A stretch of 64,000 nt of DNA from a virus. Each line of letters starts with the position of its first letter. Within the stretch, counting starts at the first letter, position 1. The position numbers and the translations under genes were made by a program. The stretch lies in the IMG/VR virus record IMGVR_UViG_3300037307_000719, positions 1 to 64,000 of that record. One strand, written 5' to 3'. The notes below the pieces were generated by a model. It was given only the letters and a program-made list of their open reading frames with translations, was not told the origin of the DNA and searched no databases. This document shows positions 1 to 64,000 of this stretch, piece after piece.

Positions 1-12
1 CGTTCGTCTGAT

Positions 13-621
13 TCATTTGCGCTCCCACGGTTCGGCGTATGGCAGCCCCACGAAGGCGAAGACAGCTTCCTCGCTGTCCATCGCTGTCACGGTTCCGTCG
101 GCGAGCTTGGTGTATCCGATGCCGTAGGGATTCCATCGGTAGCCGCGCCGTTGCGCTTCGGTGGCGATCCTCGTGTTGCTGTCGGCGGGGCCGGTGCGGC
201 AGACCAGATAGTTGCACCATGATTCCTCGACCGTGCGGAACAGATCGACTGGCATCCCGGAGCGGTGGACGGCGAGCTTGTTTTTGTCGCCCCATGCCGT
301 GCCGCCTGTTTTCGACGGGCGTTTCGTCAGCGTGCCATCGGCCAGCATCCGTGTTATTTCCTCATCGGCCAGGCTCACGGATTGCGTCGAGAACATATCC
401 AGCGGGCGGTCCTCCATCCGTGAGATGTAGAGGATTTCCACGTCGCCTACTTCGGCTTTCCGGCGGCGGAGACTTCCGGCCACGATTAGCTTTTCGCAGA
501 ATGGTTTCAGGCGGTCGCACAGTTCGCGGGCCACGTCGAGCGCGACGCTTCTCGGCCACTTCACTTTCGCAACAGACGAACAAGGCGCGGCTCCTAACGG
601 GGTATTACTTTCCATGGTCAT
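13..621 (-). CDS. Minimal family-X DNA polymerase / Pol-beta-like nucleotidyltransferase
   Basis: 202-aa ORF. GSLRRRKAEVGDVEILY resembles the Pol-beta palm metal site (GS-RR-x5-GD-x-D, here D-x-E). It is followed by MPVDLF (third acidic residue) and the thumb-like CRTGP..NTRIA..RGYRWNPYGI. Confidence 0.75.
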   Translation of the reverse strand: MTMESNTPLGAAPCSSVAKVKWPRSVALDVARELCDRLKPFCEKLIVAGSLRRRKAEVGDVEILYISRMEDRPLDMFSTQSVSLADEEITRMLADGTLTKRPSKTGGTAWGDKNKLAVHRSGMPVDLFRTVEESWCNYLVCRTGPADSNTRIATEAQRRGYRWNPYGIGYTKLADGTVTAMDSEEAVFAFVGLPYAEPWERK

Positions 622-982
622 TTCGTTGGCTTCCCTTTTGCTCCCGCAGGAGCGCTGTATCGTTCTGAGAATCCAAGTGCATCAGGCGGTCCATCTCCGC
701 CGCGATGAGAGCGCCAGCCTTGGCCAGATTTCGGAGCGGATCGCGGGACGGCTTCCACCACTCAACTCCCCATGGCCATTCCTTGGTTGCCTGAGATTCC
801 AGTTTTAGCTTCTCGAAGCTCTCAAGCGGAAAGGTAGTTTTGAGTCCGTGATACAGCGCATACGATGCAGCGGCATAGGCAAGTTGACCTTCCGGATGCT
901 GACTGTCATGCTCTGGTGTCCATCCCTCTGCGGTGATTTGCCGCTCACGCTCGGCGGCGATAAGTTGGATTCCTGTTTTCAT
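605..982 (-). CDS. Conserved phage protein, unknown function
   Basis: 125-aa ORF. The motif ERERQ..EGWTPEHD..H..GQL..AA.Y is recalled from other phage ORFs. It overlaps the next gene by 17 nt. Confidence 0.7.
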   Translation of the reverse strand: MKTGIQLIAAERERQITAEGWTPEHDSQHPEGQLAYAAASYALYHGLKTTFPLESFEKLKLESQATKEWPWGVEWWKPSRDPLRNLAKAGALIAAEMDRLMHLDSQNDTALLREQKGSQRNDHGK

Positions 983-1051
983 AGTCGGTGATAATTCTAG
1001 CTGATTCTCAGAACAAGGGCACTGCTGGCAACCCCTGCCAGCGGGCGAGTT

Positions 1052-1417
1052 CTATTTTGAAGCGGAGTCTTGGGGCGCTGGCTGGGTTGCCAGAGTTCTA
1101 TCGTTCAGCGGAGGAAGATCGAGCAGTAGGTCAACCAGTCGTTCGCGGCCCTTGATGCCGTTGCCATCCTTTGCAAAGAGCCACCATTTCCCGTCCTGTT
1201 TTACGATCCGCGCCCCATCCTCAAGACACGCTTCAATGTGTTCGATGGATAGCACCGCGCCACCCATGACTTCGCAGCATTCGAGGATCAGCTTGCCGTT
1301 GTCGCGTTCTTTCTGGTGCGGTGCCATGCGCGCCCGCGCCACGAAAAGACGCTGAACAAGGAGAAGAAGCCGACCCGCATCAGCGGGCAGTTCTGTTTTG
1401 AGAATCGGGAGTTTCAC
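1052..1417 (-). CDS. Hypothetical protein
   Basis: Same frame as ORF 1052..1663. The GTG at 1415-1417 overlaps the upstream TGA (GTGA coupling). Alternative ATG starts lie at 1471 and 1327. A hairpin at 1024-1042 lies downstream of the stop. Confidence 0.5.
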   Translation of the reverse strand: MKLPILKTELPADAGRLLLLVQRLFVARARMAPHQKERDNGKLILECCEVMGGAVLSIEHIEACLEDGARIVKQDGKWWLFAKDGNGIKGRERLVDLLLDLPPLNDRTLATQPAPQDSASK

Positions 1418-1707
1418 GGCGCTGATGTGGTTGGTTTTTCTTGTGCGTTCGTGGGATAAATGGTTTTCCATCGCCTGTTTGTGATCTTGCCATCTTTGGA
1501 GAAGGCTCGGTATTCGCAGTGCAGTTCTCTCCGGTCTATCATCCACGGGCCGACGCGGAGCATGAACGCTACGGACTCGCTCGAAGTTCCCGCCCATTGC
1601 TTCGGGAGATTCAGGCGTTTTTCCTCGCGGGCGACGAACCCACGAACAAGCCGTCTCACGCAACCGCTGACGCGGTTGCTGTTTGGTGGCAGTGAGTTTG
1701 ATTTCAT
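1414..1707 (-). CDS. Hypothetical protein
   Basis: Same frame as ORF 1414..1728. The ATG at 1705-1707 lies 1 nt after the upstream stop at 1709-1711. Confidence 0.55.
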   Translation of the reverse strand: MKSNSLPPNSNRVSGCVRRLVRGFVAREEKRLNLPKQWAGTSSESVAFMLRVGPWMIDRRELHCEYRAFSKDGKITNRRWKTIYPTNAQEKPTTSAP

Positions 1708-1708
1708 C

Positions 1709-2170
1709 TCAGCGGTGCGTGGACTCATGATCTTGTCCTTTCTCTCCGGGCGTCATAGCCCTAGCTCTAGCTGAAGAAACCGGAAGGCAACCCTTGGCGA
1801 TCCATTCGGCGTGTTGCTCCCGCGTGCGGCCGAGTGCAATGACCCACCAAGCCTCAGACCTGCCGTGAGAGGTGGTGCATGCGTGGATGGCGTCCCATGC
1901 CGCTTTTGCGGTCGGGTGTTCTCCCTTCTGCCGGTCGTCGAGATCGTCCCATTCGGCGGGCTTGTATTTGTTCAGGCAAGCAGGCCATTGCCAGCAATTC
2001 ATATCCACGTAGGCGGCGTTCCGTTCGGCTTCGGGCAATTTCAGAAGAACGGCCAACAAGTCTGGCATGGTGATTTCCGCCAAGTTTTTGTCATCGGCTA
2101 CGGGTTGCGGTGATTCGGGATCGGTCTGGTGTGTCATGGTTTCATGCTTCATTGCGAGGGGGCTTGTCAT
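1709..2170 (-). CDS. Hypothetical protein
   Basis: 153-aa ORF with non-repetitive composition. The start is uncertain (ATG at 2170, 2152 or 2137). Confidence 0.65.
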   Translation of the reverse strand: MTSPLAMKHETMTHQTDPESPQPVADDKNLAEITMPDLLAVLLKLPEAERNAAYVDMNCWQWPACLNKYKPAEWDDLDDRQKGEHPTAKAAWDAIHACTTSHGRSEAWWVIALGRTREQHAEWIAKGCLPVSSARARAMTPGEKGQDHESTHR

Positions 2171-2483
2171 CGATTGCGCTCTCCGTGGCTATCGATGAGT
2201 TTTCCCCATAGGGGCATCCGTTCGGAGTTTGGAGTCCGTTTAGGGCGGCTTGCATTTGCCGGATTTCGGCTTCCAGACGTTCGGCGATGCATCGGTTTTT
2301 GCGCGTTGTGCGACCGAGCGAGGCGTCGTGTTCGATTAGAAGCTCCTGCGTGTTTTCGATTCCCGCCCGGATGGCTTCTTGAGCTGCATAGATCGAGTCT
2401 TTCCGCATGGACCAGCTTTCGGGCAGATACTCCTGCGGCATCCGGCTTCCGCAGATGATATGTGTTGGATCAGGGATTGTCAT
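2142..2483 (-). CDS. Hypothetical protein
   Basis: Same frame as ORF 2142..2531. The first ATG is at 2481-2483; the longer form would start at TTG 2531. Confidence 0.6.
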   Translation of the reverse strand: MTIPDPTHIICGSRMPQEYLPESWSMRKDSIYAAQEAIRAGIENTQELLIEHDASLGRTTRKNRCIAERLEAEIRQMQAALNGLQTPNGCPYGENSSIATESAIDDKPPRNEA

Positions 2484-2520
2484 TGGGTGGATTTGTTGCG
2501 ACGGCGGACATGGTTTTGGG

Positions 2521-2835
2521 TTATCGGGCAAGGTGAGAAAGCAGTTTGGAGAGCATGGATTGGTGCATGGCCTCGGCCTGTTCTCTGGAGCCGGAGCACC
2601 GAGATTGTTCCTGATCGAGAGGGCCGCCGAAGATCATGGTTTCCCACAGGATGGGCGGACCTTCGGAGAAGTTGTGATTGATGCCGAGGAAGACGGTTGA
2701 AACCGTCGCGCCACGGACTGACGTGCCGGCGACCTTGCGGTTTGCGGATTCATACCAGACGGCCCATTTCATGAGGTCCGGTTCGGCGGTCGGTTCACCG
2801 TTTTCATTGAGGGTGTAATAACGATGAGGGCTCAT
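2521..2835 (-). CDS. Conserved small phage protein
   Basis: The real part of ORF 2521..3120 starts MSPHRYY. The ATG overlaps the methyltransferase stop (ATGA at 2832-2835). The LWETMIFGG-type motif is recalled from phage ORFs. The N-terminal Pro-rich extension is rejected. Confidence 0.75.
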   Translation of the reverse strand: MSPHRYYTLNENGEPTAEPDLMKWAVWYESANRKVAGTSVRGATVSTVFLGINHNFSEGPPILWETMIFGGPLDQEQSRCSGSREQAEAMHQSMLSKLLSHLAR

Positions 2836-4373
2836 GGGGTTAGGGCTTCGAGTTCGTCGAGCAGGGCGAGGTTGCGGGCGAAGGCCTCGGGGTGGATGGC
2901 GGTGATGTCCGGGGCGTCGGGGAGTTGGAAGTGGCGGGCGAGGTCTTCGAGGGAGCGGGTGGTATGGAGGGTTCCGGCGCGGTCGGGGTTGAAGATGAAG
3001 TGGATGGGGTTGAGGGTTGGGTGGTGGAGGGTGATGCGGAGGTCGGTGCCGCGGACAAGGATGGTTTCCTGGGAGCGTTTGCCGGCGTGGTATCTGGGGC
3101 GGGATTCCTCTTTTTTCCATTCGATGGTTTCGGTGGAGAGTTTGTATTTTTCCCCGGCTTGGAAGTGGTCGATAGTTTCGATGCAGAGGAGTTCCTCGGC
3201 GTCATCGATCCAGCCGATGCGCTGGATGGTGGAGACAGGGGAGAGCGGGGCGCGGTCTTGGTTGAAGGAGGCGAGAGCGGAATCGATGGCCTGGCGGGCG
3301 TCCGGGGAGATGGACCAGAGGCCGGAGTCGATGACTTCCTGGAGGGCGAGGCGGGTGCCGCGCTGGAGGGTGAGTTCGAGCGGGTGTTTGCGGTTGAGGG
3401 AGTGGAGGAAGGAGGAGAGGCGGGCGTCGATGGTGGAGGAGCGTTCCTGGAAGAGTGATACGTGGGTGCGGATGCGGCCGTCGGTGGCGAGGGTGACGTT
3501 GTCGCGGGAGTGGGATGGGTCGTTGCGGCGGATCATTTCGTCGCCACAGGCGTCGAAGTATCGGGAGGCGGCGGAGGCATCCCATGGCTGGGTGATGCAG
3601 CGGGCTTTGAAAAGATCGCGGCGGGCGGAGTCGAGCGCAGTGGCAAGTCGGTCTGGAGTAAGGGGGGTAATAAAGGTTTGTGTTTCGGGGCCGTTGGTGT
3701 GGTTGCCGGAAAGGTAGAGGACTCCGATGCGAAACGCCTTTTCTTGTTCGGGGCGGAAGCCGACGCCCGGGAAGAAGTTTGGGATGTCGAGCAAGAGCCA
3801 GGCGTGTTCAAAGCAGGAGGGATATTTGTTGTGAAGGAGATTGAGGGTGGAGGCATTGGCAATGAGCATGGCCTCGCCGTTGGTGCTCATAAGGTGAGGG
3901 AGCATGCGGAGGGTTGCGTGGGTGGAGTCGAGGGAGGTTTTGCCGTCGAGCCCTTGCGCAAGGGTTTCGTGGAGGAGTTTGACGGGCCAGTTGAGGGAGA
4001 AGGGAGGGTTGGCGAGGATGAGGTCGAAGCGGGTGTTGGTTTCGATGAGGAGGGGGTAGAGATCGAGCACGTCGCCGGTGAAGTGGGAGAAGATGGGATC
4101 GCAGCCGATGGGTTCCCATTGCTTGGGTTTGCCGGGGTGGGCGGCGGGATCGAGGTCGAGTGCCATGACCTCGCGGGTTTCCGGGGTAGCGACGCCGCGG
4201 AGCAGGGAGCCGTTGCCGCAGTGGAGGTCGAGCAGGGAGCGGCGGAAGGAGGGGAGAGCGGCGGCGAGGGCGCGCGCCCATGGTTCCGGGGTGAAGTATT
4301 GTTGGAGGCCTTTGGTGAGGGAGAGGGATGCGGGTGAAGTGAGGGCGGCGGGGGTGATGGATTGGCGTTTCAT
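2832..4373 (-). CDS. DNA methyltransferase, gamma-class (N6-adenine type), with large C-terminal presumed target-recognition domain
   Basis: 513 aa. AdoMet motif I is LLDLHCGNGSLL, followed by catalytic motif IV LANPPF (NPPF). A C-terminal extension of about 300 aa follows. Confidence 0.9.
   Translation of the reverse strand: MKRQSITPAALTSPASLSLTKGLQQYFTPEPWARALAAALPSFRRSLLDLHCGNGSLLRGVATPETREVMALDLDPAAHPGKPKQWEPIGCDPIFSHFTGDVLDLYPLLIETNTRFDLILANPPFSLNWPVKLLHETLAQGLDGKTSLDSTHATLRMLPHLMSTNGEAMLIANASTLNLLHNKYPSCFEHAWLLLDIPNFFPGVGFRPEQEKAFRIGVLYLSGNHTNGPETQTFITPLTPDRLATALDSARRDLFKARCITQPWDASAASRYFDACGDEMIRRNDPSHSRDNVTLATDGRIRTHVSLFQERSSTIDARLSSFLHSLNRKHPLELTLQRGTRLALQEVIDSGLWSISPDARQAIDSALASFNQDRAPLSPVSTIQRIGWIDDAEELLCIETIDHFQAGEKYKLSTETIEWKKEESRPRYHAGKRSQETILVRGTDLRITLHHPTLNPIHFIFNPDRAGTLHTTRSLEDLARHFQLPDAPDITAIHPEAFARNLALLDELEALTP
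3951..3964. repeat. Palindrome CCCTTGCGCAAGGG (14/14)
   Basis: Inside the methyltransferase gene (translated TLAQG). Confidence 0.95.
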
Positions 4374-4417
4374 GGTAAAAGCTGAAAATCTGAAATGCGA
4401 AAAAGCTGAAAAAGAGG
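4374..4417 (+). repeat. GCTGAAAN octamer array (direct)
   Basis: GGTAAAAGCTGAAAATCTGAAATGCGAAAAAGCTGAAAAAGAGG. It abuts the start codon of the methyltransferase gene (CAT 4371-4373). Confidence 0.9.
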
Positions 4418-4957
4418 TCAGATGGGAAAGGTGTGTTGCTCGGTGGAGATATGCCCGGCGGAGGCGGGTGGAATGCGGGAGGCGGGCTTGTAGTTGAGGA
4501 TTACGGTGAGGGTGGTGATGAGGCGGAGGTCGGAGGAGCAGCCGAGGTATTCGAGCAGGTCGGGGAGATTGAGGCGCCAGTACATGAGGCGGAAGGGAAG
4601 GGTGTGCATCCAGCGGCGTGCGAATTTGAATTCGTCATCGGGCAGGTCTCCCGAGCGCCAGTTTTTGATGGCGGATTGCTGGAGGTCGATGTGGAACCAG
4701 GATTTTGATTCCGGGTGGAGATAGACAAGTTCGAGGATGGGGTTGTCTGCAAAGCCGATCTTCGCGCCGTTGTTGGCGTAGAAAACGTAGGAGTTGTTGA
4801 GCCTGGGCTTGGCCCAGCGGGTGGCCATGGTGAAGCGTGGTTTGTAGTGGAGGCGTATCCACGCGAGGAAGGTTTGGTGTTCGTCAACGTCCTTGGCGGT
4901 GGACTGGCCGAGGGGAAAGTGGCGGAGGGATGGTTTGGCTGGTTTCGGCTCGTTCAT
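4418..4957 (-). CDS. Hypothetical protein
   Basis: The real part of ORF 4418..5206 starts MNEPKP. ATGA overlap with the upstream gene at 4954-4957. Confidence 0.7.
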   Translation of the reverse strand: MNEPKPAKPSLRHFPLGQSTAKDVDEHQTFLAWIRLHYKPRFTMATRWAKPRLNNSYVFYANNGAKIGFADNPILELVYLHPESKSWFHIDLQQSAIKNWRSGDLPDDEFKFARRWMHTLPFRLMYWRLNLPDLLEYLGCSSDLRLITTLTVILNYKPASRIPPASAGHISTEQHTFPI

Positions 4958-5352
4958 GGGATGTCCTCTGGGATCAAGGTGGAGAAGATGACGGAGAGCG
5001 TGGCTTGAAGGCGGAAGGCATTTTCGAGGTTGTGGCCTTCTTGTTCCCAGTTTTTCTTGAAGCGGCGGAGGGAGGCCAAATTGGGGAGAGAGTTGATGGT
5101 GTTGAGCAGGGGCTCTTGGAGAATCCTGCTTTTGGCAAAGTGGTTTTTGAGGTGGATTTCCATGTGGACGTAAGGAGTATCTTTGTACAATTGGATGAGG
5201 ATGCAATACGGCTCACAGTCGACGACGGCGTCGGACAAAGACATTAAACCGTCCTCGTGATGAGTGAGAGGCAGTTCCATTTTGTTCCACAACTCTTTGA
5301 TGCGAAGAGCGAATGTTTCCGACTCCGTGGTTGCGAAGGGGTGTTCAGACAT
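4954..5352 (-). CDS. Hypothetical protein
   Basis: 132-aa ORF with balanced composition. It is coupled to both neighbouring genes. Confidence 0.75.
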   Translation of the reverse strand: MSEHPFATTESETFALRIKELWNKMELPLTHHEDGLMSLSDAVVDCEPYCILIQLYKDTPYVHMEIHLKNHFAKSRILQEPLLNTINSLPNLASLRRFKKNWEQEGHNLENAFRLQATLSVIFSTLIPEDIP

Positions 5353-5926
5353 GGTGAAAATTGAGGCGCGGGTTGAGGCGAGAGGCGACTTTGGAGGCGA
5401 TGAATTCGCGGAACTCCTGATGGGCGGCGGCGATGGCGCGGCTCATATTGACGGGAGGGCTGGTGGAGATGCCGCAGACGCTCTCAAAGGCTTGGGCGGA
5501 GAAGCGGAATCCCCAGCGCGGGGTGAGGCGCAGATTGGAGCTGCTGGTCGGCGGGCTTTCAGCAAAGGAAACCAAGGCAAGGTGGCGGATGCCGGGCGGG
5601 GGATCGAGATTTTTGAATCCTGCGAGCAGGCGATAATTGTTGCCGTATCCGGACAAGTTAAACGGGAGCAATCCGTTAAAGCCGGGGCCGCCAAGCCACT
5701 GGCGGGAGACGGTGGCGGTGATTTCCACATCGCAGACCTTGTAAGGGGCTTCTGAAAGTTTGCGGGAAACGGTTTCCGCAAAGATGGACCAGCAGCGCGG
5801 ATGAGGGGAGAAGGCGAGGCTTTTGACGCGGGCCACGCCGCTGATCGGGCCGGAGTTGTAAACGGTGTAGGTGTCTGCCAGAGAGCGGGCGACTTTTTTG
5901 CGCTGGGATGAGGTAATGCGGCTCAT
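5345..5926 (-). CDS. Hypothetical protein
   Basis: The real part of ORF 5345..6010 starts MSRITSS (ATG 5924-5926), 2 nt after the upstream stop. Confidence 0.7.
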   Translation of the reverse strand: MSRITSSQRKKVARSLADTYTVYNSGPISGVARVKSLAFSPHPRCWSIFAETVSRKLSEAPYKVCDVEITATVSRQWLGGPGFNGLLPFNLSGYGNNYRLLAGFKNLDPPPGIRHLALVSFAESPPTSSSNLRLTPRWGFRFSAQAFESVCGISTSPPVNMSRAIAAAHQEFREFIASKVASRLNPRLNFHHV

Positions 5927-5928
5927 GA

Positions 5929-6102
5929 TCAGGGCAGCAGCTTGAGCAGGCGGACGAGGAGGTATGCGGCGACGAAAAGGGAACCGGCCAGGCAGGTGAA
6001 GCCGAGGCACCAGCGGAGCAGGCAGGCAGGCAGGCCGTGAGGGGCGGATAGTTCCGCACCGATGAAGATGAGCGGCAGGCCGGGGTAGAGGAAGTGTTTC
6101 AT
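5929..6102 (-). CDS. Small hydrophobic (membrane) protein
   Basis: 57 aa, MKHFLYPGLPLIFIGAEL...LFVAAYLLVRLL, with two hydrophobic segments. The ATG at 6100-6102 is preceded by a heptamer-repeat leader. Confidence 0.5.
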   Translation of the reverse strand: MKHFLYPGLPLIFIGAELSAPHGLPACLLRWCLGFTCLAGSLFVAAYLLVRLLKLLP

Positions 6103-6104
6103 AA

Positions 6105-6157
6105 GTGAGCCGTGAGCCGTGATCAGTGAGGAGAGGAAGAGGAAGAGGAAGAGGGGC
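6105..6157 (+). repeat. GTGA(G/T)C(C/A) heptamer array followed by (GAGGAA)n
   Basis: GTGAGCCGTGAGCCGTGATCAGTGAGGAGAGGAAGAGGAAGAGGAAGAGG. It abuts the start at 6102. Confidence 0.8.
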
Positions 6158-6323
6158 GGCACTTGCGGTGGGTTTTGACGAAGTCCTTGGTGAGAAGCTC
6201 GAATTGACGGAGCTGGAGAGGGACGGGCAGTGGAGCGGCGGCTCCGCAATGCTCGCATTTCATGCGTGGGCGGAAGGAGTCTTTGGTGGTAAAGACGAGG
6301 TGATTGGGGATGGATTCAGACAT
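6123..6323 (-). CDS. Small Cys-containing hypothetical protein
   Basis: 66 aa, MSESIPNHLVF..MKCEHCG... The ATG at 6321-6323 overlaps the end of the VWA gene by 8 nt. The rest of ORF 6123..7046 is rejected. Confidence 0.45.
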   Translation of the reverse strand: MSESIPNHLVFTTKDSFRPRMKCEHCGAAAPLPVPLQLRQFELLTKDFVKTHRKCRPSSSSSSSPH

Positions 6324-7566
6324 TGATGGGGACGTGGATGGTGGTGCCGAAGGGAGCCTTGGCCTTGGGGTGGCCGAAGTTCGCCCAGAGGACGGGGAAG
6401 TCCGGGGCTCGATCCGGGAAGCAGCCTTCGAGGTCGGTGAGGAAGATGAGGCAGGCGGGAGGCTCCGGCAGGTCATTGATGGCATGGAAGACGGGTCGGA
6501 AGTCGGTTCCGCCGCCGCCTTCGGGGACGAATTGGAGGAGTGTGTCACCGGGTTTGAATTCCTCATGCTGATGGATTGTGGTGTCACAGGAGAGGAGGTG
6601 CATGGTTTCGGGGCGGCAGAGGTCCAGCACGCCTTGGAACTCGGAAAGGATGGCTTGGACGAGCTGCGGGTAGCAGAAGATGGAGCCGGAGGTATCGAAG
6701 GCACCGACGATGGGGCCGAGAGCCTCGGATTGGAGGGACGGGAGGATGAAGCCGCGCTGGAGGAAGCGGCGGTTGGGGCGGCGGAACGAGTAATCGTCCC
6801 GGGAGAGGCGGTGGCAGAACTCGCGCACGTAGTCGGTCCAAGGGACGGTGGGCTCGGTGAGTTCCTCGACGAGGGATTTGAGCCATGCGGGGAGGTTGCC
6901 GCGGTTTTTCTGGCGTTCGACGGTGGCGGCCTGGTGGACGGCGGCCTTCCAGTCGTCTTCGAGAGAATCGGACGGTGGCGGCGGATTCCCCCCTGAATTC
7001 CCTGTGCCGTCACCGTCCTTGGGTTCTCCGTTGCCTTGACCGTCACTGGAATCGTCCGGTGAATCCGAGGGATCGGATGCTGGTTGGTCGAAGGCTCCGG
7101 GAGATTGGTAGGAAGGGGGGGGCTGGCCGCCGTTTTTCTGTTGTTGCTGTTCTTCCTGCTCCATGAGGTGGTAGATTTCCTCGGTGGAAAGGCCGGCGTA
7201 TTGCGGCTTGCAGTGGCCGTTTGGGGGCATGGTGATGCGGCCGTCGGTGGCGTGCTGGAGTTTGGAGATGATTTCCCAGGATGCCTGGTCGGCGGCGGCG
7301 TTCCAGCGTTCGAGATCGCGCGCGCCGCGGCGCCAGAGGTGGCCTTGGGCGCAGTGGATGATGTTTTCGATCATCTGGCCGGCGAGCTGTGGCTCGGTGA
7401 GTTTGGCGGCGTAGTCCGGGTTGATGCGGATGGTTTTGCCGTCCACATGGGATGCGGGAGTGGCGGGATCGAGCGAGGATTCCAGCTTGAAGGCGAGGGT
7501 GCCGAAGAAAGGCGCGTCGAGGATGAGGTTGAGGCGGGCTTTTTTGAGGCGATCGTGGAGGGACAT
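6316..7566 (-). CDS. VWA-domain protein with N-terminal DUF2201-like putative metallopeptidase region
   Basis: 416 aa. The N-terminus carries LDAPFFG and HCAQGH. An acidic Pro/Gly/Asp linker follows. The C-terminal region has a MIDAS-like DxSxS motif (GAFDTSGS). Confidence 0.85.
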   Translation of the reverse strand: MSLHDRLKKARLNLILDAPFFGTLAFKLESSLDPATPASHVDGKTIRINPDYAAKLTEPQLAGQMIENIIHCAQGHLWRRGARDLERWNAAADQASWEIISKLQHATDGRITMPPNGHCKPQYAGLSTEEIYHLMEQEEQQQQKNGGQPPPSYQSPGAFDQPASDPSDSPDDSSDGQGNGEPKDGDGTGNSGGNPPPPSDSLEDDWKAAVHQAATVERQKNRGNLPAWLKSLVEELTEPTVPWTDYVREFCHRLSRDDYSFRRPNRRFLQRGFILPSLQSEALGPIVGAFDTSGSIFCYPQLVQAILSEFQGVLDLCRPETMHLLSCDTTIHQHEEFKPGDTLLQFVPEGGGGTDFRPVFHAINDLPEPPACLIFLTDLEGCFPDRAPDFPVLWANFGHPKAKAPFGTTIHVPINV

Positions 7567-7571
7567 GGTGT

Positions 7572-7612
7572 GGTAAAAGCTAAAATGCTGAAAAGCTGAA
7601 AAGCTGAAAGGT
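7572..7612 (+). repeat. GCTGAAAN octamer array (direct)
   Basis: Lies 5 nt from the VWA gene start codon (7566). A palindrome copy follows. Confidence 0.9.
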
Positions 7613-7616
7613 GAGG

Positions 7617-7630
7617 CTCTTGCGCAAGGG
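7617..7630. repeat. Palindrome copy CTCTTGCGCAAGGG (13/14)
   Basis: Intergenic. It abuts the stop of 7631..7897. Confidence 0.9.
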
Positions 7631-7897
7631 TCAGAAGGAGATGGTGAAGGTGAAGTTCGAGATGAAGAGAGAGCCCGCCGGAGAGCCGTTCATGTGGCAG
7701 CCCGGGAAGAATTCAGTGGCCTCGGTTTTGAATGAGACATCGGAAACGGAGGCTTTGCCATTGAGGACGAGGTTCAAGTAACCAGCAATGGTAAGGACAT
7801 AGCTTTTCGGGTCCGTTTGGGATGCTCCGAGGCGATTGGCGGCGGCGATGGAGACGAGTTTTTCGCCAAAGTCGTAGGCTTCTTCAGTGGTCATCAT
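7631..7897 (-). CDS. Hypothetical protein
   Basis: 88-aa ORF between the AAA and VWA genes. Its stop is directly followed by a palindrome copy. Confidence 0.65.
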   Translation of the reverse strand: MMTTEEAYDFGEKLVSIAAANRLGASQTDPKSYVLTIAGYLNLVLNGKASVSDVSFKTEATEFFPGCHMNGSPAGSLFISNFTFTISF

Positions 7898-8258
7898 GGG
7901 AGGGATCGGGCGGGTTCCAGGCGAGGATGGCGGTGAGGGCGACGGTGTCGCGGAAGTCGAGGGAGGAGAGTTCCGGGTAGTGGGAGTTTTCGCGGTTGGC
8001 CATGGTGGTGCGCCAGACGGCGAGGCGTCCGGGGAGGTCGTAGGGGAGGAAGGCGATATTGCCGTTGAGGCAGGCGGAGGATGAGCCGAGCTGGATGGTG
8101 GGAGGCTCGGTGGCGGTGCGCAGCCCCCATGAGAGGCGGAGTTTGCCGCGAATCCAGAGGCCGCCCGGAGCGAGGTCCGGGCGGGTGTTTGGGACGCCGA
8201 GGATGGATATGGCGTGCTGGACGAAGGCGAATTCGTCGGTTTCCTCGAAGATGGTCAT
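7884..8258 (-). CDS. Hypothetical protein
   Basis: 124-aa ORF. The ATG at 8256-8258 lies just downstream (minus sense) of the inverted octamer array. Confidence 0.7.
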   Translation of the reverse strand: MTIFEETDEFAFVQHAISILGVPNTRPDLAPGGLWIRGKLRLSWGLRTATEPPTIQLGSSSACLNGNIAFLPYDLPGRLAVWRTTMANRENSHYPELSSLDFRDTVALTAILAWNPPDPSHDDH

Positions 8259-8264
8259 TGCGAA

Positions 8265-8360
8265 GGCAAAAGCTGAAATTTTGAGACGCTGAAATGCTGA
8301 AATGAAGAGGAAAAGCGCGGAGCTTTTTCAGTATTTCAGCATTTTAGTTTTTCAGCATTT
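8265..8360. repeat. Inverted pair of GCTGAAAN arrays (long hairpin)
   Basis: Left arm 8265-8310, right arm 8323-8360 (TTTCAGC units). It lies between the AAA gene stop and the next start codon. Confidence 0.85.
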
Positions 8361-8361
8361 A

Positions 8362-9357
8362 TTACGAAAGCGCCTTGATGTTGTCGCAGGCCCAGTTGGT
8401 GAAGGCGGAGGTGTTTTGGAGGGAGGATTCGCGGGCGAGGGCATCCCTTACGGCGAAGACCTCGTGTTCCTTGGGCAGGCGTTTGAGGTATTTGGTGATG
8501 GAGTCGAAGTTGGTTTTGGTGGCGCGGAGGCTGAGGGCTACGGCGATGGCGAAGAGGGTTGCGGCGTCTTCGGCGGCGGGGACGCGGGCCTTGTCCGGGT
8601 TTTTGATGCATTCGTCGGGGTCCGGCAGGTTGCGATAGACCTTGAGGAAACCGAGGAACTCGGCGGCCCAGCCCTCGCCGCAGGCACCGGCGAGGATGTC
8701 ATGGGTGTGGAGACCGGCGGCAAAGAGGCGTGCGGCGGCGGCGACGGTGCGTGGGGATGGGGAATTGGTCAGTTCGCGGGTGGGTTTGAAGGCGTGGAGG
8801 ACGTCCATGCCGCGGAACATGACGAAGGCGAGGATTTCCTCGCGGATGTTGTTTTTCTGAGCCCAGCGGACCCACTCGACGTGGTCGGCGTGGAGTTCGA
8901 TGATGGTGTCCCAGCGGGATTTTACGGGTTCGAGGATGGACTGGACGCCGGCCATGTGGGAGGAGTCATTGGTTGCGCCGCAGAAGACGACTTCGTCGGA
9001 GATTTTGTGGCCGTCGATCTCGCGCTGCTGGATGAGCTGCATGAGGGCGGCCTGCACGGCATGGGGAGCCTGGCCGATGTCATCGATGAAGCAGATGGTG
9101 AGGGAATCCGCTTCGATGAGGCGGCGGAGCTGGCCGTAGGGGAGGAATTCCGCGTGTTTGCCGACGATGGCAGGGAGTCCCTTGAAGTCCACGGGGTCCG
9201 AGACGGCGGGGTGCATGATGACGAGGTCCGCCTTGGCGGAGCGAGCGGCGGCGGTGACGATGTCCGTCTTGCCGATGCCTGGAGCGCCCTTGATGAGGAT
9301 TTTGAGGCGGTTTTGGAAGGCGACGGAGAGGGTTTTGGTGAGTTGGGATGGTTTCAT
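8362..9357 (-). CDS. MoxR-like AAA+ ATPase
   Basis: Starts MKPSQL (ATG 9355-9357). Walker A is GAPGIGKT and Walker B is LTICFIDDI. The upstream part of ORF 8362..9558 is read-through of the repeat array. Confidence 0.9.
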   Translation of the reverse strand: MKPSQLTKTLSVAFQNRLKILIKGAPGIGKTDIVTAAARSAKADLVIMHPAVSDPVDFKGLPAIVGKHAEFLPYGQLRRLIEADSLTICFIDDIGQAPHAVQAALMQLIQQREIDGHKISDEVVFCGATNDSSHMAGVQSILEPVKSRWDTIIELHADHVEWVRWAQKNNIREEILAFVMFRGMDVLHAFKPTRELTNSPSPRTVAAAARLFAAGLHTHDILAGACGEGWAAEFLGFLKVYRNLPDPDECIKNPDKARVPAAEDAATLFAIAVALSLRATKTNFDSITKYLKRLPKEHEVFAVRDALARESSLQNTSAFTNWACDNIKALS

Positions 9358-9360
9358 AGG

Positions 9361-9421
9361 GGTAAAAGCTGAAATTTTGAAAAGCTGAAATGCTGAAAAG
9401 CTGAAATGCTGAAAAAAGAGG
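9361..9421 (+). repeat. GCTGAAAN octamer array (direct, about 6 units)
   Basis: Abuts the AAA gene start (9357). Confidence 0.9.
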
Positions 9422-9643
9422 TCAGTAGGCGATGTGGATGGGGGCGATTTTGCGGCGGTGCCAGCCGCGGCGGTGGCGCTCGCGGGCGGTGATTTTGCGG
9501 AGGCGTTGTGATTCCATGAGTGCCTGATGGCGGGCATGGCGGGATTGGAGGTCGGCAAGGGCTTGCTCGACGTTTTCCGGGGTGATTTCAGGGGTGGTTT
9601 TCAATTTCTTGGGCATGGTGTTGTTGGGTGCTTGGTTGGACAT
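9422..9643 (-). CDS. Small basic hypothetical protein; first gene after an AT-rich promoter region
   Basis: Starts MSNQAPNN (ATG 9641-9643). An alternative ATG lies at 9614-9616. Confidence 0.55.
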   Translation of the reverse strand: MSNQAPNNTMPKKLKTTPEITPENVEQALADLQSRHARHQALMESQRLRKITARERHRRGWHRRKIAPIHIAY

Positions 9644-9710
9644 TGGAATAAAATTCAATAGTTGGTAAAGTTGACAAGAAAAAATGGTGATAACGCCAAA
9701 ATTTGGGGAA

Positions 9711-9728
9711 TTGTTCCACGTGGAACAA
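9711..9728. promoter_or_regulatory. 18-bp perfect palindrome TTGTTCCACGTGGAACAA next to an AT-rich promoter-like stretch (operator candidate)
   Basis: Read directly from the sequence. The AT-rich region 9644-9710 lies upstream (minus sense) of gene 9422..9643. Confidence 0.5.
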
Positions 9729-9730
9729 GA

Positions 9731-9780
9731 GAGTGAGCAGTGATCAGTGAGCAGTGATCAGTGATCAGTGGAGGAGAAGA
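9731..9780 (+). repeat. GTGA(T/G)CA heptamer array + GTGGAGGAGAAGA
   Basis: GAGTGAGCAGTGATCAGTGAGCAGTGATCAGTGATCAGTGGAGGAGAAGA. It lies between the 18-bp operator-like palindrome and a 14-bp palindrome copy. Confidence 0.9.
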
Positions 9781-9794
9781 CCCTTGTGCAAGGG
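9781..9794. repeat. Palindrome variant CCCTTGTGCAAGGG
   Basis: Intergenic. Central CpG transition. Confidence 0.9.
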
Positions 9795-9797
9795 TGC

Positions 9798-9830
9798 GAA
9801 AAAGCCCGCTGTCCGGGGGACGAGCGGGCT
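9798..9830 (-). terminator. Rho-independent terminator (minus strand)
   Basis: Stem AGCCCGCT / AGCGGGCT, with a T-run on the minus strand (complement of GAAAAA). Confidence 0.7.
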
Positions 9831-10009
9831 GGTGGAGGGAGGGAAAGAGGAGCCCCGGCGCGGGCGGCGGGAGCCGCAGATATGGCCTACAATACAGACA
9901 TAAACGCCAGGGAAACCGCGTCGGGGCAGGGGTCCGTCACGCCCTTGCGGGCGGTCCTGCCAAAGACGGAAGCGGGACGGTCGATGGCAACGAGGCCAAA
10001 GGGAGGAAA

Positions 10010-10306
10010 TCAGGTGGTGGCGGGGCCGTCAAGTTGGCTTTCGACCCAGGAGTGGAGCTGGTCGCGGATGAAATCGGTGGGCGGTTCATCGGCGATGAAG
10101 AGGAGGAGGCCGTTGACTTCCTCCTCGTTGTCGGCGGAGCTTGGGGTGAAGCCGGATTGGTTGATGACGACGGCGTGGCGTCCGTCTGGTAGAGTGAGGG
10201 GTTTCCAGATGGTGTTGCAGCCGGGAGGGATGGCGGGGGTGTCGAGTCCGTGTTCGGCGAGGAAGGCGAGGACTTGGCGGTGCTGGAGGAGGGCGGAGAT
10301 ATTCAT
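10010..10306 (-). CDS. Hypothetical protein
   Basis: Starts MNISALLQH. ATGA overlap at 10303-10306. The long Pro/Arg-rich N-terminal part of ORF 10010..10786 is rejected. Confidence 0.65.
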   Translation of the reverse strand: MNISALLQHRQVLAFLAEHGLDTPAIPPGCNTIWKPLTLPDGRHAVVINQSGFTPSSADNEEEVNGLLLFIADEPPTDFIRDQLHSWVESQLDGPATT

Positions 10307-10608
10307 GTCGTGGTGGATGGGTGGGCGGTGCGTTTTTTGAGCAGGATGGCGTAGCCTTTGGGTTTGAGCGGGCGGGTTTTGACGAGGAGGAAGCCGTGGG
10401 AATCTTCCTGCTTGAGAAAGGTGGTGCCGGACGGGAGGGTGATTTCCCAGCTTTTTTTGCCGATGCGGCGGAGGATGGCGTCGCGGTTTTCGTGGTAGGA
10501 ATAAGCGGAATACCAGCCGCCGCGCCTTCTGTGATTGGTGCAGGTGGTCCACTGGATGTGGCCGCGGAGGTGTTTGATGGCGTCGAGGACGGTGGTGCGG
10601 AAGGACAT
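10303..10608 (-). CDS. Hypothetical protein
   Basis: 101-aa ORF. The ATG is directly preceded by a CTGCTCA heptamer leader. Confidence 0.7.
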   Translation of the reverse strand: MSFRTTVLDAIKHLRGHIQWTTCTNHRRRGGWYSAYSYHENRDAILRRIGKKSWEITLPSGTTFLKQEDSHGFLLVKTRPLKPKGYAILLKKRTAHPSTTT

Positions 10609-10610
10609 GG

Positions 10611-10646
10611 GAGTGAGCAGTGAGCAGTGAGCAGTGGAGGAGAAGA
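10611..10646 (+). repeat. GTGAGCA heptamer array + GTGGAGGAGAAGA
   Basis: Abuts the start at 10608. A palindrome copy follows. Confidence 0.9.
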
Positions 10647-10659
10647 CCCTTGCGCAAGG
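10647..10659. repeat. Palindrome copy CCCTTGCGCAAGG (13)
   Basis: Intergenic. Confidence 0.9.
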
Positions 10660-10689
10660 TTGGGCTTTGCGTTGCTGCGCCCGAACAAG

Positions 10690-10947
10690 TCAGGCGACGG
10701 CGGCGAGGGTTTTGAGCGCTTCGATTTCGACGGCTTTGAGTTGCCAGCACCAGGTCATGTCGAGTTCGACATGCCAGCCGGGGCATTCGCAGCCGCCTTG
10801 GGCGAGGCGGCGGAGCTTGGCGCGGATTTCCTCATTGGTCATCTGGCCGAAGTCGAGAATGAGGGTGGAGCGGCATTTGAGGCAGGAAAAGCGGACGCGG
10901 CGGGAGCCGTCTTCATCGCAGCGGTAGGGTGTAAGGATGTCGCTCAT
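10690..10947 (-). CDS. Small Cys-rich (zinc-ribbon-like) protein
   Basis: Starts MSDILTPYRCDE. Contains Cys pairs CLKC and CEC. ATGA overlap at 10944-10947. Confidence 0.65.
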   Translation of the reverse strand: MSDILTPYRCDEDGSRRVRFSCLKCRSTLILDFGQMTNEEIRAKLRRLAQGGCECPGWHVELDMTWCWQLKAVEIEALKTLAAVA

Positions 10948-11147
10948 GGCTGGAGGGTTTCGAGGATGGTGCCGTGGCGGTGGAGCATGGAAACGGCGTT
11001 TTGCGGGCAGTAGTGGAAGGGGTGTTCGGCAAAGTCGTCGGTGGAGTAGCGGTCGAGCACGACGCAAATCGGCACGCCGGACATATCGGCGGTTTTAGCG
11101 GCATCTTTGCAGATAGCGATGAAGTGAGGCAGGGCGGCTTGAAGCAC
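10944..11147 (-). CDS. Hypothetical protein
   Basis: 67-aa ORF with a GTG start at 11145-11147. Confidence 0.5.
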   Translation of the reverse strand: MLQAALPHFIAICKDAAKTADMSGVPICVVLDRYSTDDFAEHPFHYCPQNAVSMLHRHGTILETLQP

Positions 11148-11181
11148 GGCGGAGGCTTCGGCGGAAAAAGGTCGGGAGTGT

Positions 11182-11820
11182 TCATGCGGCGACCTTGATG
11201 TTCATGCGGTGAAGGACAAGGGAGGCGATGGCTTGCTCGGGGGATGGGGCCATGATCCAGTGGTAGGTGGAGCGGGCCAGGTAGGAGGTGTGGTGTTGGG
11301 TGCGGCCGATCCAGTCGTGGCGGCAGTGGCGGAAGGTTGTCCACTCGGCGCGGGTGACGCCGGGGTGATCCGGGAGAGGGGTGAGAATGGCGTTGCGTGG
11401 GACAATGCGGGTGGCCTGATGGGTGGATTTGAGGCGGGTGAGCTTGCAGGTGAAGCTGGACAGGCCGCCGGTGTAGATTTTTCCGGAGTAGATGAAGGGG
11501 ACGTCGGTGGGGAGGAATTGGATGTCGATGCGGGCGACGCCGTACCAGTTGTGGCCTTTGGGGTTGAAGCCGATGCTGAACGGTTTGTTGAAGCCGTAGG
11601 GTTCGTGGTAGGTGGAGGATTCAGACCAATCCGGGGAGTGGATGGTGATGGACGGCACCTCCATGTTTTCGGCGGAGGAGATCTGGTAATGGACGGGGAT
11701 TTTGTCGTAGGGTTGGTGGTCGGGGCGGTGCTGGCGGAAGTAATGGGAGCAGTCCTTGTAGTATTTCCAGAAGTGAAGATCGGCCTCGCACCAGAGGGTT
11801 TCGTGGGTTCCGTGGGTCAT
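11182..11820 (-). CDS. Hypothetical protein
   Basis: 212-aa ORF rich in aromatic and His residues, non-repetitive. The ATG abuts an octamer array. Confidence 0.8.
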   Translation of the reverse strand: MTHGTHETLWCEADLHFWKYYKDCSHYFRQHRPDHQPYDKIPVHYQISSAENMEVPSITIHSPDWSESSTYHEPYGFNKPFSIGFNPKGHNWYGVARIDIQFLPTDVPFIYSGKIYTGGLSSFTCKLTRLKSTHQATRIVPRNAILTPLPDHPGVTRAEWTTFRHCRHDWIGRTQHHTSYLARSTYHWIMAPSPEQAIASLVLHRMNIKVAA

Positions 11821-11822
11821 GG

Positions 11823-11864
11823 GGTAAAAGCTGAAAGGTGAAAGCTGAAACGCTGAAATGAAAA
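11823..11864 (+). repeat. GCTGAAAN octamer array (direct)
   Basis: Abuts the start at 11820, with a terminator hairpin on its other side. Confidence 0.9.
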
Positions 11865-11892
11865 GCCCGCTGTCCGGTGGGACGAGCGGGCG
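11861..11892 (-). terminator. Rho-independent terminator (minus strand), near-identical copy of 9798-9830
   Basis: Stem GCCCGCT / AGCGGGC followed on the minus strand by TTTTCATTT. Confidence 0.7.
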
Positions 11893-11914
11893 GGGTCATG
11901 GGAAGGAAATGGAC

Positions 11915-12130
11915 TTATTGGTCCAAGTGAGGCAAACTTTGGATGTTTTTGATGGGGAAGTCGGAGAGGGTGAGGTTGGTGACTTTGAAGCCGTGGCGGA
12001 GGGCGAGGGTAGCGAGGAAGGGGGACTTTAGGACGAGCCGATGGATTTCCTCATGACGCTGCCGCGATTCGGCAAGAGACAGGCGGCGCTTGGGTTTGAT
12101 GGCGTGGATGGAGTAGGGGCGGCGTTTCAT
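11915..12130 (-). CDS. Hypothetical protein
   Basis: 71-aa ORF. ATGA overlap at 12127-12130. A terminator hairpin lies downstream. Confidence 0.6.
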   Translation of the reverse strand: MKRRPYSIHAIKPKRRLSLAESRQRHEEIHRLVLKSPFLATLALRHGFKVTNLTLSDFPIKNIQSLPHLDQ

Positions 12131-12372
12131 GGTGTTTCTTCCGGTTGGAAGGGAATTGATGCGTAATCGCCGTTGAGGGAGTATTCCGCTGCGGTGGCGA
12201 TCCTCACTGGGACATCTTCAAACCAGCAGTTTCGCAGGTATTCCTCGACCCGGTGATAAGGCCACCACCAGAAGTCTTCAAAGCCGGGAGTATTTTTGAA
12301 GCCAACGGCCACAAGCACACAGCGGTCTCGCACATGCTGTTGGAGAGGGGGACGAAAGGAGTTCCAGTTCAT
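12127..12372 (-). CDS. Hypothetical protein
   Basis: Starts MNWNSF (ATG 12370-12372), 5 nt after the upstream stop. Confidence 0.65.
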   Translation of the reverse strand: MNWNSFRPPLQQHVRDRCVLVAVGFKNTPGFEDFWWWPYHRVEEYLRNCWFEDVPVRIATAAEYSLNGDYASIPFQPEETP

Positions 12373-12377
12373 ACGGG

Positions 12378-13250
12378 TCACGCGGCTTCTTCGGTTAGGG
12401 CGGAGTCTTCCATCCATGGGGCCATGGTGGCGAGGATGGAGTTGGCTTTGTCGAGGGCGCGGGAGCGGTCGGAGCGGGACTCGGTGAGGGTCTCGGGGTG
12501 GAGGGAGCAGATCTGGGACTGGATGGACTGGCGGAGGGACTCGATTTCGGGGTCATCGAGGACGTTGATGTCAGGGAGGGAGTGGCAGAGGTCGCGGAGG
12601 GAGTTGAGGGTGGCGTCGGTGAGGCGGGAATCCGGGTTGGCGAGGCGTTCGACGAGGGCGGCGACGGGGGCGGCGATGCGGCGGTAGAGGTCGCGGGTGG
12701 CGTTGGTTTCCGCTTGTTGGACGCGGGCGTCGAGGGAGGCCTGGACCTCGGCCATGTCCTCGGAGGCGAGGGTGACGCGGAAGTCTTCCTTGTGGGGGAC
12801 GGGGGTGGCGGAAATCTCGCAGCGGAAGCGGCGGGCGGCCTCGAAGCGGTGGGGGTATTCGTCTTCCTTGAAGAGGGAGCCGCGCATTTCGCGGGCTTGG
12901 TTGATCCATTCGTCGTAGTGATCGATGAACCCTTGCACAAGGGTCTCGCGCTTGAAGCGGAGGTCGCGGATTTTTTCCATGTACTCGGTGAAGATGCGGG
13001 AGGCGATGATGCGCTCGCCCTTGTCCATCCATGGGAGGGTCTTGGAGTAGTGGAAGGAGCGGATCTGGCCGTCGATGGAGCGGATGGGTTCCATAGCGGC
13101 GCGGGGCCAGAGGCGGGACATCCAGCGTCCGGCATCGGCATCGGCCTGTTGCTGGAAGAGGACGTCACGGGTGATGTCCTTGTCCTGGCGGGTGGAAGGG
13201 ATGCCGGTGAGGGTCAAGCTGATGAGGAGGGATTTGTCGTGGAGGCTCAT
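12378..13250 (-). CDS. Conserved phage/plasmid-type protein, unknown function
   Basis: 290 aa, starts MSLHDKS (ATG 13248-13250) and abuts an octamer array. The upstream part of ORF 12378..13664 is rejected as repeat read-through. Confidence 0.85.
   Translation of the reverse strand: MSLHDKSLLISLTLTGIPSTRQDKDITRDVLFQQQADADAGRWMSRLWPRAAMEPIRSIDGQIRSFHYSKTLPWMDKGERIIASRIFTEYMEKIRDLRFKRETLVQGFIDHYDEWINQAREMRGSLFKEDEYPHRFEAARRFRCEISATPVPHKEDFRVTLASEDMAEVQASLDARVQQAETNATRDLYRRIAAPVAALVERLANPDSRLTDATLNSLRDLCHSLPDINVLDDPEIESLRQSIQSQICSLHPETLTESRSDRSRALDKANSILATMAPWMEDSALTEEAA
12930..12943. repeat. Palindrome variant CCCTTGCACAAGGG
   Basis: Inside gene 12378..13250. Confidence 0.9.
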
Positions 13251-13253
13251 GGT

Positions 13254-13299
13254 GGTAAATGCTGAAATTCTGAAACACTGAAAAGCTGAAATGAAGAGG
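13254..13299 (+). repeat. GCTGAAAN octamer array (direct)
   Basis: Abuts the start at 13250. Confidence 0.9.
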
Positions 13300-13321
13300 C
13301 GATGGGGAGGGATGAGTGGGG

Positions 13322-13714
13322 TTAGAGTGATCCGTGAGCCGTGGAAGAGGCCAGGAGAGGAATGGTTTTGTTGCGGATGGCGCGGGTGTATTGGACTTTG
13401 GCATCGGGCGGGAGGGAGGCGAAGTCTTGGGGGCCGGCGGGTGTCATGACGCGGGCGGAGATGCAGCAGCCTTGGCCGGAGCCCATGAAGGCGGGGAGGT
13501 CTGGGATTTCGCGGTGGATGAAGGCGAGGGTGGACGGCGGGAGGTAGTGCCCGGGGTTTGCCATGAGGCCGCAGCGGGATTGGTCGGGGTTGGTTTCGTC
13601 CCATTCGAGGGCCGGGCAGGAGGAGCCGGGGCGGGCACCGATGAAGGACTGGGCGGCGGGGCAAGGGGTGGCGAGGCAGCAGAGTCCGCAGTGGGTGCAG
13701 GGATGGGGGAACAT
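13322..13714 (-). CDS. YkgJ-like Cys-rich metal/Fe-S-binding protein (CxxCxxCC family)
   Basis: N-terminal CTHCGLCC plus further Cys residues (SSCP, RCG, GCC). 130 aa. Confidence 0.8.
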   Translation of the reverse strand: MFPHPCTHCGLCCLATPCPAAQSFIGARPGSSCPALEWDETNPDQSRCGLMANPGHYLPPSTLAFIHREIPDLPAFMGSGQGCCISARVMTPAGPQDFASLPPDAKVQYTRAIRNKTIPLLASSTAHGSL

Positions 13715-13716
13715 GG

Positions 13717-13827
13717 GGTAAAAGCTGAAATTTTGAAACGCTGAAACGCTGAAATGAAGAGGAAGAAAAGGGAGTGGAGCGCTCTGATTTCAGCTTTTCA
13801 GTATTTCAGCATTGCAGCTTTTTTTGA
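13717..13827. repeat. Inverted pair of GCTGAAAN arrays (long hairpin)
   Basis: Left arm 13717-13761, right arm 13786-13826, followed by TTTTTTT. It abuts the start at 13714. Confidence 0.85.
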
Positions 13828-13920
13828 AAGGGACGGCCCGCCGTGGCGGGGTGCAATGGCTGGCTCCGGTCCCGGGATGACGGCGGGTGGAGTGCCACGG
13901 CGGGCAGAGGGGGAAGAGCC

Positions 13921-13953
13921 GAGTGATCAGTGATCAGTGATCAGTGATCAGTG
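13921..13953 (+). repeat. GTGATCA heptamer array x4 (four GATC sites)
   Basis: GAGTGATCAGTGATCAGTGATCAGTGATCAGTG. It overlaps the 3' end of the 36-aa ORF. Confidence 0.9.
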
Positions 13954-14044
13954 CAAGATAGAGGAGGGTGGCGACGGCGGCGGTCCAGGCGAGCAGGGCG
14001 AGGATGGCGGGCAGGGCGGAGTCGTGGTGGAGGTGGAGTTTCAT
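13934..14044 (-). CDS. 36-aa hydrophobic peptide
   Basis: MKLHLHHDSALPAILALLAWTAAVATLLYLALITDH. ATGA overlap with the dnaN stop. Its 3' end and stop lie inside the GTGATCA array. Confidence 0.4.
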   Translation of the reverse strand: MKLHLHHDSALPAILALLAWTAAVATLLYLALITDH

Positions 14045-15168
14045 GCGGCGGCTTCGGTTTTGGTTTCGGTGGTGATGCGCATGGGCATGAGGACGACGAG
14101 GGCGGTGGGGTTGCGGAGGACACCGGGGGACATGGAATCCGAGAGGTGGAGGGTTCCGGGGACGGCTTCGATGGCGTCGGCGAGGAAGTGGGGGTTGAAG
14201 GCGATGGGTGGAGGGTTTCCCCTGAGCAGGGCGGTGGTGGTGAGGCGGCGGGATTTGCCTTGGGAGAGGTCGATGAAGTGAGGGAGGCGCGGAGTGAGGG
14301 AGAGGGCATCCGAGGAAGGGAGGGAACGGAGCCACTTGGCGACGCCGTCGGGGTCCGAAAACGTGACGGAGGAGGTGAGGGATTCCGGATGGGGGATGAC
14401 CTGGCGGTAGTTGGGGAAATTTCCGTCGATGAGTTTGGTGACGATTTGCCATTCCGGAGTGCGGACGGAAAGGAAGCGGACTTTGGTATGGTCCGAGTGG
14501 ATGGCAGCGGCGGCGGCAACGGGGCCGAGGCGTGCGATGGCGATGCAGGCTTTTGACGGGACGATGGCGGGTTCCGGAGTGACCTTGGCTGGGACGTGGA
14601 AGAGGCGGCGGCCATCGGTGGCGACGACGGTGCCGCCCATTTCAGGATCGAGCAGGGCGCCGTTGAGGACGTAGCGGGAGTCGTCCTTCGACTGGAAGGG
14701 GATGGAGGCGGCGATGACTTGGAGGGACTTTGCGGGGAGGAGGCAGAGGTGATCCGTGGATGGTATGGGCGGTGGGGCTGGGAACTCGGAAGTGGGGAAA
14801 GAATCGAGTTCGGCCCGGGCGGACATGCCCGCGCTGACGTAGAGGCAGACGGCGTCCGGGGTGTTTGAGGAGAAGCGTTTCGAGTGTGGGGCGAAGCTGA
14901 TGCGGACGGGTGTTTTGCGATCCGGCTTGATGGCGGCGAGCTGCTTGAAGTCGAGGCAGACGGAGCCCGGGGTGGAGGGATCATCAAGAAGGAACTGCTG
15001 GAACAGGGTGAGATCGAGGTCGGTGGAGGCGACTTCGAGATTGCGTCCGCAAGGGGAGACGGTGAAGCGGATGGAGCCGAGGATGGGCAGGCGGGGCTTG
15101 CCATCCATGGCGAGCTTGGCGCGGCGGAGGAGATCGGCAAAGACGGAGGATGGGATGGAGAGATACAT
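14041..15168 (-). CDS. dnaN: DNA polymerase III beta sliding clamp
   Basis: 375 aa. Contains KLIDGNFPNYRQVIP and the C-terminal VVLMPMR, both canonical clamp motifs. Confidence 0.93.
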   Translation of the reverse strand: MYLSIPSSVFADLLRRAKLAMDGKPRLPILGSIRFTVSPCGRNLEVASTDLDLTLFQQFLLDDPSTPGSVCLDFKQLAAIKPDRKTPVRISFAPHSKRFSSNTPDAVCLYVSAGMSARAELDSFPTSEFPAPPPIPSTDHLCLLPAKSLQVIAASIPFQSKDDSRYVLNGALLDPEMGGTVVATDGRRLFHVPAKVTPEPAIVPSKACIAIARLGPVAAAAAIHSDHTKVRFLSVRTPEWQIVTKLIDGNFPNYRQVIPHPESLTSSVTFSDPDGVAKWLRSLPSSDALSLTPRLPHFIDLSQGKSRRLTTTALLRGNPPPIAFNPHFLADAIEAVPGTLHLSDSMSPGVLRNPTALVVLMPMRITTETKTEAAA

Positions 15169-15170
15169 GG

Positions 15171-15280
15171 GGCAAAAGCTGAAAGGCTGAGAATCTGAAA
15201 GGCTGAAAGGAAGAGATGAAAAAAAGAGAGGAGGCTCTGATTTCAGCTTTTCAGATTCTCAGCATTTCAGCGTTTATTTT
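15171..15280. repeat. Inverted pair of GCTGAAAN arrays (long hairpin)
   Basis: The arms share the core GCTGAGAATCTGAAA. The loop contains GAGAGGAGG (CCUCCUCUC on the minus-strand RNA). It abuts the dnaN start at 15168. Confidence 0.9.
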
Positions 15281-15284
15281 TAGA

Positions 15285-15298
15285 CCCTTGTGCAAGGG
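15285..15298. repeat. Palindrome variant CCCTTGTGCAAGGG
   Basis: Intergenic. It abuts the stop of 15299..15475. Confidence 0.9.
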
Positions 15299-15475
15299 TC
15301 AGCGGGTGATGTAAGCGTTGAGACCGATGGTGACGGGCTTGCCCTTGACTGTGGCGGCGGTCTTGACGTTGCCCTTGGAGGAGGCGACGACGAGGGTTTT
15401 GCCGGAGGCGGAGGGGGTGGGGGTCTGCATGGGGATGCGGACGACGAGCATTCCGTTTTCGATGGTGACGTTCAT
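15299..15475 (-). CDS. Small conserved phage protein
   Basis: 58 aa, MNVTIENGMLVVRIPMQ..SGKTLVVASSKGN... The stop TGA directly abuts a palindrome copy. Confidence 0.65.
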   Translation of the reverse strand: MNVTIENGMLVVRIPMQTPTPSASGKTLVVASSKGNVKTAATVKGKPVTIGLNAYITR

Positions 15476-15494
15476 GGTGGTGGTGGTGGGTTGG

Positions 15495-15534
15495 AGTGAG
15501 AAGTGATCAGTGAGCAGTGAGCAGCGGAAGAGGT
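15495..15534 (+). repeat. GTGA(T/G)(C/A)A heptamer array
   Basis: GAGTGAGAAGTGATCAGTGAGCAGTGAGCAGCGGAAGAGG, 20 nt from the start at 15475. Confidence 0.85.
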
Positions 15535-15568
15535 CAGGAGCCGGACGGCGGCTTTGCCCTTGCAACGC

Positions 15569-15603
15569 AAAAAGGCCCGGCTGCCGTGAGGGGCAGCCGG
15601 GCC
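15569..15603 (-). terminator. Rho-independent terminator (minus strand)
   Basis: 12-bp perfect stem GGCCCGGCTGCC / GGCAGCCGGGCC, followed on the minus strand by TTTTTG. Confidence 0.75.
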
Positions 15604-15624
15604 TTGGGCGGGGCGGAAAAAGGT

Positions 15625-15933
15625 TCAAGGGGTTGGGTAAGAATCCGGATTCCACTGTGATTCTGGTGGGAAAGCGGGAAGAGGTGCCCAATGGCTAGGG
15701 TTAATGCTTTCCAATTCGTGATAAAGGAAATGGTAGGCATACTCCCACCATCCTTGAGGGAGGATCATGGTGGCGTAGCCGGATGAGGTTTCGACATTGT
15801 ATTCCAAAGACATTCCATCGGTCAAAACGCCGACGGTGATCCACTAATCGAAAGTGTCCCGTCGATCTTCCGGGCCGCAGAGCATGACGCGCTCATTGAT
15901 TGGCGGAAGGCGGTCTGTAACAGGAATCCACAT
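15625..15933 (-). pseudogene. DUF551-like phage gene interrupted by one in-frame TAG
   Basis: Reading from ATG 15931-15933 gives MWIPVTDRLPPINERVMLCGPEDRRDTFD-TAG-WITVGVLTDGMSLEY...SHWAPLP. Both halves are in the same frame and the TAG is at 15843-15845. Confidence 0.6.
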
Positions 15934-15966
15934 GATGGGGGAAGTTTGAAGGGAGGCGGAGAGGAA

Positions 15967-16002
15967 GTAAAGCCCGACCGCGCGGGAGGGGCGCGGTCGG
16001 GC
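15967..16002 (-). terminator. Hairpin downstream of the acidic-repeat gene (weak U-tract)
   Basis: 12-bp stem GCCCGACCGCGC / GCGCGGTCGGGC, followed on the minus strand by TTTAC. Confidence 0.5.
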
Positions 16003-16084
16003 CGGGTTACAATCCGGCCCGACCGCCGGAATCCATGCGTTATGGCATGAGGGCAGTAAGCCCGGGGTTGGGGTTGCTGGGGAA

Positions 16085-17077
16085 TCAGGCGGCTTGGGCG
16101 GCCTGGACGGTGGATTCCAACTCGGCGGTTGCCTGATGGAGGAAGGCGACGAGCTTGGTCATGTCCTCGGCATTGAGGTCCATGGCATCGATGAGGGCGG
16201 AGTTCAGGCGATCGACAATGGAGTCGAGGGTGACGGGCGGGGCCGGTGGCGGGGTGGCCGCAGCCTTGGGAGTGGGGGCGGGGGCGGGTCCGCCGACGGT
16301 ACCGGGGCCGTTGATGATGACGGCTTCGGGAGCTTCATCGTCGGCTTCTTCGTCGTCGGCCTCTTCGTCGTCGGCCTCTTCGTCGTCGGCCTCTTCGTCG
16401 TCGGCCTCTTCGTCGTCGGCCTCTTCGTCGTCGGCCTCTTCGTCGTCGGCCTCTTCGTCGTCGGCCTCTTCGTCGTCGGCTTCTTCGTCGTCGGTTTCCG
16501 CGACGGGTGGCGGGGTTGGGTTGGCGGCTTCCTGGGCCTTGATGCGTTCGAGTTCGGCGGCATCGGCGGCTTGTTGGGCGCGGAGTTCCTCCTCTTCCTT
16601 GAGCTTGGCCTCGCGCTCGGCGATGGTCATGCCGTGGTCATGGAGGCAATCCAGCTCGGCGCCGACGGCGGCGGTGTTGCCGGAGAGGAGGATGGTGGCG
16701 AGGGCTTCCGGGGCGAGTTTCACCTTGGACTTACCCTTGAGGATGAGATCCCCGATGCGGGCGGTGCGGAAGGTGATGACGGCGTCGAACTTCTCCTCGG
16801 GGACGTGGCCGGGGACGACCAGGGCGGAGATGAGGTTGGCGACGGTGCGGGCGGAGTGGATGCTTCCCTCGGAAACTCCACGGGACTTCAGCATTCCATA
16901 GACGGTCTGGCCGGCACGGAGTTTGATGCTGTCGAGGTGGTAGATCAGCTTGCCGCGATCCACGAAGGCGCGGTTGATGACCTTGGACTGGGCTGCGATC
17001 TGGTCGGCGGTGGCGGCAGCGGTGAGGCTGGCGACATCGGCGAGCATGAGGCCGGTGGATTTGGTTTTAGCGGACAT
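16085..17077 (-). CDS. Protein with a long acidic (DDEEA)n tract
   Basis: 330 aa. It has a globular N-terminus, a coiled-coil, eleven 15-nt repeat units encoding DDEEA, and a Pro/Ala linker. Confidence 0.85.
   Translation of the reverse strand: MSAKTKSTGLMLADVASLTAAATADQIAAQSKVINRAFVDRGKLIYHLDSIKLRAGQTVYGMLKSRGVSEGSIHSARTVANLISALVVPGHVPEEKFDAVITFRTARIGDLILKGKSKVKLAPEALATILLSGNTAAVGAELDCLHDHGMTIAEREAKLKEEEELRAQQAADAAELERIKAQEAANPTPPPVAETDDEEADDEEADDEEADDEEADDEEADDEEADDEEADDEEADDEEADDEEADDEAPEAVIINGPGTVGGPAPAPTPKAAATPPPAPPVTLDSIVDRLNSALIDAMDLNAEDMTKLVAFLHQATAELESTVQAAQAA
16336..16500. repeat. Tandem 15-bp repeat x11 (CGTCGTCGGCCTCTT), encodes (DDEEA)n on the minus strand
   Basis: Read directly. 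The central nine units are identical. Confidence 0.95.
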
Positions 17078-17252
17078 GGCGGTGGTGGTGGTGTTGTTGT
17101 TTCATGGTTGGGGTTGGATTCTCGGGTGGAGAGGGGGAAGAGTGAGCCGTGGAAGAGTGAAGAGACCCTTGCGCAAGGGTCCGAGGAAACTTGATGACGT
17201 TGCGCGGAGTGCGGACGGGGAAAGGGATGATGTTGGAGATGGGGGCGTTCAT
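17067..17252 (-). CDS. Doubtful small ORF
   Basis: 61-aa ORF whose second half runs through intergenic-type repeats and a palindrome copy. Confidence 0.25.
   Translation of the reverse strand: MNAPISNIIPFPVRTPRNVIKFPRTLAQGSLHSSTAHSSPSPPENPTPTMKQQHHHHRHVR
17166..17179. repeat. Palindrome CCCTTGCGCAAGGG (14/14)
   Basis: Upstream of the start at 17077. Confidence 0.95.
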
Positions 17253-17300
17253 GGACGGCTATGGGAAAGGGGTTGGGGCGGCCCTTGCGGGCCGCGGGGG

Positions 17301-17864
17301 TTAGAAGTTGAGGAGGTGGTTGGCGAGATCAGCGGCGCGGCGGGGCCAGCGGCGGGCGAAGGTGGCGCGGACTTGATCCGGGGTGAGGGTGAGGCCGGAG
17401 GAGACGCGGACCTTGGAAGAGCGATTGGTGAAGGAGTATTCCACGCCGTCGCCATCAGTGACGGTGCGGGTGATGATTTCCACCCGGCGTTTCAGCTCCA
17501 CGGGTTTTCCGGCGTTCGGTCCCTTTTTTGGGATGCGGAATTGTGGGGGCGAGTGGGGGACAAAAAAGGTTTTGACGTCCTCACCCTTGAAAGCGGGCGT
17601 GGTGGAATAGGCGACGACCCATGAGGGCGGTGGAGGGTCTTGCCAGTCGATTACGCTGGATGCGGCGGCCATGGCGGCGAGGAGGTCCGGGTTTGCCAGG
17701 GTGCCCTTGGGTTTCGGGCGGGGGAGAGGCGGGTGCCAGGGGCCGTTTTCGTCCGGGTGGACATTGGCGCGGATCGGGCGGGGCGGGCCGGTGCGGGAAT
17801 ACACGGGCGGGGCCGCTTCATTCAAAATCCGGGCTCTTGCGATGTTGTGGGGATGATGTTTCAT
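17301..17864 (-). CDS. Hypothetical protein
   Basis: Starts MKHHPHNI (ATG 17862-17864), just after a terminator T-run. 187 aa. Confidence 0.7.
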   Translation of the reverse strand: MKHHPHNIARARILNEAAPPVYSRTGPPRPIRANVHPDENGPWHPPLPRPKPKGTLANPDLLAAMAAASSVIDWQDPPPPSWVVAYSTTPAFKGEDVKTFFVPHSPPQFRIPKKGPNAGKPVELKRRVEIITRTVTDGDGVEYSFTNRSSKVRVSSGLTLTPDQVRATFARRWPRRAADLANHLLNF

Positions 17865-17871
17865 GGCTTCA

Positions 17872-17900
17872 CAAAAAAGGGTGAGCGGTTGCCCGCTCAC
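17872..17900 (-). terminator. Rho-independent terminator (minus strand) after the moron gene
   Basis: Stem GTGAGCGG / CCGCTCAC with a GCAA loop on the minus-strand RNA, followed by TTTTTT. Confidence 0.75.
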
Positions 17901-17912
17901 CCTTGCGCAAGG
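17900..17912. repeat. Palindrome copy CCCTTGCGCAAGG (13)
   Basis: Lies between the moron gene stop and its terminator. Confidence 0.9.
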
Positions 17913-17926
17913 TTGCTTTTGATTTG

Positions 17927-18805
17927 TCAGGCTGTGATGTTTTCTGATTGGAAGGATTCCAAGGCGCGCACTAGGTCAAATTGCCAAGGCGCGCTTGAAA
18001 TGCTTTCCGCCCGCAAGGCGATTGCCCCTTGTTTTAGATAGGAGGCAAGCTCCGCCCGCTTTGAGCGTTCTTGCGCCTTGGAAAGGCCGTTGCCGCTTTG
18101 CGTTCGGGTGACAATGGCAATCACCAAGCGGCGGAACCCGTTCGCCTTGGAAACCGCTTTGCGGGATAGGTCCACCCGTTCCATCGCGGCAATGCAAGAT
18201 TCGATTTGTTCCAAGCGTTCCCGCAGGCGTTCCAATCTTTCCGCGTCGGTTTCCTTGTCATATTCTGGCAAGGCCAATTGCGCAAGGGTTGGCTGGGAAT
18301 CCGGTAAAGGCCGCCAACGGCGATTCAAATCAAGCCCCTTGCGGCCTTCCACCATGCGGAAGCATTCGCCAACATCCTCCCGATTCAAGGGGCGGGAAAA
18401 CGCATTGCGCGAGGCTAGCACTAGTCCCACGATGCCGGAAATTTCCGCCTTATCGGTTTCTGATAGGGTGATTGGTTGCCGCTTTCCTCGCTTTGCGCGG
18501 GTTGATTGAGCAATCAGGCAATCAAGGGTTTCCCGCCATGATTGGCCAAGGGGGACCGCAAGGCCGCCCGCGTCGGGATGTCCGCCGCGTGATTGCCGCT
18601 TGTCCCTTGTCCCCGTTAATGATCGGGAAACTAGGTTGGCGACAAATTCAACGGTTGCGAGCGCAATTGCGTTTTCGGTGGATTCCTTGGAAAGGTGAAT
18701 TTCCAAGCGGTTCCGCCAGTATTCCCCGCCGTGATTCTCTGAAAGATTCACGCGTGATGAAAAAGCGGCAAAAGCCGCGTGTGTGTCGTTAGGTTGCGTT
18801 TTCAT
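17927..18805 (-). CDS. Hypothetical protein with foreign codon usage (moron-like)
   Basis: 292 aa. It uses TTG/CTT, GAA, CAA and TCA codons, unlike the CTG/GAG/CAG-rich neighbours. It has its own upstream repeat region and a downstream terminator. Confidence 0.8.
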   Translation of the reverse strand: MKTQPNDTHAAFAAFSSRVNLSENHGGEYWRNRLEIHLSKESTENAIALATVEFVANLVSRSLTGTRDKRQSRGGHPDAGGLAVPLGQSWRETLDCLIAQSTRAKRGKRQPITLSETDKAEISGIVGLVLASRNAFSRPLNREDVGECFRMVEGRKGLDLNRRWRPLPDSQPTLAQLALPEYDKETDAERLERLRERLEQIESCIAAMERVDLSRKAVSKANGFRRLVIAIVTRTQSGNGLSKAQERSKRAELASYLKQGAIALRAESISSAPWQFDLVRALESFQSENITA

Positions 18806-18819
18806 GGCGACGAAAGGCT

Positions 18820-18963
18820 AGCGTTTCCGCTTTCGCTTGTCACCCTTAAAGGGTCGCAAGGCGCAAGGGATTCGCGGTTTTCGTCGGTTTTTTTCGATTT
18901 CCGCGCGGTTTCATAGCGTTTCCCTTGTCACCCTTAAAGGGGCGTAGGGCGCAAGGGATTCGG
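18820..18963. repeat. Two ~45-57-bp direct repeats (iteron/operator-like) upstream of the moron gene
   Basis: AGCGTTTCC..CTTGTCACCCTTAAAGGG.CG.A.GGCGCAAGGGATTCG occurs at 18820-18877 and 18915-18963. Each copy contains the dyad CCCTTAAAGGG and a palindrome half-site GCGCAAGGG. Confidence 0.7.
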
Positions 18964-18973
18964 AAATTTTAGC

Positions 18974-18986
18974 CCCTTGCGCAAGG
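18974..18986. repeat. Palindrome copy CCCTTGCGCAAGG (13)
   Basis: Lies at the upstream edge of the moron island. Confidence 0.9.
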
Positions 18987-19080
18987 TTTCAGAAACCCGG
19001 AAGATCAAGCATAATTATGAATAATTACGTTTGTGTGAAGGTGGTGGAGAGGCGGGGGGTGAGCCTGGTGCCGTCGGTGA

Positions 19081-19124
19081 GGTAAAACTGAAAGGCTGAA
19101 ACGCTGAAATGCTGAAAAAAGAGG
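19081..19124 (+). repeat. GCTGAAAN octamer array (direct)
   Basis: Lies just downstream of the stop of 19129..19398. Confidence 0.85.
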
Positions 19125-19128
19125 AGAT

Positions 19129-19398
19129 TCAGAGGGTGCGCTTTTTTGGGGTAGCCGTCCGGTTGGCCATCCAGTGAGAGGTGGCGAGGAAGTCTTCGGC
19201 ATTGGGGACGATGGAACCGGCGCGCAGGCGAGTGATGAGGTTGTGGTTCGAGCGGATGGTGCGGCGGCCCTGGGTGGTGAGGAAGCGGGCGAGATCCGCG
19301 CGGGAGCCGCGGGCCTCGGTTGCGGCAAGGAACAAGGGGCGCCATCCGTCGAGAAAAGGGGTGTGGGTGAGGCGTTGTTTGCCGGGAGCGGTTTTCAT
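19129..19398 (-). CDS. Hypothetical protein (possible DNA-binding)
   Basis: 89-aa ORF. ATGA overlap at 19395-19398. Confidence 0.65.
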   Translation of the reverse strand: MKTAPGKQRLTHTPFLDGWRPLFLAATEARGSRADLARFLTTQGRRTIRSNHNLITRLRAGSIVPNAEDFLATSHWMANRTATPKKRTL

Positions 19399-19601
19399 GG
19401 AGAGTTGGGGACGTGGGGTTTGATGTTTTGGATGTAGTTTTGGGTGCGTTTGGATTCGAGGCGGTTGAGGCGGAGGTGTTCGAGGCGGTCGGTCTGGGAG
19501 GTGGTGACCGGGAATTGGAGGCGGGTGTAGAGGAAGAGGAGGAGGGACGCGAGCAGGACGAGGAGAAGCCAGAAGGGAGGGTGTTTGTAGCGTTTTTGCA
19601 T
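19395..19601 (-). CDS. Small membrane-anchored protein
   Basis: 68 aa with an N-terminal hydrophobic helix, FWLLLVLLASLLLFLY. Confidence 0.6.
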   Translation of the reverse strand: MQKRYKHPPFWLLLVLLASLLLFLYTRLQFPVTTSQTDRLEHLRLNRLESKRTQNYIQNIKPHVPNSP

Positions 19602-19625
19602 GGGGTGAAGGTAGGGCGGGAGCGG

Positions 19626-19639
19626 CCCTTGCGCAAGGG
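19626..19639. repeat. Palindrome CCCTTGCGCAAGGG (14/14)
   Basis: Lies in the early/late divergent region. Confidence 0.95.
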
Positions 19640-19649
19640 GTTTGTCATC

Positions 19650-19694
19650 TTAAAAGCTGAGATACTGAAATGCTGAAACGCTGAAAAGAAGAGG
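19650..19694 (+). repeat. GCTGAAAN octamer array (direct)
   Basis: Lies in the divergent region between the early and late blocks. Confidence 0.85.
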
Positions 19695-19711
19695 GGATGG
19701 TGCGGCTGTCG

Positions 19712-19716
19712 TTGAC
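19712..19716 (+). promoter_or_regulatory. TTGAC box, 19 nt before ATG 19731
   Basis: TTGACGCGGAGGGCGGGATATG. Confidence 0.6.
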
Positions 19717-19730
19717 GCGGAGGGCGGGAT

Positions 19731-19994
19731 ATGGCGGCGGAGAACTGGATGGAGATTTACCGGAGTTACGAGGCGGCGGAGCTGAATGATGAGATCGCGC
19801 AGTTGAAGAAGGACTTGCGCGGGGCGCTGACGGCTCAGGGGAGCGGGAGTGTGAGTCACCAGCGGGACGTGGTGATGCTGGAGAACCGGCTGCAAGCGGC
19901 GACGCGGGTGAAGAACGAGCGGGCGAACCGAGGCAAGGGGAACGGGATGAAGGGGACGGTGGATTTTTCGAGGAACGGCTGGGGGAGGTTGTGA
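19731..19994 (+). CDS. gpW-like head-tail joining protein (positional call)
   Basis: 87-aa ORF immediately upstream of the portal gene. A TTGAC box lies 19 nt upstream. Confidence 0.6.
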   Translation: MAAENWMEIYRSYEAAELNDEIAQLKKDLRGALTAQGSGSVSHQRDVVMLENRLQAATRVKNERANRGKGNGMKGTVDFSRNGWGRL

Positions 19995-20012
19995 GGAAAA
20001 AGGAGAAAGGAG

Positions 20013-20249
20013 ATGGTGATGCAGGCGTTTTTGGTGGTGGAGCTGGATGTGGACCGTGAGGCGCGGGTGGTGGTGGAGCCTGGGCGGGAGGCGTTGATGA
20101 TGGTGCATGAGGACATGCATTATCCGCTGGAGCAGCCGTGGGCGAGGCCGCCGACGGAGGCGGAGCGGGCGGAGGTGATGGAAAAGATCGGGCGTGGGGA
20201 GATGCGGGTGGTGAAGACGGGGGGTGGACTGACGATTGAGGATTGTTGA
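20013..20249 (+). CDS. Hypothetical protein
   Basis: 78-aa ORF with an AAGGAG Shine-Dalgarno sequence upstream. Confidence 0.55.
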   Translation: MVMQAFLVVELDVDREARVVVEPGREALMMVHEDMHYPLEQPWARPPTEAERAEVMEKIGRGEMRVVKTGGGLTIEDC

Positions 20250-20281
20250 TTTTGGATTTTTGATTGGGGAGATGGGGCGCG

Positions 20282-20286
20282 TTGAC
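20282..20286 (+). promoter_or_regulatory. TTGAC box, 19 nt before ATG 20301
   Basis: TTGACGCCGGGAGGGAGTCATG. Confidence 0.6.
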
Positions 20287-20300
20287 GCCGGGAGGGAGTC

Positions 20301-21992
20301 ATGCCGAAGTTGAATTTTCTGGAGCGGAGTTTGAGTGGAGTGGCTCCGCAGTGGGCGACGGATCATGCGGTGGCGAGGGCGAGGCTGAAGATGTTCGAGG
20401 CGGAGCCGGACTGGGCGAGCAGCTCGGTGAGGGGGAGGGCGGCGACGGCTGGAGACCAGGCGAACTCGGAAAGCTGGAAGAAGCAGCGGGAGCGGATCGA
20501 GGCGATCTGGGAGGGCCGGGCGATGGAGGAGAACCTGTGCGTGATCGCGGGGCTGCTGGACAAGATTTCGATGTACACCATCGGCAACCTGGAATACCGT
20601 CCGCAGACGGGGGACAAGGCGGCGGACCGGGAGTATGCGGATTATTTCCACGAGAAGTGCGGGGAGATCGATGTGACGGGGCGGCACCGGCTGAAAAAGC
20701 TGGCGGAGCTGGCGGTGCGGAGCATGTTCCGGGACGGGGAGTTCGGGTTTGTGGAGAGGCAGGAGGGACTGGACTACAAGCTCCAGGCGATCGAGGGGGA
20801 CCGAATCGGGAACCCGAACCAGCTCTCGCAGGCGGAGGACAACATCGGGGGGATCAAGATCGACATTGGGACGGGGCGGGTGACGGGGTATGAAATCCAC
20901 CGGAGGACGCGGACGAACCAATACCGGCTGGAGGGGACGATCGGGCCGGAGCGGTTCATCCACCTGTTCCGGCCGACGCGCTGCGACCAGTATCACGGGG
21001 TCTCGATTTTGAAGCCGGTGATTCCGCACGCGAAAGACCTCTACGAGTTGTTCGGCTATGAGAAGGTGGCGGCGAAGTTTGCGGCGAGTTTTGCGGGTTT
21101 GTTGAAGTCCGCCGATCCGTTCAGCCCGGACGGGGCAAACACGTGGGATACGCGGGGGACAGGCTCGAAGCTGCCAATGATGCAGGCGCAGGCAGGCACG
21201 CTGCAACGCATCAGCAAGGGGGAGGAAGTGGTGTTCGCGCCGGGGACGCAGCGGCCGAGCGGGGCGTTCATCGCGCTGGTGCAGGCGATTTTCCGTGAGA
21301 TCGCGCTGGGGACGAACCTGCCGTATGGGTTCATCTATGACATGGCGGTGTTTGGCGGGGTGACGGCGCGGCTGGAGACGCAACAGGCGGACCGGGTGTT
21401 CCAGCGTTTCCGGGAGATGCTGGTGGACACGATGCTGGAGCGGGTGAAGCGGAAGGTGCTGCTGGCGGGCATCGCCAAGCGGGAGATCCGGGCGGTGAAG
21501 ATGTGGAACAAGGGGAGCTGGAACTTCGGCGCGAGCCTGACAGGGGACATCGGCCATCAGGTGCAGGCGGACTCGACGATGGTGACCTTCGGGGTGAAGA
21601 CGCGGACGCGCTGGGCGGCGGAGCTGGGCGAGACGTTCGTGGACCTTGCGGACGAGGCGGCGAGCGAGATCGAAACCTTGCAACAGATTTCCGCGGAGCG
21701 GAACATTCCGCTGGAGCTGCTGAATGCGAGCCTGACGAACCCGACGGAGCTGGTGGCGAACCTGGCGAAGGCGCAAGCGGGGATTTCCGACGAGCCGGAG
21801 CCGCCGCCGGGGATGATCGGCCAGATTGGCGACAAGGGGGCGAAGACGGTGATTGATCTGCTGACGGCGGTGGGCCGGGGCGAGATCGACCGCCAGAGCG
21901 CGCGGATGACGCTGATTACGGTTCACGGGATGGAGCCGAGAGCGGCGGAGGCGGTGCTGCCGGACCCGATGAGGAGCCTACCGGCGGGGTAA
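20301..21992 (+). CDS. Portal protein (lambda-type)
   Basis: 563 aa. Position and overall pattern resemble lambda-family portals. TTGAC box plus GGGAGG upstream. Confidence 0.9.
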   Translation: MPKLNFLERSLSGVAPQWATDHAVARARLKMFEAEPDWASSSVRGRAATAGDQANSESWKKQRERIEAIWEGRAMEENLCVIAGLLDKISMYTIGNLEYRPQTGDKAADREYADYFHEKCGEIDVTGRHRLKKLAELAVRSMFRDGEFGFVERQEGLDYKLQAIEGDRIGNPNQLSQAEDNIGGIKIDIGTGRVTGYEIHRRTRTNQYRLEGTIGPERFIHLFRPTRCDQYHGVSILKPVIPHAKDLYELFGYEKVAAKFAASFAGLLKSADPFSPDGANTWDTRGTGSKLPMMQAQAGTLQRISKGEEVVFAPGTQRPSGAFIALVQAIFREIALGTNLPYGFIYDMAVFGGVTARLETQQADRVFQRFREMLVDTMLERVKRKVLLAGIAKREIRAVKMWNKGSWNFGASLTGDIGHQVQADSTMVTFGVKTRTRWAAELGETFVDLADEAASEIETLQQISAERNIPLELLNASLTNPTELVANLAKAQAGISDEPEPPPGMIGQIGDKGAKTVIDLLTAVGRGEIDRQSARMTLITVHGMEPRAAEAVLPDPMRSLPAG

Positions 21993-22051
21993 AAGCTGAA
22001 AAGCTGAAAGGCTGAAAAGCTGAAAGGCTGAAAAGCTGAAAGGCTGAAAGG
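21987..22051 (+). repeat. GCTGAAAN octamer array (direct, 7 units, most regular)
   Basis: The portal stop TAA lies inside GGGTAAAAGC. Units alternate GCTGAAAA and GCTGAAAG. Confidence 0.95.
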
Positions 22052-22063
22052 CCGGGCGCGGCG

Positions 22064-22068
22064 TTGAC
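22064..22068 (+). promoter_or_regulatory. TTGAC box, 19 nt before ATG 22083
   Basis: TTGACTTCCGGTGGCAGGGATG. Confidence 0.6.
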
Positions 22069-22082
22069 TTCCGGTGGCAGGG

Positions 22083-25000
22083 ATGGACCGATATGATGCG
22101 CGGAAGGTGACGCCGGTGGAGGCGAGTGCGAAGCTGGACGGGGTGTATGCGCGGGCGACGAGGGACGGGGTGTTTGCCAAGAGCGGGGTGCGGATGGCGG
22201 TGCCGCATGTGGAGAAGCGGCTGAAGCGGTATTTCCGGAAGCGGCCTGACGGGGCGCTGGAGGGGGAGCTGTGGCGAAGGAAGGCGGGGATCGAGCAGAT
22301 CGCGGGGGAGGCGCGGCGCGGCGGTGATGCGGCGAGGAAGCTGAAGCTGCATGTGTTTCCCGGGCAGGCGTCCCCTCCCCTGCCCTTTGGCGCGGTGCGG
22401 CGGGTGAAGGGGCACAAGGTCAAGGATGACGCGGGGGTGCAAAAGCGGCTGCGGAAAGCCTTGCGCAAGGGTCACGAAGGGGTGGTGGTGCGCGGAGCGG
22501 ACGGGGGGAAGGTGAAGCTGAAGCCGGAGATGGACCGGGAGTGGAGGGTCGAAGGTCTGAAAGTCGGAAAGTCGGGAGGTCTGAAGAGGAAGACGGTTCT
22601 GACGATGCGGACGGAGGACGGGAGGCCGTTCAAGGTTCAGGCGGGTGGCGGGGCGATGGGGGCGAAGGCGGGAGACCAGGTGACGGTGCGTTACTCGGGA
22701 TTGACACGGAGCGGGAAGCCGAAGGCGGCGGTGGCCGTGCGGGTGCGCAACGAGAAGGATTTTTCCATGAAACATTTCAAGACGAAGCCGGAGCTGACCG
22801 AGCGTGAGCGGGAGCAGGTTTCCAAGGACCGGAAGGCGCTGATGAAGGGGGCGGTTTTGACGGCTCTTGGCGGTGTGGCGGCGTATGGGGTTTTGCGGAT
22901 GCCGAAGTTCCGCAACGTGAAGGAAACGAGGACGCCCGCGGTGCTGCGGATGGGTCAGCGCGGGGTGGTAACGGGCCGGATGCACGGGCCGAAGCTGCCG
23001 GTGCCGGAGAAAGTGAAGGAAACGAGGACGCCCGCGGTGCTGCGGATGGGTCAGCGCGGGGTGGTAACGGGCCGGATGCACGGGCCGAAGCTGCCGGTGC
23101 CGGAGAAAGTGAAGGCACCGGGATTCAAAGAGGCGGCGCGGCTGAACAACGAGCGCAAGGGCGGGGTGAAGCGGCTGGTGAAGGCGGCGGAGCTGAAGCG
23201 GGAGCGGGCGTATGGGGCGCTGAAGCCACCGAGCGCGAAGCGGCTGGCCAAGCTGAACCCGGCGGTGCGGGCGCGCTACGAGCGGATGGACGAGGTGGCG
23301 CGGAGCAGCGGCCAACGGGGCTGGCTGCCAAGCGCGGCGACGGCAAAGAACACGAAGAAGGCACAAGGGCTGGGGGCGACCGGACAACTCAGCCCGGGCG
23401 AGGTGAAAAACGCGAGGAAGACCTGGCGGGTGAAACGGCAGAAGGCGCGGCAGGACTTGCTGCAATACCGGGAACAGAAGAATTTTTCCATGAAAACGCA
23501 GGACGACAGGAAGCAGGGATCAAACGGCGAGAAGCTGAAAAACGCGGCGGTGGCTGGCGGTGCGCTGGCCAGCGGCGGCGCGGCGGTCTATGGAGCGCGG
23601 CAGTGGGGCAAAACGAACAAGGCGCTGCGGGCTCACGCGGACGCTCTGGCGGCGCAACTGACGCCGAAGGAGATCGCCCGGCAAGTGGGCGCGGAGGTGG
23701 GCGGCAAGGCGAAGCGGACGCTGCGCGGGTATTTCCCGACCTTCATCAAGGCGGGGAAGAAGGTGAGCAAGGTGATGAAGACGCGGGTGAAGGGATTTGA
23801 AGAAAAGCCGCTGACGCATGAGGAGCTGGTGCAGCGGTATGGGCAAAGTCAGAAAAGCGGCAGACAGAAGAAAGAAGATCGGAAGCGCAAGCGCGGGTGG
23901 TTGTTTGAGACTCCTGCCTCGCGGTTGCTGAATTTTGGCAATGCGGAGCAGTGGCGGCGGGAGAGCGACCAGCGGTATGGGAGTCCGCTGAAGGGGGCGA
24001 TGGGCCTTGAGAAGGGGTATTACCGGAAGGACGCGGACGGTGAGCCGATCATCGAGGCACTGCCATTCCGGCAGGCGCAGGTCATCAAGAGCACCTACAA
24101 CAAGGCGAAGAAGGTGCAGAAATACGGCACGCGGGGTAGCGGCCTGCTGAAGGACGCGGGCGCGGTGGTGGCGGGGAGGCCAAGGGAAAAAGACCGCGCC
24201 GGGCGGGAGAAGAAACGCGAGTGGGAAAAGCCGTGGTTCAAGACGGCGGCGCGCAACGCGGCGATCACCGGGGCGATCCTGGTGGGCGCGAAGCATGTGG
24301 CGAAAGATCCGGAGAAGTGGCGCAAGCGGGTGAACAAGCATGTGATCCGGCCGATCAACCGGAAGGTGCCGGATTATTTGAAGGAGTGGGAGGAAGGGGT
24401 AAAAGCTGAAACGCTGAAAAGCGGAAATGCTGAAATGAAGAGTTTTGCGACTCCGGCGGGGAAGCTGTTGGGGAAGTTTGAGAAGCCCTTGCGCAAGGGT
24501 GGGCTGGGGAAGTTCCTGGGGCCGAGTGAGGTGCAGCGGACGGTGGCGAAGCAGCGCAAGGCACTGGCGGGCCGGGTGAAGGCGGCGGCGGCAAAGGGGA
24601 ATCAAAAGGCGGCGGCGATGGTGCCGCGAGTGAAGCATCACGCGGCGATGAAAGAGGCGGGCGTGAAGGCGTCGGAGCGGCGGCAGAAGGATGCCATCCG
24701 GGGCTTAAAAAAAGGCGCGGGGATCGCGGCTGGGGGTGCGGTGCTGGGCGGGGCGGCGATGAAGCTGCACGCGGACCAGCCGGAGGACCGGAAAGTGCGG
24801 GTGGGTGCGCGGTTCCGCAATGCTTTGGTGGGGGCGGCGGCGGGCTCTTATCTCGGGGCCGGTCTGCACACGGGCAAGAGCGGGTTCCGTGGGGCACGGC
24901 TTGGCGCGCTGGCGGGCGGGTTGATCGGCGCGGTGAGCAATCCGAAGCGCAAGCAGGTGATTGAGGATTTGCCGGTGGCGAGCTTTGCGGTAAAAGCTGA

Positions 25001-25391
25001 AACGCTGAAAAGCGGAAAAGCTGAAATGAAGAGGTTTGGGACTCCGGCCTCGCGCTTGCTGCATTTCGATGTGGATGCGGCGATGGCGGGGTGGGACATT
25101 CGTGATCCGAGGGGAAAGAGTGCGCGGGTGTATGCGCCGGGATCGAGGCGGCGCCACCGCAGGCCGAAGGAGTGGCATGAGCGGAAGGAGAACCGGGACA
25201 AGCTGGCGGCGGCGGCGGTGATCGCGGCAGGCGTGGGCGGGCTGGCGGTGGGCACGAAGCTGGGCAGGAAGCTGGCGCTGCGGAAGCAGGCGGCGGTGCC
25301 CTCCCCTGCTCCGGGCGGCATCAGCTACGGGCCGAAGATGGGACCGCGCAGCACGGTGAGGCCGGAAGGGTTTTACGGGCGGAGACGTTGA
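22083..25391 (+). CDS. Giant Lys/Arg/Gly-rich protein with an N-terminal ATP-dependent DNA ligase domain
   Basis: Ligase/nucleotidyltransferase motifs are present: I KLDGVYA, III LEGELW, IV EGVVVRG, V KVKLKP, plus an OB-like segment. The rest carries glycine-zipper hydrophobic segments and repeated modules. The ATG at 22083 is 19 nt from a TTGAC box. Confidence 0.75.
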   Translation: MDRYDARKVTPVEASAKLDGVYARATRDGVFAKSGVRMAVPHVEKRLKRYFRKRPDGALEGELWRRKAGIEQIAGEARRGGDAARKLKLHVFPGQASPPLPFGAVRRVKGHKVKDDAGVQKRLRKALRKGHEGVVVRGADGGKVKLKPEMDREWRVEGLKVGKSGGLKRKTVLTMRTEDGRPFKVQAGGGAMGAKAGDQVTVRYSGLTRSGKPKAAVAVRVRNEKDFSMKHFKTKPELTEREREQVSKDRKALMKGAVLTALGGVAAYGVLRMPKFRNVKETRTPAVLRMGQRGVVTGRMHGPKLPVPEKVKETRTPAVLRMGQRGVVTGRMHGPKLPVPEKVKAPGFKEAARLNNERKGGVKRLVKAAELKRERAYGALKPPSAKRLAKLNPAVRARYERMDEVARSSGQRGWLPSAATAKNTKKAQGLGATGQLSPGEVKNARKTWRVKRQKARQDLLQYREQKNFSMKTQDDRKQGSNGEKLKNAAVAGGALASGGAAVYGARQWGKTNKALRAHADALAAQLTPKEIARQVGAEVGGKAKRTLRGYFPTFIKAGKKVSKVMKTRVKGFEEKPLTHEELVQRYGQSQKSGRQKKEDRKRKRGWLFETPASRLLNFGNAEQWRRESDQRYGSPLKGAMGLEKGYYRKDADGEPIIEALPFRQAQVIKSTYNKAKKVQKYGTRGSGLLKDAGAVVAGRPREKDRAGREKKREWEKPWFKTAARNAAITGAILVGAKHVAKDPEKWRKRVNKHVIRPINRKVPDYLKEWEEGVKAETLKSGNAEMKSFATPAGKLLGKFEKPLRKGGLGKFLGPSEVQRTVAKQRKALAGRVKAAAAKGNQKAAAMVPRVKHHAAMKEAGVKASERRQKDAIRGLKKGAGIAAGGAVLGGAAMKLHADQPEDRKVRVGARFRNALVGAAAGSYLGAGLHTGKSGFRGARLGALAGGLIGAVSNPKRKQVIEDLPVASFAVKAETLKSGKAEMKRFGTPASRLLHFDVDAAMAGWDIRDPRGKSARVYAPGSRRRHRRPKEWHERKENRDKLAAAAVIAAGVGGLAVGTKLGRKLALRKQAAVPSPAPGGISYGPKMGPRSTVRPEGFYGRRR
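22459..22471. repeat. Palindrome copy CCTTGCGCAAGGG (13)
   Basis: Inside the ligase domain (translated ALRKG). Confidence 0.9.
22917..23108. repeat. Perfect tandem duplication, 2 x 96 bp
   Basis: 22917-23012 equals 23013-23108. Each copy encodes VKETRTPAVLRMGQRGVVTGRMHGPKLPVPEK. Confidence 0.95.
24407..24442 (+). repeat. GCTGAAAN array inside the giant ORF (third unit GCGGAAAT)
   Basis: Translated as VKAETLKSGNAEMK. The unit that would place a TGA in the ORF frame reads GGA instead. Confidence 0.9.
24486..24499. repeat. Palindrome CCCTTGCGCAAGGG (14/14)
   Basis: Inside the giant ORF (translated PLRKG). Confidence 0.95.
24989..25033 (+). repeat. GCTGAAAN array inside the giant ORF (third unit GCGGAAAA)
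   Basis: Translated as VKAETLKSGKAEMK. It shows the same stop-removing substitution. Confidence 0.9.
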
Positions 25392-25392
25392 A

Positions 25393-25496
25393 GGTAAATG
25401 CTGAAAACTGAAACGCTGAAATGCTGAAAGGAAGAGGGCGGAGGCGCATTTCTTTTTCTGATTTCAGCGTTTCAGCATCTCAGCGTTTCAGCGTTT
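25393..25496. repeat. Inverted pair of GCTGAAAN arrays (long hairpin)
   Basis: Left arm 25393-25436, right arm 25458-25496. It lies between the giant ORF stop and the next TTGAC box. Confidence 0.85.
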
Positions 25497-25506
25497 GCCC
25501 TAGAAG

Positions 25507-25511
25507 TTGAC
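25507..25511 (+). promoter_or_regulatory. TTGAC box, 19 nt before ATG 25526
   Basis: TTGACACACGGGAAAGGTCATG. Confidence 0.6.
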
Positions 25512-25525
25512 ACACGGGAAAGGTC

Positions 25526-26221
25526 ATGGCTCAGGAATCTTTGAAATCGTTGGAGGAACGCATGGACGAGCAGCTCCATGCGTTTGGGTATGGGGCATCC
25601 GAAGAGGAAACCCGGGGCAACCGCTCGGGACGACTGGTGGGGGCGGCGGCTGTCGGCACGGCGGGTGCGCTCGGGTTTGCGAAGCGCAAGCAGATCGCGC
25701 ACGGTGCGGGAGCCGGACTTGAAAAGGCCGGGGACATGCTGCGGCGCAAGGCGACGCTCGGGCCACGGGCGGCGGTGCTCAACCCGAACCGGATGCGCAA
25801 GGCGGCGGGACAGGCAGGAGACGTGCTGCTGCGCGGGGCGAAGAAGCTGAAAGGGTTTGGCGAGGTGTCCGCGCTGATCGAGCTGGCCGAGCGGGTGGCG
25901 GAGCTGGAGCTGGAGGCGGAGGAGGAGCTGATTGAGTTTGGCCGTATGGACGACATGCGTGCAAAAGCCAAAGGCTACGCCGGGCAGGCGAAGGCTGGTT
26001 ATGGCAAGGCTCGCAAGGCGGGGATGAGCATGGCTGCCGGGGCTGGTGCCCGTGCGGCGGATGGCGCGGCGCTGCTCAAGAAGTATCCAGGGCGTGCCGG
26101 TGGCATCGCAGGCGGGGTGGCCGCACTGGCAGGAGCCGGAGCGTATGGGATGCACCGCCACAAGAAAGCCAAGCGCCGGGATGAGCTGCTGGCGAGGTTC
26201 AAGAGCGGCAAGGCCGAATGA
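25526..26221 (+). CDS. Gly/Ala/Lys-rich protein with glycine-zipper segments (possible internal virion protein)
   Basis: 231-aa ORF with a TTGAC box 19 nt upstream. Its composition resembles the C-terminal modules of the preceding ORF. Confidence 0.75.
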   Translation: MAQESLKSLEERMDEQLHAFGYGASEEETRGNRSGRLVGAAAVGTAGALGFAKRKQIAHGAGAGLEKAGDMLRRKATLGPRAAVLNPNRMRKAAGQAGDVLLRGAKKLKGFGEVSALIELAERVAELELEAEEELIEFGRMDDMRAKAKGYAGQAKAGYGKARKAGMSMAAGAGARAADGAALLKKYPGRAGGIAGGVAALAGAGAYGMHRHKKAKRRDELLARFKSGKAE

Positions 26222-26230
26222 TTTTTCAAA

Positions 26231-26306
26231 CGCAGGGTAGTTGAATCGGTAAAACGCTGGGCTCATACCCCGGAGGCTGTGGGTTCGATTCCCACTCCTG
26301 CAACCA
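26231..26306 (+). tRNA. tRNA-Met (CAT) with initiator (fMet) hallmarks and an encoded CCA
   Basis: A 76-nt cloverleaf was folded by hand. Features: C1-A72 mismatch, G29-G31:C39-C41 triple G:C pairs, anticodon loop CTCATAC, T-arm GTGGG-TTCGATT-CCCAC, G18G19, discriminator A73, terminal CCA. Confidence 0.9.
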
Positions 26307-26312
26307 GTTTTT

Positions 26313-26350
26313 GGGTAAATGCTGAAACGCTGAAAAGCTGAAACGAAGAG
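26313..26350 (+). repeat. GCTGAAAN octamer array (direct)
   Basis: Lies immediately after the tRNA. Confidence 0.85.
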
Positions 26351-26366
26351 ATGAAATTTTGAGACC

Positions 26367-27365
26367 ATGAACACACGATTGCTGGAAAGGTTGGACGCGA
26401 GGCTGAAGGAATTCATTTCCACGGAGGAACTGCCGTATGGGAGCGGGTTGATGGGGCCGAGCGAGAAGCCGAATTTTCCGGCGTTGTATCTGAGCCGCTC
26501 GACGGACCCTGGGCTGATGAAGCTGCCGGGCGAGGGCAGCGCGATGGTGCGCTACAAGGTGAAGCGGCGGGAGATCGATGAAAGCCGGGACGACGGGCAG
26601 CCGTTGTATGGGGCGAGCATCGAGATCCGGGAGATCGAGCCGGTGGCGGAGGAGGCGGAAGAGACGGGGCTGGAGAGCACGGTGTTTTTGAAGGAGTTTG
26701 CGGGTGGGTATGTAAATACCGATGAAGGAATCAAAAAGGAAAAAGGTATTGGCTCGCATCTAACGCGGAACGCCGGGAAGTATGTGGGAGGCGTTTTAGC
26801 CCCTGGTTCTTTGGGGCTATCGTTTGCGGGTGGCTACCTGATTGATAAAAAGCGCCGGAAGGGCAACATCGAAAGAACAAAAATTGAGGCCAAGCAGCCT
26901 TTGAAAGCTAAAGGTGATCCGGTGAATCGTAAAGAAAAGACGGGGCTGGAGAGCACGGTGTTTTTGAAGGAGTTTGCGCGGACTCCGGTTGGGAAGGTTT
27001 ACCCTTCCGCAAAATCGTTTTTTGGAGACCCGATTGTGAAAGGTCAGGTTTTGGTAAGGCACGGAAGAATGAGCAAGTCGGCCGCAACGGCAAAGCGTGC
27101 CGGGACTCATTCTATTCTTGCAAAGGCCGAAAGAAAGAAGTCAGCGGATGCCTTAAAACACGCTCGCAAGTTGGGGTTACGGGGCCATGAGTTTGGCGAG
27201 GCTCGTGACCGGGATGGTGAGGGGCGGTTTGCGGCGGGGAATGTGCCTGGGCCGCAGGACTATGCGATTGCGGATGCGGTGGCGAGGAAGCGCGGGAAGC
27301 GGGCGATGGCTCCGGTGGGCGGGGTGAACATTGCGCGGAATGCGCGGGGGCGCGTCGCCATGTGA
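26367..27365 (+). CDS. Lys-rich hypothetical virion-module protein with an internal duplication
   Basis: 332-aa ORF. It contains a 40-bp perfect direct repeat (TGLESTVFLKEFA twice) flanking a lower-GC segment. Confidence 0.75.
   Translation: MNTRLLERLDARLKEFISTEELPYGSGLMGPSEKPNFPALYLSRSTDPGLMKLPGEGSAMVRYKVKRREIDESRDDGQPLYGASIEIREIEPVAEEAEETGLESTVFLKEFAGGYVNTDEGIKKEKGIGSHLTRNAGKYVGGVLAPGSLGLSFAGGYLIDKKRRKGNIERTKIEAKQPLKAKGDPVNRKEKTGLESTVFLKEFARTPVGKVYPSAKSFFGDPIVKGQVLVRHGRMSKSAATAKRAGTHSILAKAERKKSADALKHARKLGLRGHEFGEARDRDGEGRFAAGNVPGPQDYAIADAVARKRGKRAMAPVGGVNIARNARGRVAM
26663..26978. repeat. 40-bp perfect direct repeat pair (26663-26702 and 26939-26978), in-frame, 276 bp apart
   Basis: GACGGGGCTGGAGAGCACGGTGTTTTTGAAGGAGTTTGCG occurs twice. 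The intervening DNA has lower GC. Confidence 0.9.
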
Positions 27366-27423
27366 TTGCCGAGTGATGATTGAGGATTTTTGAATTTTGA
27401 TTTTGATAGAAAGAACCAAGACC

Positions 27424-27600
27424 ATGAGTGATACCAACAACACGACCAACGAATCTCCCGGCACTGCTTCCGTTCCGCCCGTCAAGGCGGGTGCCATCAG
27501 CCGCGCCAGTGCTGCCGCAAAGCCGAAAGGCGGCGGAGTGCGGGTGTGGGTGAAGGACTCCAAAACCGGCGAACGGCGTGAGGTGACCCGGAGAGGCTGA
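27424..27600 (+). CDS. Small hypothetical protein
   Basis: 58 aa starting MSDTNNTT. The stop TGA directly abuts a palindrome copy, and a terminator follows. Confidence 0.5.
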   Translation: MSDTNNTTNESPGTASVPPVKAGAISRASAAAKPKGGGVRVWVKDSKTGERREVTRRG

Positions 27601-27614
27601 CCCTTGTGCAAGGG
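27601..27614. repeat. Palindrome variant CCCTTGTGCAAGGG
   Basis: It abuts the stop TGA at 27598-27600. Confidence 0.9.
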
Positions 27615-27643
27615 TGGGCCGGCAGAATACGCTGCTGTGATCC

Positions 27644-27697
27644 CGCCCCGGTGTCCGGATCGCTCTCCAAGCGGTCGGGGCGCCGGGGTTTTTTTGG
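27644..27697 (+). terminator. Rho-independent terminator (plus strand)
   Basis: GC-rich hairpin CCCCGG..CCGGGG followed by TTTTTTT. Confidence 0.7.
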
Positions 27698-27735
27698 GTA
27701 AATGCTGAAACGCTAAAAAGCTGAAATGCTGAAAG
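27696..27735 (+). repeat. GCTGAAAN octamer array (direct)
   Basis: Lies immediately after the terminator T-run. Confidence 0.85.
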
Positions 27736-27748
27736 GGGCGGGGGGACG

Positions 27749-27753
27749 TTGAC
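27749..27753 (+). promoter_or_regulatory. TTGAC box, 22 nt before ATG 27771
   Basis: TTGACTTCGGGACGGGTGGTGTATG. Confidence 0.55.
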
Positions 27754-27770
27754 TTCGGGACGGGTGGTGT

Positions 27771-28952
27771 ATGAGCACGAACACCATTAGCAAGTTTCCG
27801 GCGGTTTATCATTTCGAGAGCGGGGCGAGCAGCCTGAACGTGGACAAGGAGAAGGGGGTGATCTATGGCGTGAGCCTGATTACTTCCGGCATCACGGCCA
27901 AGGGTCATGACCTTGAGGTGGATGGCAAGACGCTGGAGCAGATGCTCTCCTGCGCGGAGAAGAAGGGGAAGATCCCGGTGAAGTGGAATCACAAGACGGG
28001 AGCGGACGCGGTGAGCGGGTATTTGAGAAACTTCCGGATCGAGGGGCGCAAGCTGGTGGGGGACTGGAAGCTGCTGAAAAGCCACGAGCGGTATCAGCAC
28101 GCGCTGGAGCTGGCGAGCGAGATGCCGGAATGCCTTGGTCTCTCGACCTCGTTCCGAGGGGAGGACGAGGTGGTGGGTGACCGGAAGTTCGCACGCTGCA
28201 CGGAGCTGGTGAGCGCGGACCTGGTGGCGAGTCCGGCGGCGAATCCGAACGGGTTTTTCGAGGAAGGGCCGGGCGAGGTTGACAGGCAGGGAAAAGGCAT
28301 GGCCGAGAAAGCACAAACAAACAGCGCCGGAACCCCGTCCCAAGAGAAGGAATTCTCGCTTGCGGATGTCATGGCCGGTATTTCGCAAATCAATCAACGC
28401 ATCGACGGGATCGAGGAAAAGGTAACGTCCTTTGAAGCGTTTCAGGATGAAGTGATCCGGTCCTTTGAGGAGGGCATGGATGATGACGACGGGGGTGGAG
28501 AAGGCGCGGGCGGCGAGGCCGACGTGGAATTCTCCAGCGGTGCGGAAGCGCTGCAATACCTGCATGAGAAGCTCGCCTCCATCGAGGACGCGAAGGAAAG
28601 CGCGAAGATCGAGCGCGCCTTTGCCGCCTACGACGAGAAGGTCGAGGCACTCATCGAGCTGAACGAGCAACTCGCCACGGAGAACGCGGCGATGGCCGAC
28701 GCTCTGATGGAGTTCCAGGAAAAGACCGGACGCGAAGTGCATTTCAGCGTGGGCGCGGAAGGCGGCTACGAACACCAGCTTTCCGAGACAACTCCGGACG
28801 GACGCAAGCTCACCGAGTTCGAGGCCCGCTGCAAGCAGTTCGAGGCAAACGGCAAGAGCGAGACCGAGGCCATCACGCTGGCCATGAAGGAAGATCCGAA
28901 GCGCTACCAGAAGCACTTGCAGGCGCTCGGGATCATCAACCGCAGCCTGTAA
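27771..28952 (+). CDS. Prohead protease (HK97/S78-like) fused to a scaffold-like coiled-coil
   Basis: The N-terminus has IPVKWNHKTG (His motif) and GLSTSF (Ser motif). The C-terminal half is acidic coiled-coil. It lies upstream of the decoration and capsid genes. Confidence 0.8.
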   Translation: MSTNTISKFPAVYHFESGASSLNVDKEKGVIYGVSLITSGITAKGHDLEVDGKTLEQMLSCAEKKGKIPVKWNHKTGADAVSGYLRNFRIEGRKLVGDWKLLKSHERYQHALELASEMPECLGLSTSFRGEDEVVGDRKFARCTELVSADLVASPAANPNGFFEEGPGEVDRQGKGMAEKAQTNSAGTPSQEKEFSLADVMAGISQINQRIDGIEEKVTSFEAFQDEVIRSFEEGMDDDDGGGEGAGGEADVEFSSGAEALQYLHEKLASIEDAKESAKIERAFAAYDEKVEALIELNEQLATENAAMADALMEFQEKTGREVHFSVGAEGGYEHQLSETTPDGRKLTEFEARCKQFEANGKSETEAITLAMKEDPKRYQKHLQALGIINRSL

Positions 28953-28991
28953 CCCGGAACGCCGAACCAACACGAGGAAGGAACCAACAAC

Positions 28992-29594
28992 ATGCAAAAC
29001 ACATCTCCAGTATTCTCGGTGCCCGCCAGTGCGGCGGACCTAGCGCCCTACCGCAGGGCGAAAATCACGGCCACCGGAGCGGCTTACGCCGGTTCCGGCG
29101 AGGCGGCCGTAGGAACCCTGCTGCCGGGTGATCCGGGCGACGAGGAACAAAGCGCCGTGCAGGATCTCACCTTCGGCGTCCACTTCGCCACCATGGGAAG
29201 CAACACCGACATCGCCATCGGCGACGAGGTGGAGGCTGCCGCGGACGGCAAGATCGTGAAACTTTCCGCCGGACCCGCCGTGGGCGTGGCTCTGGAAGCG
29301 GGGGTTGATGAGAACGACGTGATCCGCGTCAAGTATTACCCGAACCCGGGCACCTTCAAGGTCGTCGCGGCGGGCATTCATGCCTGGGCGGGTGGAGCGG
29401 CCACGACGGACTCCATCGCCGTGGCGGGGCTGCTGGCGACCGACATTGTCCTTGTGACGCTGTCGGCGCGGGCCTCGACCGAAACGCTGGTGCTGGCCGT
29501 GAACGACGCGGCCAACGACCAGATCGACCTGACGCTGAGTGCCAACGGCACCAACGCCACCACCAAACTCAGCTACGCGGTGCTCCGCGCCTGA
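28992..29594 (+). CDS. Head decoration / cement protein (DUF2190-like)
   Basis: 200 aa. Contains GDEVEAAADGKIVKL..AVGVALEAG. Positioned between the protease and the capsid gene. Confidence 0.75.
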   Translation: MQNTSPVFSVPASAADLAPYRRAKITATGAAYAGSGEAAVGTLLPGDPGDEEQSAVQDLTFGVHFATMGSNTDIAIGDEVEAAADGKIVKLSAGPAVGVALEAGVDENDVIRVKYYPNPGTFKVVAAGIHAWAGGAATTDSIAVAGLLATDIVLVTLSARASTETLVLAVNDAANDQIDLTLSANGTNATTKLSYAVLRA

Positions 29595-29631
29595 TAGAAA
29601 CGGAACCAGAATCTGAAAGGACAAGACACAG

Positions 29632-30606
29632 ATGTACAACAATTCGACAGCGGTTTATCGTCCGGACATCCAGGCGTTCCTCATGCAGGCGCAGGGTGCG
29701 GAGAAGTATTTCATTGCGGACAAGGTATTCCCTGTCCTCAACGTCGGCAAGCGTTCCGGGCAATACCCTCGCATCAAGATCGGCGAGGGCAGCCTGATGC
29801 GCAAGGACATCACCAAGCGCAACGCGACGGGCACCTACAACGAGGTTTCCCGCAAGCATAGCTGGGATGACTACAAGCTGGTGGACCGGGGACTCAAGGA
29901 GCGCATCGACGACGACAAGGCGGCGGAGATGGAGGACTTCTTCGACCTCGAAGTGACCACGGCGGACCTGGTGCGGCGGATGATGATGATCGACCGCGAG
30001 GTGAATGCGGCGGAGACATTGATCGATACCAATGTGTTCGCGGCAGAGAACGCCAAGGTGAACTACACCGAGGCTCTGATCGCCACCAACGACTTCCCGT
30101 ATGACATGAATCTCGCCATCGAGAAGCTGTTGCTGCGGGGCTGCGAGGTGAACGCCATCGTGATGACCCACAAGGTCTGGAACTACGTGCGCCGGACGAA
30201 GCTGCTGCAAGACTACATCTTCGGCTCGCAGGACACGACCAAGCGCAAGCTCATCAAGCGCAGCGACGTGGGCAGCGCATTTTCCGAGGAAAACAACCGC
30301 GAGATCGAGATCATCGTCGGCAGTGCGGGATACGACAGCTCGAACCGGGCGAAGGACACTCCATCGCTCAGCCACATCTGGCCGACCAGCCACATCTGGG
30401 TGGGCTGTCTGAAGGGCGGCGACTTCAAGGCGGGCGGCGTGGGCCGGACGCTGAGCTGGACACAGTCCGTGAAGAGCGGCCTGTTCGAGACCGAGACCTG
30501 GCGCGACGAGGACCGCCGCGGAGACATGGTGCGCGTGCGCAGCTACTCCAACGAGAAGGTCATCGACGAGACGGCCGGACAGCTTGTGACGACCAACTTT
30601 GCCTGA
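29632..30606 (+). CDS. Major capsid protein (HK97 fold; gpE / Mu gpT-like)
   Basis: 324 aa. Called from position and pattern (FPVLNV..YPRI...). A strong terminator follows. Confidence 0.88.
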   Translation: MYNNSTAVYRPDIQAFLMQAQGAEKYFIADKVFPVLNVGKRSGQYPRIKIGEGSLMRKDITKRNATGTYNEVSRKHSWDDYKLVDRGLKERIDDDKAAEMEDFFDLEVTTADLVRRMMMIDREVNAAETLIDTNVFAAENAKVNYTEALIATNDFPYDMNLAIEKLLLRGCEVNAIVMTHKVWNYVRRTKLLQDYIFGSQDTTKRKLIKRSDVGSAFSEENNREIEIIVGSAGYDSSNRAKDTPSLSHIWPTSHIWVGCLKGGDFKAGGVGRTLSWTQSVKSGLFETETWRDEDRRGDMVRVRSYSNEKVIDETAGQLVTTNFA

Positions 30607-30642
30607 TGAGGCAAAAGCAGAGGTAGCAGAGTAGAGGGCAAT

Positions 30643-30678
30643 GCGCCACCGGGAGGGACACCGGTGGCGCATTTTTTT
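30643..30678 (+). terminator. Rho-independent terminator after the major capsid gene
   Basis: 10-bp perfect stem GCGCCACCGG / CCGGTGGCGC followed by ATTTTTTT. Confidence 0.85.
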
Positions 30679-30687
30679 GCCGGATGA

Positions 30688-30692
30688 TTGAC
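30688..30692 (+). promoter_or_regulatory. TTGAC box, 21 nt before ATG 30709
   Basis: TTGAC-A-CCCTTGCGCAAGGG-C-ATG. Confidence 0.55.
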
Positions 30693-30693
30693 A

Positions 30694-30707
30694 CCCTTGC
30701 GCAAGGG
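30694..30707. repeat. Palindrome CCCTTGCGCAAGGG (14/14)
   Basis: Lies between the TTGAC box and ATG 30709. Confidence 0.95.
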
Positions 30708-30708
30708 C

Positions 30709-31050
30709 ATGGGCAGCGCGTTTTGGGAAAACTTCGATGCGGCCAACCAGGTTGCCGTGGACGTGATGGGCGAGGAAGTCCTGCTGGACGGACATTCGGT
30801 AACGGGAGTGGTGGACCCGCAAAGCTACCAGGAAGGAGCGGCGGTGGGAGGACGCAAGGGCATCCTGCGCTGCGGCATTCTGGTGACGCGGGAGGTGATG
30901 GATGCGGTGCCGCCACGGGACGGCATGGTGGTGGAGCTGCGAGGGCTGATCGGGCGGGTGGAAAGCTGGGAGCCGCTCGGGCCGATGGCCGGGGTGCTGC
31001 TCAATGTGGGGCCATACAACCGCTGGAGCGGCGAGGTTCCCGGGGTGTGA
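30709..31050 (+). CDS. Head-tail connector / head completion protein (putative)
   Basis: 113 aa from ATG 30709. The leader is TTGAC box, then palindrome, then ATG. Confidence 0.65.
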   Translation: MGSAFWENFDAANQVAVDVMGEEVLLDGHSVTGVVDPQSYQEGAAVGGRKGILRCGILVTREVMDAVPPRDGMVVELRGLIGRVESWEPLGPMAGVLLNVGPYNRWSGEVPGV

Positions 31051-31051
31051 A

Positions 31052-31065
31052 CCCTTGCACAAGGG
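31052..31065. repeat. Palindrome variant CCCTTGCACAAGGG
   Basis: Lies 1 nt after the stop at 31050. Confidence 0.9.
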
Positions 31066-31069
31066 CGTG

Positions 31070-31074
31070 TTGAC
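31070..31074 (+). promoter_or_regulatory. TTGAC box, 19 nt before ATG 31089
   Basis: TTGACACAGCCCGGGAGGCATG. Confidence 0.6.
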
Positions 31075-31088
31075 ACAGCCCGGGAGGC

Positions 31089-33326
31089 ATGGATGTTTTT
31101 CTGAATCGCGGAACGGGTTTGCTGGTGCGCGGGGTGGGTCTCAGTGCGGTGGTTTCATCCATGACCGTCAAGGCGCGGGACACGCTGGTCCTGGATGTGT
31201 GGGTGTTTCGCGGCAGCGAGCTGGAGGATCTTTCCGCCGGGAGCAGTCTGGCGTTTCTGGTGAAAACCGGAGTGAAGAGCACGGACGCGACGCTGGCCGT
31301 CGCGGAAGGATGGGAGCAGGTGGAGGACGAGACAGGGCACTACCGCGCGGCGCTGAACCTGAATACCGTGCCATTGGTGGCCGCCGTCGCGGATCTGGAC
31401 GAGATTTCCGCCGTGGGCGAGCTTTCGTGGAGTGCGGACGGGGTGGCCTGGCAAAGCAGCAACACGGTGCGGGTGACGATCGCCAACGACGTGTTCAAGG
31501 GATCGGAGGGAACGCCGGACGAGCTGCCGACTCCGGATGACAACTGGGTTGCCCATGGCCATCCGCAGACGCTCACGGCGGAGCAGAAGCTCACCGCCCG
31601 CGAGAACATCGGGGTGGAGCCGATCATCCGCACGGCGGCGGAGGGGAGTCCGGATAACAGCGTGACACCTACCGCAATCGGGCAGAAATGCTTTGTGGGT
31701 GATACTCCTCCGTATGACGAGGTGTGGGTGGCGGAGAGTATCAGTCCGCCTGTATGGGTGCAGGATGTTGCGTCTGGCGGCCCAGCCGAGACCACGTCTT
31801 CTATCCTCTTAAAACTTCAAGGAGCCGCGCTTAATCCAGACAAGATTGGGGCTGAGTTTCTCACTCAGGGTGTAACTAATATTATTTCGATTGAAGAAAG
31901 TCGTGCGCTTGAGGCCGCTGATTTCAATAAACTTGTTTATTGTGAAACGGCAGGTCTTGTTCTTACATGCCCTCCCCTTGCGTCAAACGGAACAATCCTG
32001 CTTGCCCCGATCCAGACAGTTGTGTTGGATGGAACAGTCAATCTCTATGATGTGGCTGGTTCGTCAGTGTCCTCAGTAAGTCCAGAGGACGGGGTTGTGG
32101 CCTTGGAATACTCTACCGTTGCCGGATGGAAAATACGCAGACTGCACACACCAGCGGAGACCACAGCTTCAACTCTCCGACTCCTTATTGGCGAGGCCGC
32201 TGTCGAAAACAGAATCGGGTCTGAGTATCTACCGGATGCGCTTGTTCTTGCAGACGGCATCCCGAGTTCCGTTATCACCAGACCACAGTCCATAGGGTAT
32301 GATCTTGCCGGAGGGGTGATTGAACACGATGGCACCATGCAATTTGTCGTTGAGAGCCGTTTTGGGATATTTGTTTTTGAGGTTCTGGTGGTGACTGGCA
32401 ATGACTGGGAAGTCTGGGCCGAAGATCTGGTCACAGCCGCCATGGCGGACGGGCAATTCACCCAAAACCTTGAGATGTCTCTTGTTGGGTCCGTGCTTAC
32501 CATCGGCGCGTTGAGTCCTGCTTTGTATGATCCGAGCATGAGGCTTACCGTGTCACTGCGCGATGGTGCGACCATGGGGTATCCCGGTATTGATGTCATC
32601 CTCACCAACTATGGAGAAGTATTGCCGCTTTTGGGAGAGCCGGTTGGGAGACTTTGCTATGTCCAAGACCCGGGAGTCTGGTATCGGTGGGACGGCACGG
32701 AATGGGTGCCTGATTCTTCAGCAATTATCATCCGCACTGCTGCGGAAGGGAACCCTGACAGCCCGAACATTCCCGACCAGTATGTGCTGACCGGGACCAT
32801 GCTGGACGCAAGCAACAACCCCATTCCGGTTCCGGTGACGCTGGACCGGGTTGCGGATGCCCAAGGACATCCAAGCTGGGAAGGTGGAGGCTGGCGGATC
32901 ATGTGGGCAAACAACGACTGGCTTATCTTTTTGATTGATGGCGGCTACTCGGCCATCACATCGGCGCTAAGTGGGGAACTTCCCCATGATCCGCCAACAT
33001 TTGGGTGGATCTTTGACGAAGGTTCCGGTGATCCCGTGTTGACGCCGCAGCCGATCACTCCACTGGCCATCGGTCAGAAATGCTTTGTTGGTGATGCCGC
33101 GCCGTATGACTCGTCATGGACCGCACAGAGCTTGAGCCCGGTTGTGTGGGTGCAGGACTCGGTTGGTCCTGCCGGGCCGGAGGGTCCGGCGTTGAGTCTC
33201 GGTAGCGCCCTGACCCTTTTCGGGCTGACCTCCTACGCCGATTTGACCGCCGCCAACGCGGCCCTTCCGATTGGTCGCATCTACTACGATCAGACACTCA
33301 ACACCCTTAACGTAACCACCGCATGA
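31089..33326 (+). CDS. Fibre / receptor-binding protein with a duplicated domain and a low-GC central insert
   Basis: 745 aa. The segment AIGQKCFVGD..PYD..W....S.SP.VWVQD occurs twice. The central roughly 0.9 kb has atypical composition. Confidence 0.85.
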   Translation: MDVFLNRGTGLLVRGVGLSAVVSSMTVKARDTLVLDVWVFRGSELEDLSAGSSLAFLVKTGVKSTDATLAVAEGWEQVEDETGHYRAALNLNTVPLVAAVADLDEISAVGELSWSADGVAWQSSNTVRVTIANDVFKGSEGTPDELPTPDDNWVAHGHPQTLTAEQKLTARENIGVEPIIRTAAEGSPDNSVTPTAIGQKCFVGDTPPYDEVWVAESISPPVWVQDVASGGPAETTSSILLKLQGAALNPDKIGAEFLTQGVTNIISIEESRALEAADFNKLVYCETAGLVLTCPPLASNGTILLAPIQTVVLDGTVNLYDVAGSSVSSVSPEDGVVALEYSTVAGWKIRRLHTPAETTASTLRLLIGEAAVENRIGSEYLPDALVLADGIPSSVITRPQSIGYDLAGGVIEHDGTMQFVVESRFGIFVFEVLVVTGNDWEVWAEDLVTAAMADGQFTQNLEMSLVGSVLTIGALSPALYDPSMRLTVSLRDGATMGYPGIDVILTNYGEVLPLLGEPVGRLCYVQDPGVWYRWDGTEWVPDSSAIIIRTAAEGNPDSPNIPDQYVLTGTMLDASNNPIPVPVTLDRVADAQGHPSWEGGGWRIMWANNDWLIFLIDGGYSAITSALSGELPHDPPTFGWIFDEGSGDPVLTPQPITPLAIGQKCFVGDAAPYDSSWTAQSLSPVVWVQDSVGPAGPEGPALSLGSALTLFGLTSYADLTAANAALPIGRIYYDQTLNTLNVTTA

Positions 33327-34192
33327 AACCACGAATTTTCATTTTTCTGATACTGGCCAACTCCTTGTTGGCGCAGCCGTCGCTGGTCAATTCCGATCAG
33401 TTGTCGTTGTTGCAAACCAAGACGATCACGGATACCGGGAGCTACTTCAGCACTGACACCGTGGAAGGTGCCTTGGCGCAGCTCGGAGCTGCCGGAGGCG
33501 GAGGGGCCACAAACCTGACCTACACTTCGTCAACAAGACTACTTGAATCATCGAGTGGCACCGACGTTACTCTACCTCTGGTGACTTCCACCACTGCCGG
33601 GCTTGCCCCTTTGTCCGGTGGCGGCACTTCCACTTTTCTTAGAGCGGACGGAACATGGGCCGTTCCTCCCGGCGGAACTGGAGGCATCGACCTTGCGGGC
33701 GATTTTGTCTGGACGGGCGATCACGACTACACCGGAGCGACGGTAAGTCTCGGGTCTCTCACCATCGGAACGCTGTCCGCCACCACGGCAACGGCAACAA
33801 CTCCGGCAGCCGCCGATTCCGATACCAGTGTGGCGACTACGGCCTTTGTGACGGAAGGCAAGGTCCAGAAGATTTACACGGAGAAACTCGCTGTGAGCCA
33901 CACACTCACCGCATCCGAGTGCTACGGAGGAGTCTATTATGTCACCGCTGCGAGTGTGGTTCTCACACTGCCTCCCGTTGCGGACGGCATGTCCATCACC
34001 GTTATCTCCACCGGAATAAATACCGTGACCGTTGATCCCGACGCGGGCGATCTGATCGTGAGGGACGGGACGGCCCAAGCGGACGGCATTGCCATCACGT
34101 CCACTGGTGAGGCCGGAGACATCGCCGTCCTGACCTATTACGACTCAACCGGATGGTATGCCGCCACAAATTCTTGGACGCAACAGCCATGA
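33323..34192 (+). CDS. Tail fibre protein
   Basis: 289 aa. Contains the fibre-type motifs FLRADGTWAVPPGG and SDTSVATTAFV. ATGA overlap with the upstream gene. Confidence 0.85.
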   Translation: MKPRIFIFLILANSLLAQPSLVNSDQLSLLQTKTITDTGSYFSTDTVEGALAQLGAAGGGGATNLTYTSSTRLLESSSGTDVTLPLVTSTTAGLAPLSGGGTSTFLRADGTWAVPPGGTGGIDLAGDFVWTGDHDYTGATVSLGSLTIGTLSATTATATTPAAADSDTSVATTAFVTEGKVQKIYTEKLAVSHTLTASECYGGVYYVTAASVVLTLPPVADGMSITVISTGINTVTVDPDAGDLIVRDGTAQADGIAITSTGEAGDIAVLTYYDSTGWYAATNSWTQQP

Positions 34193-34920
34193 AAATCCTA
34201 TCAATCATCCTCTTTATGCTGACGGCGGGGCTTGCCGCCCCTCCTCATCTTGCCGTCATCGCCAAGAAAAAGGCGGATGTAGGCGTTACCCCAGTATCAC
34301 CCGGCACAACGTCCATGGTGGCGGCGTTCGACATGAACGACACTACGCCGGGTGACGGATATGTTGACTCCCACTCCACCTATGACATGTCGGGCGGGGC
34401 GGGCTTTCAGACCGCCGTACCACCGGAATACGGTATTGCACAAGAAGGCGTCGGGCGTTACTCCAACGGAGACTTGGACGACGCCCTCTTGATTCCGGTG
34501 AGTGATATTGGTTTCGCAATACGCTTCCAGTATTACGGCGCGTCCGCCATCAATGATGACATTTTCAGTTCTGGCGGGGATTTTCAGGCTGAGTGGAGGT
34601 CGAACGGCATCTATGTCGAATGGTACAACATACCGATCACGGTCCCTCAAGTGCCGGTCAAAGGGGTGTGGTATGTTCTCGTCGGCAGCTACAACAACGC
34701 GACGAACACCATGACGTGCTGGATAAACGGAGGGAAGGAAACGTCAGGGACCGGGACCGAGGCCACATCAAAGGGCAGCACGGTTCTTGGAGGTGATAGA
34801 TACGGTGCGGCTTCTGATATTTACATCGACTACGCTTATTTTTGGAGAAAACAACTGACCATAGAAAATGCAACATTCCTTTACAACTCTGGCAATACTC
34901 TTAATTACAGCGATCTGTAA
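34189..34920 (+). CDS. LamG/concanavalin-like lectin-fold protein with an N-terminal signal-like helix
   Basis: Starts MKILSIILFMLTAGLA. The C-terminal pattern WYVLVGSYNN..WINGG..LGGDRY is typical of LamG jelly-rolls. ATGA overlap. Confidence 0.75.
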   Translation: MKILSIILFMLTAGLAAPPHLAVIAKKKADVGVTPVSPGTTSMVAAFDMNDTTPGDGYVDSHSTYDMSGGAGFQTAVPPEYGIAQEGVGRYSNGDLDDALLIPVSDIGFAIRFQYYGASAINDDIFSSGGDFQAEWRSNGIYVEWYNIPITVPQVPVKGVWYVLVGSYNNATNTMTCWINGGKETSGTGTEATSKGSTVLGGDRYGAASDIYIDYAYFWRKQLTIENATFLYNSGNTLNYSDL

Positions 34921-37156
34921 CGCGGACACTATTTCGTGGACGGCACCGGAAGCCACACCAGCGGGCAGTGCTCCGGCGATCACTGGATACGAGGTATGGA
35001 AGCGGCAAGGCCGCGAGTGGCAGCTCGACCAAAGTGTTTCATCCGCGACAACCACGGCAACCGTGTCCCCCGGAGTCGGGAATCTGGAAGGCGAATTTGC
35101 CGTGCGGGCCTTGTGGTCTGGCGGAAGGACCGCTCTCAGTGATCCTGTTTTTACGAATGACTGGTTGCAAAACCTTCCAACACCGGATGGTTCCAACACC
35201 GTGAACAACACCATGAGTCGTGCCGCGATCCAAGCGGTGCTCAACGCCGCTCAACCGGGCGATGTTATCTACTTCGACGGAGGGGAGTATTTGCATACCA
35301 CCGACGACAGTATGCTTCAACTCGGAGGCTCCACCGGCGCGGTGGACGGGCAGCCCGGAAAACACATCACGATCATGCCTATCCCCGGTGAGACGGCAAC
35401 ATTCCGTGGAAACCCATCTCTAACAAACGACCATCGCTGTTTTAGTTTTACTGGAGACTACTGGAGAATCTACGGCATGACGATTACGGAGATGGGGGAA
35501 GAAGCCATCCGCGGATACAGCAAAGGAGGAAGGATCGAGGAAAACACCATTTACAACGGCTGGCGGACAGGGATCACGATGGGTGGAGGTCCGACAATGA
35601 CTGTCTGTGAAGACATGGAAGCTCGTTACAACAAGTGCAGTTATCATCAGATACAAAACGGGCTGAGTTGGGGCAATGATTATGGAGCAACTACAAGGAA
35701 TTTCCGTTTCATCCGCAACGTAAGTTTCAAGAACGGATTCGATATTGCCACCAATCGCTTGAATGAGTTTGGCGGAGGGAACTCTGACGGCATTGCCGGG
35801 GCAAAGGGTTTCATGCTCGCAGTGACCGAAAATGAGAACGGTTTTGATGCGTGGGACTTCCCTGAAGGGACAGCCGTAACCGGAAGCGTGTTTCATCAAA
35901 ACATCAACTTTATGAACGCTGATGACGCGATGGACCTGCTGCCCGGACATGGAGCAAGTATTGTAGGAAACCTCGCTTGGGGCAACACGCCGTCAGGGCA
36001 GTCCGCCGTGAAGATTGTTTTGGACAGCTACGGGAAAGGCACCTACATCGGTAATACCTGCATCGGGACAACCAACTATCCCTACGATTCCGACACGCTC
36101 TATTTGGCGAGCATGGACCCGCCTATCGAAGTGGGGGATGTGGTTCTTGGAGCGTCCAGCGGAGCAACCGGAACTGTCACGGACGTTGTAACCTTTACAG
36201 GAGGGGCTGGATGTCCTCCGTGGGGCATCTACCTTTCCGGCGAGTCTGGATCATTTTTTGATAACGAGACAATCACTGTTGGTGGAGTTCCGCACGGAGT
36301 CGCGGAGGTGAATGGCCAGCTTGGACTCAACCTACGCCCTTACGGCATGACTCTTTGGTACGAAAACGGAAGCGGATCGTTCCCGGCTGGGCAGGTTGTT
36401 ACAGGCTCCGTCAGTGGAGCGACCGCAACGATAAACGGAGCTACCTTGAAAAAAGGTGATCCATTGCTTGGCACCGCCGAAGGGATCGTCCGAATCGGCG
36501 GAACGATGACGAATCAGTTCCGAGCGGAGGATAGTCTGATTGTTGGCGGGGTGACGGTTGCCGACATTCATGAGGAAAACGGCAGGATCGGTTTTGAGCC
36601 CGGCGAGAATTTCGTCGCAAACAGCACGATGTATGGAGCTGCCGCCATCTCCAACACGTATGACCCGTTCACGCACGGAGCATCCGGGGCCACCAGAGGC
36701 AATATCGTCCAAGGGGAGAATATCAACTACACTTACGGGCAGACATCTTCGGATAATTTCTTAGGGGAAGACGAGGCTGGAAGCCCTGATTTGCACAACC
36801 CTGCATACGATCCACGACTGCCGGTTCTGACTGGTACAACCGTTCAGGAGCAATGGCGCAATCTTTACCGCGAGCACATGGAGCAGATCATGCCGACGCC
36901 GGGTGGCAACATGCACGATGCGATGGTGTTTGAGCCGATGTTCCACCACGCCACCCCCGCCGATCATCCAACCAAACCGAGCGATCCAGCCGATCTGACC
37001 AAGCTGCATTGGTATGGGTCCGCGCCGGATATTGGAGCCAGCCAGTTCACCGAGTATTGGCCTCCGGTTGTCACGGTTACGGATGGTGGGAACGGACTCG
37101 CAGCCGGAACAGCCACAGCAGCCACAGCAACCGCAACCAATCTAAGCACGCCATGA
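34868..37156 (+). CDS. Tailspike-like polysaccharide depolymerase (right-handed beta-helix) with an N-terminal FN3-like domain
   Basis: 762 aa. Repeated N/G-rich beta-helix rungs are visible (NTIYNGW, NKCSYHQ, IRNVSFKNG, HQNINFMN). The N-terminus has ITGYEVWKR. Confidence 0.85.
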   Translation: MQHSFTTLAILLITAICNADTISWTAPEATPAGSAPAITGYEVWKRQGREWQLDQSVSSATTTATVSPGVGNLEGEFAVRALWSGGRTALSDPVFTNDWLQNLPTPDGSNTVNNTMSRAAIQAVLNAAQPGDVIYFDGGEYLHTTDDSMLQLGGSTGAVDGQPGKHITIMPIPGETATFRGNPSLTNDHRCFSFTGDYWRIYGMTITEMGEEAIRGYSKGGRIEENTIYNGWRTGITMGGGPTMTVCEDMEARYNKCSYHQIQNGLSWGNDYGATTRNFRFIRNVSFKNGFDIATNRLNEFGGGNSDGIAGAKGFMLAVTENENGFDAWDFPEGTAVTGSVFHQNINFMNADDAMDLLPGHGASIVGNLAWGNTPSGQSAVKIVLDSYGKGTYIGNTCIGTTNYPYDSDTLYLASMDPPIEVGDVVLGASSGATGTVTDVVTFTGGAGCPPWGIYLSGESGSFFDNETITVGGVPHGVAEVNGQLGLNLRPYGMTLWYENGSGSFPAGQVVTGSVSGATATINGATLKKGDPLLGTAEGIVRIGGTMTNQFRAEDSLIVGGVTVADIHEENGRIGFEPGENFVANSTMYGAAAISNTYDPFTHGASGATRGNIVQGENINYTYGQTSSDNFLGEDEAGSPDLHNPAYDPRLPVLTGTTVQEQWRNLYREHMEQIMPTPGGNMHDAMVFEPMFHHATPADHPTKPSDPADLTKLHWYGSAPDIGASQFTEYWPPVVTVTDGGNGLAAGTATAATATATNLSTP

Positions 37157-37539
37157 GCGACCAAGAGAGAATCGACCGAATTGAACAGCGGCAGGACGAT
37201 CAGGAGAGACGCATTGCCGCGAAGCTCGACCAGATATTCAAGTCGTTGGAAGAGATGCGCCTTGAGCGGGTCAAGAACATGGCCACCACGGAGCGTGATC
37301 TTGAGCGGGCCGTGAACGTCAATACCGCGACTTTGCTGCGGGTGGAGCGGCTGGAGCTGAAGATGATCGACCTGGAGCGGAAGCATGACGACCACGAGCG
37401 GGAATCCGCGAAGAAGTTCGCCTGCATCGACCAGCAGAAGTCATGGTTCATCGGCGCGTTCAGTGTGGTTGGATTCGTTTCTTCGATCCTCGGTGCCCTA
37501 AGCATCATGCTCATCAAATACTGGCTGGAAAAGTCATGA
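37153..37539 (+). CDS. Coiled-coil protein with a C-terminal transmembrane anchor (holin/spanin-like)
   Basis: 128 aa. The C-terminus is WFIGAFSVVGFVSSILGALSIMLI. ATGA overlaps on both sides. Confidence 0.7.
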   Translation: MSDQERIDRIEQRQDDQERRIAAKLDQIFKSLEEMRLERVKNMATTERDLERAVNVNTATLLRVERLELKMIDLERKHDDHERESAKKFACIDQQKSWFIGAFSVVGFVSSILGALSIMLIKYWLEKS

Positions 37540-38120
37540 AACCACCACTTGAAAAAGCCATTATCCCGTTCATGGGATTCACCGAAAAGGAGGGTGAGCT
37601 ATCCGGCACCGAAGATGCGTTTCGTTTGGTCCTGCGCAAGTTCGCCTCACCTTCCGTGACAGTCTATCACCCTCGTTCGTGGGCCGCCGACGTGCGAAAG
37701 ATCGCAGCGCAGCTCGTGCGTTTTGGCGTGAAGGAAATTGTCATCATCTCCTACTCGCATGGCTCCGCCGCAGCCGTTGCACTCGCCAAGGAATGTGCGA
37801 AGAACAAAATTTCCGTTAGTAAGTGGCTGTCTTGCGATGCTGTCGCCCGGCCAAGGCTGCCACGCCACAATCTTTTCCAAATCTTCACCCTGCCGCGAGT
37901 TCTGGCGGCCAACGCCCATATCAAGGTTCCGGCCAACGTGATGGAGGTGGACGGCGTTCGCCAACGCACCCAATGGCCCTACGGCTGCGACTTAAAAGCC
38001 ACTGGTTACACCCGGCACAAGTGCCTTAAATACCTCATGGCCGGGCACACTCAAATCGACTCTCACCCTGACTGGTGGGCGCTGGTCGAAAAGCACCTAA
38101 CCGAGTGGACCACACCATGA
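37536..38120 (+). CDS. Alpha/beta-hydrolase (esterase/lipase-like) in the lysis cassette
   Basis: 194 aa with the nucleophile elbow IISYSHGSAAA (S-x-S-x-G). It sits between the TM protein and the endolysin. Confidence 0.75.
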   Translation: MKPPLEKAIIPFMGFTEKEGELSGTEDAFRLVLRKFASPSVTVYHPRSWAADVRKIAAQLVRFGVKEIVIISYSHGSAAAVALAKECAKNKISVSKWLSCDAVARPRLPRHNLFQIFTLPRVLAANAHIKVPANVMEVDGVRQRTQWPYGCDLKATGYTRHKCLKYLMAGHTQIDSHPDWWALVEKHLTEWTTP

Positions 38121-38986
38121 AAACCATCATCCATCTCGACGGCGACGCCTATGCCTTGGATGCCCGCAAGCCGATCCACAAAGGCATGCACCACCCAGAC
38201 GTTGAAATCCTGAAACGCATCCTGCGGCGGAACGGATTCTGGGCCGGGAGCAACTCGACGTTTTTCGGAGCGGAGACCGAAAACGCTGTGAAGTATTTCC
38301 AGAGCACCCACATCGACAAGGACGGGAAGTTTTTGCTCACTGATGGCGTGGTCGGTCCGAAGACATGGTGGGCACTCTACAACGCCTCCGGGCCGGAACA
38401 GCAAAACAACATCCCGACGCCAAAGACCGAGTTCGAGGAGCGGTATGGCATGCTCTCGATAACGAGGCAGGTGTTTCTGGATGCCGCTCTCAAGGAACAT
38501 TACGAGCGGACCCACGAGATACCGGACGGCAGCAACAAAGGCGATGGCGTCAACAAGCTGATTGCCGGGTTCGGTCCCGCGCCGTGGTGCATGCTTTTCG
38601 TCTCATGGCTTCACAAGCAGGCAACGGGCGAATGGCCGCTCGGCCACCAGCACGCGCATGTTCAGACGTTCTGGCGAGATGCCTCCAAGGCTGGCATGAC
38701 ACTGGCCAAGAGCGCGGTCCCGGCACCGGGCGACTGCATCGTGTGGGCGTTCCCCGGTGGCTCCGGCCACATCGCGGTTGTGGTGGCAACGAGTGCGAGC
38801 GGCAAGACGATCAACACCATCGGCGGGAATGAAGGCAATCGGGTCAAGCTGGGCGTCCGTTACCCGGAGCAAGAGCGGCATGTGGTTGGCTACGTGCGGC
38901 TTTTCGGCGATGCCCCGAGCGACTTCCCTTTCCGGCTGATTGATAAAACGGAGGCGGGCGGAATGACTTTGGCCGACAGCCGGTGA
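38117..38986 (+). CDS. Endolysin: peptidoglycan-binding domain + CHAP/NlpC-P60-like amidase
   Basis: PG-binding pattern: GFWAGSNSTFFGAETENAVKYFQ...DGVVGPKTWWAL. Catalytic-type Cys (PAPWCMLFVSW) and His (GSGHIAVVV) are present. Confidence 0.9.
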   Translation: MKTIIHLDGDAYALDARKPIHKGMHHPDVEILKRILRRNGFWAGSNSTFFGAETENAVKYFQSTHIDKDGKFLLTDGVVGPKTWWALYNASGPEQQNNIPTPKTEFEERYGMLSITRQVFLDAALKEHYERTHEIPDGSNKGDGVNKLIAGFGPAPWCMLFVSWLHKQATGEWPLGHQHAHVQTFWRDASKAGMTLAKSAVPAPGDCIVWAFPGGSGHIAVVVATSASGKTINTIGGNEGNRVKLGVRYPEQERHVVGYVRLFGDAPSDFPFRLIDKTEAGGMTLADSR

Positions 38987-38987
38987 C
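38983..38987 (+). promoter_or_regulatory. GTGAC box variant, 19 nt before ATG 39002
   Basis: GTGACATGGGCTGAAGGGTATG. The TGA within the box is the endolysin stop codon. Confidence 0.45.
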
Positions 38988-39001
38988 ATGGGCTGAAGGG
39001 T

Positions 39002-39208
39002 ATGTTCCGCATCGATGTGAAGATCAGGGAAGGGCAAAGCCGCTGGAGGTGGAGGATGTCAGGGCGGGTCTCCCGCTGGCTGAACCGTTTCGCCTGGCGC
39101 AAGCCGCCCTTGCGCAAGGGCGGTGAGGCGGTGGCGCGGCGGCGCGAGCCGAAGACGGAGGGGGAGAAAGCCTTGTGGGAGGCGATGGGCTGGAACGGGG
39201 AATCATAA
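39002..39208 (+). CDS. Small Arg/Trp-rich protein
   Basis: 68-aa ORF. A GTGAC box variant lies 19 nt upstream of the ATG, the same spacing as the TTGAC boxes. It contains a palindrome copy. Confidence 0.45.
   Translation: MFRIDVKIREGQSRWRWRMSGRVSRWLNRFAWRKPPLRKGGEAVARRREPKTEGEKALWEAMGWNGES
39107..39120. repeat. Palindrome CCCTTGCGCAAGGG (14/14)
   Basis: Inside small ORF 39002..39208. Confidence 0.95.
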
Positions 39209-39222
39209 CGGGCGGAACGATC

Positions 39223-39639
39223 ATGAGCATGTTGAAACACGGACTGGCAAAAGCATGGGCGGAACACTTGTCCGGGGCGGCGGGTTTCCCGTTTTTCCCG
39301 GGCCGTCATGACGGAGACACGGCGCCGCCGTTCGGTGTGGTGGTGGTGAAAAGCCTGCGGCAGACCGTGCCGGGCGACGACGTGCATGTGGCGGACGTAA
39401 GGGTGGTGGTGGTGAGCGATGTGGCGGACGGCCCGGCCCGGATGCAGGAAAGAAAGGTGGAGCAGGCCTATGCGGCGATCGAAGGAACGCCAAGGCAGGC
39501 AGTGGACCTGACAAACAAGGTCAGGCTGTGCGGTTTTGTGTTGGAGGAGATCGAGCAGGCACAGGGATCGGGGGATGACGGGAGGATGGTTTACAGCGAT
39601 GTGTTCCTGTTGAAGGCCGGGGTGGCCCGGGCGGGTTGA
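39223..39639 (+). CDS. Tail completion / terminator-like protein (positional)
   Basis: 138 aa starting MSMLKH, immediately upstream of the tube gene. Confidence 0.7.
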   Translation: MSMLKHGLAKAWAEHLSGAAGFPFFPGRHDGDTAPPFGVVVVKSLRQTVPGDDVHVADVRVVVVSDVADGPARMQERKVEQAYAAIEGTPRQAVDLTNKVRLCGFVLEEIEQAQGSGDDGRMVYSDVFLLKAGVARAG

Positions 39640-39640
39640 C
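39636..39640 (+). promoter_or_regulatory. TTGAC box, 19 nt before ATG 39655
   Basis: TTGACATGCCGGGTGAGGCATG. The TGA within the box is the upstream gene's stop codon. Confidence 0.6.
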
Positions 39641-39654
39641 ATGCCGGGTGAGGC

Positions 39655-40023
39655 ATGGCTTTCACGCAACACGGCAATCAGGAATATGTGTTCGGCTTTG
39701 ATGACGCTGACGCGACGACGCTCGCAACCACCATCGGGCTGAAACCACAAACGCTGTCCCTCCAATACGAGCCGGAATTCACGGCCGAGGCACAGGATGA
39801 GAACGGCGAAGTGGCCGCCGTGGTGGTGGGTCAGGACAAGGTGAACTTCACCATGACCGGATACATCGTGGATCAGGCCGCGCTGGAGGCCGCGACGGAC
39901 TTTGAGTTCGGCGGGCGGTTCTTCATCATCACCGGACGCAAGCTGGACACGTCCAACACCGAGTTCAAAAAAGGCGAGGTCAGCGGCATGAGCTATGCGG
40001 GCATCGTGGCACCGACGCCGTAA
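39655..40023 (+). CDS. Major tail tube protein (putative)
   Basis: 122-aa ORF with TTGAC box and SD. It lies upstream of the chaperone-like and tape measure genes. Confidence 0.75.
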   Translation: MAFTQHGNQEYVFGFDDADATTLATTIGLKPQTLSLQYEPEFTAEAQDENGEVAAVVVGQDKVNFTMTGYIVDQAALEAATDFEFGGRFFIITGRKLDTSNTEFKKGEVSGMSYAGIVAPTP

Positions 40024-40095
40024 GAATTTCGTAGCAGGGATAAAATGCGAAAAGTGCGAGGGAGCGCGGTTTGAGGAAGCCGCGCTCCCTTCATT

Positions 40096-40100
40096 TTGAC
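40096..40100 (+). promoter_or_regulatory. TTGAC box, 21 nt before ATG 40117
   Basis: TTGAC-A-CCCTTGCGCAAGGG-T-ATG. Confidence 0.55.
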
Positions 40101-40101
40101 A

Positions 40102-40115
40102 CCCTTGCGCAAGGG
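40102..40115. repeat. Palindrome CCCTTGCGCAAGGG (14/14)
   Basis: Lies between the TTGAC box and ATG 40117. Confidence 0.95.
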
Positions 40116-40116
40116 T

Positions 40117-40737
40117 ATGAGGAACCGGGATCGATTCTGCGAGGCGTTCGCCCATGTGGGGCATGTGGTGATGGGGCGGCGGCTGGAGCCGTTTTCGCTG
40201 CGGCACCGGTTCTGGCTGGAGGCGATGGAGAGCCCACTGGTGGCTGGCGGGGTGGTGGGGCTGATGGATTTGGAGCTGGCGAGCCGGATTTGCGCGATGC
40301 CCTTCGCCCGGCTGAACCGGGATGTGCCGGAGATGCTGACACGCGGGCCGCGCTGGCGGGACAAGCTGCGTTATTTGTGGTGGATCTGCCGCGGGGAGGC
40401 GGCGCGGGAGTATGAGAAATTCCAGGATTACTTTCTGGATTACGGCTGCCCTCCGGCGACGCATGGAGCCGGGCCTGCAACCAACAACGGGAAACGGTAC
40501 GAGGCGATGCCGGGCCTGCTGGCACTCATCACGGCACTGGTAAGGGGAAGCGGTTGGGAACCGGAAACGGTGTGGGCACTCGCCCCCGGCGCTGCGGAGT
40601 GGTATCTGGTGGGAATCTTTTCCCACCGTGGCGTGGACATGAGGCTCAAGACGGAGCACGACGAGGAATTCGAGGAAGGCATGAGGCGGGAAATGGCCGG
40701 AAAGCGGGAGTCCGTGGAATCAACCGCAGAGCGTTGA
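40117..40737 (+). CDS. Tail assembly chaperone-like protein (positional)
   Basis: 206 aa from ATG 40117, directly upstream of the tape measure gene. No obvious G/GT-type second frame was seen. Confidence 0.65.
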   Translation: MRNRDRFCEAFAHVGHVVMGRRLEPFSLRHRFWLEAMESPLVAGGVVGLMDLELASRICAMPFARLNRDVPEMLTRGPRWRDKLRYLWWICRGEAAREYEKFQDYFLDYGCPPATHGAGPATNNGKRYEAMPGLLALITALVRGSGWEPETVWALAPGAAEWYLVGIFSHRGVDMRLKTEHDEEFEEGMRREMAGKRESVESTAER

Positions 40738-40738
40738 C
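40734..40738 (+). promoter_or_regulatory. TTGAC box, 19 nt before ATG 40753
   Basis: TTGACGCCGGGCGGATGGCATG. The TGA within the box is the upstream gene's stop codon. Confidence 0.6.
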
Positions 40739-40752
40739 GCCGGGCGGATGGC

Positions 40753-43700
40753 ATGGCGGCGAATCCGAGTGGAGCTGGCGGCGGACTGCCGCCAAATGCA
40801 GGACAACAAGCAGGACAACAGGCGGCGCAGGCGGCGCAACAAGCGGCAGGGGCATACAGCGGCGGCTTGAAAAAGCTGACGGCGCAGTGGGGAGACTTCG
40901 CCGACGCTCTGGTGGCTCCGGCGATCACGCTGGCGGCGGGCGGTAGCAAGGTGCAGGCGGCGTGGAGCGGCGTGCGGGCGGTGCTGGAGGCGAAGGTGCT
41001 GGGGCCGCTCGGGCTGGTGACGGGAGCCTCCGCCGGACTGCTGCTGGTGACGCGCAGGCTGATCGCGGAATGGCGGACGATGGGTGTCCAGAGCGCGAAG
41101 GCCATCGAGACGCTGACGCTGCAATTCAAGCCCCTGCTCGGCAGTATGGAGCTGGCAAAGCAGCGGGCGCGGGAGATTTTCGATTTCTCGGTAAAGACGC
41201 CGTTCAAGTTCCCTGATCTGGCGGAGGGCAACAAGATCCTGCAAAGCCTGACGCGAGGCGCGCTGGCCAGCAAGGATGGGATGACGCTGGTGGGTGATGC
41301 GGCCTCGGTGGCGGGCGCGGACTTTGCCGATACGGCGCGGCAGGTGGGGCGGCTTTACGACGGCCTGATGAGCGGGCGTCCGGTTGGCGAGGCGGCCTTC
41401 CGGCTGCAAGAGCTGGGCCTGATTTCCGGGCAGACGCGGACACAGATCGAGGCGATGCAGGCGGCGAATGCGGCGGGCAGCGCGGTATGGGCGGTGGCGC
41501 AGAAAGACCTGGAGCGGGCCAAGGGGGCGATGGAGGTGCTGTCCCAAAGCGTGGCAGGTCTGGAAAGCACGTTTGAGGACACGCGGCAACAGCTTGAAGC
41601 GGGATTCGGCCAAGGGTTCATGGAGGGAGAAAAGGCGGCGATCCGCAGCGCGACAGCCGCGATGGAGGCGATGACTCCGGTGGCGGAGGTGCTGGGGCGG
41701 AACCTCGGCCAGCTCGATACGTGGTGGGAGCAGCTCAAGAGCAAGCTGGTGGGGGTGGCGACTGGCAGCAAGGTGTTCACCAGCGCTATCACCGGAGCGG
41801 GGCTGGCGGTGGTGGGTTTCTCGGCAGCGGTGCTGCTGGCGGCTGGCACGCATCTGCTGCGGTTTCTCGCCGGGGTGCGCAGCGTGGCAGCCGGGCAGGC
41901 GGCTCTGACGGCGGCGACGATGGCGGCTACGGGAGCGCAGACGGTGGCGGGGCTGGTAGGGACGCAGCTCGCCAGCGCGTATGCGGCTCTGGTCACCGCG
42001 CTCAAGGCGGTGGCGGCAGGCAGCTATCTGAGTGCGGCGGCAAACCTGAAGGTGGCGGCGGCGGAAACCATCGCGGCGTTCCGGACGAACGCTTTGGCGG
42101 CCTCCCAGGTGGTTCTGAAAGGGGCATTCCTGCTGGCACGCACGGCGGCGCTGGTTCTGGCTGGCACGCTGCGGGCGGTGGCGGCGGCGATGGTGCTGAC
42201 GCCGATTGGAGCGTTTTCCACGGCCTTGGTGGTGGCGGGCGGAGCCTTGTTGAGTTTCTACACCTCGATGAAAAAAGCGCGGGAGGAGCTGGCCGCCTAT
42301 GCTGCCAGCGCGCAGGCGGTGGTGGAGAACATGGACGCGCAGGCAAGAGCGATCCGCACGGTGGCCGACCTGCAACGGGCGGAGGCGGACATCGTGCGGG
42401 AGCTGACTCAGGCATACCTTGAGCTGGAGCAGGCCAAGGCGGGTGGTGACGAGAAGCGGGCGGAGATTGCCCGGCGCAAGATCGATGAGCTGCTGGCGAC
42501 CCAGCGCAAGGTGCGCGGCTTGAGCGGCAGCACGGAACTCAGCGAAGAGCAAATGGCACGGGAGGACGCCCGGAAGGAACTCGCCAAGGAGGCTCGCAAG
42601 GCGCGGGATGAGGATGAGGCGGGACGTGGCGCGGCCAGCGCGGTGGCGGTGGCGCGGCGGCAGATGGAGGAAAGCGAGGCGAAACGGCAGGCAGCAAGGC
42701 TGGCGGAAGAGGAGGAAAAACGGGTGGAGCAAGCCAAGGCGGCCTTGCGGCGGCGGATGGAGGATGAGGCCAAACGGGAGGAGGCATTGCGGTCCCGCCA
42801 GGCGGCCTTGAAAGGGGAGATTCTTGAGAGGCAGGCGGTGGCGAGGAGCACTGCGGTGGGAGGACCGGGGGACCAGTCCGGCGCGGCATGGAAGGCGACC
42901 TTGGCGGCGGATGAGGCGAAGAAGCTGCAAACCGCGCTGGACGAGGTGGAGCGGGCCTTGGGCAACATCGAGGAAGCGCGGCGGGCCAACGCGGAACAAG
43001 AAGCACGGGTGGCGCTGGAAAGCGCGAGCGAGCTGGCGGTGCTCAATGAGAAGCTGGCGATTTATGCCCGCATGGAGGGCGCGGTGCAGGCCGTTGCGGA
43101 CCAGCGGAAGAGGCTCGGTGAGGCGGAAAAAAACGAAAGCCTGAATGCCGGGAAACGGGCGGAGGCGGTGGAACAGGCCCAGGCGGCGCTGCGGCAGGCG
43201 ATGGAAGAACAGTCCCGCGCCGAAGCTCTGGCGGCCGCTACGGGCGTGAAGGGCTGGCGGGCCATCGACCAGCAGAACAACCAGCGGCGCGTGCAGGAAA
43301 TCAAAACCGAGCGGGAGGATGATCTGAGCCCGGTGAAGCGCGAGGAAGAGGCGCGGCGGCTGCGGGATGCGGAGCTGGCCCTTGCGCAAGGGCGGGTGGA
43401 AACGGAGAGCCGGATCGCGGACTTGCGGCTGAAGGGCTACGAGCGCGAGGCTGCGATGCTGGAGTTTGCCAAGCGGGACTTGAGCCTCCGTTACCAAAGG
43501 AAGCGCATCGATGATGATGGCTACGCAAAAGAAAGGGCGATTCTGGCCGAGCGCGAGGCGGCGCTGAAACGCGAGGCGGACAAAACGCGGGCGGAGCTGA
43601 ACGGAGCGCTGACCATGGGCAACCTGCGGCGGAGGGAGGAAGCCGCACGCAGCGCGGGCAGGGTGGAGGAAGCGGAGGCGCTGCGCAAGCAGGCGGAGGC

Positions 43701-44262
43701 GGCGGAGGATGCGGCGACCAGGCGGGACGCCATTGCGGAAGCGGAAGGTCTGCCGGAGTCCGAACGCGCCGCCTATGTGGCGCGGCGCATGGAGGAAGAG
43801 CGGGCGGCGCGGGAGCAGGCGCTGGACCAGTCCGAGACGGAGCGGGAACTGAGGCGGCAGCAGGCCGACGCGGAGCGTGGCATGGCCGCGGCGGAGGTGA
43901 AGGCGCGGGCGGCGGAGATCGGCGGCAGCGGACGGGAGGCGCGGCGCGTCCGCGAAGACGCGGCGCGGAAGCAGGATGAGGCGGCCCGGGCGCAGGCGAT
44001 GCAGGGATACCGTGACATGGGCTACGGCGACAAGCAGGCGGATGCCATGGCAAACGAGGATGTGAAGCGGGCGCAGGCGCAGCGGATCATCGAGCAGATG
44101 CAGGGCTACAAGGGAAGCGTGATCGCCTCCAGTCTGGCACAGGTGGGCGGCGGTGGCGGGGTGGCGGGCACGGACCCGAGTGTGGCGTTGCAGGAAAAAA
44201 TGGTCGAGCTGCTCAAGGACATCGCGGATGCCTCAAAGGACAATGTGGACCGTGTCTGGTGA
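40753..44262 (+). CDS. Tape measure protein
   Basis: 1,169 aa. Ala/Gly-rich hydrophobic central segments are followed by a long Glu/Arg/Ala coiled-coil. Confidence 0.92.
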   Translation: MAANPSGAGGGLPPNAGQQAGQQAAQAAQQAAGAYSGGLKKLTAQWGDFADALVAPAITLAAGGSKVQAAWSGVRAVLEAKVLGPLGLVTGASAGLLLVTRRLIAEWRTMGVQSAKAIETLTLQFKPLLGSMELAKQRAREIFDFSVKTPFKFPDLAEGNKILQSLTRGALASKDGMTLVGDAASVAGADFADTARQVGRLYDGLMSGRPVGEAAFRLQELGLISGQTRTQIEAMQAANAAGSAVWAVAQKDLERAKGAMEVLSQSVAGLESTFEDTRQQLEAGFGQGFMEGEKAAIRSATAAMEAMTPVAEVLGRNLGQLDTWWEQLKSKLVGVATGSKVFTSAITGAGLAVVGFSAAVLLAAGTHLLRFLAGVRSVAAGQAALTAATMAATGAQTVAGLVGTQLASAYAALVTALKAVAAGSYLSAAANLKVAAAETIAAFRTNALAASQVVLKGAFLLARTAALVLAGTLRAVAAAMVLTPIGAFSTALVVAGGALLSFYTSMKKAREELAAYAASAQAVVENMDAQARAIRTVADLQRAEADIVRELTQAYLELEQAKAGGDEKRAEIARRKIDELLATQRKVRGLSGSTELSEEQMAREDARKELAKEARKARDEDEAGRGAASAVAVARRQMEESEAKRQAARLAEEEEKRVEQAKAALRRRMEDEAKREEALRSRQAALKGEILERQAVARSTAVGGPGDQSGAAWKATLAADEAKKLQTALDEVERALGNIEEARRANAEQEARVALESASELAVLNEKLAIYARMEGAVQAVADQRKRLGEAEKNESLNAGKRAEAVEQAQAALRQAMEEQSRAEALAAATGVKGWRAIDQQNNQRRVQEIKTEREDDLSPVKREEEARRLRDAELALAQGRVETESRIADLRLKGYEREAAMLEFAKRDLSLRYQRKRIDDDGYAKERAILAEREAALKREADKTRAELNGALTMGNLRRREEAARSAGRVEEAEALRKQAEAAEDAATRRDAIAEAEGLPESERAAYVARRMEEERAAREQALDQSETERELRRQQADAERGMAAAEVKARAAEIGGSGREARRVREDAARKQDEAARAQAMQGYRDMGYGDKQADAMANEDVKRAQAQRIIEQMQGYKGSVIASSLAQVGGGGGVAGTDPSVALQEKMVELLKDIADASKDNVDRVW
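43379..43392. repeat. Palindrome CCCTTGCGCAAGGG (14/14)
   Basis: Inside the tape measure gene (translated LAQG). Confidence 0.95.
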
Positions 44263-44265
44263 GGT

Positions 44266-44270
44266 TTGAC
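44266..44270 (+). promoter_or_regulatory. TTGAC box, 19 nt before ATG 44285
   Basis: TTGACACAGGAGCAGAGGTATG. Confidence 0.6.
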
Positions 44271-44284
44271 ACAGGAGCAGAGGT

Positions 44285-44989
44285 ATGGAGGAACGCAAGT
44301 ATGGGGCCGCGAACGGGGCGATCCTGGGCCACGCCGGGGAAATTCATGTTTCGCGGGAAGGTCTGTGGACCGGGAGTTGCCGATACCGGGTGCCGAAAGG
44401 GCGGTATGATCTGATGCCGAAGATCGGGAGCGTGCATCCTTACGCGGAGTTTCTGTTCGTGGAGAAGCTGCGCGTCATCTACACGGAGGGGTTGTGGACC
44501 GTGTTGTGTGAGTATGCGGGAGCCAGTTTCACCTCTTCCGGGGTAACCGATGCCACGTATGAGCTGAGTCCCGGCACGGGGAGCGAACCGATCGAAATCC
44601 ATCCGGAGTTTGACGAGTTCGCGGGCACTCCCAGCGCGCCAAACGAGGATAACAAGCCCTTGTTCCGTGATCCGGTGACGGGATTCCCCTCGACGGATGA
44701 CGAGGTGGCGGAGTTTGACCGGTTCCAGAGCGGAAGCCCGCTTTACGGGGTGAAGTCCTACATCTGCCAGAACAATACCGTTTGGACGAAGCGGTGGACG
44801 CAGAAGAACAAGCCGGAAGACGAGCCACTGAAGGTGGTGAGTTCCCCGCCCGGCCCGGCGCCGGAGTATGGCGGTGCCTACAACTGGCTGCAATACCCGG
44901 TGGCTTACAGCGTGCGGGGGAATGTTTATTCCTGTTCCCAGAACTGGCTTTCCAGCGGGCCGAAGGGGTGGTCAACCGTGATTTACTGA
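44285..44989 (+). CDS. Distal tail / baseplate protein (positional)
   Basis: 234-aa ORF after the tape measure gene. TTGAC box 19 nt upstream. Confidence 0.75.
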   Translation: MEERKYGAANGAILGHAGEIHVSREGLWTGSCRYRVPKGRYDLMPKIGSVHPYAEFLFVEKLRVIYTEGLWTVLCEYAGASFTSSGVTDATYELSPGTGSEPIEIHPEFDEFAGTPSAPNEDNKPLFRDPVTGFPSTDDEVAEFDRFQSGSPLYGVKSYICQNNTVWTKRWTQKNKPEDEPLKVVSSPPGPAPEYGGAYNWLQYPVAYSVRGNVYSCSQNWLSSGPKGWSTVIY

Positions 44990-44993
44990 GATC

Positions 44994-46133
44994 ATGAGCG
45001 ATTTTCCGGGACGAGGTTTTCGAGAGCTGCCGCGTGGAGAGCCGGTCGGCAAGGTGCTGACGCTGGAGTGGATGTCGATGGTGCAGGAGGACATCAAAGC
45101 CCTTGCGCAAGGGCGGCATATCACCGTGGAGGGAGGAATGACGCGCCGCAGCGGCGAGCATGGCGTGAACATCGGCGCACCGGCGGAGCGCAGGACATGG
45201 CAAAGGACCGGGCGGTTCAGGGTGTGGCCGCATCCGCAGGCGAAGAGGCTTTACATCAGCCCGGGATCGGTGGCGCGGATTGATCCGCTGGACCCTGTGG
45301 GGCTAGTGGTTCCGGCTTACCCGAAAGTGGGGGAAGACCCGCTGGACGAGCCAAGGTGGCTGGATCTTGCCGATCTGGAGGAAGGGCAGACCTACGTGGT
45401 GGCCCTGATCCTGACCGAGGAGGAGCAGTGGATCGAACTCAGGGAAGTGGAATCCGCCGGGGATGAAGTGAGCGAAGACGATGAGGCCGCCATTCTGGAG
45501 CTGGCGGAATTCCAAGTCTCGTTTGTGGATGAAACCCTGGTGGTGGAAAACCTGGAGCAGTTTTGGGAGAGTGATGTCATCTGGCCGAAGAGTGAAAGCT
45601 CGTCATCGTCCTTGCTGTCCTCCGAGTCTTCCTCCGAAGCGTCTTCCTCCGAAGCCTCCTCTTCCATTGGCTCTGATGAGGGATCATCCATCGGGTCTGA
45701 TGGAGGTTCGTCCGGTGGATCGGATGGAGGGTCTGACAAAAGCACGGCGATTGTTCCGGCGTCATGGAGCAAGCAAGGCTACACCGCGCTGTTCACGGAA
45801 GAGGCTCCGGACGTGCGCTTCCATGACGTGATGAAGGTGAAGATCACGGGCCGGGTGACATGGGCGGAGATGGACCCGCGATATGTGGAAGTCTGCGCGG
45901 AAGGGACGATATGGGTCCAGGGTGTGGCCGCAGACCGTCCTTTCCCGGTAGGAGTGCGCGTGTGCGGAGGAGAAATCCGCATCGAGTGCGGCCGGTGGCG
46001 GCGTCCGGGCGAGGTGACGGTTTCCCTGACGGGCATCCGCAAGGGCTTTGTCAATCTCCGCTTCCCGGACAAAACGCGGGCTGAATTCGAGGCGAACGAA
46101 CGCTTCCTGAACATGAACAAACCAAGAAAATGA
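44994..46133 (+). CDS. Tail-tip protein with an internal Ser-rich linker
   Basis: 379 aa. The central tract is SESSSSSLLSSESSSEASSSEASSSIGSDEGSSIGSDGGSSGGSDGGSD. Confidence 0.8.
   Translation: MSDFPGRGFRELPRGEPVGKVLTLEWMSMVQEDIKALAQGRHITVEGGMTRRSGEHGVNIGAPAERRTWQRTGRFRVWPHPQAKRLYISPGSVARIDPLDPVGLVVPAYPKVGEDPLDEPRWLDLADLEEGQTYVVALILTEEEQWIELREVESAGDEVSEDDEAAILELAEFQVSFVDETLVVENLEQFWESDVIWPKSESSSSSLLSSESSSEASSSEASSSIGSDEGSSIGSDGGSSGGSDGGSDKSTAIVPASWSKQGYTALFTEEAPDVRFHDVMKVKITGRVTWAEMDPRYVEVCAEGTIWVQGVAADRPFPVGVRVCGGEIRIECGRWRRPGEVTVSLTGIRKGFVNLRFPDKTRAEFEANERFLNMNKPRK
45100..45113. repeat. Palindrome CCCTTGCGCAAGGG (14/14)
   Basis: Inside gene 44994..46133. Confidence 0.95.
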
Positions 46134-46363
46134 GCAGTGAATACGGCAGTGAAAAATCCTCGGGATCGATCAGCGAGAGCATGGCCTCATCGAGCGAAAG
46201 TTCCGGTTCATCGAGCATGATGGATTCATCGGGTATGGATTCGTCGGGTATGGATTCGTCGGGGGCGACGGATTCCTCGGGAGTTATTTATGATTCCTCC
46301 GGTTCATCGAGCATGATGGACTCGTCGGGTATGGATTCATCGGGCATGGACTCATCGAATTAA
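46130..46363 (+). CDS. 77-aa Ser-rich repeat protein (MDSSG repeats)
   Basis: ATGA overlap with the upstream gene. Two blocks of SSSMMDSSGMDSSGMDSS are present. Confidence 0.6.
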   Translation: MSSEYGSEKSSGSISESMASSSESSGSSSMMDSSGMDSSGMDSSGATDSSGVIYDSSGSSSMMDSSGMDSSGMDSSN

Positions 46364-46369
46364 GCAGCC

Positions 46370-48508
46370 ATGGATCATGCCTCTGCGACACCGATTGTAA
46401 TTCCGCTGCATCACGGGGGCGGAAAGTTCAGGAACGATTCCGAGCTGCGCTATGCGCTGCGGTCGATTGCCAGACATTTCAAAGGCAGCCACCGGATCAT
46501 CATCGTGGGCAAGAAGCTGCCCGCATGGATACAGGGGGTGGAGCATGTGTATGGGGAGGGCTTGAAGTCCTCCCTGATCGCGGCGGCGAATTGTTTCCCT
46601 GACGGATTCTTGTGGTGGTATGACGATTGTTGTCTGCTGCGGGACAGCACGGTGGAGGAGCTGAAGGTCACGCCGGCTTGCAAGGGCTGGGGCAAGCCCA
46701 AAACAGCATGGAGCCGCAAGCTGGAAAAAATCCGGCAAAGGCTGGTGAAGGAAGGATACCCGGCAAGGGATTATTCCCGTCCGCACGGTCCATACTGGTT
46801 CGACAAGGGAATGGTGGACGAGGGCTTTTCCGACTGGCCGGGCATGAAGGCGAAATTCCCATGGGAAAGCTGGATTTTGTCCAAGCGCGACTGGCCGCGC
46901 TGCCATGGGACGGTGCAGCAATACTATGGTCCTTTCCGCTCACCTCCGGGCGGGAACCGAAGATATGTGAACTGGTCTGACAGGGGATTCACCTCCGGAT
47001 TGCGGTCTTATCTGGACGCCCGGTTCCCGGAGACGAGCTGCTACGAGACCTCCGTGCCGGAGCGCGGGCCGGTGGCAAGCTCCTCTCCGCGCGTTACTGT
47101 GGTGGTGGCGATGAAGGGCAGGACGGAGGCCTGGGTGCGGCATGCGCGGAGCTGGCTCAATCATCCGATGGTGGCGGAATGCGTGGTGGTTGACTGGTCG
47201 GATGAGAATCCGGTGGCATCCCACCCCGGAGTGATGGAAATCATGGAAGAGTATCCGTTTGTGAAAATCGTCCGGGTCGAAAACGAGGCGGCTTTTCACA
47301 TAGGCAAGGCGTTCAATGTGGGGTTCAGCCGTGCGAGCATGGATTTGATCGCCAAGACGGACGCCGATGTGGAGCTGGTCAACCCGCTGTGGTTCATGCT
47401 CGCGGCAAAGGATGTGGCGAGCGGATCGGGCGTTTTTTACAAAGGGAAGGGCAAGGGGCTGCCGGGGACGTTTCTGGCCACAAGGGAGATGGTTCAAAAA
47501 GTTGGGGGATTCCGCGAGGACTTTGTCGGCTACGGCTGGGACGATACGGACCTCTACAAGCGGATGTCGTCGGCGGGTGGCGTCTTGAAGATGTATGGCA
47601 AAGGGGTGTTGTATCACGAACCCCATTCCGACGCCAAGCGCACCGAATACTATCAGAATAAGCGCAGGAAAACCACGATGCGCCGGAACCGCACCATCGC
47701 TCTGGACGGGTCGAAGCCGCCGCCTCCAAGCGTCTATCAGGTCATAAGCTCAAGCGGCAGGCTGGAGGTCTTGGAGAAGGCCACCCAGAGATTGTGCGGT
47801 CCCTTGCTGCCGTTGGACACATGGGCGGAGGCGTTCGAGCCTTATCGTGGGATGAAGGTCAACCCGCCCGAGCTGGCAAGGGGAAACGCCGGTGACAGGA
47901 TGATCTGGCAGGCCGTAAGGGCTCTTTACTCCCATTACGGACTGACCGTGGTTTCCAAAGACTGGGACGTTTTTATGTGGCCGGGAGGCGGCAACATGGG
48001 TAGAAAATATGCGGGCAACCGAGCGATCCGAAGGCGACATTTCCAGAACGCCGTGAAACGCGGAACCCCTATTGTGATCCTACCTCAATCGTGGACGGGC
48101 GATGATCCCGACGTCCCGGCATCGGCGGTCGTATTCGCAAGGGAGCGTGCGACGATGCCGCCGGGCAGCAGCCTGCTGCCCGATCTCGCGCTTGCATGGT
48201 CCGGCATGGTGACATGCCCGCCTGCCGTGGATGACAGGCCGGACGAAGAGTGGTTCATGCGGCGGGACAAGGAGAAAACGGGAGACACGCGCGGCATCGA
48301 CCCGGCGATAGGATGCAAAAGCGTCACGGCTTATCTGGAGCTGGCAGCCGGGAGGAAACACGTCCACACCAACAGGCTGCACTTTGCCATTGCCTGCCTG
48401 ATCGTGAACACTCCTGTCACCTTGCGTCCTGGGAGCTACGGCAAGAACCGTGGCGTGTGGGAATACTCGCTGGCCGACCTCGGCTGCAAATGGGGAGGTG
48501 AAGCATGA
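46370..48508 (+). CDS. Multi-domain glycosyltransferase / pyruvyl-transferase
   Basis: 712 aa. The N-terminal module is sugar-transferase-like. The central module is GT2-like (VVVAMKG.., DADVE, GGFREDFVGYGWDDTDLYKRM). The C-terminal module resembles polysaccharide pyruvyl-transferases (WPGGGNMG, HTNRLHFAIA). Confidence 0.85.
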   Translation: MDHASATPIVIPLHHGGGKFRNDSELRYALRSIARHFKGSHRIIIVGKKLPAWIQGVEHVYGEGLKSSLIAAANCFPDGFLWWYDDCCLLRDSTVEELKVTPACKGWGKPKTAWSRKLEKIRQRLVKEGYPARDYSRPHGPYWFDKGMVDEGFSDWPGMKAKFPWESWILSKRDWPRCHGTVQQYYGPFRSPPGGNRRYVNWSDRGFTSGLRSYLDARFPETSCYETSVPERGPVASSSPRVTVVVAMKGRTEAWVRHARSWLNHPMVAECVVVDWSDENPVASHPGVMEIMEEYPFVKIVRVENEAAFHIGKAFNVGFSRASMDLIAKTDADVELVNPLWFMLAAKDVASGSGVFYKGKGKGLPGTFLATREMVQKVGGFREDFVGYGWDDTDLYKRMSSAGGVLKMYGKGVLYHEPHSDAKRTEYYQNKRRKTTMRRNRTIALDGSKPPPPSVYQVISSSGRLEVLEKATQRLCGPLLPLDTWAEAFEPYRGMKVNPPELARGNAGDRMIWQAVRALYSHYGLTVVSKDWDVFMWPGGGNMGRKYAGNRAIRRRHFQNAVKRGTPIVILPQSWTGDDPDVPASAVVFARERATMPPGSSLLPDLALAWSGMVTCPPAVDDRPDEEWFMRRDKEKTGDTRGIDPAIGCKSVTAYLELAAGRKHVHTNRLHFAIACLIVNTPVTLRPGSYGKNRGVWEYSLADLGCKWGGEA

Positions 48509-49209
48509 ATCCGGGAACAACGGTCGTTTGCAGGCAGGGGATGTGCAACAGGCTGCGAGTCATGTTCACATGGAGGCAGTGCGCGGAGCATGGAGGCTGG
48601 GTTTTCCTTTGGCAGAAAAACGCGGCCTGCCCTGCGGAATACGAGGAGTTGTTCGAGCCGGTGAGCGGGGTGGAAGTCACCCGTGTTCTCGACAGCCGTG
48701 CCAACGTGGTGGATTCGTGGCATACTCATCCGGATTGGAAAGACCCGGGAGGGTTCCTCTATCAGGGATTGCGCCCGAAGCCAGCCGTTGCGGCGGAGGT
48801 GGCGCGGTGGGTTGGATCGCTGGGCGGCGCGGGAAATTATCTATCCATCCATCACCGGGGCACGGACCTGACCCAGCGCATGCAGAAACAGGGTATGAAA
48901 AACACGCCTCCCGAACGCCAGATGGAGTTCCTCGACCAATGCCCGCCCGACTTGCCGATCTGGCTGGCGACGGATGATGCGGCAACCCAAGACAAGTTCA
49001 TGGCACGATATGGCGAACGGATGAGGTTTCAAGAGTTCGGCCCGGCGTCAGGGAAACGCCAGACCGGAATGAGCCATGCCTTGGTTGACGCCTATGTCTG
49101 CATGCTGGCCAAGCACCACGCGGGATGCTGGAAATCATCCTTCTCGGCGTTCATCCGTCATCATCGAAGCCGTGTTTCCCGCGCTGAAATCATGAGCCTC
49201 GTTTCCTAG
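48505..49209 (+). CDS. GT-B type glycosyltransferase (fucosyltransferase-like, tentative)
   Basis: 234 aa with IHHRGTD, WLATDD and SSFSAF motifs. ATGA overlap with the upstream gene. Ends in TAG. Confidence 0.7.
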   Translation: MNPGTTVVCRQGMCNRLRVMFTWRQCAEHGGWVFLWQKNAACPAEYEELFEPVSGVEVTRVLDSRANVVDSWHTHPDWKDPGGFLYQGLRPKPAVAAEVARWVGSLGGAGNYLSIHHRGTDLTQRMQKQGMKNTPPERQMEFLDQCPPDLPIWLATDDAATQDKFMARYGERMRFQEFGPASGKRQTGMSHALVDAYVCMLAKHHAGCWKSSFSAFIRHHRSRVSRAEIMSLVS

Positions 49210-49224
49210 TCCGATGGTCCCTGT

Positions 49225-49686
49225 TCAGAACGGAATATCATCATCTTCGTCGCACGGCTGGCTTGCGGGGGTGGTGGAGCGGTTTGAGGGGACCGACATG
49301 TTGCGGGGTTCCTGACGGCTGCTTGTGGCTGCGGATGGTCTTGATGACGGGTCTCCGGATGGAAGGAACTGGATGGTTTCTCCGATGACCTTGAGCTTGG
49401 TGCGTTTTTTGCCGCTGTCCTTGTCTTCCCAGCTTTCAAGGGTGAGGCGGCCTTCAAGGAAGATGCCGCGGCCTTTGGCGAGGTATTTTGCCGCCAGCTC
49501 GGCGGTCTTGCCCCATAAAGTGCAATCGACAAAGGTGGTATCTTCCTGCTTGGCGCCGTTGTCGTCTTTCCAGGTGCGGTTGATGGCGATGCAAATATCG
49601 GCAACGGCGGTGCCGCGCGGGGTGTAGCGGACTTCGATGTCACGGGTGAGATTTCCCATGAGCATGACTTTGTTGTAGGATGACAT
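49225..49686 (-). CDS. ssb: Single-stranded DNA-binding protein
   Basis: 153 aa. OB-fold N-terminus (VMLMGNLTRD) and acidic C-terminal tail DEDDDIPF. Confidence 0.95.
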   Translation of the reverse strand: MSSYNKVMLMGNLTRDIEVRYTPRGTAVADICIAINRTWKDDNGAKQEDTTFVDCTLWGKTAELAAKYLAKGRGIFLEGRLTLESWEDKDSGKKRTKLKVIGETIQFLPSGDPSSRPSAATSSRQEPRNMSVPSNRSTTPASQPCDEDDDIPF

Positions 49687-49713
49687 GATGTGGATGGCTT
49701 GGTTGTTGTAGGT

Positions 49714-49968
49714 TCAGTTGAGAATCGGGTTTGCCGGGGCGGATGGCAGGCCGGGGTGATCGAAGTCGTTGAGGAAGCGCGAGGCCTGGGAAACCTCCCT
49801 CAATGCCTCGCTCAAGGAGTGACAGAAGGTGTTGGGATCGCCCTTGGCGTTCGTGGCATCGATCTCGATGTGGGTGGGCATGTTGGGTTTTCTGGAAATC
49901 GTGGCGATTGATTGCCCCTTGTCGTCATAGACCTCGAATTTCCAGATCAGGCGGGTGGGATTGCTCAT
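49714..49968 (-). CDS. Hypothetical protein
   Basis: 84 aa starting MSNPTRLIWKFEVY. The upstream part of ORF 49714..50229 is rejected. Confidence 0.6.
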   Translation of the reverse strand: MSNPTRLIWKFEVYDDKGQSIATISRKPNMPTHIEIDATNAKGDPNTFCHSLSEALREVSQASRFLNDFDHPGLPSAPANPILN

Positions 49969-49985
49969 GTGGTGGTTGGTGGTGG

Positions 49986-51758
49986 TTATGCTTTTTGGAT
50001 GAAGTAGCGTTTGTGGCGGCCCTCCCCTTTCGAGAGGAAGCGGACGCGGATGATCTGGCCGGTGGCCTCGTCGCGGAAGGTGTGGATGGTGCCCTTCTTG
50101 GTGGCGTGGCGCTTGAGAAGGATGCCCATTTTCGAGTTCCCCTTGCCGTCCAGAAAGAAGGTGTGGACCGCTTGGTGGCCGGACTCCGGGCGGAGCGGGC
50201 GGACATCCTCCTTGCCAAACATGTTCCATGGAAACAGCCCGTGCTCCCAGCAGTGGTGGATGAGTTCCTGGGTGGTGAAGTCCACGTGGTTGATCTTGTG
50301 GAGGATCTTGACGAGGGTGAGGACGTCATCCATTTCGGAATCCCCCGCGTTGTCCAGCAAGGGCCGCTCCAGCATGTCTCCGAACATGGCAAACTCGACC
50401 ATGCCGCCGATGATCTGGCCCCATGTCTCAAAGCCGAGACGGGTCTTGTGGATGTCCGCCAGCGGGCGTCCAGCATGGTCCCAGTGGCGGACAATGGCCC
50501 AGAGGCAGGAGAGGATGTGACGGCGGTTCTCAGGCTTGGCGAGCCAGACGTCGTTGATGAGGGTCTCGGCGCGGGCGCGGGACTGGACATCGCTCTCCTC
50601 GACGTAGAGGTCGCAGACCAGACAGCGGTGGGAGATGTCCGTGCCGGCATTCACGTTGTTGCCGGTGATGAAGATGACGGTGTTGTTTTCCGCCACAAAA
50701 GTCTCGGTCTTGCCAAGGACGCGGCCAGTCCAGAGTGGGGTGGTGAAAAGGCTTTCCAGCTTGTCGGAGGCGATGAAGTCGCGGACGTTGTCGAAGCAGA
50801 TGTAGGGGGACGCGGCGAGGATTTCGGAATCGAGAATCTTGGCCAGGCTTTCCTCATCCTTTCGCCATCCCTGACTCTTGAAGGTGCCATAGACGGGGGC
50901 GGTGGAGATTTTCACCAGCAGGGTCTTGCCGGAGCGTTGGGCGTTCGCGTTCATGATGAAGCCCATGCGGCTGGCTTCCTTTGGCACGCAGTTCGCGGCG
51001 AAGAGGGCGAGCATCGAGCCAATCTGCACGGCGAGGCTGCGGGATGTGCGGTAGGTGCGCGGGGTGCCATCGTCGTTTTCCCGGTAAAGCGGGCAGGACT
51101 CGCTCGGGACGATGGGCTCCGACCAGTCGTTGAACGGGAACTCGTGGTAAAGATCGTAAAGGTGCCAGAAGGCGTCGGCGATGGTCATGGAGTCATCGAA
51201 ATAACCGTCCGACATGACGGGGCCGGTGATGGGCGGGCGGGCCGGGTCCGGCGGCTGGGGGGTAATGTTCCCCTCGAAGACATAGGTGCCAGTGGTGGGA
51301 TCATAGCCGGGGGAGCAGAGGATGAGGGCACCGTGGTCGGTGATGATCGGCACGGGCGAGGGATAGACGCGGTTCACGATTGGCATGGAGGTAATGAATT
51401 CAGGAGAGTGGAGGCAGAGCTTTGCGTGGGTCTCGGTCATGTCCCGGATTTCCTGGAACGGGTTCCCATCGCGGTCCATCTTGGTCCGGTAGCAGATGAA
51501 GTATTGCTCGCTCCATGAGACGAAGGCGGAGGGCGGCATCTGGGCCAGCCGCCCGTCGAACGGATGCATCGGCAGAGTGGCGCGGCGATAAAGCTCGGCG
51601 CCGGAGGATTTGAGGACATGGGCGACGTCCGCGTTGAACGAGCGTTGCAACTCGTTCGCGCCCGGGAGTGGTATTTTTGGCAGTGCTCCGAACCTTGCTG
51701 CGGCCGGACCTGTTAGCTTTTGGAGGATGGGAGACTTGCTGCTGCGTGTGCGCGGCAT
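49986..51758 (-). CDS. P-loop NTPase, probable replicative helicase (SF3 / D5-VirE-like, tentative)
   Basis: 590 aa. Walker A is NANAQRSGKT and the Walker B-like segment is PYICFDNV. It lies next to the primase gene. Confidence 0.8.
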   Translation of the reverse strand: MPRTRSSKSPILQKLTGPAAARFGALPKIPLPGANELQRSFNADVAHVLKSSGAELYRRATLPMHPFDGRLAQMPPSAFVSWSEQYFICYRTKMDRDGNPFQEIRDMTETHAKLCLHSPEFITSMPIVNRVYPSPVPIITDHGALILCSPGYDPTTGTYVFEGNITPQPPDPARPPITGPVMSDGYFDDSMTIADAFWHLYDLYHEFPFNDWSEPIVPSESCPLYRENDDGTPRTYRTSRSLAVQIGSMLALFAANCVPKEASRMGFIMNANAQRSGKTLLVKISTAPVYGTFKSQGWRKDEESLAKILDSEILAASPYICFDNVRDFIASDKLESLFTTPLWTGRVLGKTETFVAENNTVIFITGNNVNAGTDISHRCLVCDLYVEESDVQSRARAETLINDVWLAKPENRRHILSCLWAIVRHWDHAGRPLADIHKTRLGFETWGQIIGGMVEFAMFGDMLERPLLDNAGDSEMDDVLTLVKILHKINHVDFTTQELIHHCWEHGLFPWNMFGKEDVRPLRPESGHQAVHTFFLDGKGNSKMGILLKRHATKKGTIHTFRDEATGQIIRVRFLSKGEGRHKRYFIQKA

Positions 51759-51812
51759 GGAGGTGGGTGAAGGTAAGTGTTCTGAGGATCATCATCGGGA
51801 TCAAAGGGGAGG

Positions 51813-53126
51813 TCAGGCTACGAGCGGCAGCTCCGGGGCGCGTTCCGGGTGGTCTCTGGCGGCGATGTAGGAAGCCCAAGCCAGGGACAAATCATGATAG
51901 AGGTCTTCCGGCACCCGCGACTTCCTCCAGTGGCGGTCCCAGTCCCGCAGCGGGCGGCGGCCCTTTGGGCGTGCGGTGTCCCTTACGACGTAGGTGGCGG
52001 CGCGTCCGATCGCGTCGAGCGTTCCGGCGCGCTCCCTGCACCATTGCAGAAAGGTTGGTCCCCTGCCCTTGCGCAAGGGCATGAGAGGCAGCAGGTGGTG
52101 CAGCAGGATGTCCCGTGTGACGGCTCCGGACTTCACCAGATCATTGAAGTCCTGCTTTTCCTCGGTGGGCCAGAAGGCGACCACGTCCCTCACCATGGGA
52201 TGAAGGCGGTCCAGCAATCCCTCACCCTCGAACCAGCGTGCGCCCGCCCCGTCCGCATCCGCAATGGCAAACAACCGGGCCTTGGGGTTCAGGTTGTGGG
52301 CGAAGAGCTTGGAACCTGACGAGGCTCCGCGCAGACCAATGACGGCAACCGGCGGCCATGTCTCGCGGCGGTGCCAGCCCATGACGGAGACAAGGGCGAG
52401 GGCGTCCCACTGCCCCTCCATGAGGAACAGGTATTCCGCCGTCGAGGGATTCCCTATGAGGAAGGGCCAGGCACCGCATTTTTTTGGGTTGAAATTCCAT
52501 GAGGCTTTCGCATCGCGGCCGTGGTGGCCCTTGCTACCCGGGGCCAGACGAATGTGAACGGAAACAGGCAGCGGACCCGCGGCTGACGGCATTTCCACAA
52601 GGAACGCCTCACGCATGGAATCCCACCACTGGTAGCTGCCCATGAGCCCGTGGCTCGCGGCCCATCTCACGCAGTCCGGGTCGATCCCCCGCCACTCGGC
52701 GATGCGGTTGATTTCTCCTTCCGCCCGCAGCAGGCGGTCGCACGCCTCCTGCCAAACCGCGAGCTGATGCCCGGTCATCGGAACGGGCGTGTTGTCCTCT
52801 TTTTTGGCTGGTGCGGGCTTTGGCGCGGAGCGGGCAGCCGGGTTTGGGCTGATCCCATGGGACGAGGCCAGTCTCTCCAGAGTGTCCTTCAGGGAGGTTC
52901 CCCATGTCTTCTGCAAGTAGTCGATCGCGTCGCCTCCCGCACCGCAGCCAAAGCAATGAAATCGGCCCGTGTCATCATCCACCTGGCAGGAAGGAGTTCT
53001 TTCCTCATGAAACGGGCAGCACGAAAACCGCGCCGTGCCGGAACGCCGAACCGGATGACCGTCCCTCTCGAACAAAGTGGAGAGCGGAGGCAGGGACTCC
53101 TTGATGCGCGTGATGTCGTACTTCAT
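51813..53126 (-). CDS. DNA primase (CHC2 zinc finger + Toprim)
   Basis: Starts MKYDITRIK (ATG 53124-53126). Zinc finger: CCPFHEERTPSC..HCFGCGAGGD. Toprim-like: EGQWDAL...FAIADADGAG. Confidence 0.9.
   Translation of the reverse strand: MKYDITRIKESLPPLSTLFERDGHPVRRSGTARFSCCPFHEERTPSCQVDDDTGRFHCFGCGAGGDAIDYLQKTWGTSLKDTLERLASSHGISPNPAARSAPKPAPAKKEDNTPVPMTGHQLAVWQEACDRLLRAEGEINRIAEWRGIDPDCVRWAASHGLMGSYQWWDSMREAFLVEMPSAAGPLPVSVHIRLAPGSKGHHGRDAKASWNFNPKKCGAWPFLIGNPSTAEYLFLMEGQWDALALVSVMGWHRRETWPPVAVIGLRGASSGSKLFAHNLNPKARLFAIADADGAGARWFEGEGLLDRLHPMVRDVVAFWPTEEKQDFNDLVKSGAVTRDILLHHLLPLMPLRKGRGPTFLQWCRERAGTLDAIGRAATYVVRDTARPKGRRPLRDWDRHWRKSRVPEDLYHDLSLAWASYIAARDHPERAPELPLVA
52066..52079. repeat. Palindrome CCCTTGCGCAAGGG (14/14)
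   Basis: Inside the primase gene (translated PLRKG). Confidence 0.95.
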
Positions 53127-53128
53127 GC

Positions 53129-53142
53129 CCCTTGCGCAAGGG
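53129..53142. repeat. Palindrome CCCTTGCGCAAGGG (14/14)
   Basis: Lies 2 nt upstream of the primase start codon, at the edge of attP. Confidence 0.95.
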
Positions 53143-53341
53143 TTTGAAGTTCGTCCAAGGAGCGTAATGCTACGGCGTTTGCTACGCTCGTTTGTAAGTT
53201 GCTGATAATCAGCCAGCGGAACGGGAGGGATTCGAACCCTCGGTAATATCCTCCCTTGTAATTGCTTGGGAAATCGAGATAAAACGTGATGAAACAAGAT
53301 AGGATTTGACCTAGTTTGCTACGCTGTGCTCCGTTGGGTCT
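53143..53341. promoter_or_regulatory. attP-like region: tRNA 3'-end fragment flanked by 12-bp arm-type direct repeats
   Basis: The minus strand of 53217-53241 reads GAGGGTTCGAATCCCTC-CCGTTCC-G (T-arm plus acceptor 3' strand). No matching 5' acceptor strand lies upstream. GTTTGCTACGCT occurs at 53177-53188 and 53314-53325. The integrase gene is adjacent. Confidence 0.7.
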
Positions 53342-54361
53342 GTGGCCAGTTGTTTCCAGCGCAAGGACTCCCCGTTTTTCTGGATTCGGTTCAAAACACC
53401 TGATGGGAGATGGAAGCAGCGGTCTTCCGGCGTGAGAACGGATGCGCCGGGGGCGTTGCGCAAGGTCCACCAGATGGTGGTGGAGGAAACGGCACGGGAG
53501 GCGATGCGGGAAACGGAGGGTGCTTCGGCGATGTTCCGGCACTGGGTTCCGGGCTGGATCGATTACCGTTACAAGAACGAGAGGTCGAGGGTTCGGTGTT
53601 TGAATGCGTGGGCTCATTGGTCAGTGTTCTTGGAGGAAAGGAGGTTGGCTCACCCGGCGGAGATGACTTATGCGGTGGCCCATGAGTTCATGCGCTGGAG
53701 GACGAATCCGCCGAAGGGGGCGGCAAGGCGCGTGGCGGCGTGGAATACGTCGGTGGTGGAGGTGAGGTTCATGGGTGCGGTGATGCAGGAGGCGCTGCGG
53801 CGCGGCTGGATTGCGGTGAATCCGTTCGCGTCCCTCGGGCTGTCGAAGCGGGCGAGCAAGGAGAAGCGGGCGATCACGCGGGAGGAGGAGGAGAGGATTT
53901 TCGAGGCGTTGAAACGCAAGAAGGGCGCGCCGTGGATGTGGGAGGCGTTCCTGGTGGCGATGCGGCAGGGCTGCCGGATGCGGGAGGTGGCGGTGCCGAT
54001 GGAGCAGGTGGACGAGAAGGCGATGGTGATCGTCTTCAATGCGAAGGGAGGGAAGAAGCATGCGGCACCCTTGCACAAGGATCTGCTGCCGCTGGTGAGG
54101 AAGGCGAGACGGGAGAAGAGGAATGTGCTGGTGAGGCTGCCGCGCCAGCCTTCGCCGAAGTGGGGGAAGTTTTTCTCGGGCATGGGGATGGATGATCTGT
54201 GTTTCCATTGCACGCGGGTCACGGTGGTCACGAGGCTTTGTGAAGCCGGGTTTTCGGAGAGCCAGACGATGGCTTATGTGGGGCACGCTTCGGCGTCGGT
54301 GCACGCGATTTACCGGAAGATGAGGCCGACTGCGGTGGCTGCTTTGGGGAGTGCGTTGTAG
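53342..54361 (+). CDS. int: Tyrosine recombinase / phage integrase
   Basis: 339 aa. The N-terminus FWIRFKTPDGRWKQRSSG is an SAM-like arm-binding pattern. The C-terminus has HCTRVT (H-x-x-R) and GHASASVHAIY (catalytic Tyr). Confidence 0.92.
   Translation: MASCFQRKDSPFFWIRFKTPDGRWKQRSSGVRTDAPGALRKVHQMVVEETAREAMRETEGASAMFRHWVPGWIDYRYKNERSRVRCLNAWAHWSVFLEERRLAHPAEMTYAVAHEFMRWRTNPPKGAARRVAAWNTSVVEVRFMGAVMQEALRRGWIAVNPFASLGLSKRASKEKRAITREEEERIFEALKRKKGAPWMWEAFLVAMRQGCRMREVAVPMEQVDEKAMVIVFNAKGGKKHAAPLHKDLLPLVRKARREKRNVLVRLPRQPSPKWGKFFSGMGMDDLCFHCTRVTVVTRLCEAGFSESQTMAYVGHASASVHAIYRKMRPTAVAALGSAL
54068..54080. repeat. Palindrome variant CCCTTGCACAAGG
   Basis: Inside the integrase gene. Confidence 0.85.
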
Positions 54362-54566
54362 CGAAGACCTTGAAGGACTCGCAGCTTTCAAGGAAGGTGC
54401 GGGCCATGAGCAGGGACGCCTTGCCGCCGGGCATGGTGAAGCCGTGCCATTTCATGGCTTTGATGTATTGGGTGGAAACACCCAGCTCGGAGGCGAGTTC
54501 CTTGGCGTTTCTGAGGCGACTGAGGTATCTCTCGACCTCGATCTGTGGGGTGGATTCATCCTGCAT
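54228..54566 (-). CDS. HTH protein (excisionase/regulator-like)
   Basis: Starts MQDESTPQ. Helix-turn-helix-like segment NAKELASELGVSTQYIKAM. Its 3' end overlaps the integrase 3' end convergently. Confidence 0.55.
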   Translation of the reverse strand: MQDESTPQIEVERYLSRLRNAKELASELGVSTQYIKAMKWHGFTMPGGKASLLMARTFLESCESFKVFATTHSPKQPPQSASSSGKSRAPTPKRAPHKPSSGSPKTRLHKAS

Positions 54567-55341
54567 GGTCCGGGTCTCCGGTGAGGGATTCTTCGAGTGC
54601 GGCGGCAAGGGTGATCATGGGGGTGAGCAGCTCCAGCAAGGCGCGGCGCTGGGGGGTGGGGAGCTTTACGATGCGGTCGGGGCCGCCCATTTCCCTCTCC
54701 CATTGCTGGAGCTTGAAGACGACGCCCTGGATGGTGTTGATGCCGCTGCCTTGTCCGGAGAGGGCGGTGATCTGGGAGGTGTGAAGGATTTTCCCGGCCT
54801 GGATGGAGCGGGAAAGCTCGAGCGGGGAGAGGGATTCTCGTTTGGCGATGGATGCCCAGCGTTCCTGTTCCTGCGGGCTGGGGAGCTTGGAGAGGACGAA
54901 GTAGTGTTCGGAGTTGAGGGCGTGTTTTTCGCGGAAGTCCAGCGAGGTCTGGCCGATGGAGTCGGCCTTGGTGACGTCGGCAAGGTCGAACTCGGCTTGT
55001 TCGAGGGCGACGGCGACGCGGGCGACGCCGAATTTTTCGCGGCCGTAGTTGATGTGGTCCGCAAGGACGCAGTGGAAGGCGCTCTTGACCGAGTGGATGG
55101 TCTTGAGCAGGTCGAGCCATTGTTCGTAGGAGATGTGGCCCTCGATGTGGAGGCCGTGCGGGGTGCAGCGGATGTTCTGGCCGCTGGCGAGGATGATGGT
55201 GGAGGCGTTGCGGGCCTCAGTTGGCGTTTGGGGTGGCGGGTCTGCGGATTTTCGAGAGGAGGGCCGTGGCGGTTTGGGCGCTGATTTTTTTGTTGCGCCA
55301 GTGGCGGGTTTTCCCGACTTGGGAGTAGATTTTGCAGGCAT
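54556..55341 (-). CDS. Hypothetical protein (Lys/Pro-rich N-terminus)
   Basis: Frame of ORF 54556..55443 from ATG 55339-55341. The start is uncertain because it overlaps the upstream gene by about 125 nt. Confidence 0.6.
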   Translation of the reverse strand: MPAKSTPKSGKPATGATKKSAPKPPRPSSRKSADPPPQTPTEARNASTIILASGQNIRCTPHGLHIEGHISYEQWLDLLKTIHSVKSAFHCVLADHINYGREKFGVARVAVALEQAEFDLADVTKADSIGQTSLDFREKHALNSEHYFVLSKLPSPQEQERWASIAKRESLSPLELSRSIQAGKILHTSQITALSGQGSGINTIQGVVFKLQQWEREMGGPDRIVKLPTPQRRALLELLTPMITLAAALEESLTGDPDHAG

Positions 55342-55942
55342 GTTCGCTTTTTTGGTGGGTGGATGGGGTGAGGCCGAGAGAGCGTTGCCACGCTTTGACG
55401 ACTTTGGAGATGGCGGAGGCGGTGATGTGGTTTTGGCGGGCATATTCGCGTTGGCAGGGAAGTCCGTTGAGGGCGGCGAGCTTGGCGGCGAAGGCGAGCC
55501 CGGCGCTGTTGATTTTGGGGTTCTTGGATGAGAGAAGGCCGCCGACGATGATCTGGAGGTAGTTGGCCTTTTCGACCCGCACGGCGGTATCCACCTCGGT
55601 TTGGTGCCAGCGGAGAATCTCGCCGGCCTGCTGCGGGGTGATGGAGAAGCGGTCCGCGATGACGCTTTCGGGGGTGTCGATGACGGTCATGTCGGGCTCG
55701 CATTTGGCTAGGGATGAGTCTGCGATGTCCGAGACGGAGAAGGGTGAATGGCCGCCGACATCCGTTGAATCGTCTGGAGCGGAGTCCACATTGAGGCGGC
55801 GGACTTTTTCCCGCTCTTCCTCGGATAGTGAGGCGATCCACTCGGCGTGGGCTTTTTTCGCCTCGTTGTGGAGGGCTCTGGCGTGGGCCTCGTAGCTGCC
55901 CGTCGCCCTTGTGCAAGGGTGTTTGTCAGGCGGCTTTTTCAT
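55217..55942 (-). CDS. Hypothetical regulatory-region protein (possible HTH)
   Basis: 241 aa from ATG 55940-55942. The C-terminal segment ITASAISKVVKAWQRSLG is HTH-like. Confidence 0.65.
   Translation of the reverse strand: MKKPPDKHPCTRATGSYEAHARALHNEAKKAHAEWIASLSEEEREKVRRLNVDSAPDDSTDVGGHSPFSVSDIADSSLAKCEPDMTVIDTPESVIADRFSITPQQAGEILRWHQTEVDTAVRVEKANYLQIIVGGLLSSKNPKINSAGLAFAAKLAALNGLPCQREYARQNHITASAISKVVKAWQRSLGLTPSTHQKSEHACKIYSQVGKTRHWRNKKISAQTATALLSKIRRPATPNAN
55906..55919. repeat. Palindrome variant CCCTTGTGCAAGGG
   Basis: Inside gene 55217..55942. Confidence 0.9.
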
Positions 55943-56129
55943 TGGCACAGGATGCTCTTTGGGTGAATTCCTGCTCCAAGGTGGCCCATTCGATCGCCTC
56001 TTCTGGGCTGGAACAGGTGGCCGTCCTCATGGCTCGCAAGAAGTCGAGCACTTGAGTCAGAACCTTCTTTTTCGGGGTGGTTTGGGCCAATTTCTCGTCT
56101 TTGCTCTCTTCGGTTTGGGTGGGTGTCAT
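55926..56129 (-). CDS. Small Cro-position protein
   Basis: 67 aa starting MTPTQTEESK. It is the first gene leftward of the AT-rich divergent region. Confidence 0.5.
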   Translation of the reverse strand: MTPTQTEESKDEKLAQTTPKKKVLTQVLDFLRAMRTATCSSPEEAIEWATLEQEFTQRASCANEKAA

Positions 56130-56242
56130 GACGTTGTTGCCTTTGGAATAAAGGCCAAATGTGGGAAGATTTATCAAGCTCGAATAAATAAAATTTGCAC
56201 TTTTCCCAAGTGTTGGCATTTTGTCCCTTTCTCCCACTCGTT
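56130..56242. promoter_or_regulatory. AT-rich divergent promoter/operator region (immunity switch, putative)
   Basis: 113 bp of much lower GC lie between divergent genes 55926..56129 (-) and 56243..56644 (+). Confidence 0.5.
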
Positions 56243-56644
56243 ATGAAATTCCCTAATTACCTAAAATATTTCGTTGATACTGAGAAGTATCGGTTGGTTT
56301 CACTTGCCAAAAGGTCGAATGTTCACGCCTCGGACTTGTCAAAAGTTCTAAACAAAAAGAAAACCTGTGGGCTGAAAATGGCGATCCAGGTCATCGAGGG
56401 GCTGGAGCCGGAGCATCAGGCGCAGGCGTTGATGCTTTGGATCGCGGATCAGATTCCACCGCAATTCCAGCATTTGCTCTACATCGTGCGGGCCGATGAC
56501 AGGAACGATAAGCCGAAAGATGTGGATATTCGCACGATTGAGGGATCAATCCAAGTGTTGGAGAAGAAGGCGGAGACCAACGATGCTTTGCGCACTGTTT
56601 TGCTGAATCTGGCACAGGCGTTTGCCATAGAGGATGCTGGCTAA
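56243..56644 (+). CDS. XRE/CI-like HTH repressor (putative)
   Basis: 133 aa. HTH-like segment LVSLAKRSNVHASDLSKVLNKKK. A terminator follows. Confidence 0.7.
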   Translation: MKFPNYLKYFVDTEKYRLVSLAKRSNVHASDLSKVLNKKKTCGLKMAIQVIEGLEPEHQAQALMLWIADQIPPQFQHLLYIVRADDRNDKPKDVDIRTIEGSIQVLEKKAETNDALRTVLLNLAQAFAIEDAG

Positions 56645-56689
56645 TCCCCTCCCCCGCACCCCTTTGGGTCTATTTTCCGACCCCTTCCC

Positions 56690-56728
56690 GACCTCCGCAG
56701 ACCCTTGCTCTCGGAGGTCTTTCTGTTT
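56690..56728 (+). terminator. Rho-independent terminator after the repressor-like gene
   Basis: Stem GACCTCCG / CGGAGGTC followed by TTTCTGTTT. Confidence 0.75.
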
Positions 56729-57065
56729 CAACGCATAGTGTATTTTGGGGAATAGGTGGAAAGGGTGGTACTGGGTTTTTGGACCTAATAAAGAAAAACC
56801 TGAAAGGTTCGGATTTGTGTCTTTGTCTCGTTTTTCGACGCCTTTCTAAAACCCAAGACCACCCAAGCCCTCCTTGTCTCATTATCCAATCGCAGCAAGA
56901 AAAAACATCCACCACCGTAAAAGGAATCTATTTACAATCAGTGCCTTGCAGGTTGCGAAGCATAGCTTGGTATCGCTATGCGGGGGGTGTTTTTGGATGT
57001 CTCATTTTGGGGGCAACCCCTGCCCATGACCCCTGCTGGGGAGACATGAGGGAGGCAATGTCGCG

Positions 57066-57070
57066 TTGAC
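57066..57070 (+). promoter_or_regulatory. TTGAC box, 20 nt before ATG 57086
   Basis: TTGACATAGAGAGAGAGGCGATG. Confidence 0.55.
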
Positions 57071-57085
57071 ATAGAGAGAGAGGCG

Positions 57086-57685
57086 ATGGAACAGGATCAA
57101 CCCGAGTTGCCTGTGGGGGAAGCGGAGGAGAGGCTTTCGCAGTGGGCCAAGAACCAAACCGAGCTTGCGGCGGAGCTGGGCTGTGCGCGGGAGACGATTC
57201 AGCGGTGGTTGAAGGCGGGCGATCCGGATTGTCCGGGGAAGACAAGCGACGGGCGCTACAACGTATCGTTGTGGAAGATCTGGATTGAGACGAAGGGGAA
57301 GAAGGTCCGGGCAGCGGTGAAGGGTAGGGACAAGGGGGCGCTGGAGATGGAGAACATGCGGCTGCGGAACGAGAAGCTGCAAATCGAGAATCTGCTGAAA
57401 CAGGGCGAGCTGCTGCATGTGGACGAGGTGTGCGGGGTCTTGACCGAAATGATGGGAGCGTTCGTGAAAAAAGTGCGCGGGATGAAGCACACGCTGCCGA
57501 ACGCGGTGGTGGGGGTTTCGATACCGGAGGCGACGAAGCGGGTGGATCGTGAGGCGGTGGAGGCGCTTCTGGAGCTATCGCTGGGCGAGTGGGCAAAAAA
57601 AAAACCGTTTTGGTCGAGCGTTTATGCGCGGCTGCAAGACCTTCAACGGACACACAGCCTTGGAAGTGGGCTGAGCGACACGTAA
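57086..57685 (+). CDS. Terminase small subunit (Nu1-like HTH)
   Basis: 199 aa. N-terminal HTH QTELAAELGCARETIQRWLKAG. Followed by, and overlapping, the TerL gene. Confidence 0.85.
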   Translation: MEQDQPELPVGEAEERLSQWAKNQTELAAELGCARETIQRWLKAGDPDCPGKTSDGRYNVSLWKIWIETKGKKVRAAVKGRDKGALEMENMRLRNEKLQIENLLKQGELLHVDEVCGVLTEMMGAFVKKVRGMKHTLPNAVVGVSIPEATKRVDREAVEALLELSLGEWAKKKPFWSSVYARLQDLQRTHSLGSGLSDT

Positions 57686-59409
57686 TCAATCCGGTGGACA
57701 ACAGCCGGTGGTCTTCGGAGGACTCGGTGTTTTTGCGGCAGATCATGGAGGATTTTGCCGATCCGGAGGTGAACGAGATTACGGTTCTGTGTTCGGCGCA
57801 GAGTGCGAAGACGTTGACGCTGCTGGCATTGCTGGCGTGGTTGCTGGCGGAAGATCCGGGGCCGGTGTTGTGGGTGACGGCGAAGCTGGGGGAAGCGAAG
57901 AAGATCAGCAAGGGGCGGGTTTTGCCGTTGTTGGAGAAGTGCGCGCCGGTGGCGGAAAAGATGCCGACGAGCCGGATGTTCAAGACGACGCTGGAGATTT
58001 ACTTTCCGGGAGCGCCGTTGATTCTGACTGGAGCGGAGAGTCCGGCCTCGCTGCAATCGACGCCGTTCCGGTATGTGATTCTGGACGAGGCGAGGAGTTA
58101 TCCGCCCGGTGCTTTGGAAATGGTGAGCAAGCGGTTCCGCTCCTACACCAGCAATTACAAGAAGGTCATCATCACCACGCCGGACAAGGAGGGTGATGCG
58201 GTGCACCGGGCATTTCAGGCCGGGCATCAGGCGCATTGGGAGGTTCCGTGCCCGAAGTGCGGGCACTTTCACGAAATGGAGTGGGGGGATGAAAAGTCGG
58301 CGGGCGGGATGAAGTGGGACAAAACCCCGGAGACTTACGACGAGGAGAAAAAGGCGTATCACTACGAGAAGCTGAAAGAGACCATGCGGTATCACTGCTG
58401 GAATCCGGACTGCGATCATGTGTGGCGGGACGCGATGCCGGAGCGGAAATACATCAGCACGACGGGAAGCTGGGTACCGAGGAATCCGAACGCGCCGTCC
58501 AACAACAAGAGCTACACCTGGAACGCGCTGCTGCCGTGGTGGCCGAGCTGGTATGACCAGATGGTGGAGTTCTTGCAGGCGAAAAAAGCCATGGAGTGGG
58601 GCGATTGGTTTCCGTTGAAGGACCACTTCAACGAAACGCGGGGTCAGGTATGGACGAACCGGCACCGTTACGGGGAGGACGACAAGTATCTGGCGGAAAG
58701 GGTGGCGCAGTATGATCCGTGGGAACCGTGGGAGCATGAGGTGCGGCGGTTCATGACAGTGGACGTGCAGGGTGCGGGAGGGCGCCACTTCTGGTATGTG
58801 ATCCGGGCGTGGGGAGCGGGTGCGAAGAGCCGTCTGCTGGCGTATGGGAAGGCGTGGTCATGGGAGGAGCTGGCGAGCAAGGCGCAGGAATGGAAGGTGG
58901 ACCCGGACAACCTGGTGATCGACTCCGGGCAGTGGGCACCGGAGGTTTATCAGAAGGTGATCGACTCGGGTTATCGGTGGAAGGCGTTCAAGGCCGACGA
59001 CAAGGACGGGTTCAAAATCCACGGGAAGAAGTGGCTTTACCAGAAGTCATGGGTTGATCCGACGCTTGGGAAGGTGAAGGACAGGACGGTGAGGGACATC
59101 GAGCTTTACCTATGGGCGAAGTATGGGGTGATCGAGCGGCTGGATGCGATGATGCATGGGGTGATGGGCGACTGGCAGGTGTTTCCTGACACCGGGGAAG
59201 ACTACAACTTGCAGGTCACGGTATGGGACCGGCGCTCGCGGATCATGCGGCACGGCGGCGAGATGCTGGAGTGGTTCCAGAAGAGGAAGGAGGATCACCT
59301 TGCGGACTGCGAGCAGATGCAGGTAGTGGCGGCTGCGGCAACAGGATTGATGCACATGCCCGAAGAGCTGGAGCTGTGGAACGCGCAGAAGCCGAAGGCC
59401 GAGGTCTGA
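57589..59409 (+). CDS. Terminase large subunit (lambda GpA-type)
   Basis: 606 aa. Its N-terminus aligns by eye with lambda gpA (..WAERHV..FLRQIMEDF..VLCSAQSAKT). Walker B is RYVILDEA. GTG start at 57589. Confidence 0.92.
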   Translation: MGKKKTVLVERLCAAARPSTDTQPWKWAERHVINPVDNSRWSSEDSVFLRQIMEDFADPEVNEITVLCSAQSAKTLTLLALLAWLLAEDPGPVLWVTAKLGEAKKISKGRVLPLLEKCAPVAEKMPTSRMFKTTLEIYFPGAPLILTGAESPASLQSTPFRYVILDEARSYPPGALEMVSKRFRSYTSNYKKVIITTPDKEGDAVHRAFQAGHQAHWEVPCPKCGHFHEMEWGDEKSAGGMKWDKTPETYDEEKKAYHYEKLKETMRYHCWNPDCDHVWRDAMPERKYISTTGSWVPRNPNAPSNNKSYTWNALLPWWPSWYDQMVEFLQAKKAMEWGDWFPLKDHFNETRGQVWTNRHRYGEDDKYLAERVAQYDPWEPWEHEVRRFMTVDVQGAGGRHFWYVIRAWGAGAKSRLLAYGKAWSWEELASKAQEWKVDPDNLVIDSGQWAPEVYQKVIDSGYRWKAFKADDKDGFKIHGKKWLYQKSWVDPTLGKVKDRTVRDIELYLWAKYGVIERLDAMMHGVMGDWQVFPDTGEDYNLQVTVWDRRSRIMRHGGEMLEWFQKRKEDHLADCEQMQVVAAAATGLMHMPEELELWNAQKPKAEV

Positions 59410-59410
59410 G

Positions 59411-59423
59411 CCTTGCGCAAGGG
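59411..59423. repeat. Palindrome copy CCTTGCGCAAGGG (13)
   Basis: Lies exactly between the convergent stops TGA 59407-59409 (+) and TCA 59424-59426 (-). Confidence 0.9.
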
Positions 59424-59765
59424 TCAGGTTTCCTTGAGCAGGTAGAAGTAGCGCACGGAGAGGTTGCCGTCTTTCTCCGCGCCGTCTCGCATGGAGGTGA
59501 TGCACCATGGAGGGGAGACGCGGTAGGCGGTTTCGATGGCCATTTCCATGCAATCAATCGAGTGATCGGTAAGGGTGTCGCCGGATTCGAGGTATCGCAA
59601 GATGGGAGAGGGAGGAGTGACGCGGGAGAATTCCTGCCATTGGTCAGGCGGTGATGCGGAAAGATCCTGTGGGTCGAGGTCGGAAAAGTCCTCGTCTGGA
59701 TCGAGGCCGAGGGAAAGCAGCATGGCGCGGAATTCTTCGTCGGAGATAGGGCGTTTGGGTTTCAT
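59424..59765 (-). CDS. Hypothetical protein
   Basis: 113-aa ORF. ATGA overlap with the SNF2 gene stop. Its own stop abuts a palindrome copy. Confidence 0.7.
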   Translation of the reverse strand: MKPKRPISDEEFRAMLLSLGLDPDEDFSDLDPQDLSASPPDQWQEFSRVTPPSPILRYLESGDTLTDHSIDCMEMAIETAYRVSPPWCITSMRDGAEKDGNLSVRYFYLLKET

Positions 59766-61759
59766 GGTGATTTCTTGCGGCCTTGGATGAGCTTTTGTTT
59801 GAGCCTTTCCTTGGCGACGGCAAAGTCAAAAAGCGGGTCGGTGGTGAGGCCGGCCTTGGCGCGGGCTATGTCTGCGGCGGTGACTTTGGGGGAGACGATG
59901 GGTGGGTGCCATTCGCGGAAGCGTTGTTGGGACCAGCCGAGGCGTTTGCGGATGGCGGGCCAGGAGGATTCGAGCACGGATTCATCGGTGTGGGGGCCGG
60001 AGGATTTGAAGGAGTCGAAGGCGGCGGCGAGCAGGAGTTCGGGGTCGATGTCGTCCACGGTCTCGGGGAAGAGGCGGCCGTCGAGCATGAGCTGGGCGGT
60101 GTCGCTTTTGTCGGAGAAGAGGTCTTTCATCCGTTCATCGATTGATCCGGATGTGATGATGGGATAGACGGTGACTGGGCGTGGCGAGTTGAGCCGCCAG
60201 ATGCGGTCCACGAATTGGGCGAAGACATCGTAGGCCCATGGGTAGCCGACGGCGATGAGGTGGGCGCAGTTCTCGAACGAATGGCCGCGGCCCATGGCCT
60301 CGTAGGATGCGATGAGGGTGGAGGCTTGGCCGCGCTTGAACGAGGCGGCGAGCAGGCCGCGGGTTTCGGGCGAGGTGGAGCCGTCGAGCAGCATGGCTTC
60401 CACTTGGGCTTCGAGGAGCAGGCGGTGGAGGGTTTGGTTGAAGTGGGCGAAGGGCGAGCCGACCATGATTTGTTCGCCGTTGTCGAGCAGATCGGAGATC
60501 AGGCCGAGGACGGTGACGAGCTTCGGGGTCCATGGGGTCCAGGAGCGAAGGCGGCCGGGGTGGGCGTTGGAGATGACGTCAGCGAGGCTTGGAGAGTCCG
60601 GGCAAAGTGCGGCGATGCGGAGGTTGGTGAGCTGCATACCGAGGGCGGCGAGGCCGGAAACGCGGGTGCCGGGCCGCCCGGCGGGCGCGGTGGGGCGGAA
60701 GTCGAGGTGTTCCTTGTACACCGTCGCTTGGGCGGAGCCCATGGCGCACTCGACGGGGCGGACGGTTTTCGGGACGATGGACTCGCCGCAGTCCGCCTTG
60801 CGGCAGCGCAGGACGACGGGTGCGAGGAGCCGCCAGAGGCGCTGGACGTTGCAGACGCGGGCGGTGGTTTTCTGGATGCGGACGCTGGAGCGGCGGCGGT
60901 TTTCGTTGGCGGCCTTGTATTCCTCGCGGGTGAGGTAGCGGTCGATTTCGAGGTGTTGGCGGGCGAATTGTTCCTTGCCGTCGGGGCCGTAGGGCCAGCG
61001 GGAGGTGGGGTTTTGATGGCCGCCGGAAGCCCACCAGGCGAGGGTGAAGATGGATTCCATGCGGTTTTTGGCCGGGGTTCCGGTCATGAGCAGGCGGAAT
61101 TCCGGGTTGAGCAGGGTGATGCCTTTGGAGGTTTTCGAGTCGCCCTGGATGGCGGTGGCCTCGTCGAGCACGATGCAGTCGAATCCCGCGCCGAGGCCTT
61201 CGAGCTGCTTGAGTTCGCGGGCGAAGCTGGGTTTCCAGACGCAGGTGATGCCGCCGCGCTCGGTGCCGACGCCGTGCATGTATTCGGAGAAGTCCGGTTT
61301 GCGTCCGAGCAGGCGGGCGAGGGAGTATTCCTTGGCGAGGGTGCGGGCCTCGATGAGGCGTTGTCGTTCGCGCTGGCGCATGACGATTTTGCCCTTGGCA
61401 TTCACCTCCGGCTCCCACTCGTCCGCGCCGTTGCGGGTGAGTGCTTCGTAGCCGACGAGGTAGAACTTGGGGAGCTGGCCCTTGCGCAAGGGCTGCGCGG
61501 GGCGATCGATGCGATGGTGGCGGACATCGTCCATGTCCTTGATGGTGGGAAGCGGGATACCGAAGTGCTTGATGGCGGTTTCGCGGAGTTGGGAGTGGAG
61601 GTCTGCCGGGGCGGCGAGCAGGACGCGGCGGGCACGCCAGAGGAAGGGGATGCAGAACCCGGCAAACGATTTTCCGGTGCCCTGTTCATGGGCAAGGACA
61701 AGGCCATTGACGAGGGCGGCGCGGGCATAGTGGTCACGCTGGAATGGTTTGAGACGCAT
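59762..61759 (-). CDS. SNF2/RAD54-family helicase
   Basis: 665 aa. Motif I AHEQGTGKS, motif II IVLDEATAIQ, motif III LLMTGTPAKN, motif VI-like QFVDRIWR. Confidence 0.93.
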   Translation of the reverse strand: MRLKPFQRDHYARAALVNGLVLAHEQGTGKSFAGFCIPFLWRARRVLLAAPADLHSQLRETAIKHFGIPLPTIKDMDDVRHHRIDRPAQPLRKGQLPKFYLVGYEALTRNGADEWEPEVNAKGKIVMRQRERQRLIEARTLAKEYSLARLLGRKPDFSEYMHGVGTERGGITCVWKPSFARELKQLEGLGAGFDCIVLDEATAIQGDSKTSKGITLLNPEFRLLMTGTPAKNRMESIFTLAWWASGGHQNPTSRWPYGPDGKEQFARQHLEIDRYLTREEYKAANENRRRSSVRIQKTTARVCNVQRLWRLLAPVVLRCRKADCGESIVPKTVRPVECAMGSAQATVYKEHLDFRPTAPAGRPGTRVSGLAALGMQLTNLRIAALCPDSPSLADVISNAHPGRLRSWTPWTPKLVTVLGLISDLLDNGEQIMVGSPFAHFNQTLHRLLLEAQVEAMLLDGSTSPETRGLLAASFKRGQASTLIASYEAMGRGHSFENCAHLIAVGYPWAYDVFAQFVDRIWRLNSPRPVTVYPIITSGSIDERMKDLFSDKSDTAQLMLDGRLFPETVDDIDPELLLAAAFDSFKSSGPHTDESVLESSWPAIRKRLGWSQQRFREWHPPIVSPKVTAADIARAKAGLTTDPLFDFAVAKERLKQKLIQGRKKSP
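61479..61492. repeat. Palindrome CCCTTGCGCAAGGG (14/14)
   Basis: Inside the SNF2 gene (translated PLRKG). Confidence 0.95.
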
Positions 61760-61810
61760 GATATTTCAGGAAGGCGTAGGTAGTGGCGGGTGGGATGAGG
61801 TGGGTTCTTT

Positions 61811-62185
61811 TCAGGTGGAGCGGGTGCGGGTGTCAGGGTCTTGAAGGACGGCGGTGAGGTAGGTGATGGCTTGAAAATCGGTGATGATTTCTTTTTCAAT
61901 GGCCTGAAGGAGTTCTCCGCGCCAAAGGGAAAGGGTTTCCTTTAAAGAGAGGTGTTTATGGGATAATGTGAAAACATCACGAAAAGGCTGATCGTTGGTG
62001 AGAGCCCATGCTTCGAGTTGGTTTTCGACCATGAATAAAAGGAACCGGATTTTCACGCTGCCTTTCCAGAATTCCGTTTTTGGCATCTTTTTGAAGCCTC
62101 CGTTTTGGATAACGGAAACACCGGCAAGAGCGGCGGCGCGGTGGATGAAATCCAACTTGGCCTTACCGTCTTCACTGAGAGTCAT
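61811..62185 (-). CDS. Hypothetical protein
   Basis: 124 aa starting MTLSEDGK. The upstream Arg-rich part of ORF 61811..62371 is rejected. Confidence 0.65.
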   Translation of the reverse strand: MTLSEDGKAKLDFIHRAAALAGVSVIQNGGFKKMPKTEFWKGSVKIRFLLFMVENQLEAWALTNDQPFRDVFTLSHKHLSLKETLSLWRGELLQAIEKEIITDFQAITYLTAVLQDPDTRTRST

Positions 62186-62612
62186 GGTTGTTCTGGTTGG
62201 ACGATTCCGCCGCAGTGATCGCAGATGCCGCCGACAAAGCCGCGGGGTTCGCCGCAGCATTCGGGTTGCGGGCTGGCGTGATGACGAGGATCGATTCCCG
62301 GTAAAGAGGCAGCGGGATATTCGTGATGGCTTCCGGTTCGACCTCGAAGGTGAGAGTGGTGATTCCCTCATTGTCGGTGCCGGCTTGGATTAGAACTGCG
62401 GGGATGCGGAGGTTCATTTTTGCTCTGGGTATGAATCCGTGGTGTAGAAACTTCTCGAAGGATAGCTCTTCGATGTTGTGGATTTGTTGTTGTAGGTTTT
62501 CAGTCGCTTCTTTTTTTGCGGCTGTGAATGCTTCTTCGGGTTTTTGTCCGATCTTGCGGTTGTAGTAGCCATCGATGATATGGCCTGCGTTGAGTTCTTC
62601 GTGGAGGTTCAT
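62172..62612 (-). CDS. Hypothetical protein
   Basis: 146 aa starting MNLHEELN. ATGA overlap at 62609-62612. Confidence 0.65.
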   Translation of the reverse strand: MNLHEELNAGHIIDGYYNRKIGQKPEEAFTAAKKEATENLQQQIHNIEELSFEKFLHHGFIPRAKMNLRIPAVLIQAGTDNEGITTLTFEVEPEAITNIPLPLYRESILVITPARNPNAAANPAALSAASAITAAESSNQNNHDSQ

Positions 62613-62806
62613 TTTGGTTGGATGGTGATGGTTCCGGAGAGGCCTGGTTCGGCGGTGTCCTTGGCGAGGCGGATGGCCTTGTCCTTGGTGGGGGCGGTGC
62701 CTTGGAGGTTGCCGTTGAAGCGGACTTCCCAGCCTTTGCGGGAGCGGCGGCCGAGGATTTGGATAGTGCAAGGGCCGATGCGGATTTCGGTGGAGATGGA
62801 GTTCAT
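62609..62806 (-). CDS. Small hypothetical protein
   Basis: 65 aa starting MNSISTEIR. The ATG abuts an octamer array. Confidence 0.55.
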   Translation of the reverse strand: MNSISTEIRIGPCTIQILGRRSRKGWEVRFNGNLQGTAPTKDKAIRLAKDTAEPGLSGTITIQPK

Positions 62807-62807
62807 C

Positions 62808-62843
62808 GGGTAAAAGCTGAAAAGCTGAAAAGCTGAAATGAAG
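62808..62843 (+). repeat. GCTGAAAN octamer array (direct)
   Basis: Abuts the start at 62806. Confidence 0.9.
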
Positions 62844-62846
62844 AAA

Positions 62847-63155
62847 TCAGGCGGCGGCGTTTTTAGCGGGCCATTCGATGGTGAAACCGGAGCGTTCGAG
62901 GATGCGGGCGTATTCGTGCCAGGTGATTTCGTAGATGCCATCGAGGCGGCAGCGGTGGACGGTTTTCAGCCAGCGTTTGGCGGTGCGGGTGGCGATGGTT
63001 AGGGTTGGAGCGTTGACGAAAACCTCATGGGTTCCATAACGCTTGTGGCGGGCACCTTTGGAGGACAGCAGGTAGGAACCAAATGCGCGGTAGATGCGGC
63101 GAGAGCGAAGATCGCCCGGCAAGTCGAAGAGTTCAGGGTGGTCGAGGTGGTTCAT
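62847..63155 (-). CDS. Hypothetical protein
   Basis: 102 aa starting MNHLDHPELF. Confidence 0.6.
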   Translation of the reverse strand: MNHLDHPELFDLPGDLRSRRIYRAFGSYLLSSKGARHKRYGTHEVFVNAPTLTIATRTAKRWLKTVHRCRLDGIYEITWHEYARILERSGFTIEWPAKNAAA

Positions 63156-63333
63156 GATGGCGGATGGACAGATATTGTTTGAGGATGACGTCGGCCATTT
63201 TCGCGTGGTCTTGTGCGGAAGTGACAAGAGACCGACGTTCATCGGAGGCATGGTGCTGATTGTCGGCTTCGATGATGTCGATCTGGGCTTGGGCAAGGTG
63301 GTGCCATGCTTGTTGGAGGGCGGGGGTGGTCAT
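63133..63333 (-). CDS. Small hypothetical protein
   Basis: 66 aa starting MTTPALQQAW. It overlaps the next gene by 23 nt. Confidence 0.45.
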   Translation of the reverse strand: MTTPALQQAWHHLAQAQIDIIEADNQHHASDERRSLVTSAQDHAKMADVILKQYLSIRHHEPPRPP

Positions 63334-63369
63334 GTGGATTGGAGGGTGATCAATGCCCACGAAGCATCG

Positions 63370-64000
63370 TTATGGGTTTTCGCGGTTATCGACATTTTCC
63401 GGATGGCATAATACGCTGTTGTGCCAATGAAGCGACCCGTCAGGAGCAATCTCCACGGTGTAAGTTTCAAGTTCCGCGAGGCAACGGAAGCGCGTCCGCA
63501 TGAACCCGAAGTCCCGGCTGACGTGGTGGTGTCCGAAGATCCACAGTTCCGGCCGGTGAGCTTCCAGCATGGCTTGGAGCAGCCGCGAGGTGGCATTCGG
63601 CTGATAGCCACGGATCGGCATCGGCGCTCCTGATTCGAAGATTCCGCACGGCGCGTCATGAGTGACCATCAGTCGCGGTTTGGCGGCGGCGTAGGCGTCG
63701 AACGCATCGCGCATTTGCGCGGCGCTCAGCTCCTCGTCTCGCCACCAGTCGCGGCCCTCCATGCGGTGTGCGCGGTCGATGCTCCACGCCCCAGAGACCC
63801 AGAAGAGCGATCCACTTCCGCCGAACTCACCAAGGTAGCGTGGATTCCGGCGGCACATTTCCGGGTCGTCGTGGTTGCCCCGGATGAACCAGAAGTCTTG
63901 CCGTTTCGTGACGCTCTCATGGATGGCCACCGGCGATACGAACCCGAGTCCGAGGTCGCCGACGTGGATCACCGGACAGCCTAGCTTGGCGAGTTTCTTC
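63370..64000 (-). CDS. Calcineurin-like metallophosphoesterase (5' end beyond the window)
   Basis: Contains VGDLG, RGNHD and FGHHH motifs. The frame stays open upstream to the window edge (..KKLAKLGCPVIHVGD), so the first DxH motif is probably outside the window. Confidence 0.85.
   Translation of the reverse strand, partial: KKLAKLGCPVIHVGDLGLGFVSPVAIHESVTKRQDFWFIRGNHDDPEMCRRNPRYLGEFGGSGSLFWVSGAWSIDRAHRMEGRDWWRDEELSAAQMRDAFDAYAAAKPRLMVTHDAPCGIFESGAPMPIRGYQPNATSRLLQAMLEAHRPELWIFGHHHVSRDFGFMRTRFRCLAELETYTVEIAPDGSLHWHNSVLCHPENVDNRENP

What the first reader, a model, noticed from the sequence alone, without database searches (positions are those of the whole stretch)
17872..19020. Self-contained foreign-composition island (moron) bracketed by palindrome copies
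Gene 17927..18805 uses a different codon dialect from its neighbours (TTG/CTT Leu, GAA, CAA, TCA). It has its own AT-rich promoter-like stretch (about 19000-19020, CATAAT on the minus strand), its own upstream direct repeats and its own terminator (17872-17900). Copies of CCCTTGCGCAAGG lie at both edges (17900-17912 and 18974-18986). A half-site occurs in each upstream repeat and a partial copy at 18278-18288. I recognise no motif in the 292-aa product. Autonomous units of this kind in temperate phages often encode defence, anti-defence or lysogenic-conversion functions.
Basis: partly seen in the sequence, partly recalled or inferred. Interest (0 to 1): 0.65.

Follow-up and report, generated by a model that had tools for sequence, protein, structure and literature searches.

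The report
Conserved odd-composition early phage gene
A 292-residue gene with its own promoter, terminator and unusual codon usage in a Verrucomicrobia phage is a fixed core gene of this phage group, not a recently acquired add-on, and probably encodes a new kind of nucleic-acid-binding early regulator whose function is still untested.

Summary
Gene 17927-18805 (minus strand) has GC3 0.58 and no strand skew, against GC3 0.75-0.88 and strong skew in its neighbours. It uses TTG/CTT/CTA, GAA, CAA and TCA codons. A strong intrinsic terminator follows it, and two 44-nt direct repeats and an AT-rich dyad precede it.

The moron reading fails. Family members occupy the same slot in all 8 related loci recovered, and each shows the same odd composition and a terminator with a different stem sequence. 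The 'bracketing' palindrome is a genome-wide element: 26 copies against 0.4 expected.

Two findings are new. A sigma-70-like promoter (-35 GTGACA, 17 nt, -10 TAGCCT, 9 nt, ATG) is conserved in all seven loci with upstream sequence and predicts a leaderless mRNA. The proximal direct repeat overlaps its -35.

The protein is basic and all-alpha, and it matches nothing in Pfam, PHROGs, NCBIfam, PADLOC, PDB or Foldseek.

My best reading, held at moderate confidence, is an autoregulated early regulator at the head of the early/replication operon. An origin-binding initiator and an N-like antiterminator remain possible.

The parts
17927..18805 (-). 292-aa gene (P0001). The product is basic (pI 9.6) and predicted all-alpha, and belongs to a very small family.
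   Evidence: ORF and translation. Family size: 8 clusters among 5.8 billion proteins and 11 representatives among 1.84 billion. No family or fold match. AF2 mean pLDDT 78.8. pI.
17867..17904 (-). Intrinsic terminator: 12-bp stem 17904-17877, GCAA loop, then a U-run. The next gene's ATG (17864) follows within 8 nt of the U-run.
   Evidence: A hairpin plus U-tract follows the gene in 8 of 8 loci, each with a different stem sequence.
17901..17912 (.). Copy of the genome-wide palindrome CCTTGCGCAAGG. It overlaps the base of the terminator stem by 4 nt.
18815..18843 (-). Proximal sigma-70-like promoter: -35 GTGACA (18843-18838), 17-nt spacer, -10 TAGCCT (18820-18815), then 9 nt to the ATG. No Shine-Dalgarno sequence, so a leaderless or near-leaderless mRNA is predicted.
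   Evidence: Regex scan: only 2 such geometries in 64.9 kb. The same geometry sits at the gene start in L001, L003, L005 and L006 and, by alignment, in L002 and L004.
18831..18874 (.). Proximal 44-nt direct repeat. It contains the dyad ACCCTT-T-AAGGGT and overlaps the -35.
   Evidence: The unit occurs only at this locus in the window.
18875..18918 (.). A-tract-rich spacer between the two repeats.
   Evidence: Sequence. A-rich spacers of 84-93 nt are also seen in L001-L005.
18919..18962 (.). Distal 44-nt direct repeat.
18975..18986 (.). Second local copy of the genome-wide palindrome.
19006..19039 (.). AT-rich inverted repeat (arms 19006-19018 and 19021-19033) with promoter-like hexamers on both strands. 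This is a possible distal promoter and operator.
   Evidence: Position-equivalent AT-rich dyads occur in L002, L003, L005 and L006.
19088..19117 (+). One array of the genome-wide octamer repeat CTGAAANG. It is a generic intergenic element and is not specific to this unit.
Evidence: family D6. The same array is seen in L002.
19129..19398 (-). Upstream, co-directional 89-aa gene ('HTH89'). It is conserved and travels with the 292-aa gene as part of one exchangeable cassette. That it has a helix-turn-helix is my inference from the residue pattern only.
   Evidence: No Pfam match.
17301..17864 (-). Downstream 187-aa gene ('p187'), the third member of the exchangeable cassette. It has normal phage composition.

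Best explanation
The locus is a conserved core transcription unit of a group of temperate Verrucomicrobia phages. It sits at the head of the leftward early/replication operon. In order, that operon encodes a 68-aa membrane-like protein, an 89-aa protein, this 292-aa gene, a terminator, a 187-aa protein, a 330-aa acidic protein, a sliding clamp, an AAA_5 ATPase, a DUF2201 protein and a methyltransferase. Shown here: the gene has a private sigma-70-type promoter placed so that its mRNA has essentially no leader. A strong intrinsic terminator ends the unit. The patch of lower GC3 without skew coincides with this unit and recurs in every relative. Inferred: the basic, all-alpha product binds nucleic acid. 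It probably acts at the two locus-private direct repeats, one of which overlaps its own -35, and so regulates itself. Because the downstream genes start right after its terminator with no promoter of their own that I could see, it may also control entry into the early/replication operon. Its N-terminal 100 residues, the 89-aa and 187-aa neighbours and the repeat sequence all differ by phage type, as expected for a specificity cassette of the immunity-region kind.
For: Synteny holds in 8 of 8 loci. The compositional exception is conserved and confined to the unit. The promoter geometry is conserved and nearly unique in the genome. The terminator is kept in 8 of 8 loci through different stem sequences. 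The repeat unit and the AT-rich dyad occur only here in the window. Each phage has two near-identical copies 84-93 nt apart, with type-specific upstream parts and a shared CCCyTTTA core next to the -35. All 24 family members are basic, pI 8.8-10.7, with the charge in residues 66-115. Cassette pattern against the window: the 89-aa, 292-aa and 187-aa proteins are 70/54/53% identical in L001 but 42/30/26% in L006, whereas portal, gpW, p330, clamp and p428 are closer in L006.
Against: No DNA-binding domain or known fold was detected. Pfam, PHROGs, NCBIfam and PDB sequence search gave nothing. The only significant structure hit was an uncharacterised phage protein in BFVD (E 8e-4), and the best PDB fold hits had E >= 0.3. 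Binding to the repeats is inferred only from their position. A more classical candidate for the lysogeny switch lies elsewhere, next to the integrase: a low-GC 133-aa ORF at 56243-56644 facing a divergent small ORF. L006 has no direct repeats in its short upstream region. No expression data could be obtained.
Confidence: 0.45

Rival explanations
1. Replication initiator with its origin. The 292-aa protein binds the two direct repeats as iterons and melts the adjacent AT-rich or A-tract DNA. It then recruits the phage's clamp, primase and polymerase genes' products. The lower GC would reflect the need for DNA that opens easily.
For: The gene heads an operon that contains the sliding clamp. The upstream region has direct repeats with an A-tract spacer and an AT-rich dyad. 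The repeats are type-specific, and the protein has a variable N-terminal part and a conserved C-terminal part. No other initiator was recognised among the proteins I scanned. The gene body has the highest density of CTTGC/CCTTG words in the genome (27 per kb against a median near 7).
Against: There are only two repeats, and the proximal one overlaps a promoter -35, which is the layout of an operator. The model is all-alpha, with no winged-helix Rep, O-type or DnaD-type match. The internal DNA repeats encode an ERLERLRERLEQ coiled-coil segment, so they follow from the protein sequence. Cumulative GC skew shows no turning point here. The primase and polymerase-like genes lie 30 kb away.
Confidence: 0.2
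2. N-like processive antiterminator. The protein is made from its own promoter and lets RNA polymerase read through its own terminator, and through others marked by the dispersed palindrome hairpins, into the early genes.
For: The layout matches the lambda pL-N-tL1 arrangement (my own knowledge): first substantial gene of the early-left operon, directly followed by a strong terminator in 8 of 8 loci, with the next gene's ATG 6-10 nt after the U-tract in the type-A loci. The protein has arginine/lysine-rich segments, TRDKRQSRGG and RAKRGKRQP. In the window, L001, L002 and L004 the palindrome overlaps the base of the terminator stem by 3-4 nt, so the two hairpins would compete.
Against: The palindrome type does not follow the protein type. 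The window, L005 and L006 share CCTTGCGCAAGG across the two protein types, while L001 and L003 carry CCTAGCGCTAGG. In L003 and L007 the palindrome and terminator do not overlap. There is no homology to N, Q or other antiterminators, and no evidence of RNA binding.
Confidence: 0.1
3. One reading: a moron, meaning an accessory, horizontally acquired unit that encodes a defence, anti-defence or lysogenic-conversion function.
For: The unit has its own promoter and terminator and a deviant composition. Its composition resembles that of the candidate lysogeny genes near the integrase (GC3 0.61-0.65). This would fit expression in the lysogen.
Against: It is present in the same slot in every relative examined, including about 30%-identity homologues in otherwise closer genomes. 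There are no PADLOC hits. A genuine moron-like insert in this phage group looks different: L001 carries a TIR-domain gene pair on the opposite strand beside the portal gene, and the window has no such pair.
Confidence: 0.05

Closest known systems
Morons of lambdoid phages (HK97/HK022-type, as defined by Hendrix and colleagues; my own knowledge)
   Same: An autonomous promoter-gene-terminator unit whose nucleotide composition differs from its flanking genes.
   Different: Morons are accessory: present in one phage and absent from relatives whose flanking genes are then adjacent. This unit is present in all 8 related loci and keeps its odd composition in each.
Lambda cI expressed from PRM (my own knowledge)
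   Same: A leaderless mRNA from a host sigma-70 promoter, with regulatory sites overlapping the -35. It belongs to an exchangeable specificity (immunity) cassette, and its GC is lower than that of the lytic genes.
   Different: No helix-turn-helix or S24 peptidase domain was detected. The gene is co-directional with the early genes instead of divergent. It has two direct repeats about 88 nt apart, not three dyad operators. A more classical candidate switch lies near the integrase at about 56 kb.
Lambda N gene followed by tL1 (my own knowledge)
   Same: First substantial gene of the early-left operon, followed immediately by an intrinsic terminator that downstream genes must pass. The protein is basic and comes in allelic types.
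   Different: 292 aa against 107 aa. No nut-like boxA/boxB element was identified. The hairpin motif type does not co-vary with the protein type.
Iteron-type initiators with adjacent origins (lambda O/ori; plasmid RepA, RepE and pi; my own knowledge)
   Same: About 290 aa. Direct repeats plus AT-rich or bent DNA lie next to the gene. The repeats are type-specific, and the protein has a variable N-terminal half.
   Different: No winged-helix or O-type homology and an all-alpha model. There are only two repeats, and one overlaps the gene's own -35.
Uncharacterised protein A0A6J5NHW8 of an uncultured Caudovirales phage (BFVD)
   Same: The only significant structural neighbour: Foldseek E 8.4e-4, probability 1.00.
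   Different: 16% identity and TM-score only 0.25. It has no known function, so it adds nothing on function.

Membership tests
Moron (accessory autonomous transcription unit) | Own promoter and own terminator | tested here: met
   Conserved -35/17/-10 promoter at 18815-18843. Intrinsic terminator 17867-17904, kept in 8 of 8 loci.
Moron (accessory autonomous transcription unit) | Nucleotide composition differs from the flanking genes | tested here: met
   GC3 0.58 and skew -0.03, against 0.75-0.88 and |0.2-0.45| in the flanks.
Moron (accessory autonomous transcription unit) | Present in some relatives and absent in others, where the flanking genes are then adjacent | tested here: not met
   A family member is present in the same slot in the window and in L001-L007. 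No relative with an empty site was found.
CI/LexA-type phage repressors | N-terminal XRE/Cro-type helix-turn-helix and C-terminal S24 peptidase or dimerisation domain | tested here: not met
   No Pfam, NCBIfam or PHROG match at E <= 10 for the protein or for 16 family members.
Iteron-binding Rep initiators (Rep_3/RepA/pi, lambda O) | Winged-helix DNA-binding domains detectable by sequence or fold | tested here: not met
   No Pfam or PDB sequence hits. The AF2 model is all-alpha. No significant Foldseek PDB hit.
Iteron-binding Rep initiators (Rep_3/RepA/pi, lambda O) | Array of three or more iterons next to an AT-rich unwinding element | tested here: inconclusive
   Two direct repeats, an A-tract spacer and an AT-rich dyad are present. 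There are only two copies, and the proximal one overlaps a -35.
Sigma-70 family factors | Regions 2 and 4 detectable by profile or fold | tested here: not met
   No Sigma70 Pfam hit. Sigma chains recur among the Foldseek hits but only at E 0.3-5 and TM <= 0.17.
Known anti-phage defence systems (PADLOC-DB v2) | Match to any defence-protein model | tested here: not met
   No hits at E <= 0.1 for six family members and four neighbouring proteins.
N-type antiterminators | Arginine-rich motif that binds a nut/boxB RNA hairpin and confers terminator read-through | not testable with these tools
   Basic segments and a hairpin next to the terminator exist. Binding and read-through need experiments.

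The most novel reading that the evidence does not exclude
The unit encodes the founding member of a new family of phage master regulators. The protein could be a promoter-proximal DNA binder or an antiterminator that gates the whole early/replication operon. On this reading, the gene's synonymous sites are actively held away from the genome-wide strand bias in every lineage, either because the gene is read by unmodified host machinery as a leaderless message or because the gene body carries DNA-level signals.
Probability: 0.3. Interest if true: 0.6.

Novelty: new variant of a known kind. Interest (0 to 1): 0.4.

Why it matters
This case shows that the usual signature of a moron (own promoter, own terminator, deviant codon usage) can belong to an ancient core gene. 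Composition alone therefore misclassifies such units, and a presence/absence test in relatives is needed. It also points to a testable control point in a phage group that has not been studied experimentally. That control point has four parts: a near-unique host-type leaderless promoter, a pair of private repeats, a protein of unknown fold, and a terminator that the replication genes must pass. Finally, the compositional exception is conserved across proteins that have diverged to about 30% identity. This needs an explanation, because mutational strand bias alone should have erased it.

Tried and rejected
**Homology and fold searches**
- Pfam, PHROGs, NCBIfam and PADLOC found nothing above noise.
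- A profile of 16 family members against PDB sequences gave only IST1 at E 0.5.
The only significant hit was an uncharacterised phage protein.
- I considered a sigma-factor reading, from the recurrent weak Foldseek hits and an 'EDVGECF' resemblance to region 4.2 that I recalled from memory. I dropped it for lack of any profile support.

**Does the protein bind the dispersed palindrome?**
- I rejected this as the main idea. Palindrome type (TTGCGCAA, TAGCGCTA, TAACGCTA or TTACGCGTAA) does not follow protein type.

**Gene-body iterons**
- The internal repeats encode a coiled-coil ERL repeat.
- CTTGC/CCTTG words are about 2-fold enriched over synonymous-codon shuffles. Other genes also show positive Z scores, so I cannot separate this from codon-context bias.

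**Upstream genes in L003 and L005**
- Neither is similar to the window's integrase.

**Searches that returned little**
- Phage GenBank blastn: no match.
- IMG/VR and GTDB genome scans with the family profile: no hits.
- A metagenome scan with the p428 profile found only 4 loci, none with enough upstream flank.
- Rfam on 17700-19800: nothing.
- One literature search found nothing on this phage group.

- The genome search could not be centred on this virus record or on L005.

Full report
**What the window is.** The window covers 64,000 of the 64,939 bases of a single-contig virus record. The following genes were identified by Pfam and PHROGs:
- a lambda-type portal (20301-21992, +);
- small and large terminase subunits (57086-59409, +);
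- a tyrosine integrase (53342-54361, +);
- a DnaG-type primase (51813-53297, -);
- a sliding clamp (14041-15168, -);
- an AAA_5 ATPase (8362-9558, -);
- a DUF2201 protein (6316-7566, -);
- a DNA methyltransferase-like protein (2832-4373, -).

A distant homologue of the target protein lies in a prophage of a Verrucomicrobiota metagenome-assembled genome. This agrees with earlier notes that call this a temperate Verrucomicrobia phage. Minus-strand early genes run from about 19,600 down to 2,800. The plus-strand virion genes start at 19,731.

The ORF at 17927-18805 (-) encodes 292 residues. Its GC3 is 0.58 and its coding GC skew is -0.03. The genes on either side have GC3 0.75-0.88 and |skew| 0.2-0.45. 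In 150-nt windows the deviant patch runs from about 17,900 to 19,030, which is the transcription unit and no more. The 89-aa gene upstream (GC3 0.79, skew -0.38) and the 187-aa gene downstream (GC3 0.76, skew -0.33) are normal.

- Leu: TTG 0.32, CTT 0.29, CTA 0.23, against CTC 0.74 in the neighbours;
- GAA 0.88, CAA 0.92, TCA 0.41.

One neighbour was read one base out of frame in that pooled control, so the control fractions are approximate.

The remaining features are all present:
- The terminator is a 12-bp stem with a GCAA loop and a U-run.
- The two 44-nt direct repeats are 91% identical and 88 nt apart.

**The palindrome does not bracket this island in particular.** CCTTGCGCAAGG, allowing one mismatch, occurs 26 times in the window against 0.39 expected. 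By my gene list, about half the copies are intergenic. Eight of the nine variants differ only at the central CG. Relatives carry their own versions:
- CCTAGCGCTAGG in L001 and L003;
- CCTAACGCTAGG in L002 and L004;
- CCCTTACGCGTAAGGG in L007;
- the window's version in L005 and L006.

A copy does follow the gene's stop codon in the five type-A loci and in L007, but copies also occupy many other intergenic gaps. It is a general punctuation element of these phages.

**It is not a moron.** The protein family is tiny: 8 clusters among 5.8 billion proteins, 11 representatives among 1.84 billion, and 17 proteins by profile search. Every member whose context I could read sits in the same place. It is preceded by one or two small genes. 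It is followed by homologues of the 187-aa and 330-aa proteins, a roughly 58-aa gene, the clamp, RadC, a roughly 290-aa protein, AAA_5 and DUF2201. An IMG/VR contig recovered through a neighbouring gene also carries a family member upstream. That makes 8 of 8 loci.

In every one, the homologue has GC3 0.53-0.66 and almost no skew, while most of its downstream neighbours have GC3 0.72-0.88 and clear skew. In L005 the contrast is weaker: 0.66 for the homologue, and one downstream gene at 0.62. The composition is therefore a long-standing property of this gene, not a trace of recent import.

A genuine moron-like insert does exist in this phage group, for comparison. L001 has a TIR-domain gene and a 271-aa gene with GC3 about 0.55. 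They lie on the opposite strand between the portal and the next head gene. In the window those two genes are 81 nt apart.

**New anatomy: the promoter and the upstream region.** In the window it reads -35 GTGACA (18843-18838), a 17-nt spacer, -10 TAGCCT (18820-18815), then 9 nt and the ATG, with no Shine-Dalgarno sequence.

A regex for this geometry finds only two sites in the whole 64.9-kb genome. One is this start and the other lies inside another gene. The same regex finds the start of the homologue in L001, L003, L005 (with a start 38 codons upstream of the annotated one) and L006. L002 and L004 have TAGACA-17-TAACTT-9-ATG by alignment. The predicted mRNA is leaderless or nearly so.

The proximal direct repeat overlaps the -35, and the distal copy lies 84-93 nt upstream across an A-tract-rich spacer. 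Both copies share a CCCyTTTA core, and their upstream halves differ between phage types. In the window the repeat unit and the AT-rich dyad occur nowhere else. About 200 nt upstream of the gene, the AT-rich dyad (19006-19033) carries promoter-like hexamers. It has positional counterparts in L002, L003, L005 and L006. It may be a second, distal promoter with an operator, but this is inference.

**New anatomy: the terminator.** A strong hairpin plus U-tract follows the stop codon in all 8 loci, with different stem sequences in each. This is good evidence that termination here matters. In the five type-A loci (the window and L001-L004) the next gene's ATG lies 6-10 nt after the U-tract, and I found no promoter for it. 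The downstream operon therefore probably depends on read-through, though this too is inference.

**A specificity cassette.** For portal, gpW, p330, clamp and p428, L006 is closer to the window than L001 is: 74/80/65/48/68% against 64/60/38/39/59% identity. For the 89-aa, 292-aa and 187-aa proteins the order reverses: 70/54/53% in L001 against 42/30/26% in L006. The first 100 residues of the 292-aa protein are undetectable in L005 and L006. These three genes therefore move together as an exchangeable module, in the manner of lambdoid immunity or replication-specificity regions. Only the middle gene has the odd composition, however, so exchange does not explain the composition.

**What the protein is.** All 24 aligned members are basic, pI 8.8-10.7, with the charge concentrated in residues 66-115. 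The better AF2 model (pLDDT 78.8) contains only helices:
- a three-helix N-terminal part;
- a low-confidence but highly conserved loop (RDKRQSKGGNPDAGGLAVP);
- a short central helical unit around the invariant LSxTDxxE and CF motifs;
- four long C-terminal helices.

No sequence or fold search gave an informative match.

**Reading.** I am confident (about 0.9) that this is a conserved, insulated core transcription unit read from a host-type promoter. I am only moderately confident (about 0.45) that its product is a nucleic-acid-binding regulator that acts on its own promoter-proximal repeats and gates the early operon.

An origin-binding initiator remains a serious rival at about 0.2. In its favour are the repeats, bent and AT-rich DNA, the position ahead of the clamp gene, and the absence of any other recognised initiator. 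Against it are that there are only two repeats, that one overlaps a -35, and that no winged-helix fold is predicted.

An N-like antiterminator is possible at about 0.1. The gene-then-terminator layout and the overlap of the palindrome with the terminator base in four loci favour it. The palindrome type not tracking the protein type counts against it.

A classical switch candidate lies elsewhere: a low-GC 133-aa ORF at 56243-56644 facing a divergent small ORF, beside the integrase. This argues against the target gene being the main prophage repressor.

**Unexplained.** One DNA strand of this genome is G-rich almost throughout, whatever the direction of the genes. The target unit escapes this bias in every lineage, although its protein has diverged as much as its neighbours have. 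Mutation bias alone cannot produce that pattern. Some selection on the gene's synonymous sites, or on its DNA, must be at work. The gene also has the genome's highest density of CTTGC/CCTTG words (27 per kb against a median near 7). That is about twice what synonymous-codon shuffles give, and the same words top an unbiased 5-mer test across six orthologues. I could not separate this from codon-context bias.

**Limits.** Only eight related loci exist in the collections searched. Promoter and operator assignments rest on sequence conservation alone.

Noticed in passing
window 1-64000: The plus strand is G-rich ((G-C)/(G+C) of 0.2-0.5) across most of the genome, whatever the gene direction. As a result, minus-strand genes use C-ending codons and plus-strand genes use G-ending codons. 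Patches without skew lie at about 1-2200, 17900-19030, 28500-38500, 51800-53300 and 63400-64939.
   Followed up: partly
window 55926-56644: Candidate classical lysogeny switch in the lowest-GC part of the genome, near the integrase. A 133-aa ORF (56243-56644, +; GC 0.49; weak CENP-B_N helix-turn-helix hit, E 0.037) faces a divergent 67-aa ORF (55926-56129, -) across an AT-rich gap.
   Followed up: partly
L001 3759-5299: A relative carries a TIR-domain gene and a 271-aa gene (GC3 about 0.55) on the opposite strand between the portal and the next head gene. The window has no such insert (21992 to 22074). This is what a real moron looks like in this phage group.
   Followed up: partly
window-wide; L001-L007: The dispersed palindrome changes between relatives while staying symmetrical: CCTTGCGCAAGG, CCTAGCGCTAGG and CCCTTACGCGTAAGGG. 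L002 and L004 consistently carry an asymmetric form, CCTAACGCTAGG. Within the window, 8 of the 9 variants differ only at the central CG.
   Followed up: partly
window 17864-17877 and equivalents in L001-L004, L007: A conserved motif, UUUUUUGUGAAG, joins the terminator U-tract to the next gene. That gene's ATG follows 6-10 nt after the U-tract in the window and L001-L004, so its start site sits directly behind a terminator.
   Followed up: no
L005 10800-10850: In the MAG prophage, a third copy of that phage's own promoter-proximal repeat (CTGTGAAGTCTCAACCCC..) lies after the terminator, just upstream of the 187-aa homologue. In that lineage the repeat may therefore also control the next gene.
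   Followed up: no
window 19395-19601 and 19129-19398: Two small co-directional genes head the early operon: a 68-aa protein with a hydrophobic segment, and an 89-aa conserved basic protein whose residue pattern resembles a Cro/XRE helix-turn-helix. Neither has a Pfam match.
   Followed up: partly
L005 9887-10744: The annotated 247-aa homologue (P0016) probably starts 38 codons upstream, at 9887. That start has the conserved -35/17/-10/9-nt promoter geometry.
   Followed up: partly

Follow-up and report, generated by a model that had tools for sequence, protein, structure and literature searches.

A GTTGAC(A) box at a fixed distance upstream of late-gene start codons in a family of uncultured phages: a possible single-element late promoter

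The late promoter of phage T4, TATAAATA, is a nearly invariant, dedicated phage promoter that is read by gp55, gp33 and the clamp. At the RNA level, the epsilon element of T7 gene 10 lies about 16–24 nucleotides upstream of AUG and boosts initiation; it works together with a strong Shine-Dalgarno (SD) sequence, and its pairing to 16S rRNA has been proposed. The late promoter of phage AR9, AACA-N6-TA/G, is nearly invariant as well, and phiKZ uses the element TATG (PMC5312081). Leaderless genes have promoter elements close to the start codon, with the bacterial −10 element at about 6–8 nucleotides and the archaeal TATA element at about 22–26 nucleotides from it (PMC6028130, PMC12340547), and a motif that is sharply localised relative to start codons is an accepted signature of leaderless transcription (PMC6028130). 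The start-associated sequences (SAS) of cluster K mycobacteriophages are 13-mers, GGGATAGGAGCCC, with an SD core, which lie 3–7 bp from the start codons of non-structural genes (PMC3203893). Almost no gene-expression signals are known so far for the Verrucomicrobiota, which are SD-poor hosts (PMC10783764), or for their phages.

We analysed a stretch of 64,000 nucleotides from the IMG/VR virus record IMGVR_UViG_3300037307_000719 (positions 1 to 64,000; hereafter the window), which comes from a temperate phage of ~65 kb that has no cultured relative. Megablast against GenBank phages returned no match to the window, and a TerL search of genome contigs returned no match either. Related loci were found in the Verrucomicrobiota genomes of Luteolibacter, Akkermansiaceae and Chthoniobacter. 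The family set consists of 75 non-redundant loci related to the window phage (1.24 Mb in total), and genome GC ranges from 39 to 65% across the box-bearing phages. Genes in the window were called with strand-specific models, and homology shows that the minus-strand ORFs of the early region are real genes.

A preliminary description had listed 13 TTGAC boxes at a near-constant distance upstream of plus-strand start codons, and every coordinate was correct on recheck (Table 1). The pattern is stronger than first stated, and we added a 14th box at 28279. The pattern TTGAC-N14-ATG has eight matches in the window, all of them on the plus strand and at gene starts, whereas 1.28 ± 1.18 are expected on both strands and none of 100 shuffles reached eight. 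With a spacer of 14 to 17 nucleotides there are 14 matches versus 6.35 expected, a number again reached in 0 of 100 shuffles. As had been claimed, no real minus-strand gene carries the box; the sole minus-strand match (46054) belongs to an antisense ORF inside a plus-strand gene. The idea of a strand- and late-gene-specific signal also holds, all boxes being in head, tail and terminase genes. The variant GTGAC assigned to the start at 39002 has the right position but is the weakest member, since its ORF has a low coding score and GTGAC shows hardly any enrichment across the family (32 versus 20 expected). The TGA inside the box had been taken as the stop codon of the upstream gene in three cases; it certainly is at 39636 and 40734, but the third case leans on doubtful ORFs (56779–57069 or 30684–31073).

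Table 1. Boxes and intrinsic terminators in the late genes of the window. Distances run from the first T of the box (or its variant) to the ATG.
Feature	Coordinates	Strand	Distance (nt)	ATG	Remark
Box GTTGAC, first late gene (87 aa)	19712..19733	+	19	19731	
Box, portal gene (lambda-family portal)	20282..20303	+	19	20301	Kept in close relatives
Box, gene of 1102-aa protein	22064..22085	+	19	22083	Eight tandem GCTGAAA-type repeats precede
Box, 231-aa gene	25507..25528	+	19	25526	Inverted GCTGAAA / TTTCAGC repeat arrays precede
Box, 393-aa head gene	27749..27773	+	22	27771	
Internal box, in-frame ATG within gene 27771-28952	28279..28301	+	20	28299	
Strong intrinsic terminator after major capsid gene	30640..30683	+			−31 kcal/mol; a few bases before the next box
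Box, 113-aa gene	30688..30711	+	21	30709	Box in 5/6 orthologues
Box, 745-aa gene	31070..31091	+	19	31089	Box in 4/4 orthologues
Variant box GTGAC, doubtful 68-aa ORF	38983..39004	+	19	39002	Least certain
Box, 122-aa gene	39636..39657	+	19	39655	TGA is the stop of the upstream gene (ends 39639)
Strong intrinsic terminator	40060..40095	+			−29 kcal/mol; T-run reaches into the next box
Box, 206-aa gene	40096..40119	+	21	40117	Spacer is the palindrome CCCTTGCGCAAGGG (40102-40115)
Box, 1169-aa gene	40734..40755	+	19	40753	TGA is the stop of gene 40117-40737
Box, 234-aa gene	44266..44287	+	19	44285	
Box, small terminase subunit	57066..57088	+	20	57086	Kept in L001 and L003

The box is a property of the whole family. 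GTTGAC(A) lies 19–23 bases upstream of about 40% of structural-gene start codons, and the full motif is G-TTGAC-a, position −1 being G in 79% of instances and position +5 being A in 52%. Among the 169 occurrences of GTTGACA on the portal strand of the 75 loci, 123 are followed by an ORF-opening ATG or GTG 18–23 nucleotides on, whereas composition-matched heptamers average 3. The distance histogram peaks at 19–23 nucleotides (344 cases versus 16 on the other strand). The spacing is lineage-specific, at 19, 20 or 21–22 nucleotides; its standard deviation within one phage is 0.72 nucleotides, and some phages have nine of nine boxes at a single distance. The preliminary description had named loss of the motif upstream of orthologous genes as grounds for abandoning it; we found the box kept upstream of orthologous genes in relatives, and for the first late gene TTGAC occurs 17–24 nucleotides before the start in 53 of 62 orthologous upstream regions. 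By contrast, none of 44 capsid and scaffold genes and only 1 of 57 host genes (P = 9×10−7) have the box. As it is also missing from Akkermansia phage Moulinsart, which is unrelated to the family, the box is not a host gene-start signal.

Upstream of the first late gene, from −100 to −2, nothing is conserved beyond the box, and the sigma-70-like promoter score is 7.59, versus 7.60 in shuffled sequence. The divergent intergenic region at this gene can be as short as 61–68 bp, and a late promoter must lie within it. The box is most conserved before this gene, with frequently no other gene ahead of it on the same strand; thus, translational coupling through the in-box TGA, as had been proposed, cannot be its general function. 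Among the mechanisms put forward in the preliminary description, a promoter with very short leaders fits best, translational activation is a less likely candidate, and nothing specific points to a processing site.

Other boxes may also open transcription units. Two boxes in the window lie directly behind very strong terminators, starting 5–13 nucleotides after them and leaving 27–35 nucleotides before the ATG. In the family, a terminator lies right upstream of 9 of 321 boxes, versus 4 of 3000 random positions (P = 3×10−7). The box at 57066 has about 420 nucleotides of non-coding DNA ahead of it, and about 25 kb of opposite-strand genes separate it from the other late genes. No box-gene start is overlapped by an annotated upstream gene (minimum gap, 16 nucleotides), and only the nested box at 28279 lies within a gene. 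Its ATG would start an acidic C-terminal product of 217 aa, and a comparable in-frame box in mid-gene was seen in about 26 of the 45 distinct orthologues of this gene. ORFs upstream of boxes end at the in-box TGA in 51 cases, stop within 20 nucleotides upstream in 41 and read past in 17. About half of the late genes without a box overlap the upstream stop codon (ATGA), and the rest have A/C-rich or SD leaders. The leaders of the capsid and scaffold genes are G-poor and unstructured (MFE −1.3 vs −9.2 kcal/mol). Boxes before tRNA genes were considered as a translation-independent test, which proved uninformative, as the phage tRNA genes directly follow protein genes and have no box.

The box-ATG spacers are unconstrained. 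Spacer GC tracks genome GC, for which reason we rejected the G-rich spacer as a functional structure, and a GAC...GTC hairpin closing the spacer was rejected as well, being found in few instances only. In several lineages, some spacers are stable palindromes ending 0–1 nucleotides before the ATG. The spacer of the box at 30688 is the 14-bp palindrome CCCTTGCGCAAGGG (30694–30707), a copy of which (31052–31065) lies 4 nucleotides upstream of the box at 31070. The positions −3 to −1 of box genes show GGY, or RRT in low-GC relatives. This context keeps its place relative to the ATG, not the box, and the G enrichment near the ATG was accordingly rejected as a box-anchored start site. Boxes are not avoided elsewhere: orphan GTTGACA on the sense strand occurs 46 times, versus about 48 for control heptamers.

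From these patterns, we tentatively read the box as a single-element late promoter, specific to this phage family, whose mRNAs would have no leader or almost none; the box would be the core of this promoter and apparently its sole conserved element. From them we also infer that the box acts on DNA, where RNA synthesis starts and what reads the box. A phage-directed transcription machinery would recognise double-stranded GTTGAC(A); its most plausible form is the host RNA polymerase with a putative small phage factor, the searches having turned up neither an RNA polymerase nor a sigma factor of the phage. RNA synthesis would begin a fixed distance downstream of the box, at the A of the ATG or a few bases from it, and each box would therefore open a transcription unit of 1–7 genes. 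Translation of the first cistron would start at an mRNA 5′ end that has no leader or nearly none, and later cistrons would use stop/start overlaps or A/C-rich unstructured leaders. The lineage-specific palindromes beside or inside the spacer might be operators that shut the box promoters. The box is family-wide, strand-specific and invariant, and variants with a single mismatch are not enriched, as in dedicated phage promoters such as the T4 late promoter and those of AR9 (PMC5312081). In addition, a spacer hairpin that ends at the ATG would hinder a leadered ribosome-binding site.

Several observations speak against the promoter reading. In GC-rich members, the stretch from box to ATG contains nothing that resembles a −10 element or an AT-rich melting region. 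Pfam, PHROGs, NCBIfam and PDB sequence searches, which left many small ORFs without assignment, gave no match to a phage sigma factor, RNA polymerase or known RNA polymerase-binding protein, and no T7-like RNA polymerase domain was found in the phage. Orphan GTTGACA is not depleted, and therefore 7 bp alone would fire often, or more context would be needed. Upstream ORFs mostly end at or just before the box, which a DNA-only signal does not require, and the conserved GGY/RRT is tied to the ATG. The universally conserved first late protein was considered as the box reader and rejected; its AlphaFold model (pLDDT 77) is a helical hairpin without HTH, and structure matches were L29-like only and non-significant.

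A more far-reaching version, which we consider rather unlikely as a whole, is a new promoter type: one invariant 7-bp element ~20 bp before the start site, without a −10 or −35 partner, would be read by host RNA polymerase retargeted by a putative small phage protein, and the leaderless mRNAs would be boosted by a phage initiator tRNA in an SD-poor host. An initiator-like tRNA-Met is encoded within the late block. Initiator tRNA limits leaderless initiation, and the presence of this gene is circumstantial evidence for the tentative promoter reading itself.

It is also possible, if somewhat unlikely, that UUGAC(A), about 14–17 nucleotides upstream of AUG on a polycistronic late mRNA, is a start-associated translation signal at the RNA level. 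A phage or host factor (a protein, a ribosomal component or an rRNA segment) would bind it and recruit or license ribosomes in the SD-poor host; alternatively, the signal might set a low translation level for low-copy virion proteins. The fixed distance to the start codon and the ATG-anchored −3 to −1 context are consistent with such a signal. So are the box and spacer that often make up the entire intercistronic region, the upstream stop inside or abutting the box in about 27%, the ORFs that seldom read through, and the absence of orphan depletion. Box genes encode low-copy proteins, and capsid and scaffold genes never have the box. The box also precedes a nested in-frame internal start, as in lambda Nu3, which arises by internal initiation within gene C. 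The phage carries an initiator-like tRNA. One precedent is the epsilon enhancer of T7 gene 10, which lies about as far from its start codon. The SAS of cluster K mycobacteriophages are another (PMC3203893). However, a translation signal would need a separate late promoter before the first late gene, where nothing conserved or sigma-70-like is present. Boxes 5–13 nucleotides behind terminators of −29 to −31 kcal/mol would depend on read-through, and in several lineages hairpins formed by stable palindromes take up the spacer as far as the AUG. Moreover, the box lacks complementarity to the anti-SD sequence and is not used by host genes.

The remaining explanations fare worse. The box could be the site of a DNA-binding late regulator, an activator or repressor, next to a real promoter that is weak and unrecognisable. 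It is invariant, short and asymmetric and equals TTGACA, which is recognised by sigma region 4 and HTH domains. Operator-like palindromes adjoin it, and an LmbU-like protein (54556–55341) and an HTH protein (56243–56644) are encoded nearby as candidates. Still, this is improbable, as a regulator site needs no fixed start-codon distance with a standard deviation of 0.7 nucleotides, and a second conserved element is absent. We give even less credence to an RNA-processing site, where a sequence-specific endoribonuclease would cleave polycistronic late RNA at UUGAC or close to it, setting free mRNAs that are individually stable or translatable. The site is strand-specific, short and invariant just upstream of cistrons, and hairpins beside some boxes could stabilise the upstream fragment; yet cleavage leaves the exact box-ATG spacing and the box before the first gene unexplained, no nuclease candidate was found, and cleavage at the internal box (28279) would sever the message for the full-length protein.

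Ordinary explanations are already effectively refuted, whether the box is taken for the −35 hexamer of the host sigma-70, for a piece of an SD-type ribosome-binding site, for a product of base composition on the G-rich strand or for chance. The box does match the TTGACA consensus of the −35 element, and at a distance of 19 the TG of the ATG falls at the extended −10 TG position after a 17-bp spacer. This coincidence was rejected: there is no −10 hexamer 16–18 bp downstream, in agreement with the preliminary exclusion of an ordinary −35 element, and it breaks down at the 20–22 nucleotides of relatives, which would mostly imply sigma-70 spacers of 18–20 bp. With the box as −35, the transcription start would fall inside the ORF. 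No A/T conservation is seen at index 22–29 of the box logo, a promoter scan gave 2 matches versus 2.0 expected and none at boxes, and the one-mismatch variants expected of degenerate sigma-70 hexamers are not enriched in the family. Sigma-54, ECF, Bacteroidetes −33/−7 and T7/SP6-like promoters were rejected, there being no second element at the required distances. TTGAC is not complementary to the CCUCC anti-SD sequence and lies 14–17, not 5–10, nucleotides from the start. The GGAGG-like tract that had been described as an SD sequence between box and ATG reflects the G-rich strand; it is not conserved and lies outside the signal. SD-like 4-mers at −16 to −5 were counted in 14% of the box genes of the family and in 11% of host genes, and SD sequences are rare in the host genes examined here. 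Neither the shuffles nor the composition-matched heptamers leave room for chance.

The box is thus a clean and statistically overwhelming cis-element that defines a late regulon in dozens of uncultured phages. As a practical rule, it can guide the calling of gene starts, nested genes and transcription units in this phage family, and a 7-bp bait offers a direct handle on the factor that reads it. A single-element promoter with leaderless mRNAs, if true, would be a new promoter architecture and would connect the initiator tRNAs encoded by phages with the translation of leaderless mRNAs. Should the box act on RNA instead, it would join the start-associated sequences of mycobacteriophages as an independent second case, in a host largely without SD initiation.

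Among known systems, the T7 epsilon element is likewise short and at a similar distance from AUG, but no SD is conserved alongside the box. The box shares with SAS and ESAS of cluster K mycobacteriophages (PMC3203893) that they are short, asymmetric repeats which keep one orientation and accompany the start codons of some genes only, conserved across subclusters, absent from the host and with a strong ATG preference; the upstream stop is sometimes inside the repeat, and lineage-specific inverted repeats are often paired with it. They differ in that the box is a 5–7-mer without SD complementarity at 14–17 nucleotides from the ATG, not a 13-bp consensus at 3–7 bp, and belongs to structural and packaging genes of phages whose hosts are SD-poor; the two have no common sequence. 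Like the promoter boxes of leaderless genes, the box has a narrowly defined position before the start codon of genes that come first in their units, with downstream genes using another signal. However, it is neither TANNNT at about −10 nor TATA-like at about −26, its 19–23 nucleotides fit neither of these classes, and it is specific to the phages, the host making no use of it. The late promoters of T4, AR9 and phiKZ have variable distances to the start codon (AR9 UTRs, 26–491 nucleotides), whereas that of the box is fixed, and dedicated sigma or RNA polymerase genes are known for those phages but none were found here. In other respects the likeness is close: the box, too, is a very short, near-invariant motif before many late genes, unlike host promoters and conserved across the whole phage group. 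Internal promoters of the single-element late type can yield N-terminally truncated proteins, and the window phage, like T4, encodes a sliding clamp in its own genome.

The preliminary description listed 13 TTGAC boxes upstream of plus-strand start codons as a possible late-gene-specific signal, and every box coordinate proved correct when re-examined. The arrangement TTGAC-N14-ATG occurs eight times in the window, always on the plus strand and at a gene start, compared with 1.28 expected on both strands, and none of 100 shuffles reached this number. When the gap is widened to 14-17 nt, 14 matches are found versus 6.35 expected, one of which is a further box, at 28279, that lies 20 nt upstream of an in-frame internal ATG in gene 27771-28952. 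No genuine minus-strand gene carries a box, as had been stated. The motif proper is G-TTGAC-a, together with GGY at -3 to -1 anchored to the ATG. The GTGAC variant at 39002 is correctly positioned but is a weak member, and of three boxes said to contain the TGA stop of the upstream gene, two carry the stop of a credible gene, whereas the third involves doubtful ORFs.

No GenBank phage is close to the window (zero megablast matches; best portal identity ~25%). Portal relatives are common in metagenomes and IMG/VR (31-85% identity), and those in named genomes belong to Verrucomicrobiota (Luteolibacter, 68% identity; also Akkermansiaceae, Oceaniferula, Verrucomicrobium and Chthoniobacter). Among ~100 related loci (75 non-redundant, 1.24 Mb), the box is indeed conserved upstream of orthologous genes. 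When TTGAC copies on the portal strand are sorted by how far they lie from an ORF-opening ATG, there is a sharp peak at 19-23 nt (46, 120, 85, 64 and 29 cases, respectively), with 1-6 cases at each distance on the opposite strand. In the non-redundant loci, GTTGACA occurs 169 times on the portal strand, 123 of them in box position, compared with 2 of 10 on the other strand and a mean of 3 for 60 composition-matched heptamers. The logo of 289 unique instances has no conservation at positions -50 to -2 and no -10-like element downstream of the box. The count for TTGAC is 276 versus 25 expected, and no one-mismatch variant is enriched, the best being GTGAC (32 versus 20). The spacing is tight and lineage-specific (sd 0.72 nt within a phage versus 1.16 overall): 19 nt in the window, 20 nt in all cases in many phages, and 21-22 nt in others.

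Box presence depends on the gene (P = 6e-21). It is found at 53 of 62 orthologues of the first late gene, in 4/4 members of the 31089 family and 5/6 of the 30709 family (named by window start coordinates), and before none of 12 scaffold or 32 major capsid genes. Among 57 host genes in three Verrucomicrobiota chromosomal loci, Luteolibacter included, TTGAC at 17-24 nt occurs in a single case, inside a tandem repeat (versus 13 of 29 window genes, P = 9e-7), and the structural genes of Moulinsart, a cultured but unrelated Akkermansia phage, are preceded by no box. Thus, the signal belongs to this phage family. A Shine-Dalgarno sequence between box and ATG, previously described as a regular feature, did not hold up: an SD-like 4-mer is found there in only 14% of the family's box genes. 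Low-GC relatives have A/T-rich spacers, and the GGAGG-like tracts of the window therefore reflect its G-rich plus strand. Host leaders are G-poor and C/A-rich, with an SD-like 4-mer in just 11%, in agreement with the reported scarcity of SD sequences in some Verrucomicrobia (PMC10783764).

The window (~60% GC) covers almost the whole 64,939-bp contig of a temperate, tailed phage. If the contig is circular, ~25 kb of opposite-strand early genes separate the terminase genes (57086-59409) from the portal and head genes (19731-49209), and boxes are present in both late clusters. GC skew is ~+0.3 across the whole strand (1-64000), whichever way the genes point. G makes up ~60% of third codon positions in plus-strand genes and C ~64% in minus-strand genes, a strand-wide skew that misled a codon-based gene caller; the major capsid gene departs from it (G3 0.40, C3 0.47).

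Coordinates of features in the window and in related phage loci (L numbers)
Feature	Position	Strand	Remarks
Replication/early genes	1-19.6 kb; 59.4-64 kb	minus	methylase, MoxR-like AAA protein + DUF2201/VWA, sliding clamp, pol-beta-like protein, helicase
SSB, primase/polymerase	49.2-53.1 kb	minus	
Structural block	19.7-49.2 kb	plus	includes tail fibre, endolysin, 1169-aa protein
Lambda-family portal	start 20301	plus	structural block
Scaffold	start 28992	plus	structural block
Major capsid protein	start 29632	plus	structural block
Integrase	53342		
TerS / TerL	57086 / 57694		
tRNA-Met(CAT)	26231-26306	plus	within late block
tRNA-Met(CAT), relatives	L010 17274-17348; L011 6170-6241; L047 21001-21077		
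CCCTTGCGCAAGGG sites	e.g. 3951, 19626, 30694, 40102, 59410		also in L006, L090, L091, L016
Palindrome variants	L008/L009/L012/L081 and L014		
Repeat-built intergenic regions	e.g. 21993-22050, 25395-25495, 26310-26345, 27700-27735		
Repeats 5' of gene starts	4373, 7566, 8258, 9357, 11820, 13250, 13714, 15168, 62806	minus	

The 87-aa first late protein (19731-19994) is the family's most widely conserved small protein (82 loci). Its model (pLDDT 77) is a plain helical hairpin that resembles ribosomal protein uL29 only non-significantly and gives no gpW or HTH signal. Directly 3' of the portal, the gene at 22083-25391 encodes a 1102-aa protein, conserved in 67 loci, whose N-terminal residues ~7-227 form a domain like that of a minimal ATP-dependent DNA ligase (PHROG 114, E = 6e-12; PDB 8u6x, E = 1e-5; weak Pfam OB-domain). 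The tRNA-Met(CAT), which lacks a box, lies 10 nt 3' of a protein gene; it bears bacterial initiator hallmarks (C1xA72 mismatch, three G-C pairs closing the anticodon stem, A73) and an elongator-like 11:24 pair.

Within the 100 nt before the first late gene, nothing apart from the box is conserved; sigma-70-like scores there match shuffled sequence, and in some relatives the entire divergent intergenic region is 61-68 bp. Boxes 30688 and 40096 start a few bases past very strong terminators (-31 and -29 kcal/mol), with 27-35 nt between terminator and ATG, and family-wide a terminator directly upstream of a box is ~21 times commoner than at random positions. The perfect 14-bp palindrome CCCTTGCGCAAGGG has 26 copies in the window (~0.7 sites expected), occupying the spacer of two boxes and adjoining others; CCGTTACGTAACGG or CCCTTACGTAAGGG takes its place in other lineages. 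These changes are symmetrical, central positions included, which argues for a palindrome bound by a putative dimeric DNA-binding protein rather than an RNA hairpin. Candidate binders are an LmbU-like protein (54556-55341) and an HTH protein (56243-56644). Sixteen copies are intergenic, often 1-2 nt past stop codons or adjoining start codons, and together they resemble a multi-copy operator or "stoperator" set, comparable to the conserved inverted repeats of phiC31 and the stoperators of L5. The minus-strand primase-like gene starting at 53126 has a box-like layout, TTCAAA-CCCTTGCGCAAGGG-GC-ATG (palindrome at 53129-53142), which mirrors the TTGACA-palindrome-C-ATG of boxes 30688 and 40096 except that its hexamer differs at two positions.

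Except at the nested box 28279, no annotated upstream gene overlaps a box-gene start, whereas box-less late genes often overlap the upstream gene (ATGA) or else have A/C-rich or repeat-built leaders. The boxes therefore delimit ~12 units of 1-7 genes each. Box genes are far more structured around their starts than the capsid and scaffold genes (predicted -9.2 versus -1.3 kcal/mol). Leaders and intergenic spacers are also built of tandem 7-8-nt repeats (TTTCAGCN, its complement GCTGAAAN, and CTCACTG); opposing arrays at 25395-25495 form a long inverted repeat, and many minus-strand genes begin (TTTCAGCN)n-TTTTACCCC-ATG without an SD. Relatives use different units (CATTCAC, CACT, AATTCAAA). Repeats of this type also lie near 17960 in locus L105, and the TTTCAGC repeat of the window recurs upstream of a host gene.

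In the 27771 family, ~26 of 45 distinct orthologues, with identity as low as 31%, have the in-frame internal box at the same boundary between domains. This recurrence points to a probable nested gene that encodes the C-terminal, acidic half, an arrangement like lambda C/Nu3. In the window, the box and the ATG at 28299 separate the N-terminal domain of the 393-aa head protein from its C-terminal 217 aa, which are acidic and coiled-coil-like.

The best fit, which we hold tentatively and at somewhat short of an even chance, is that the box is a phage-specific, single-element late promoter of leaderless genes, at which transcription would start at the ATG or just before it. The fixed spacing could then be explained by placement of the RNA start at or near the ATG, and a sharply localised promoter motif is an accepted signature of leaderless genes (PMC6028130). 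A promoter would also account for a first late gene that has the box but no second promoter close by, for boxes squeezed in behind terminators, for operators that overlap the site, and for a spacer indifferent to structure. The all-or-none sequence would likewise suit a dedicated late promoter, resembling those of the AR9 type (PMC5312081) and T4 type.

Several observations count against a promoter and keep viable an RNA-level translational signal akin to the start-associated sequences (SAS) of cluster K mycobacteriophages (PMC3203893), which we consider possible though rather unlikely. Upstream ORFs halt at the in-box TGA (51) or within 20 nt upstream (41) and seldom read past it (17), GGY keeps its register with the ATG rather than with the box, and orphan boxes are not depleted. 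Moreover, neither a melting nor a -10-like element was found at the box, and searches of Pfam, PHROGs, NCBIfam and PDB sequences revealed no sigma factor or RNAP gene in the phage; the conserved 87-aa first late protein, for its part, is just a helical hairpin in its model. A regulator site other than a promoter core is improbable, an RNA processing site still more so, and ordinary signals or chance would be a far-fetched explanation.

In the literature on phages of Verrucomicrobia, on leaderless promoters in phages and on start-associated sequences, we found analogues of the box but no earlier description of it, and Verrucomicrobiota is a phylum whose expression signals are essentially uncharted. 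The box is akin in kind to SAS, to leaderless promoter boxes and to single-element phage late promoters, but it differs from each of them in both sequence and distance.
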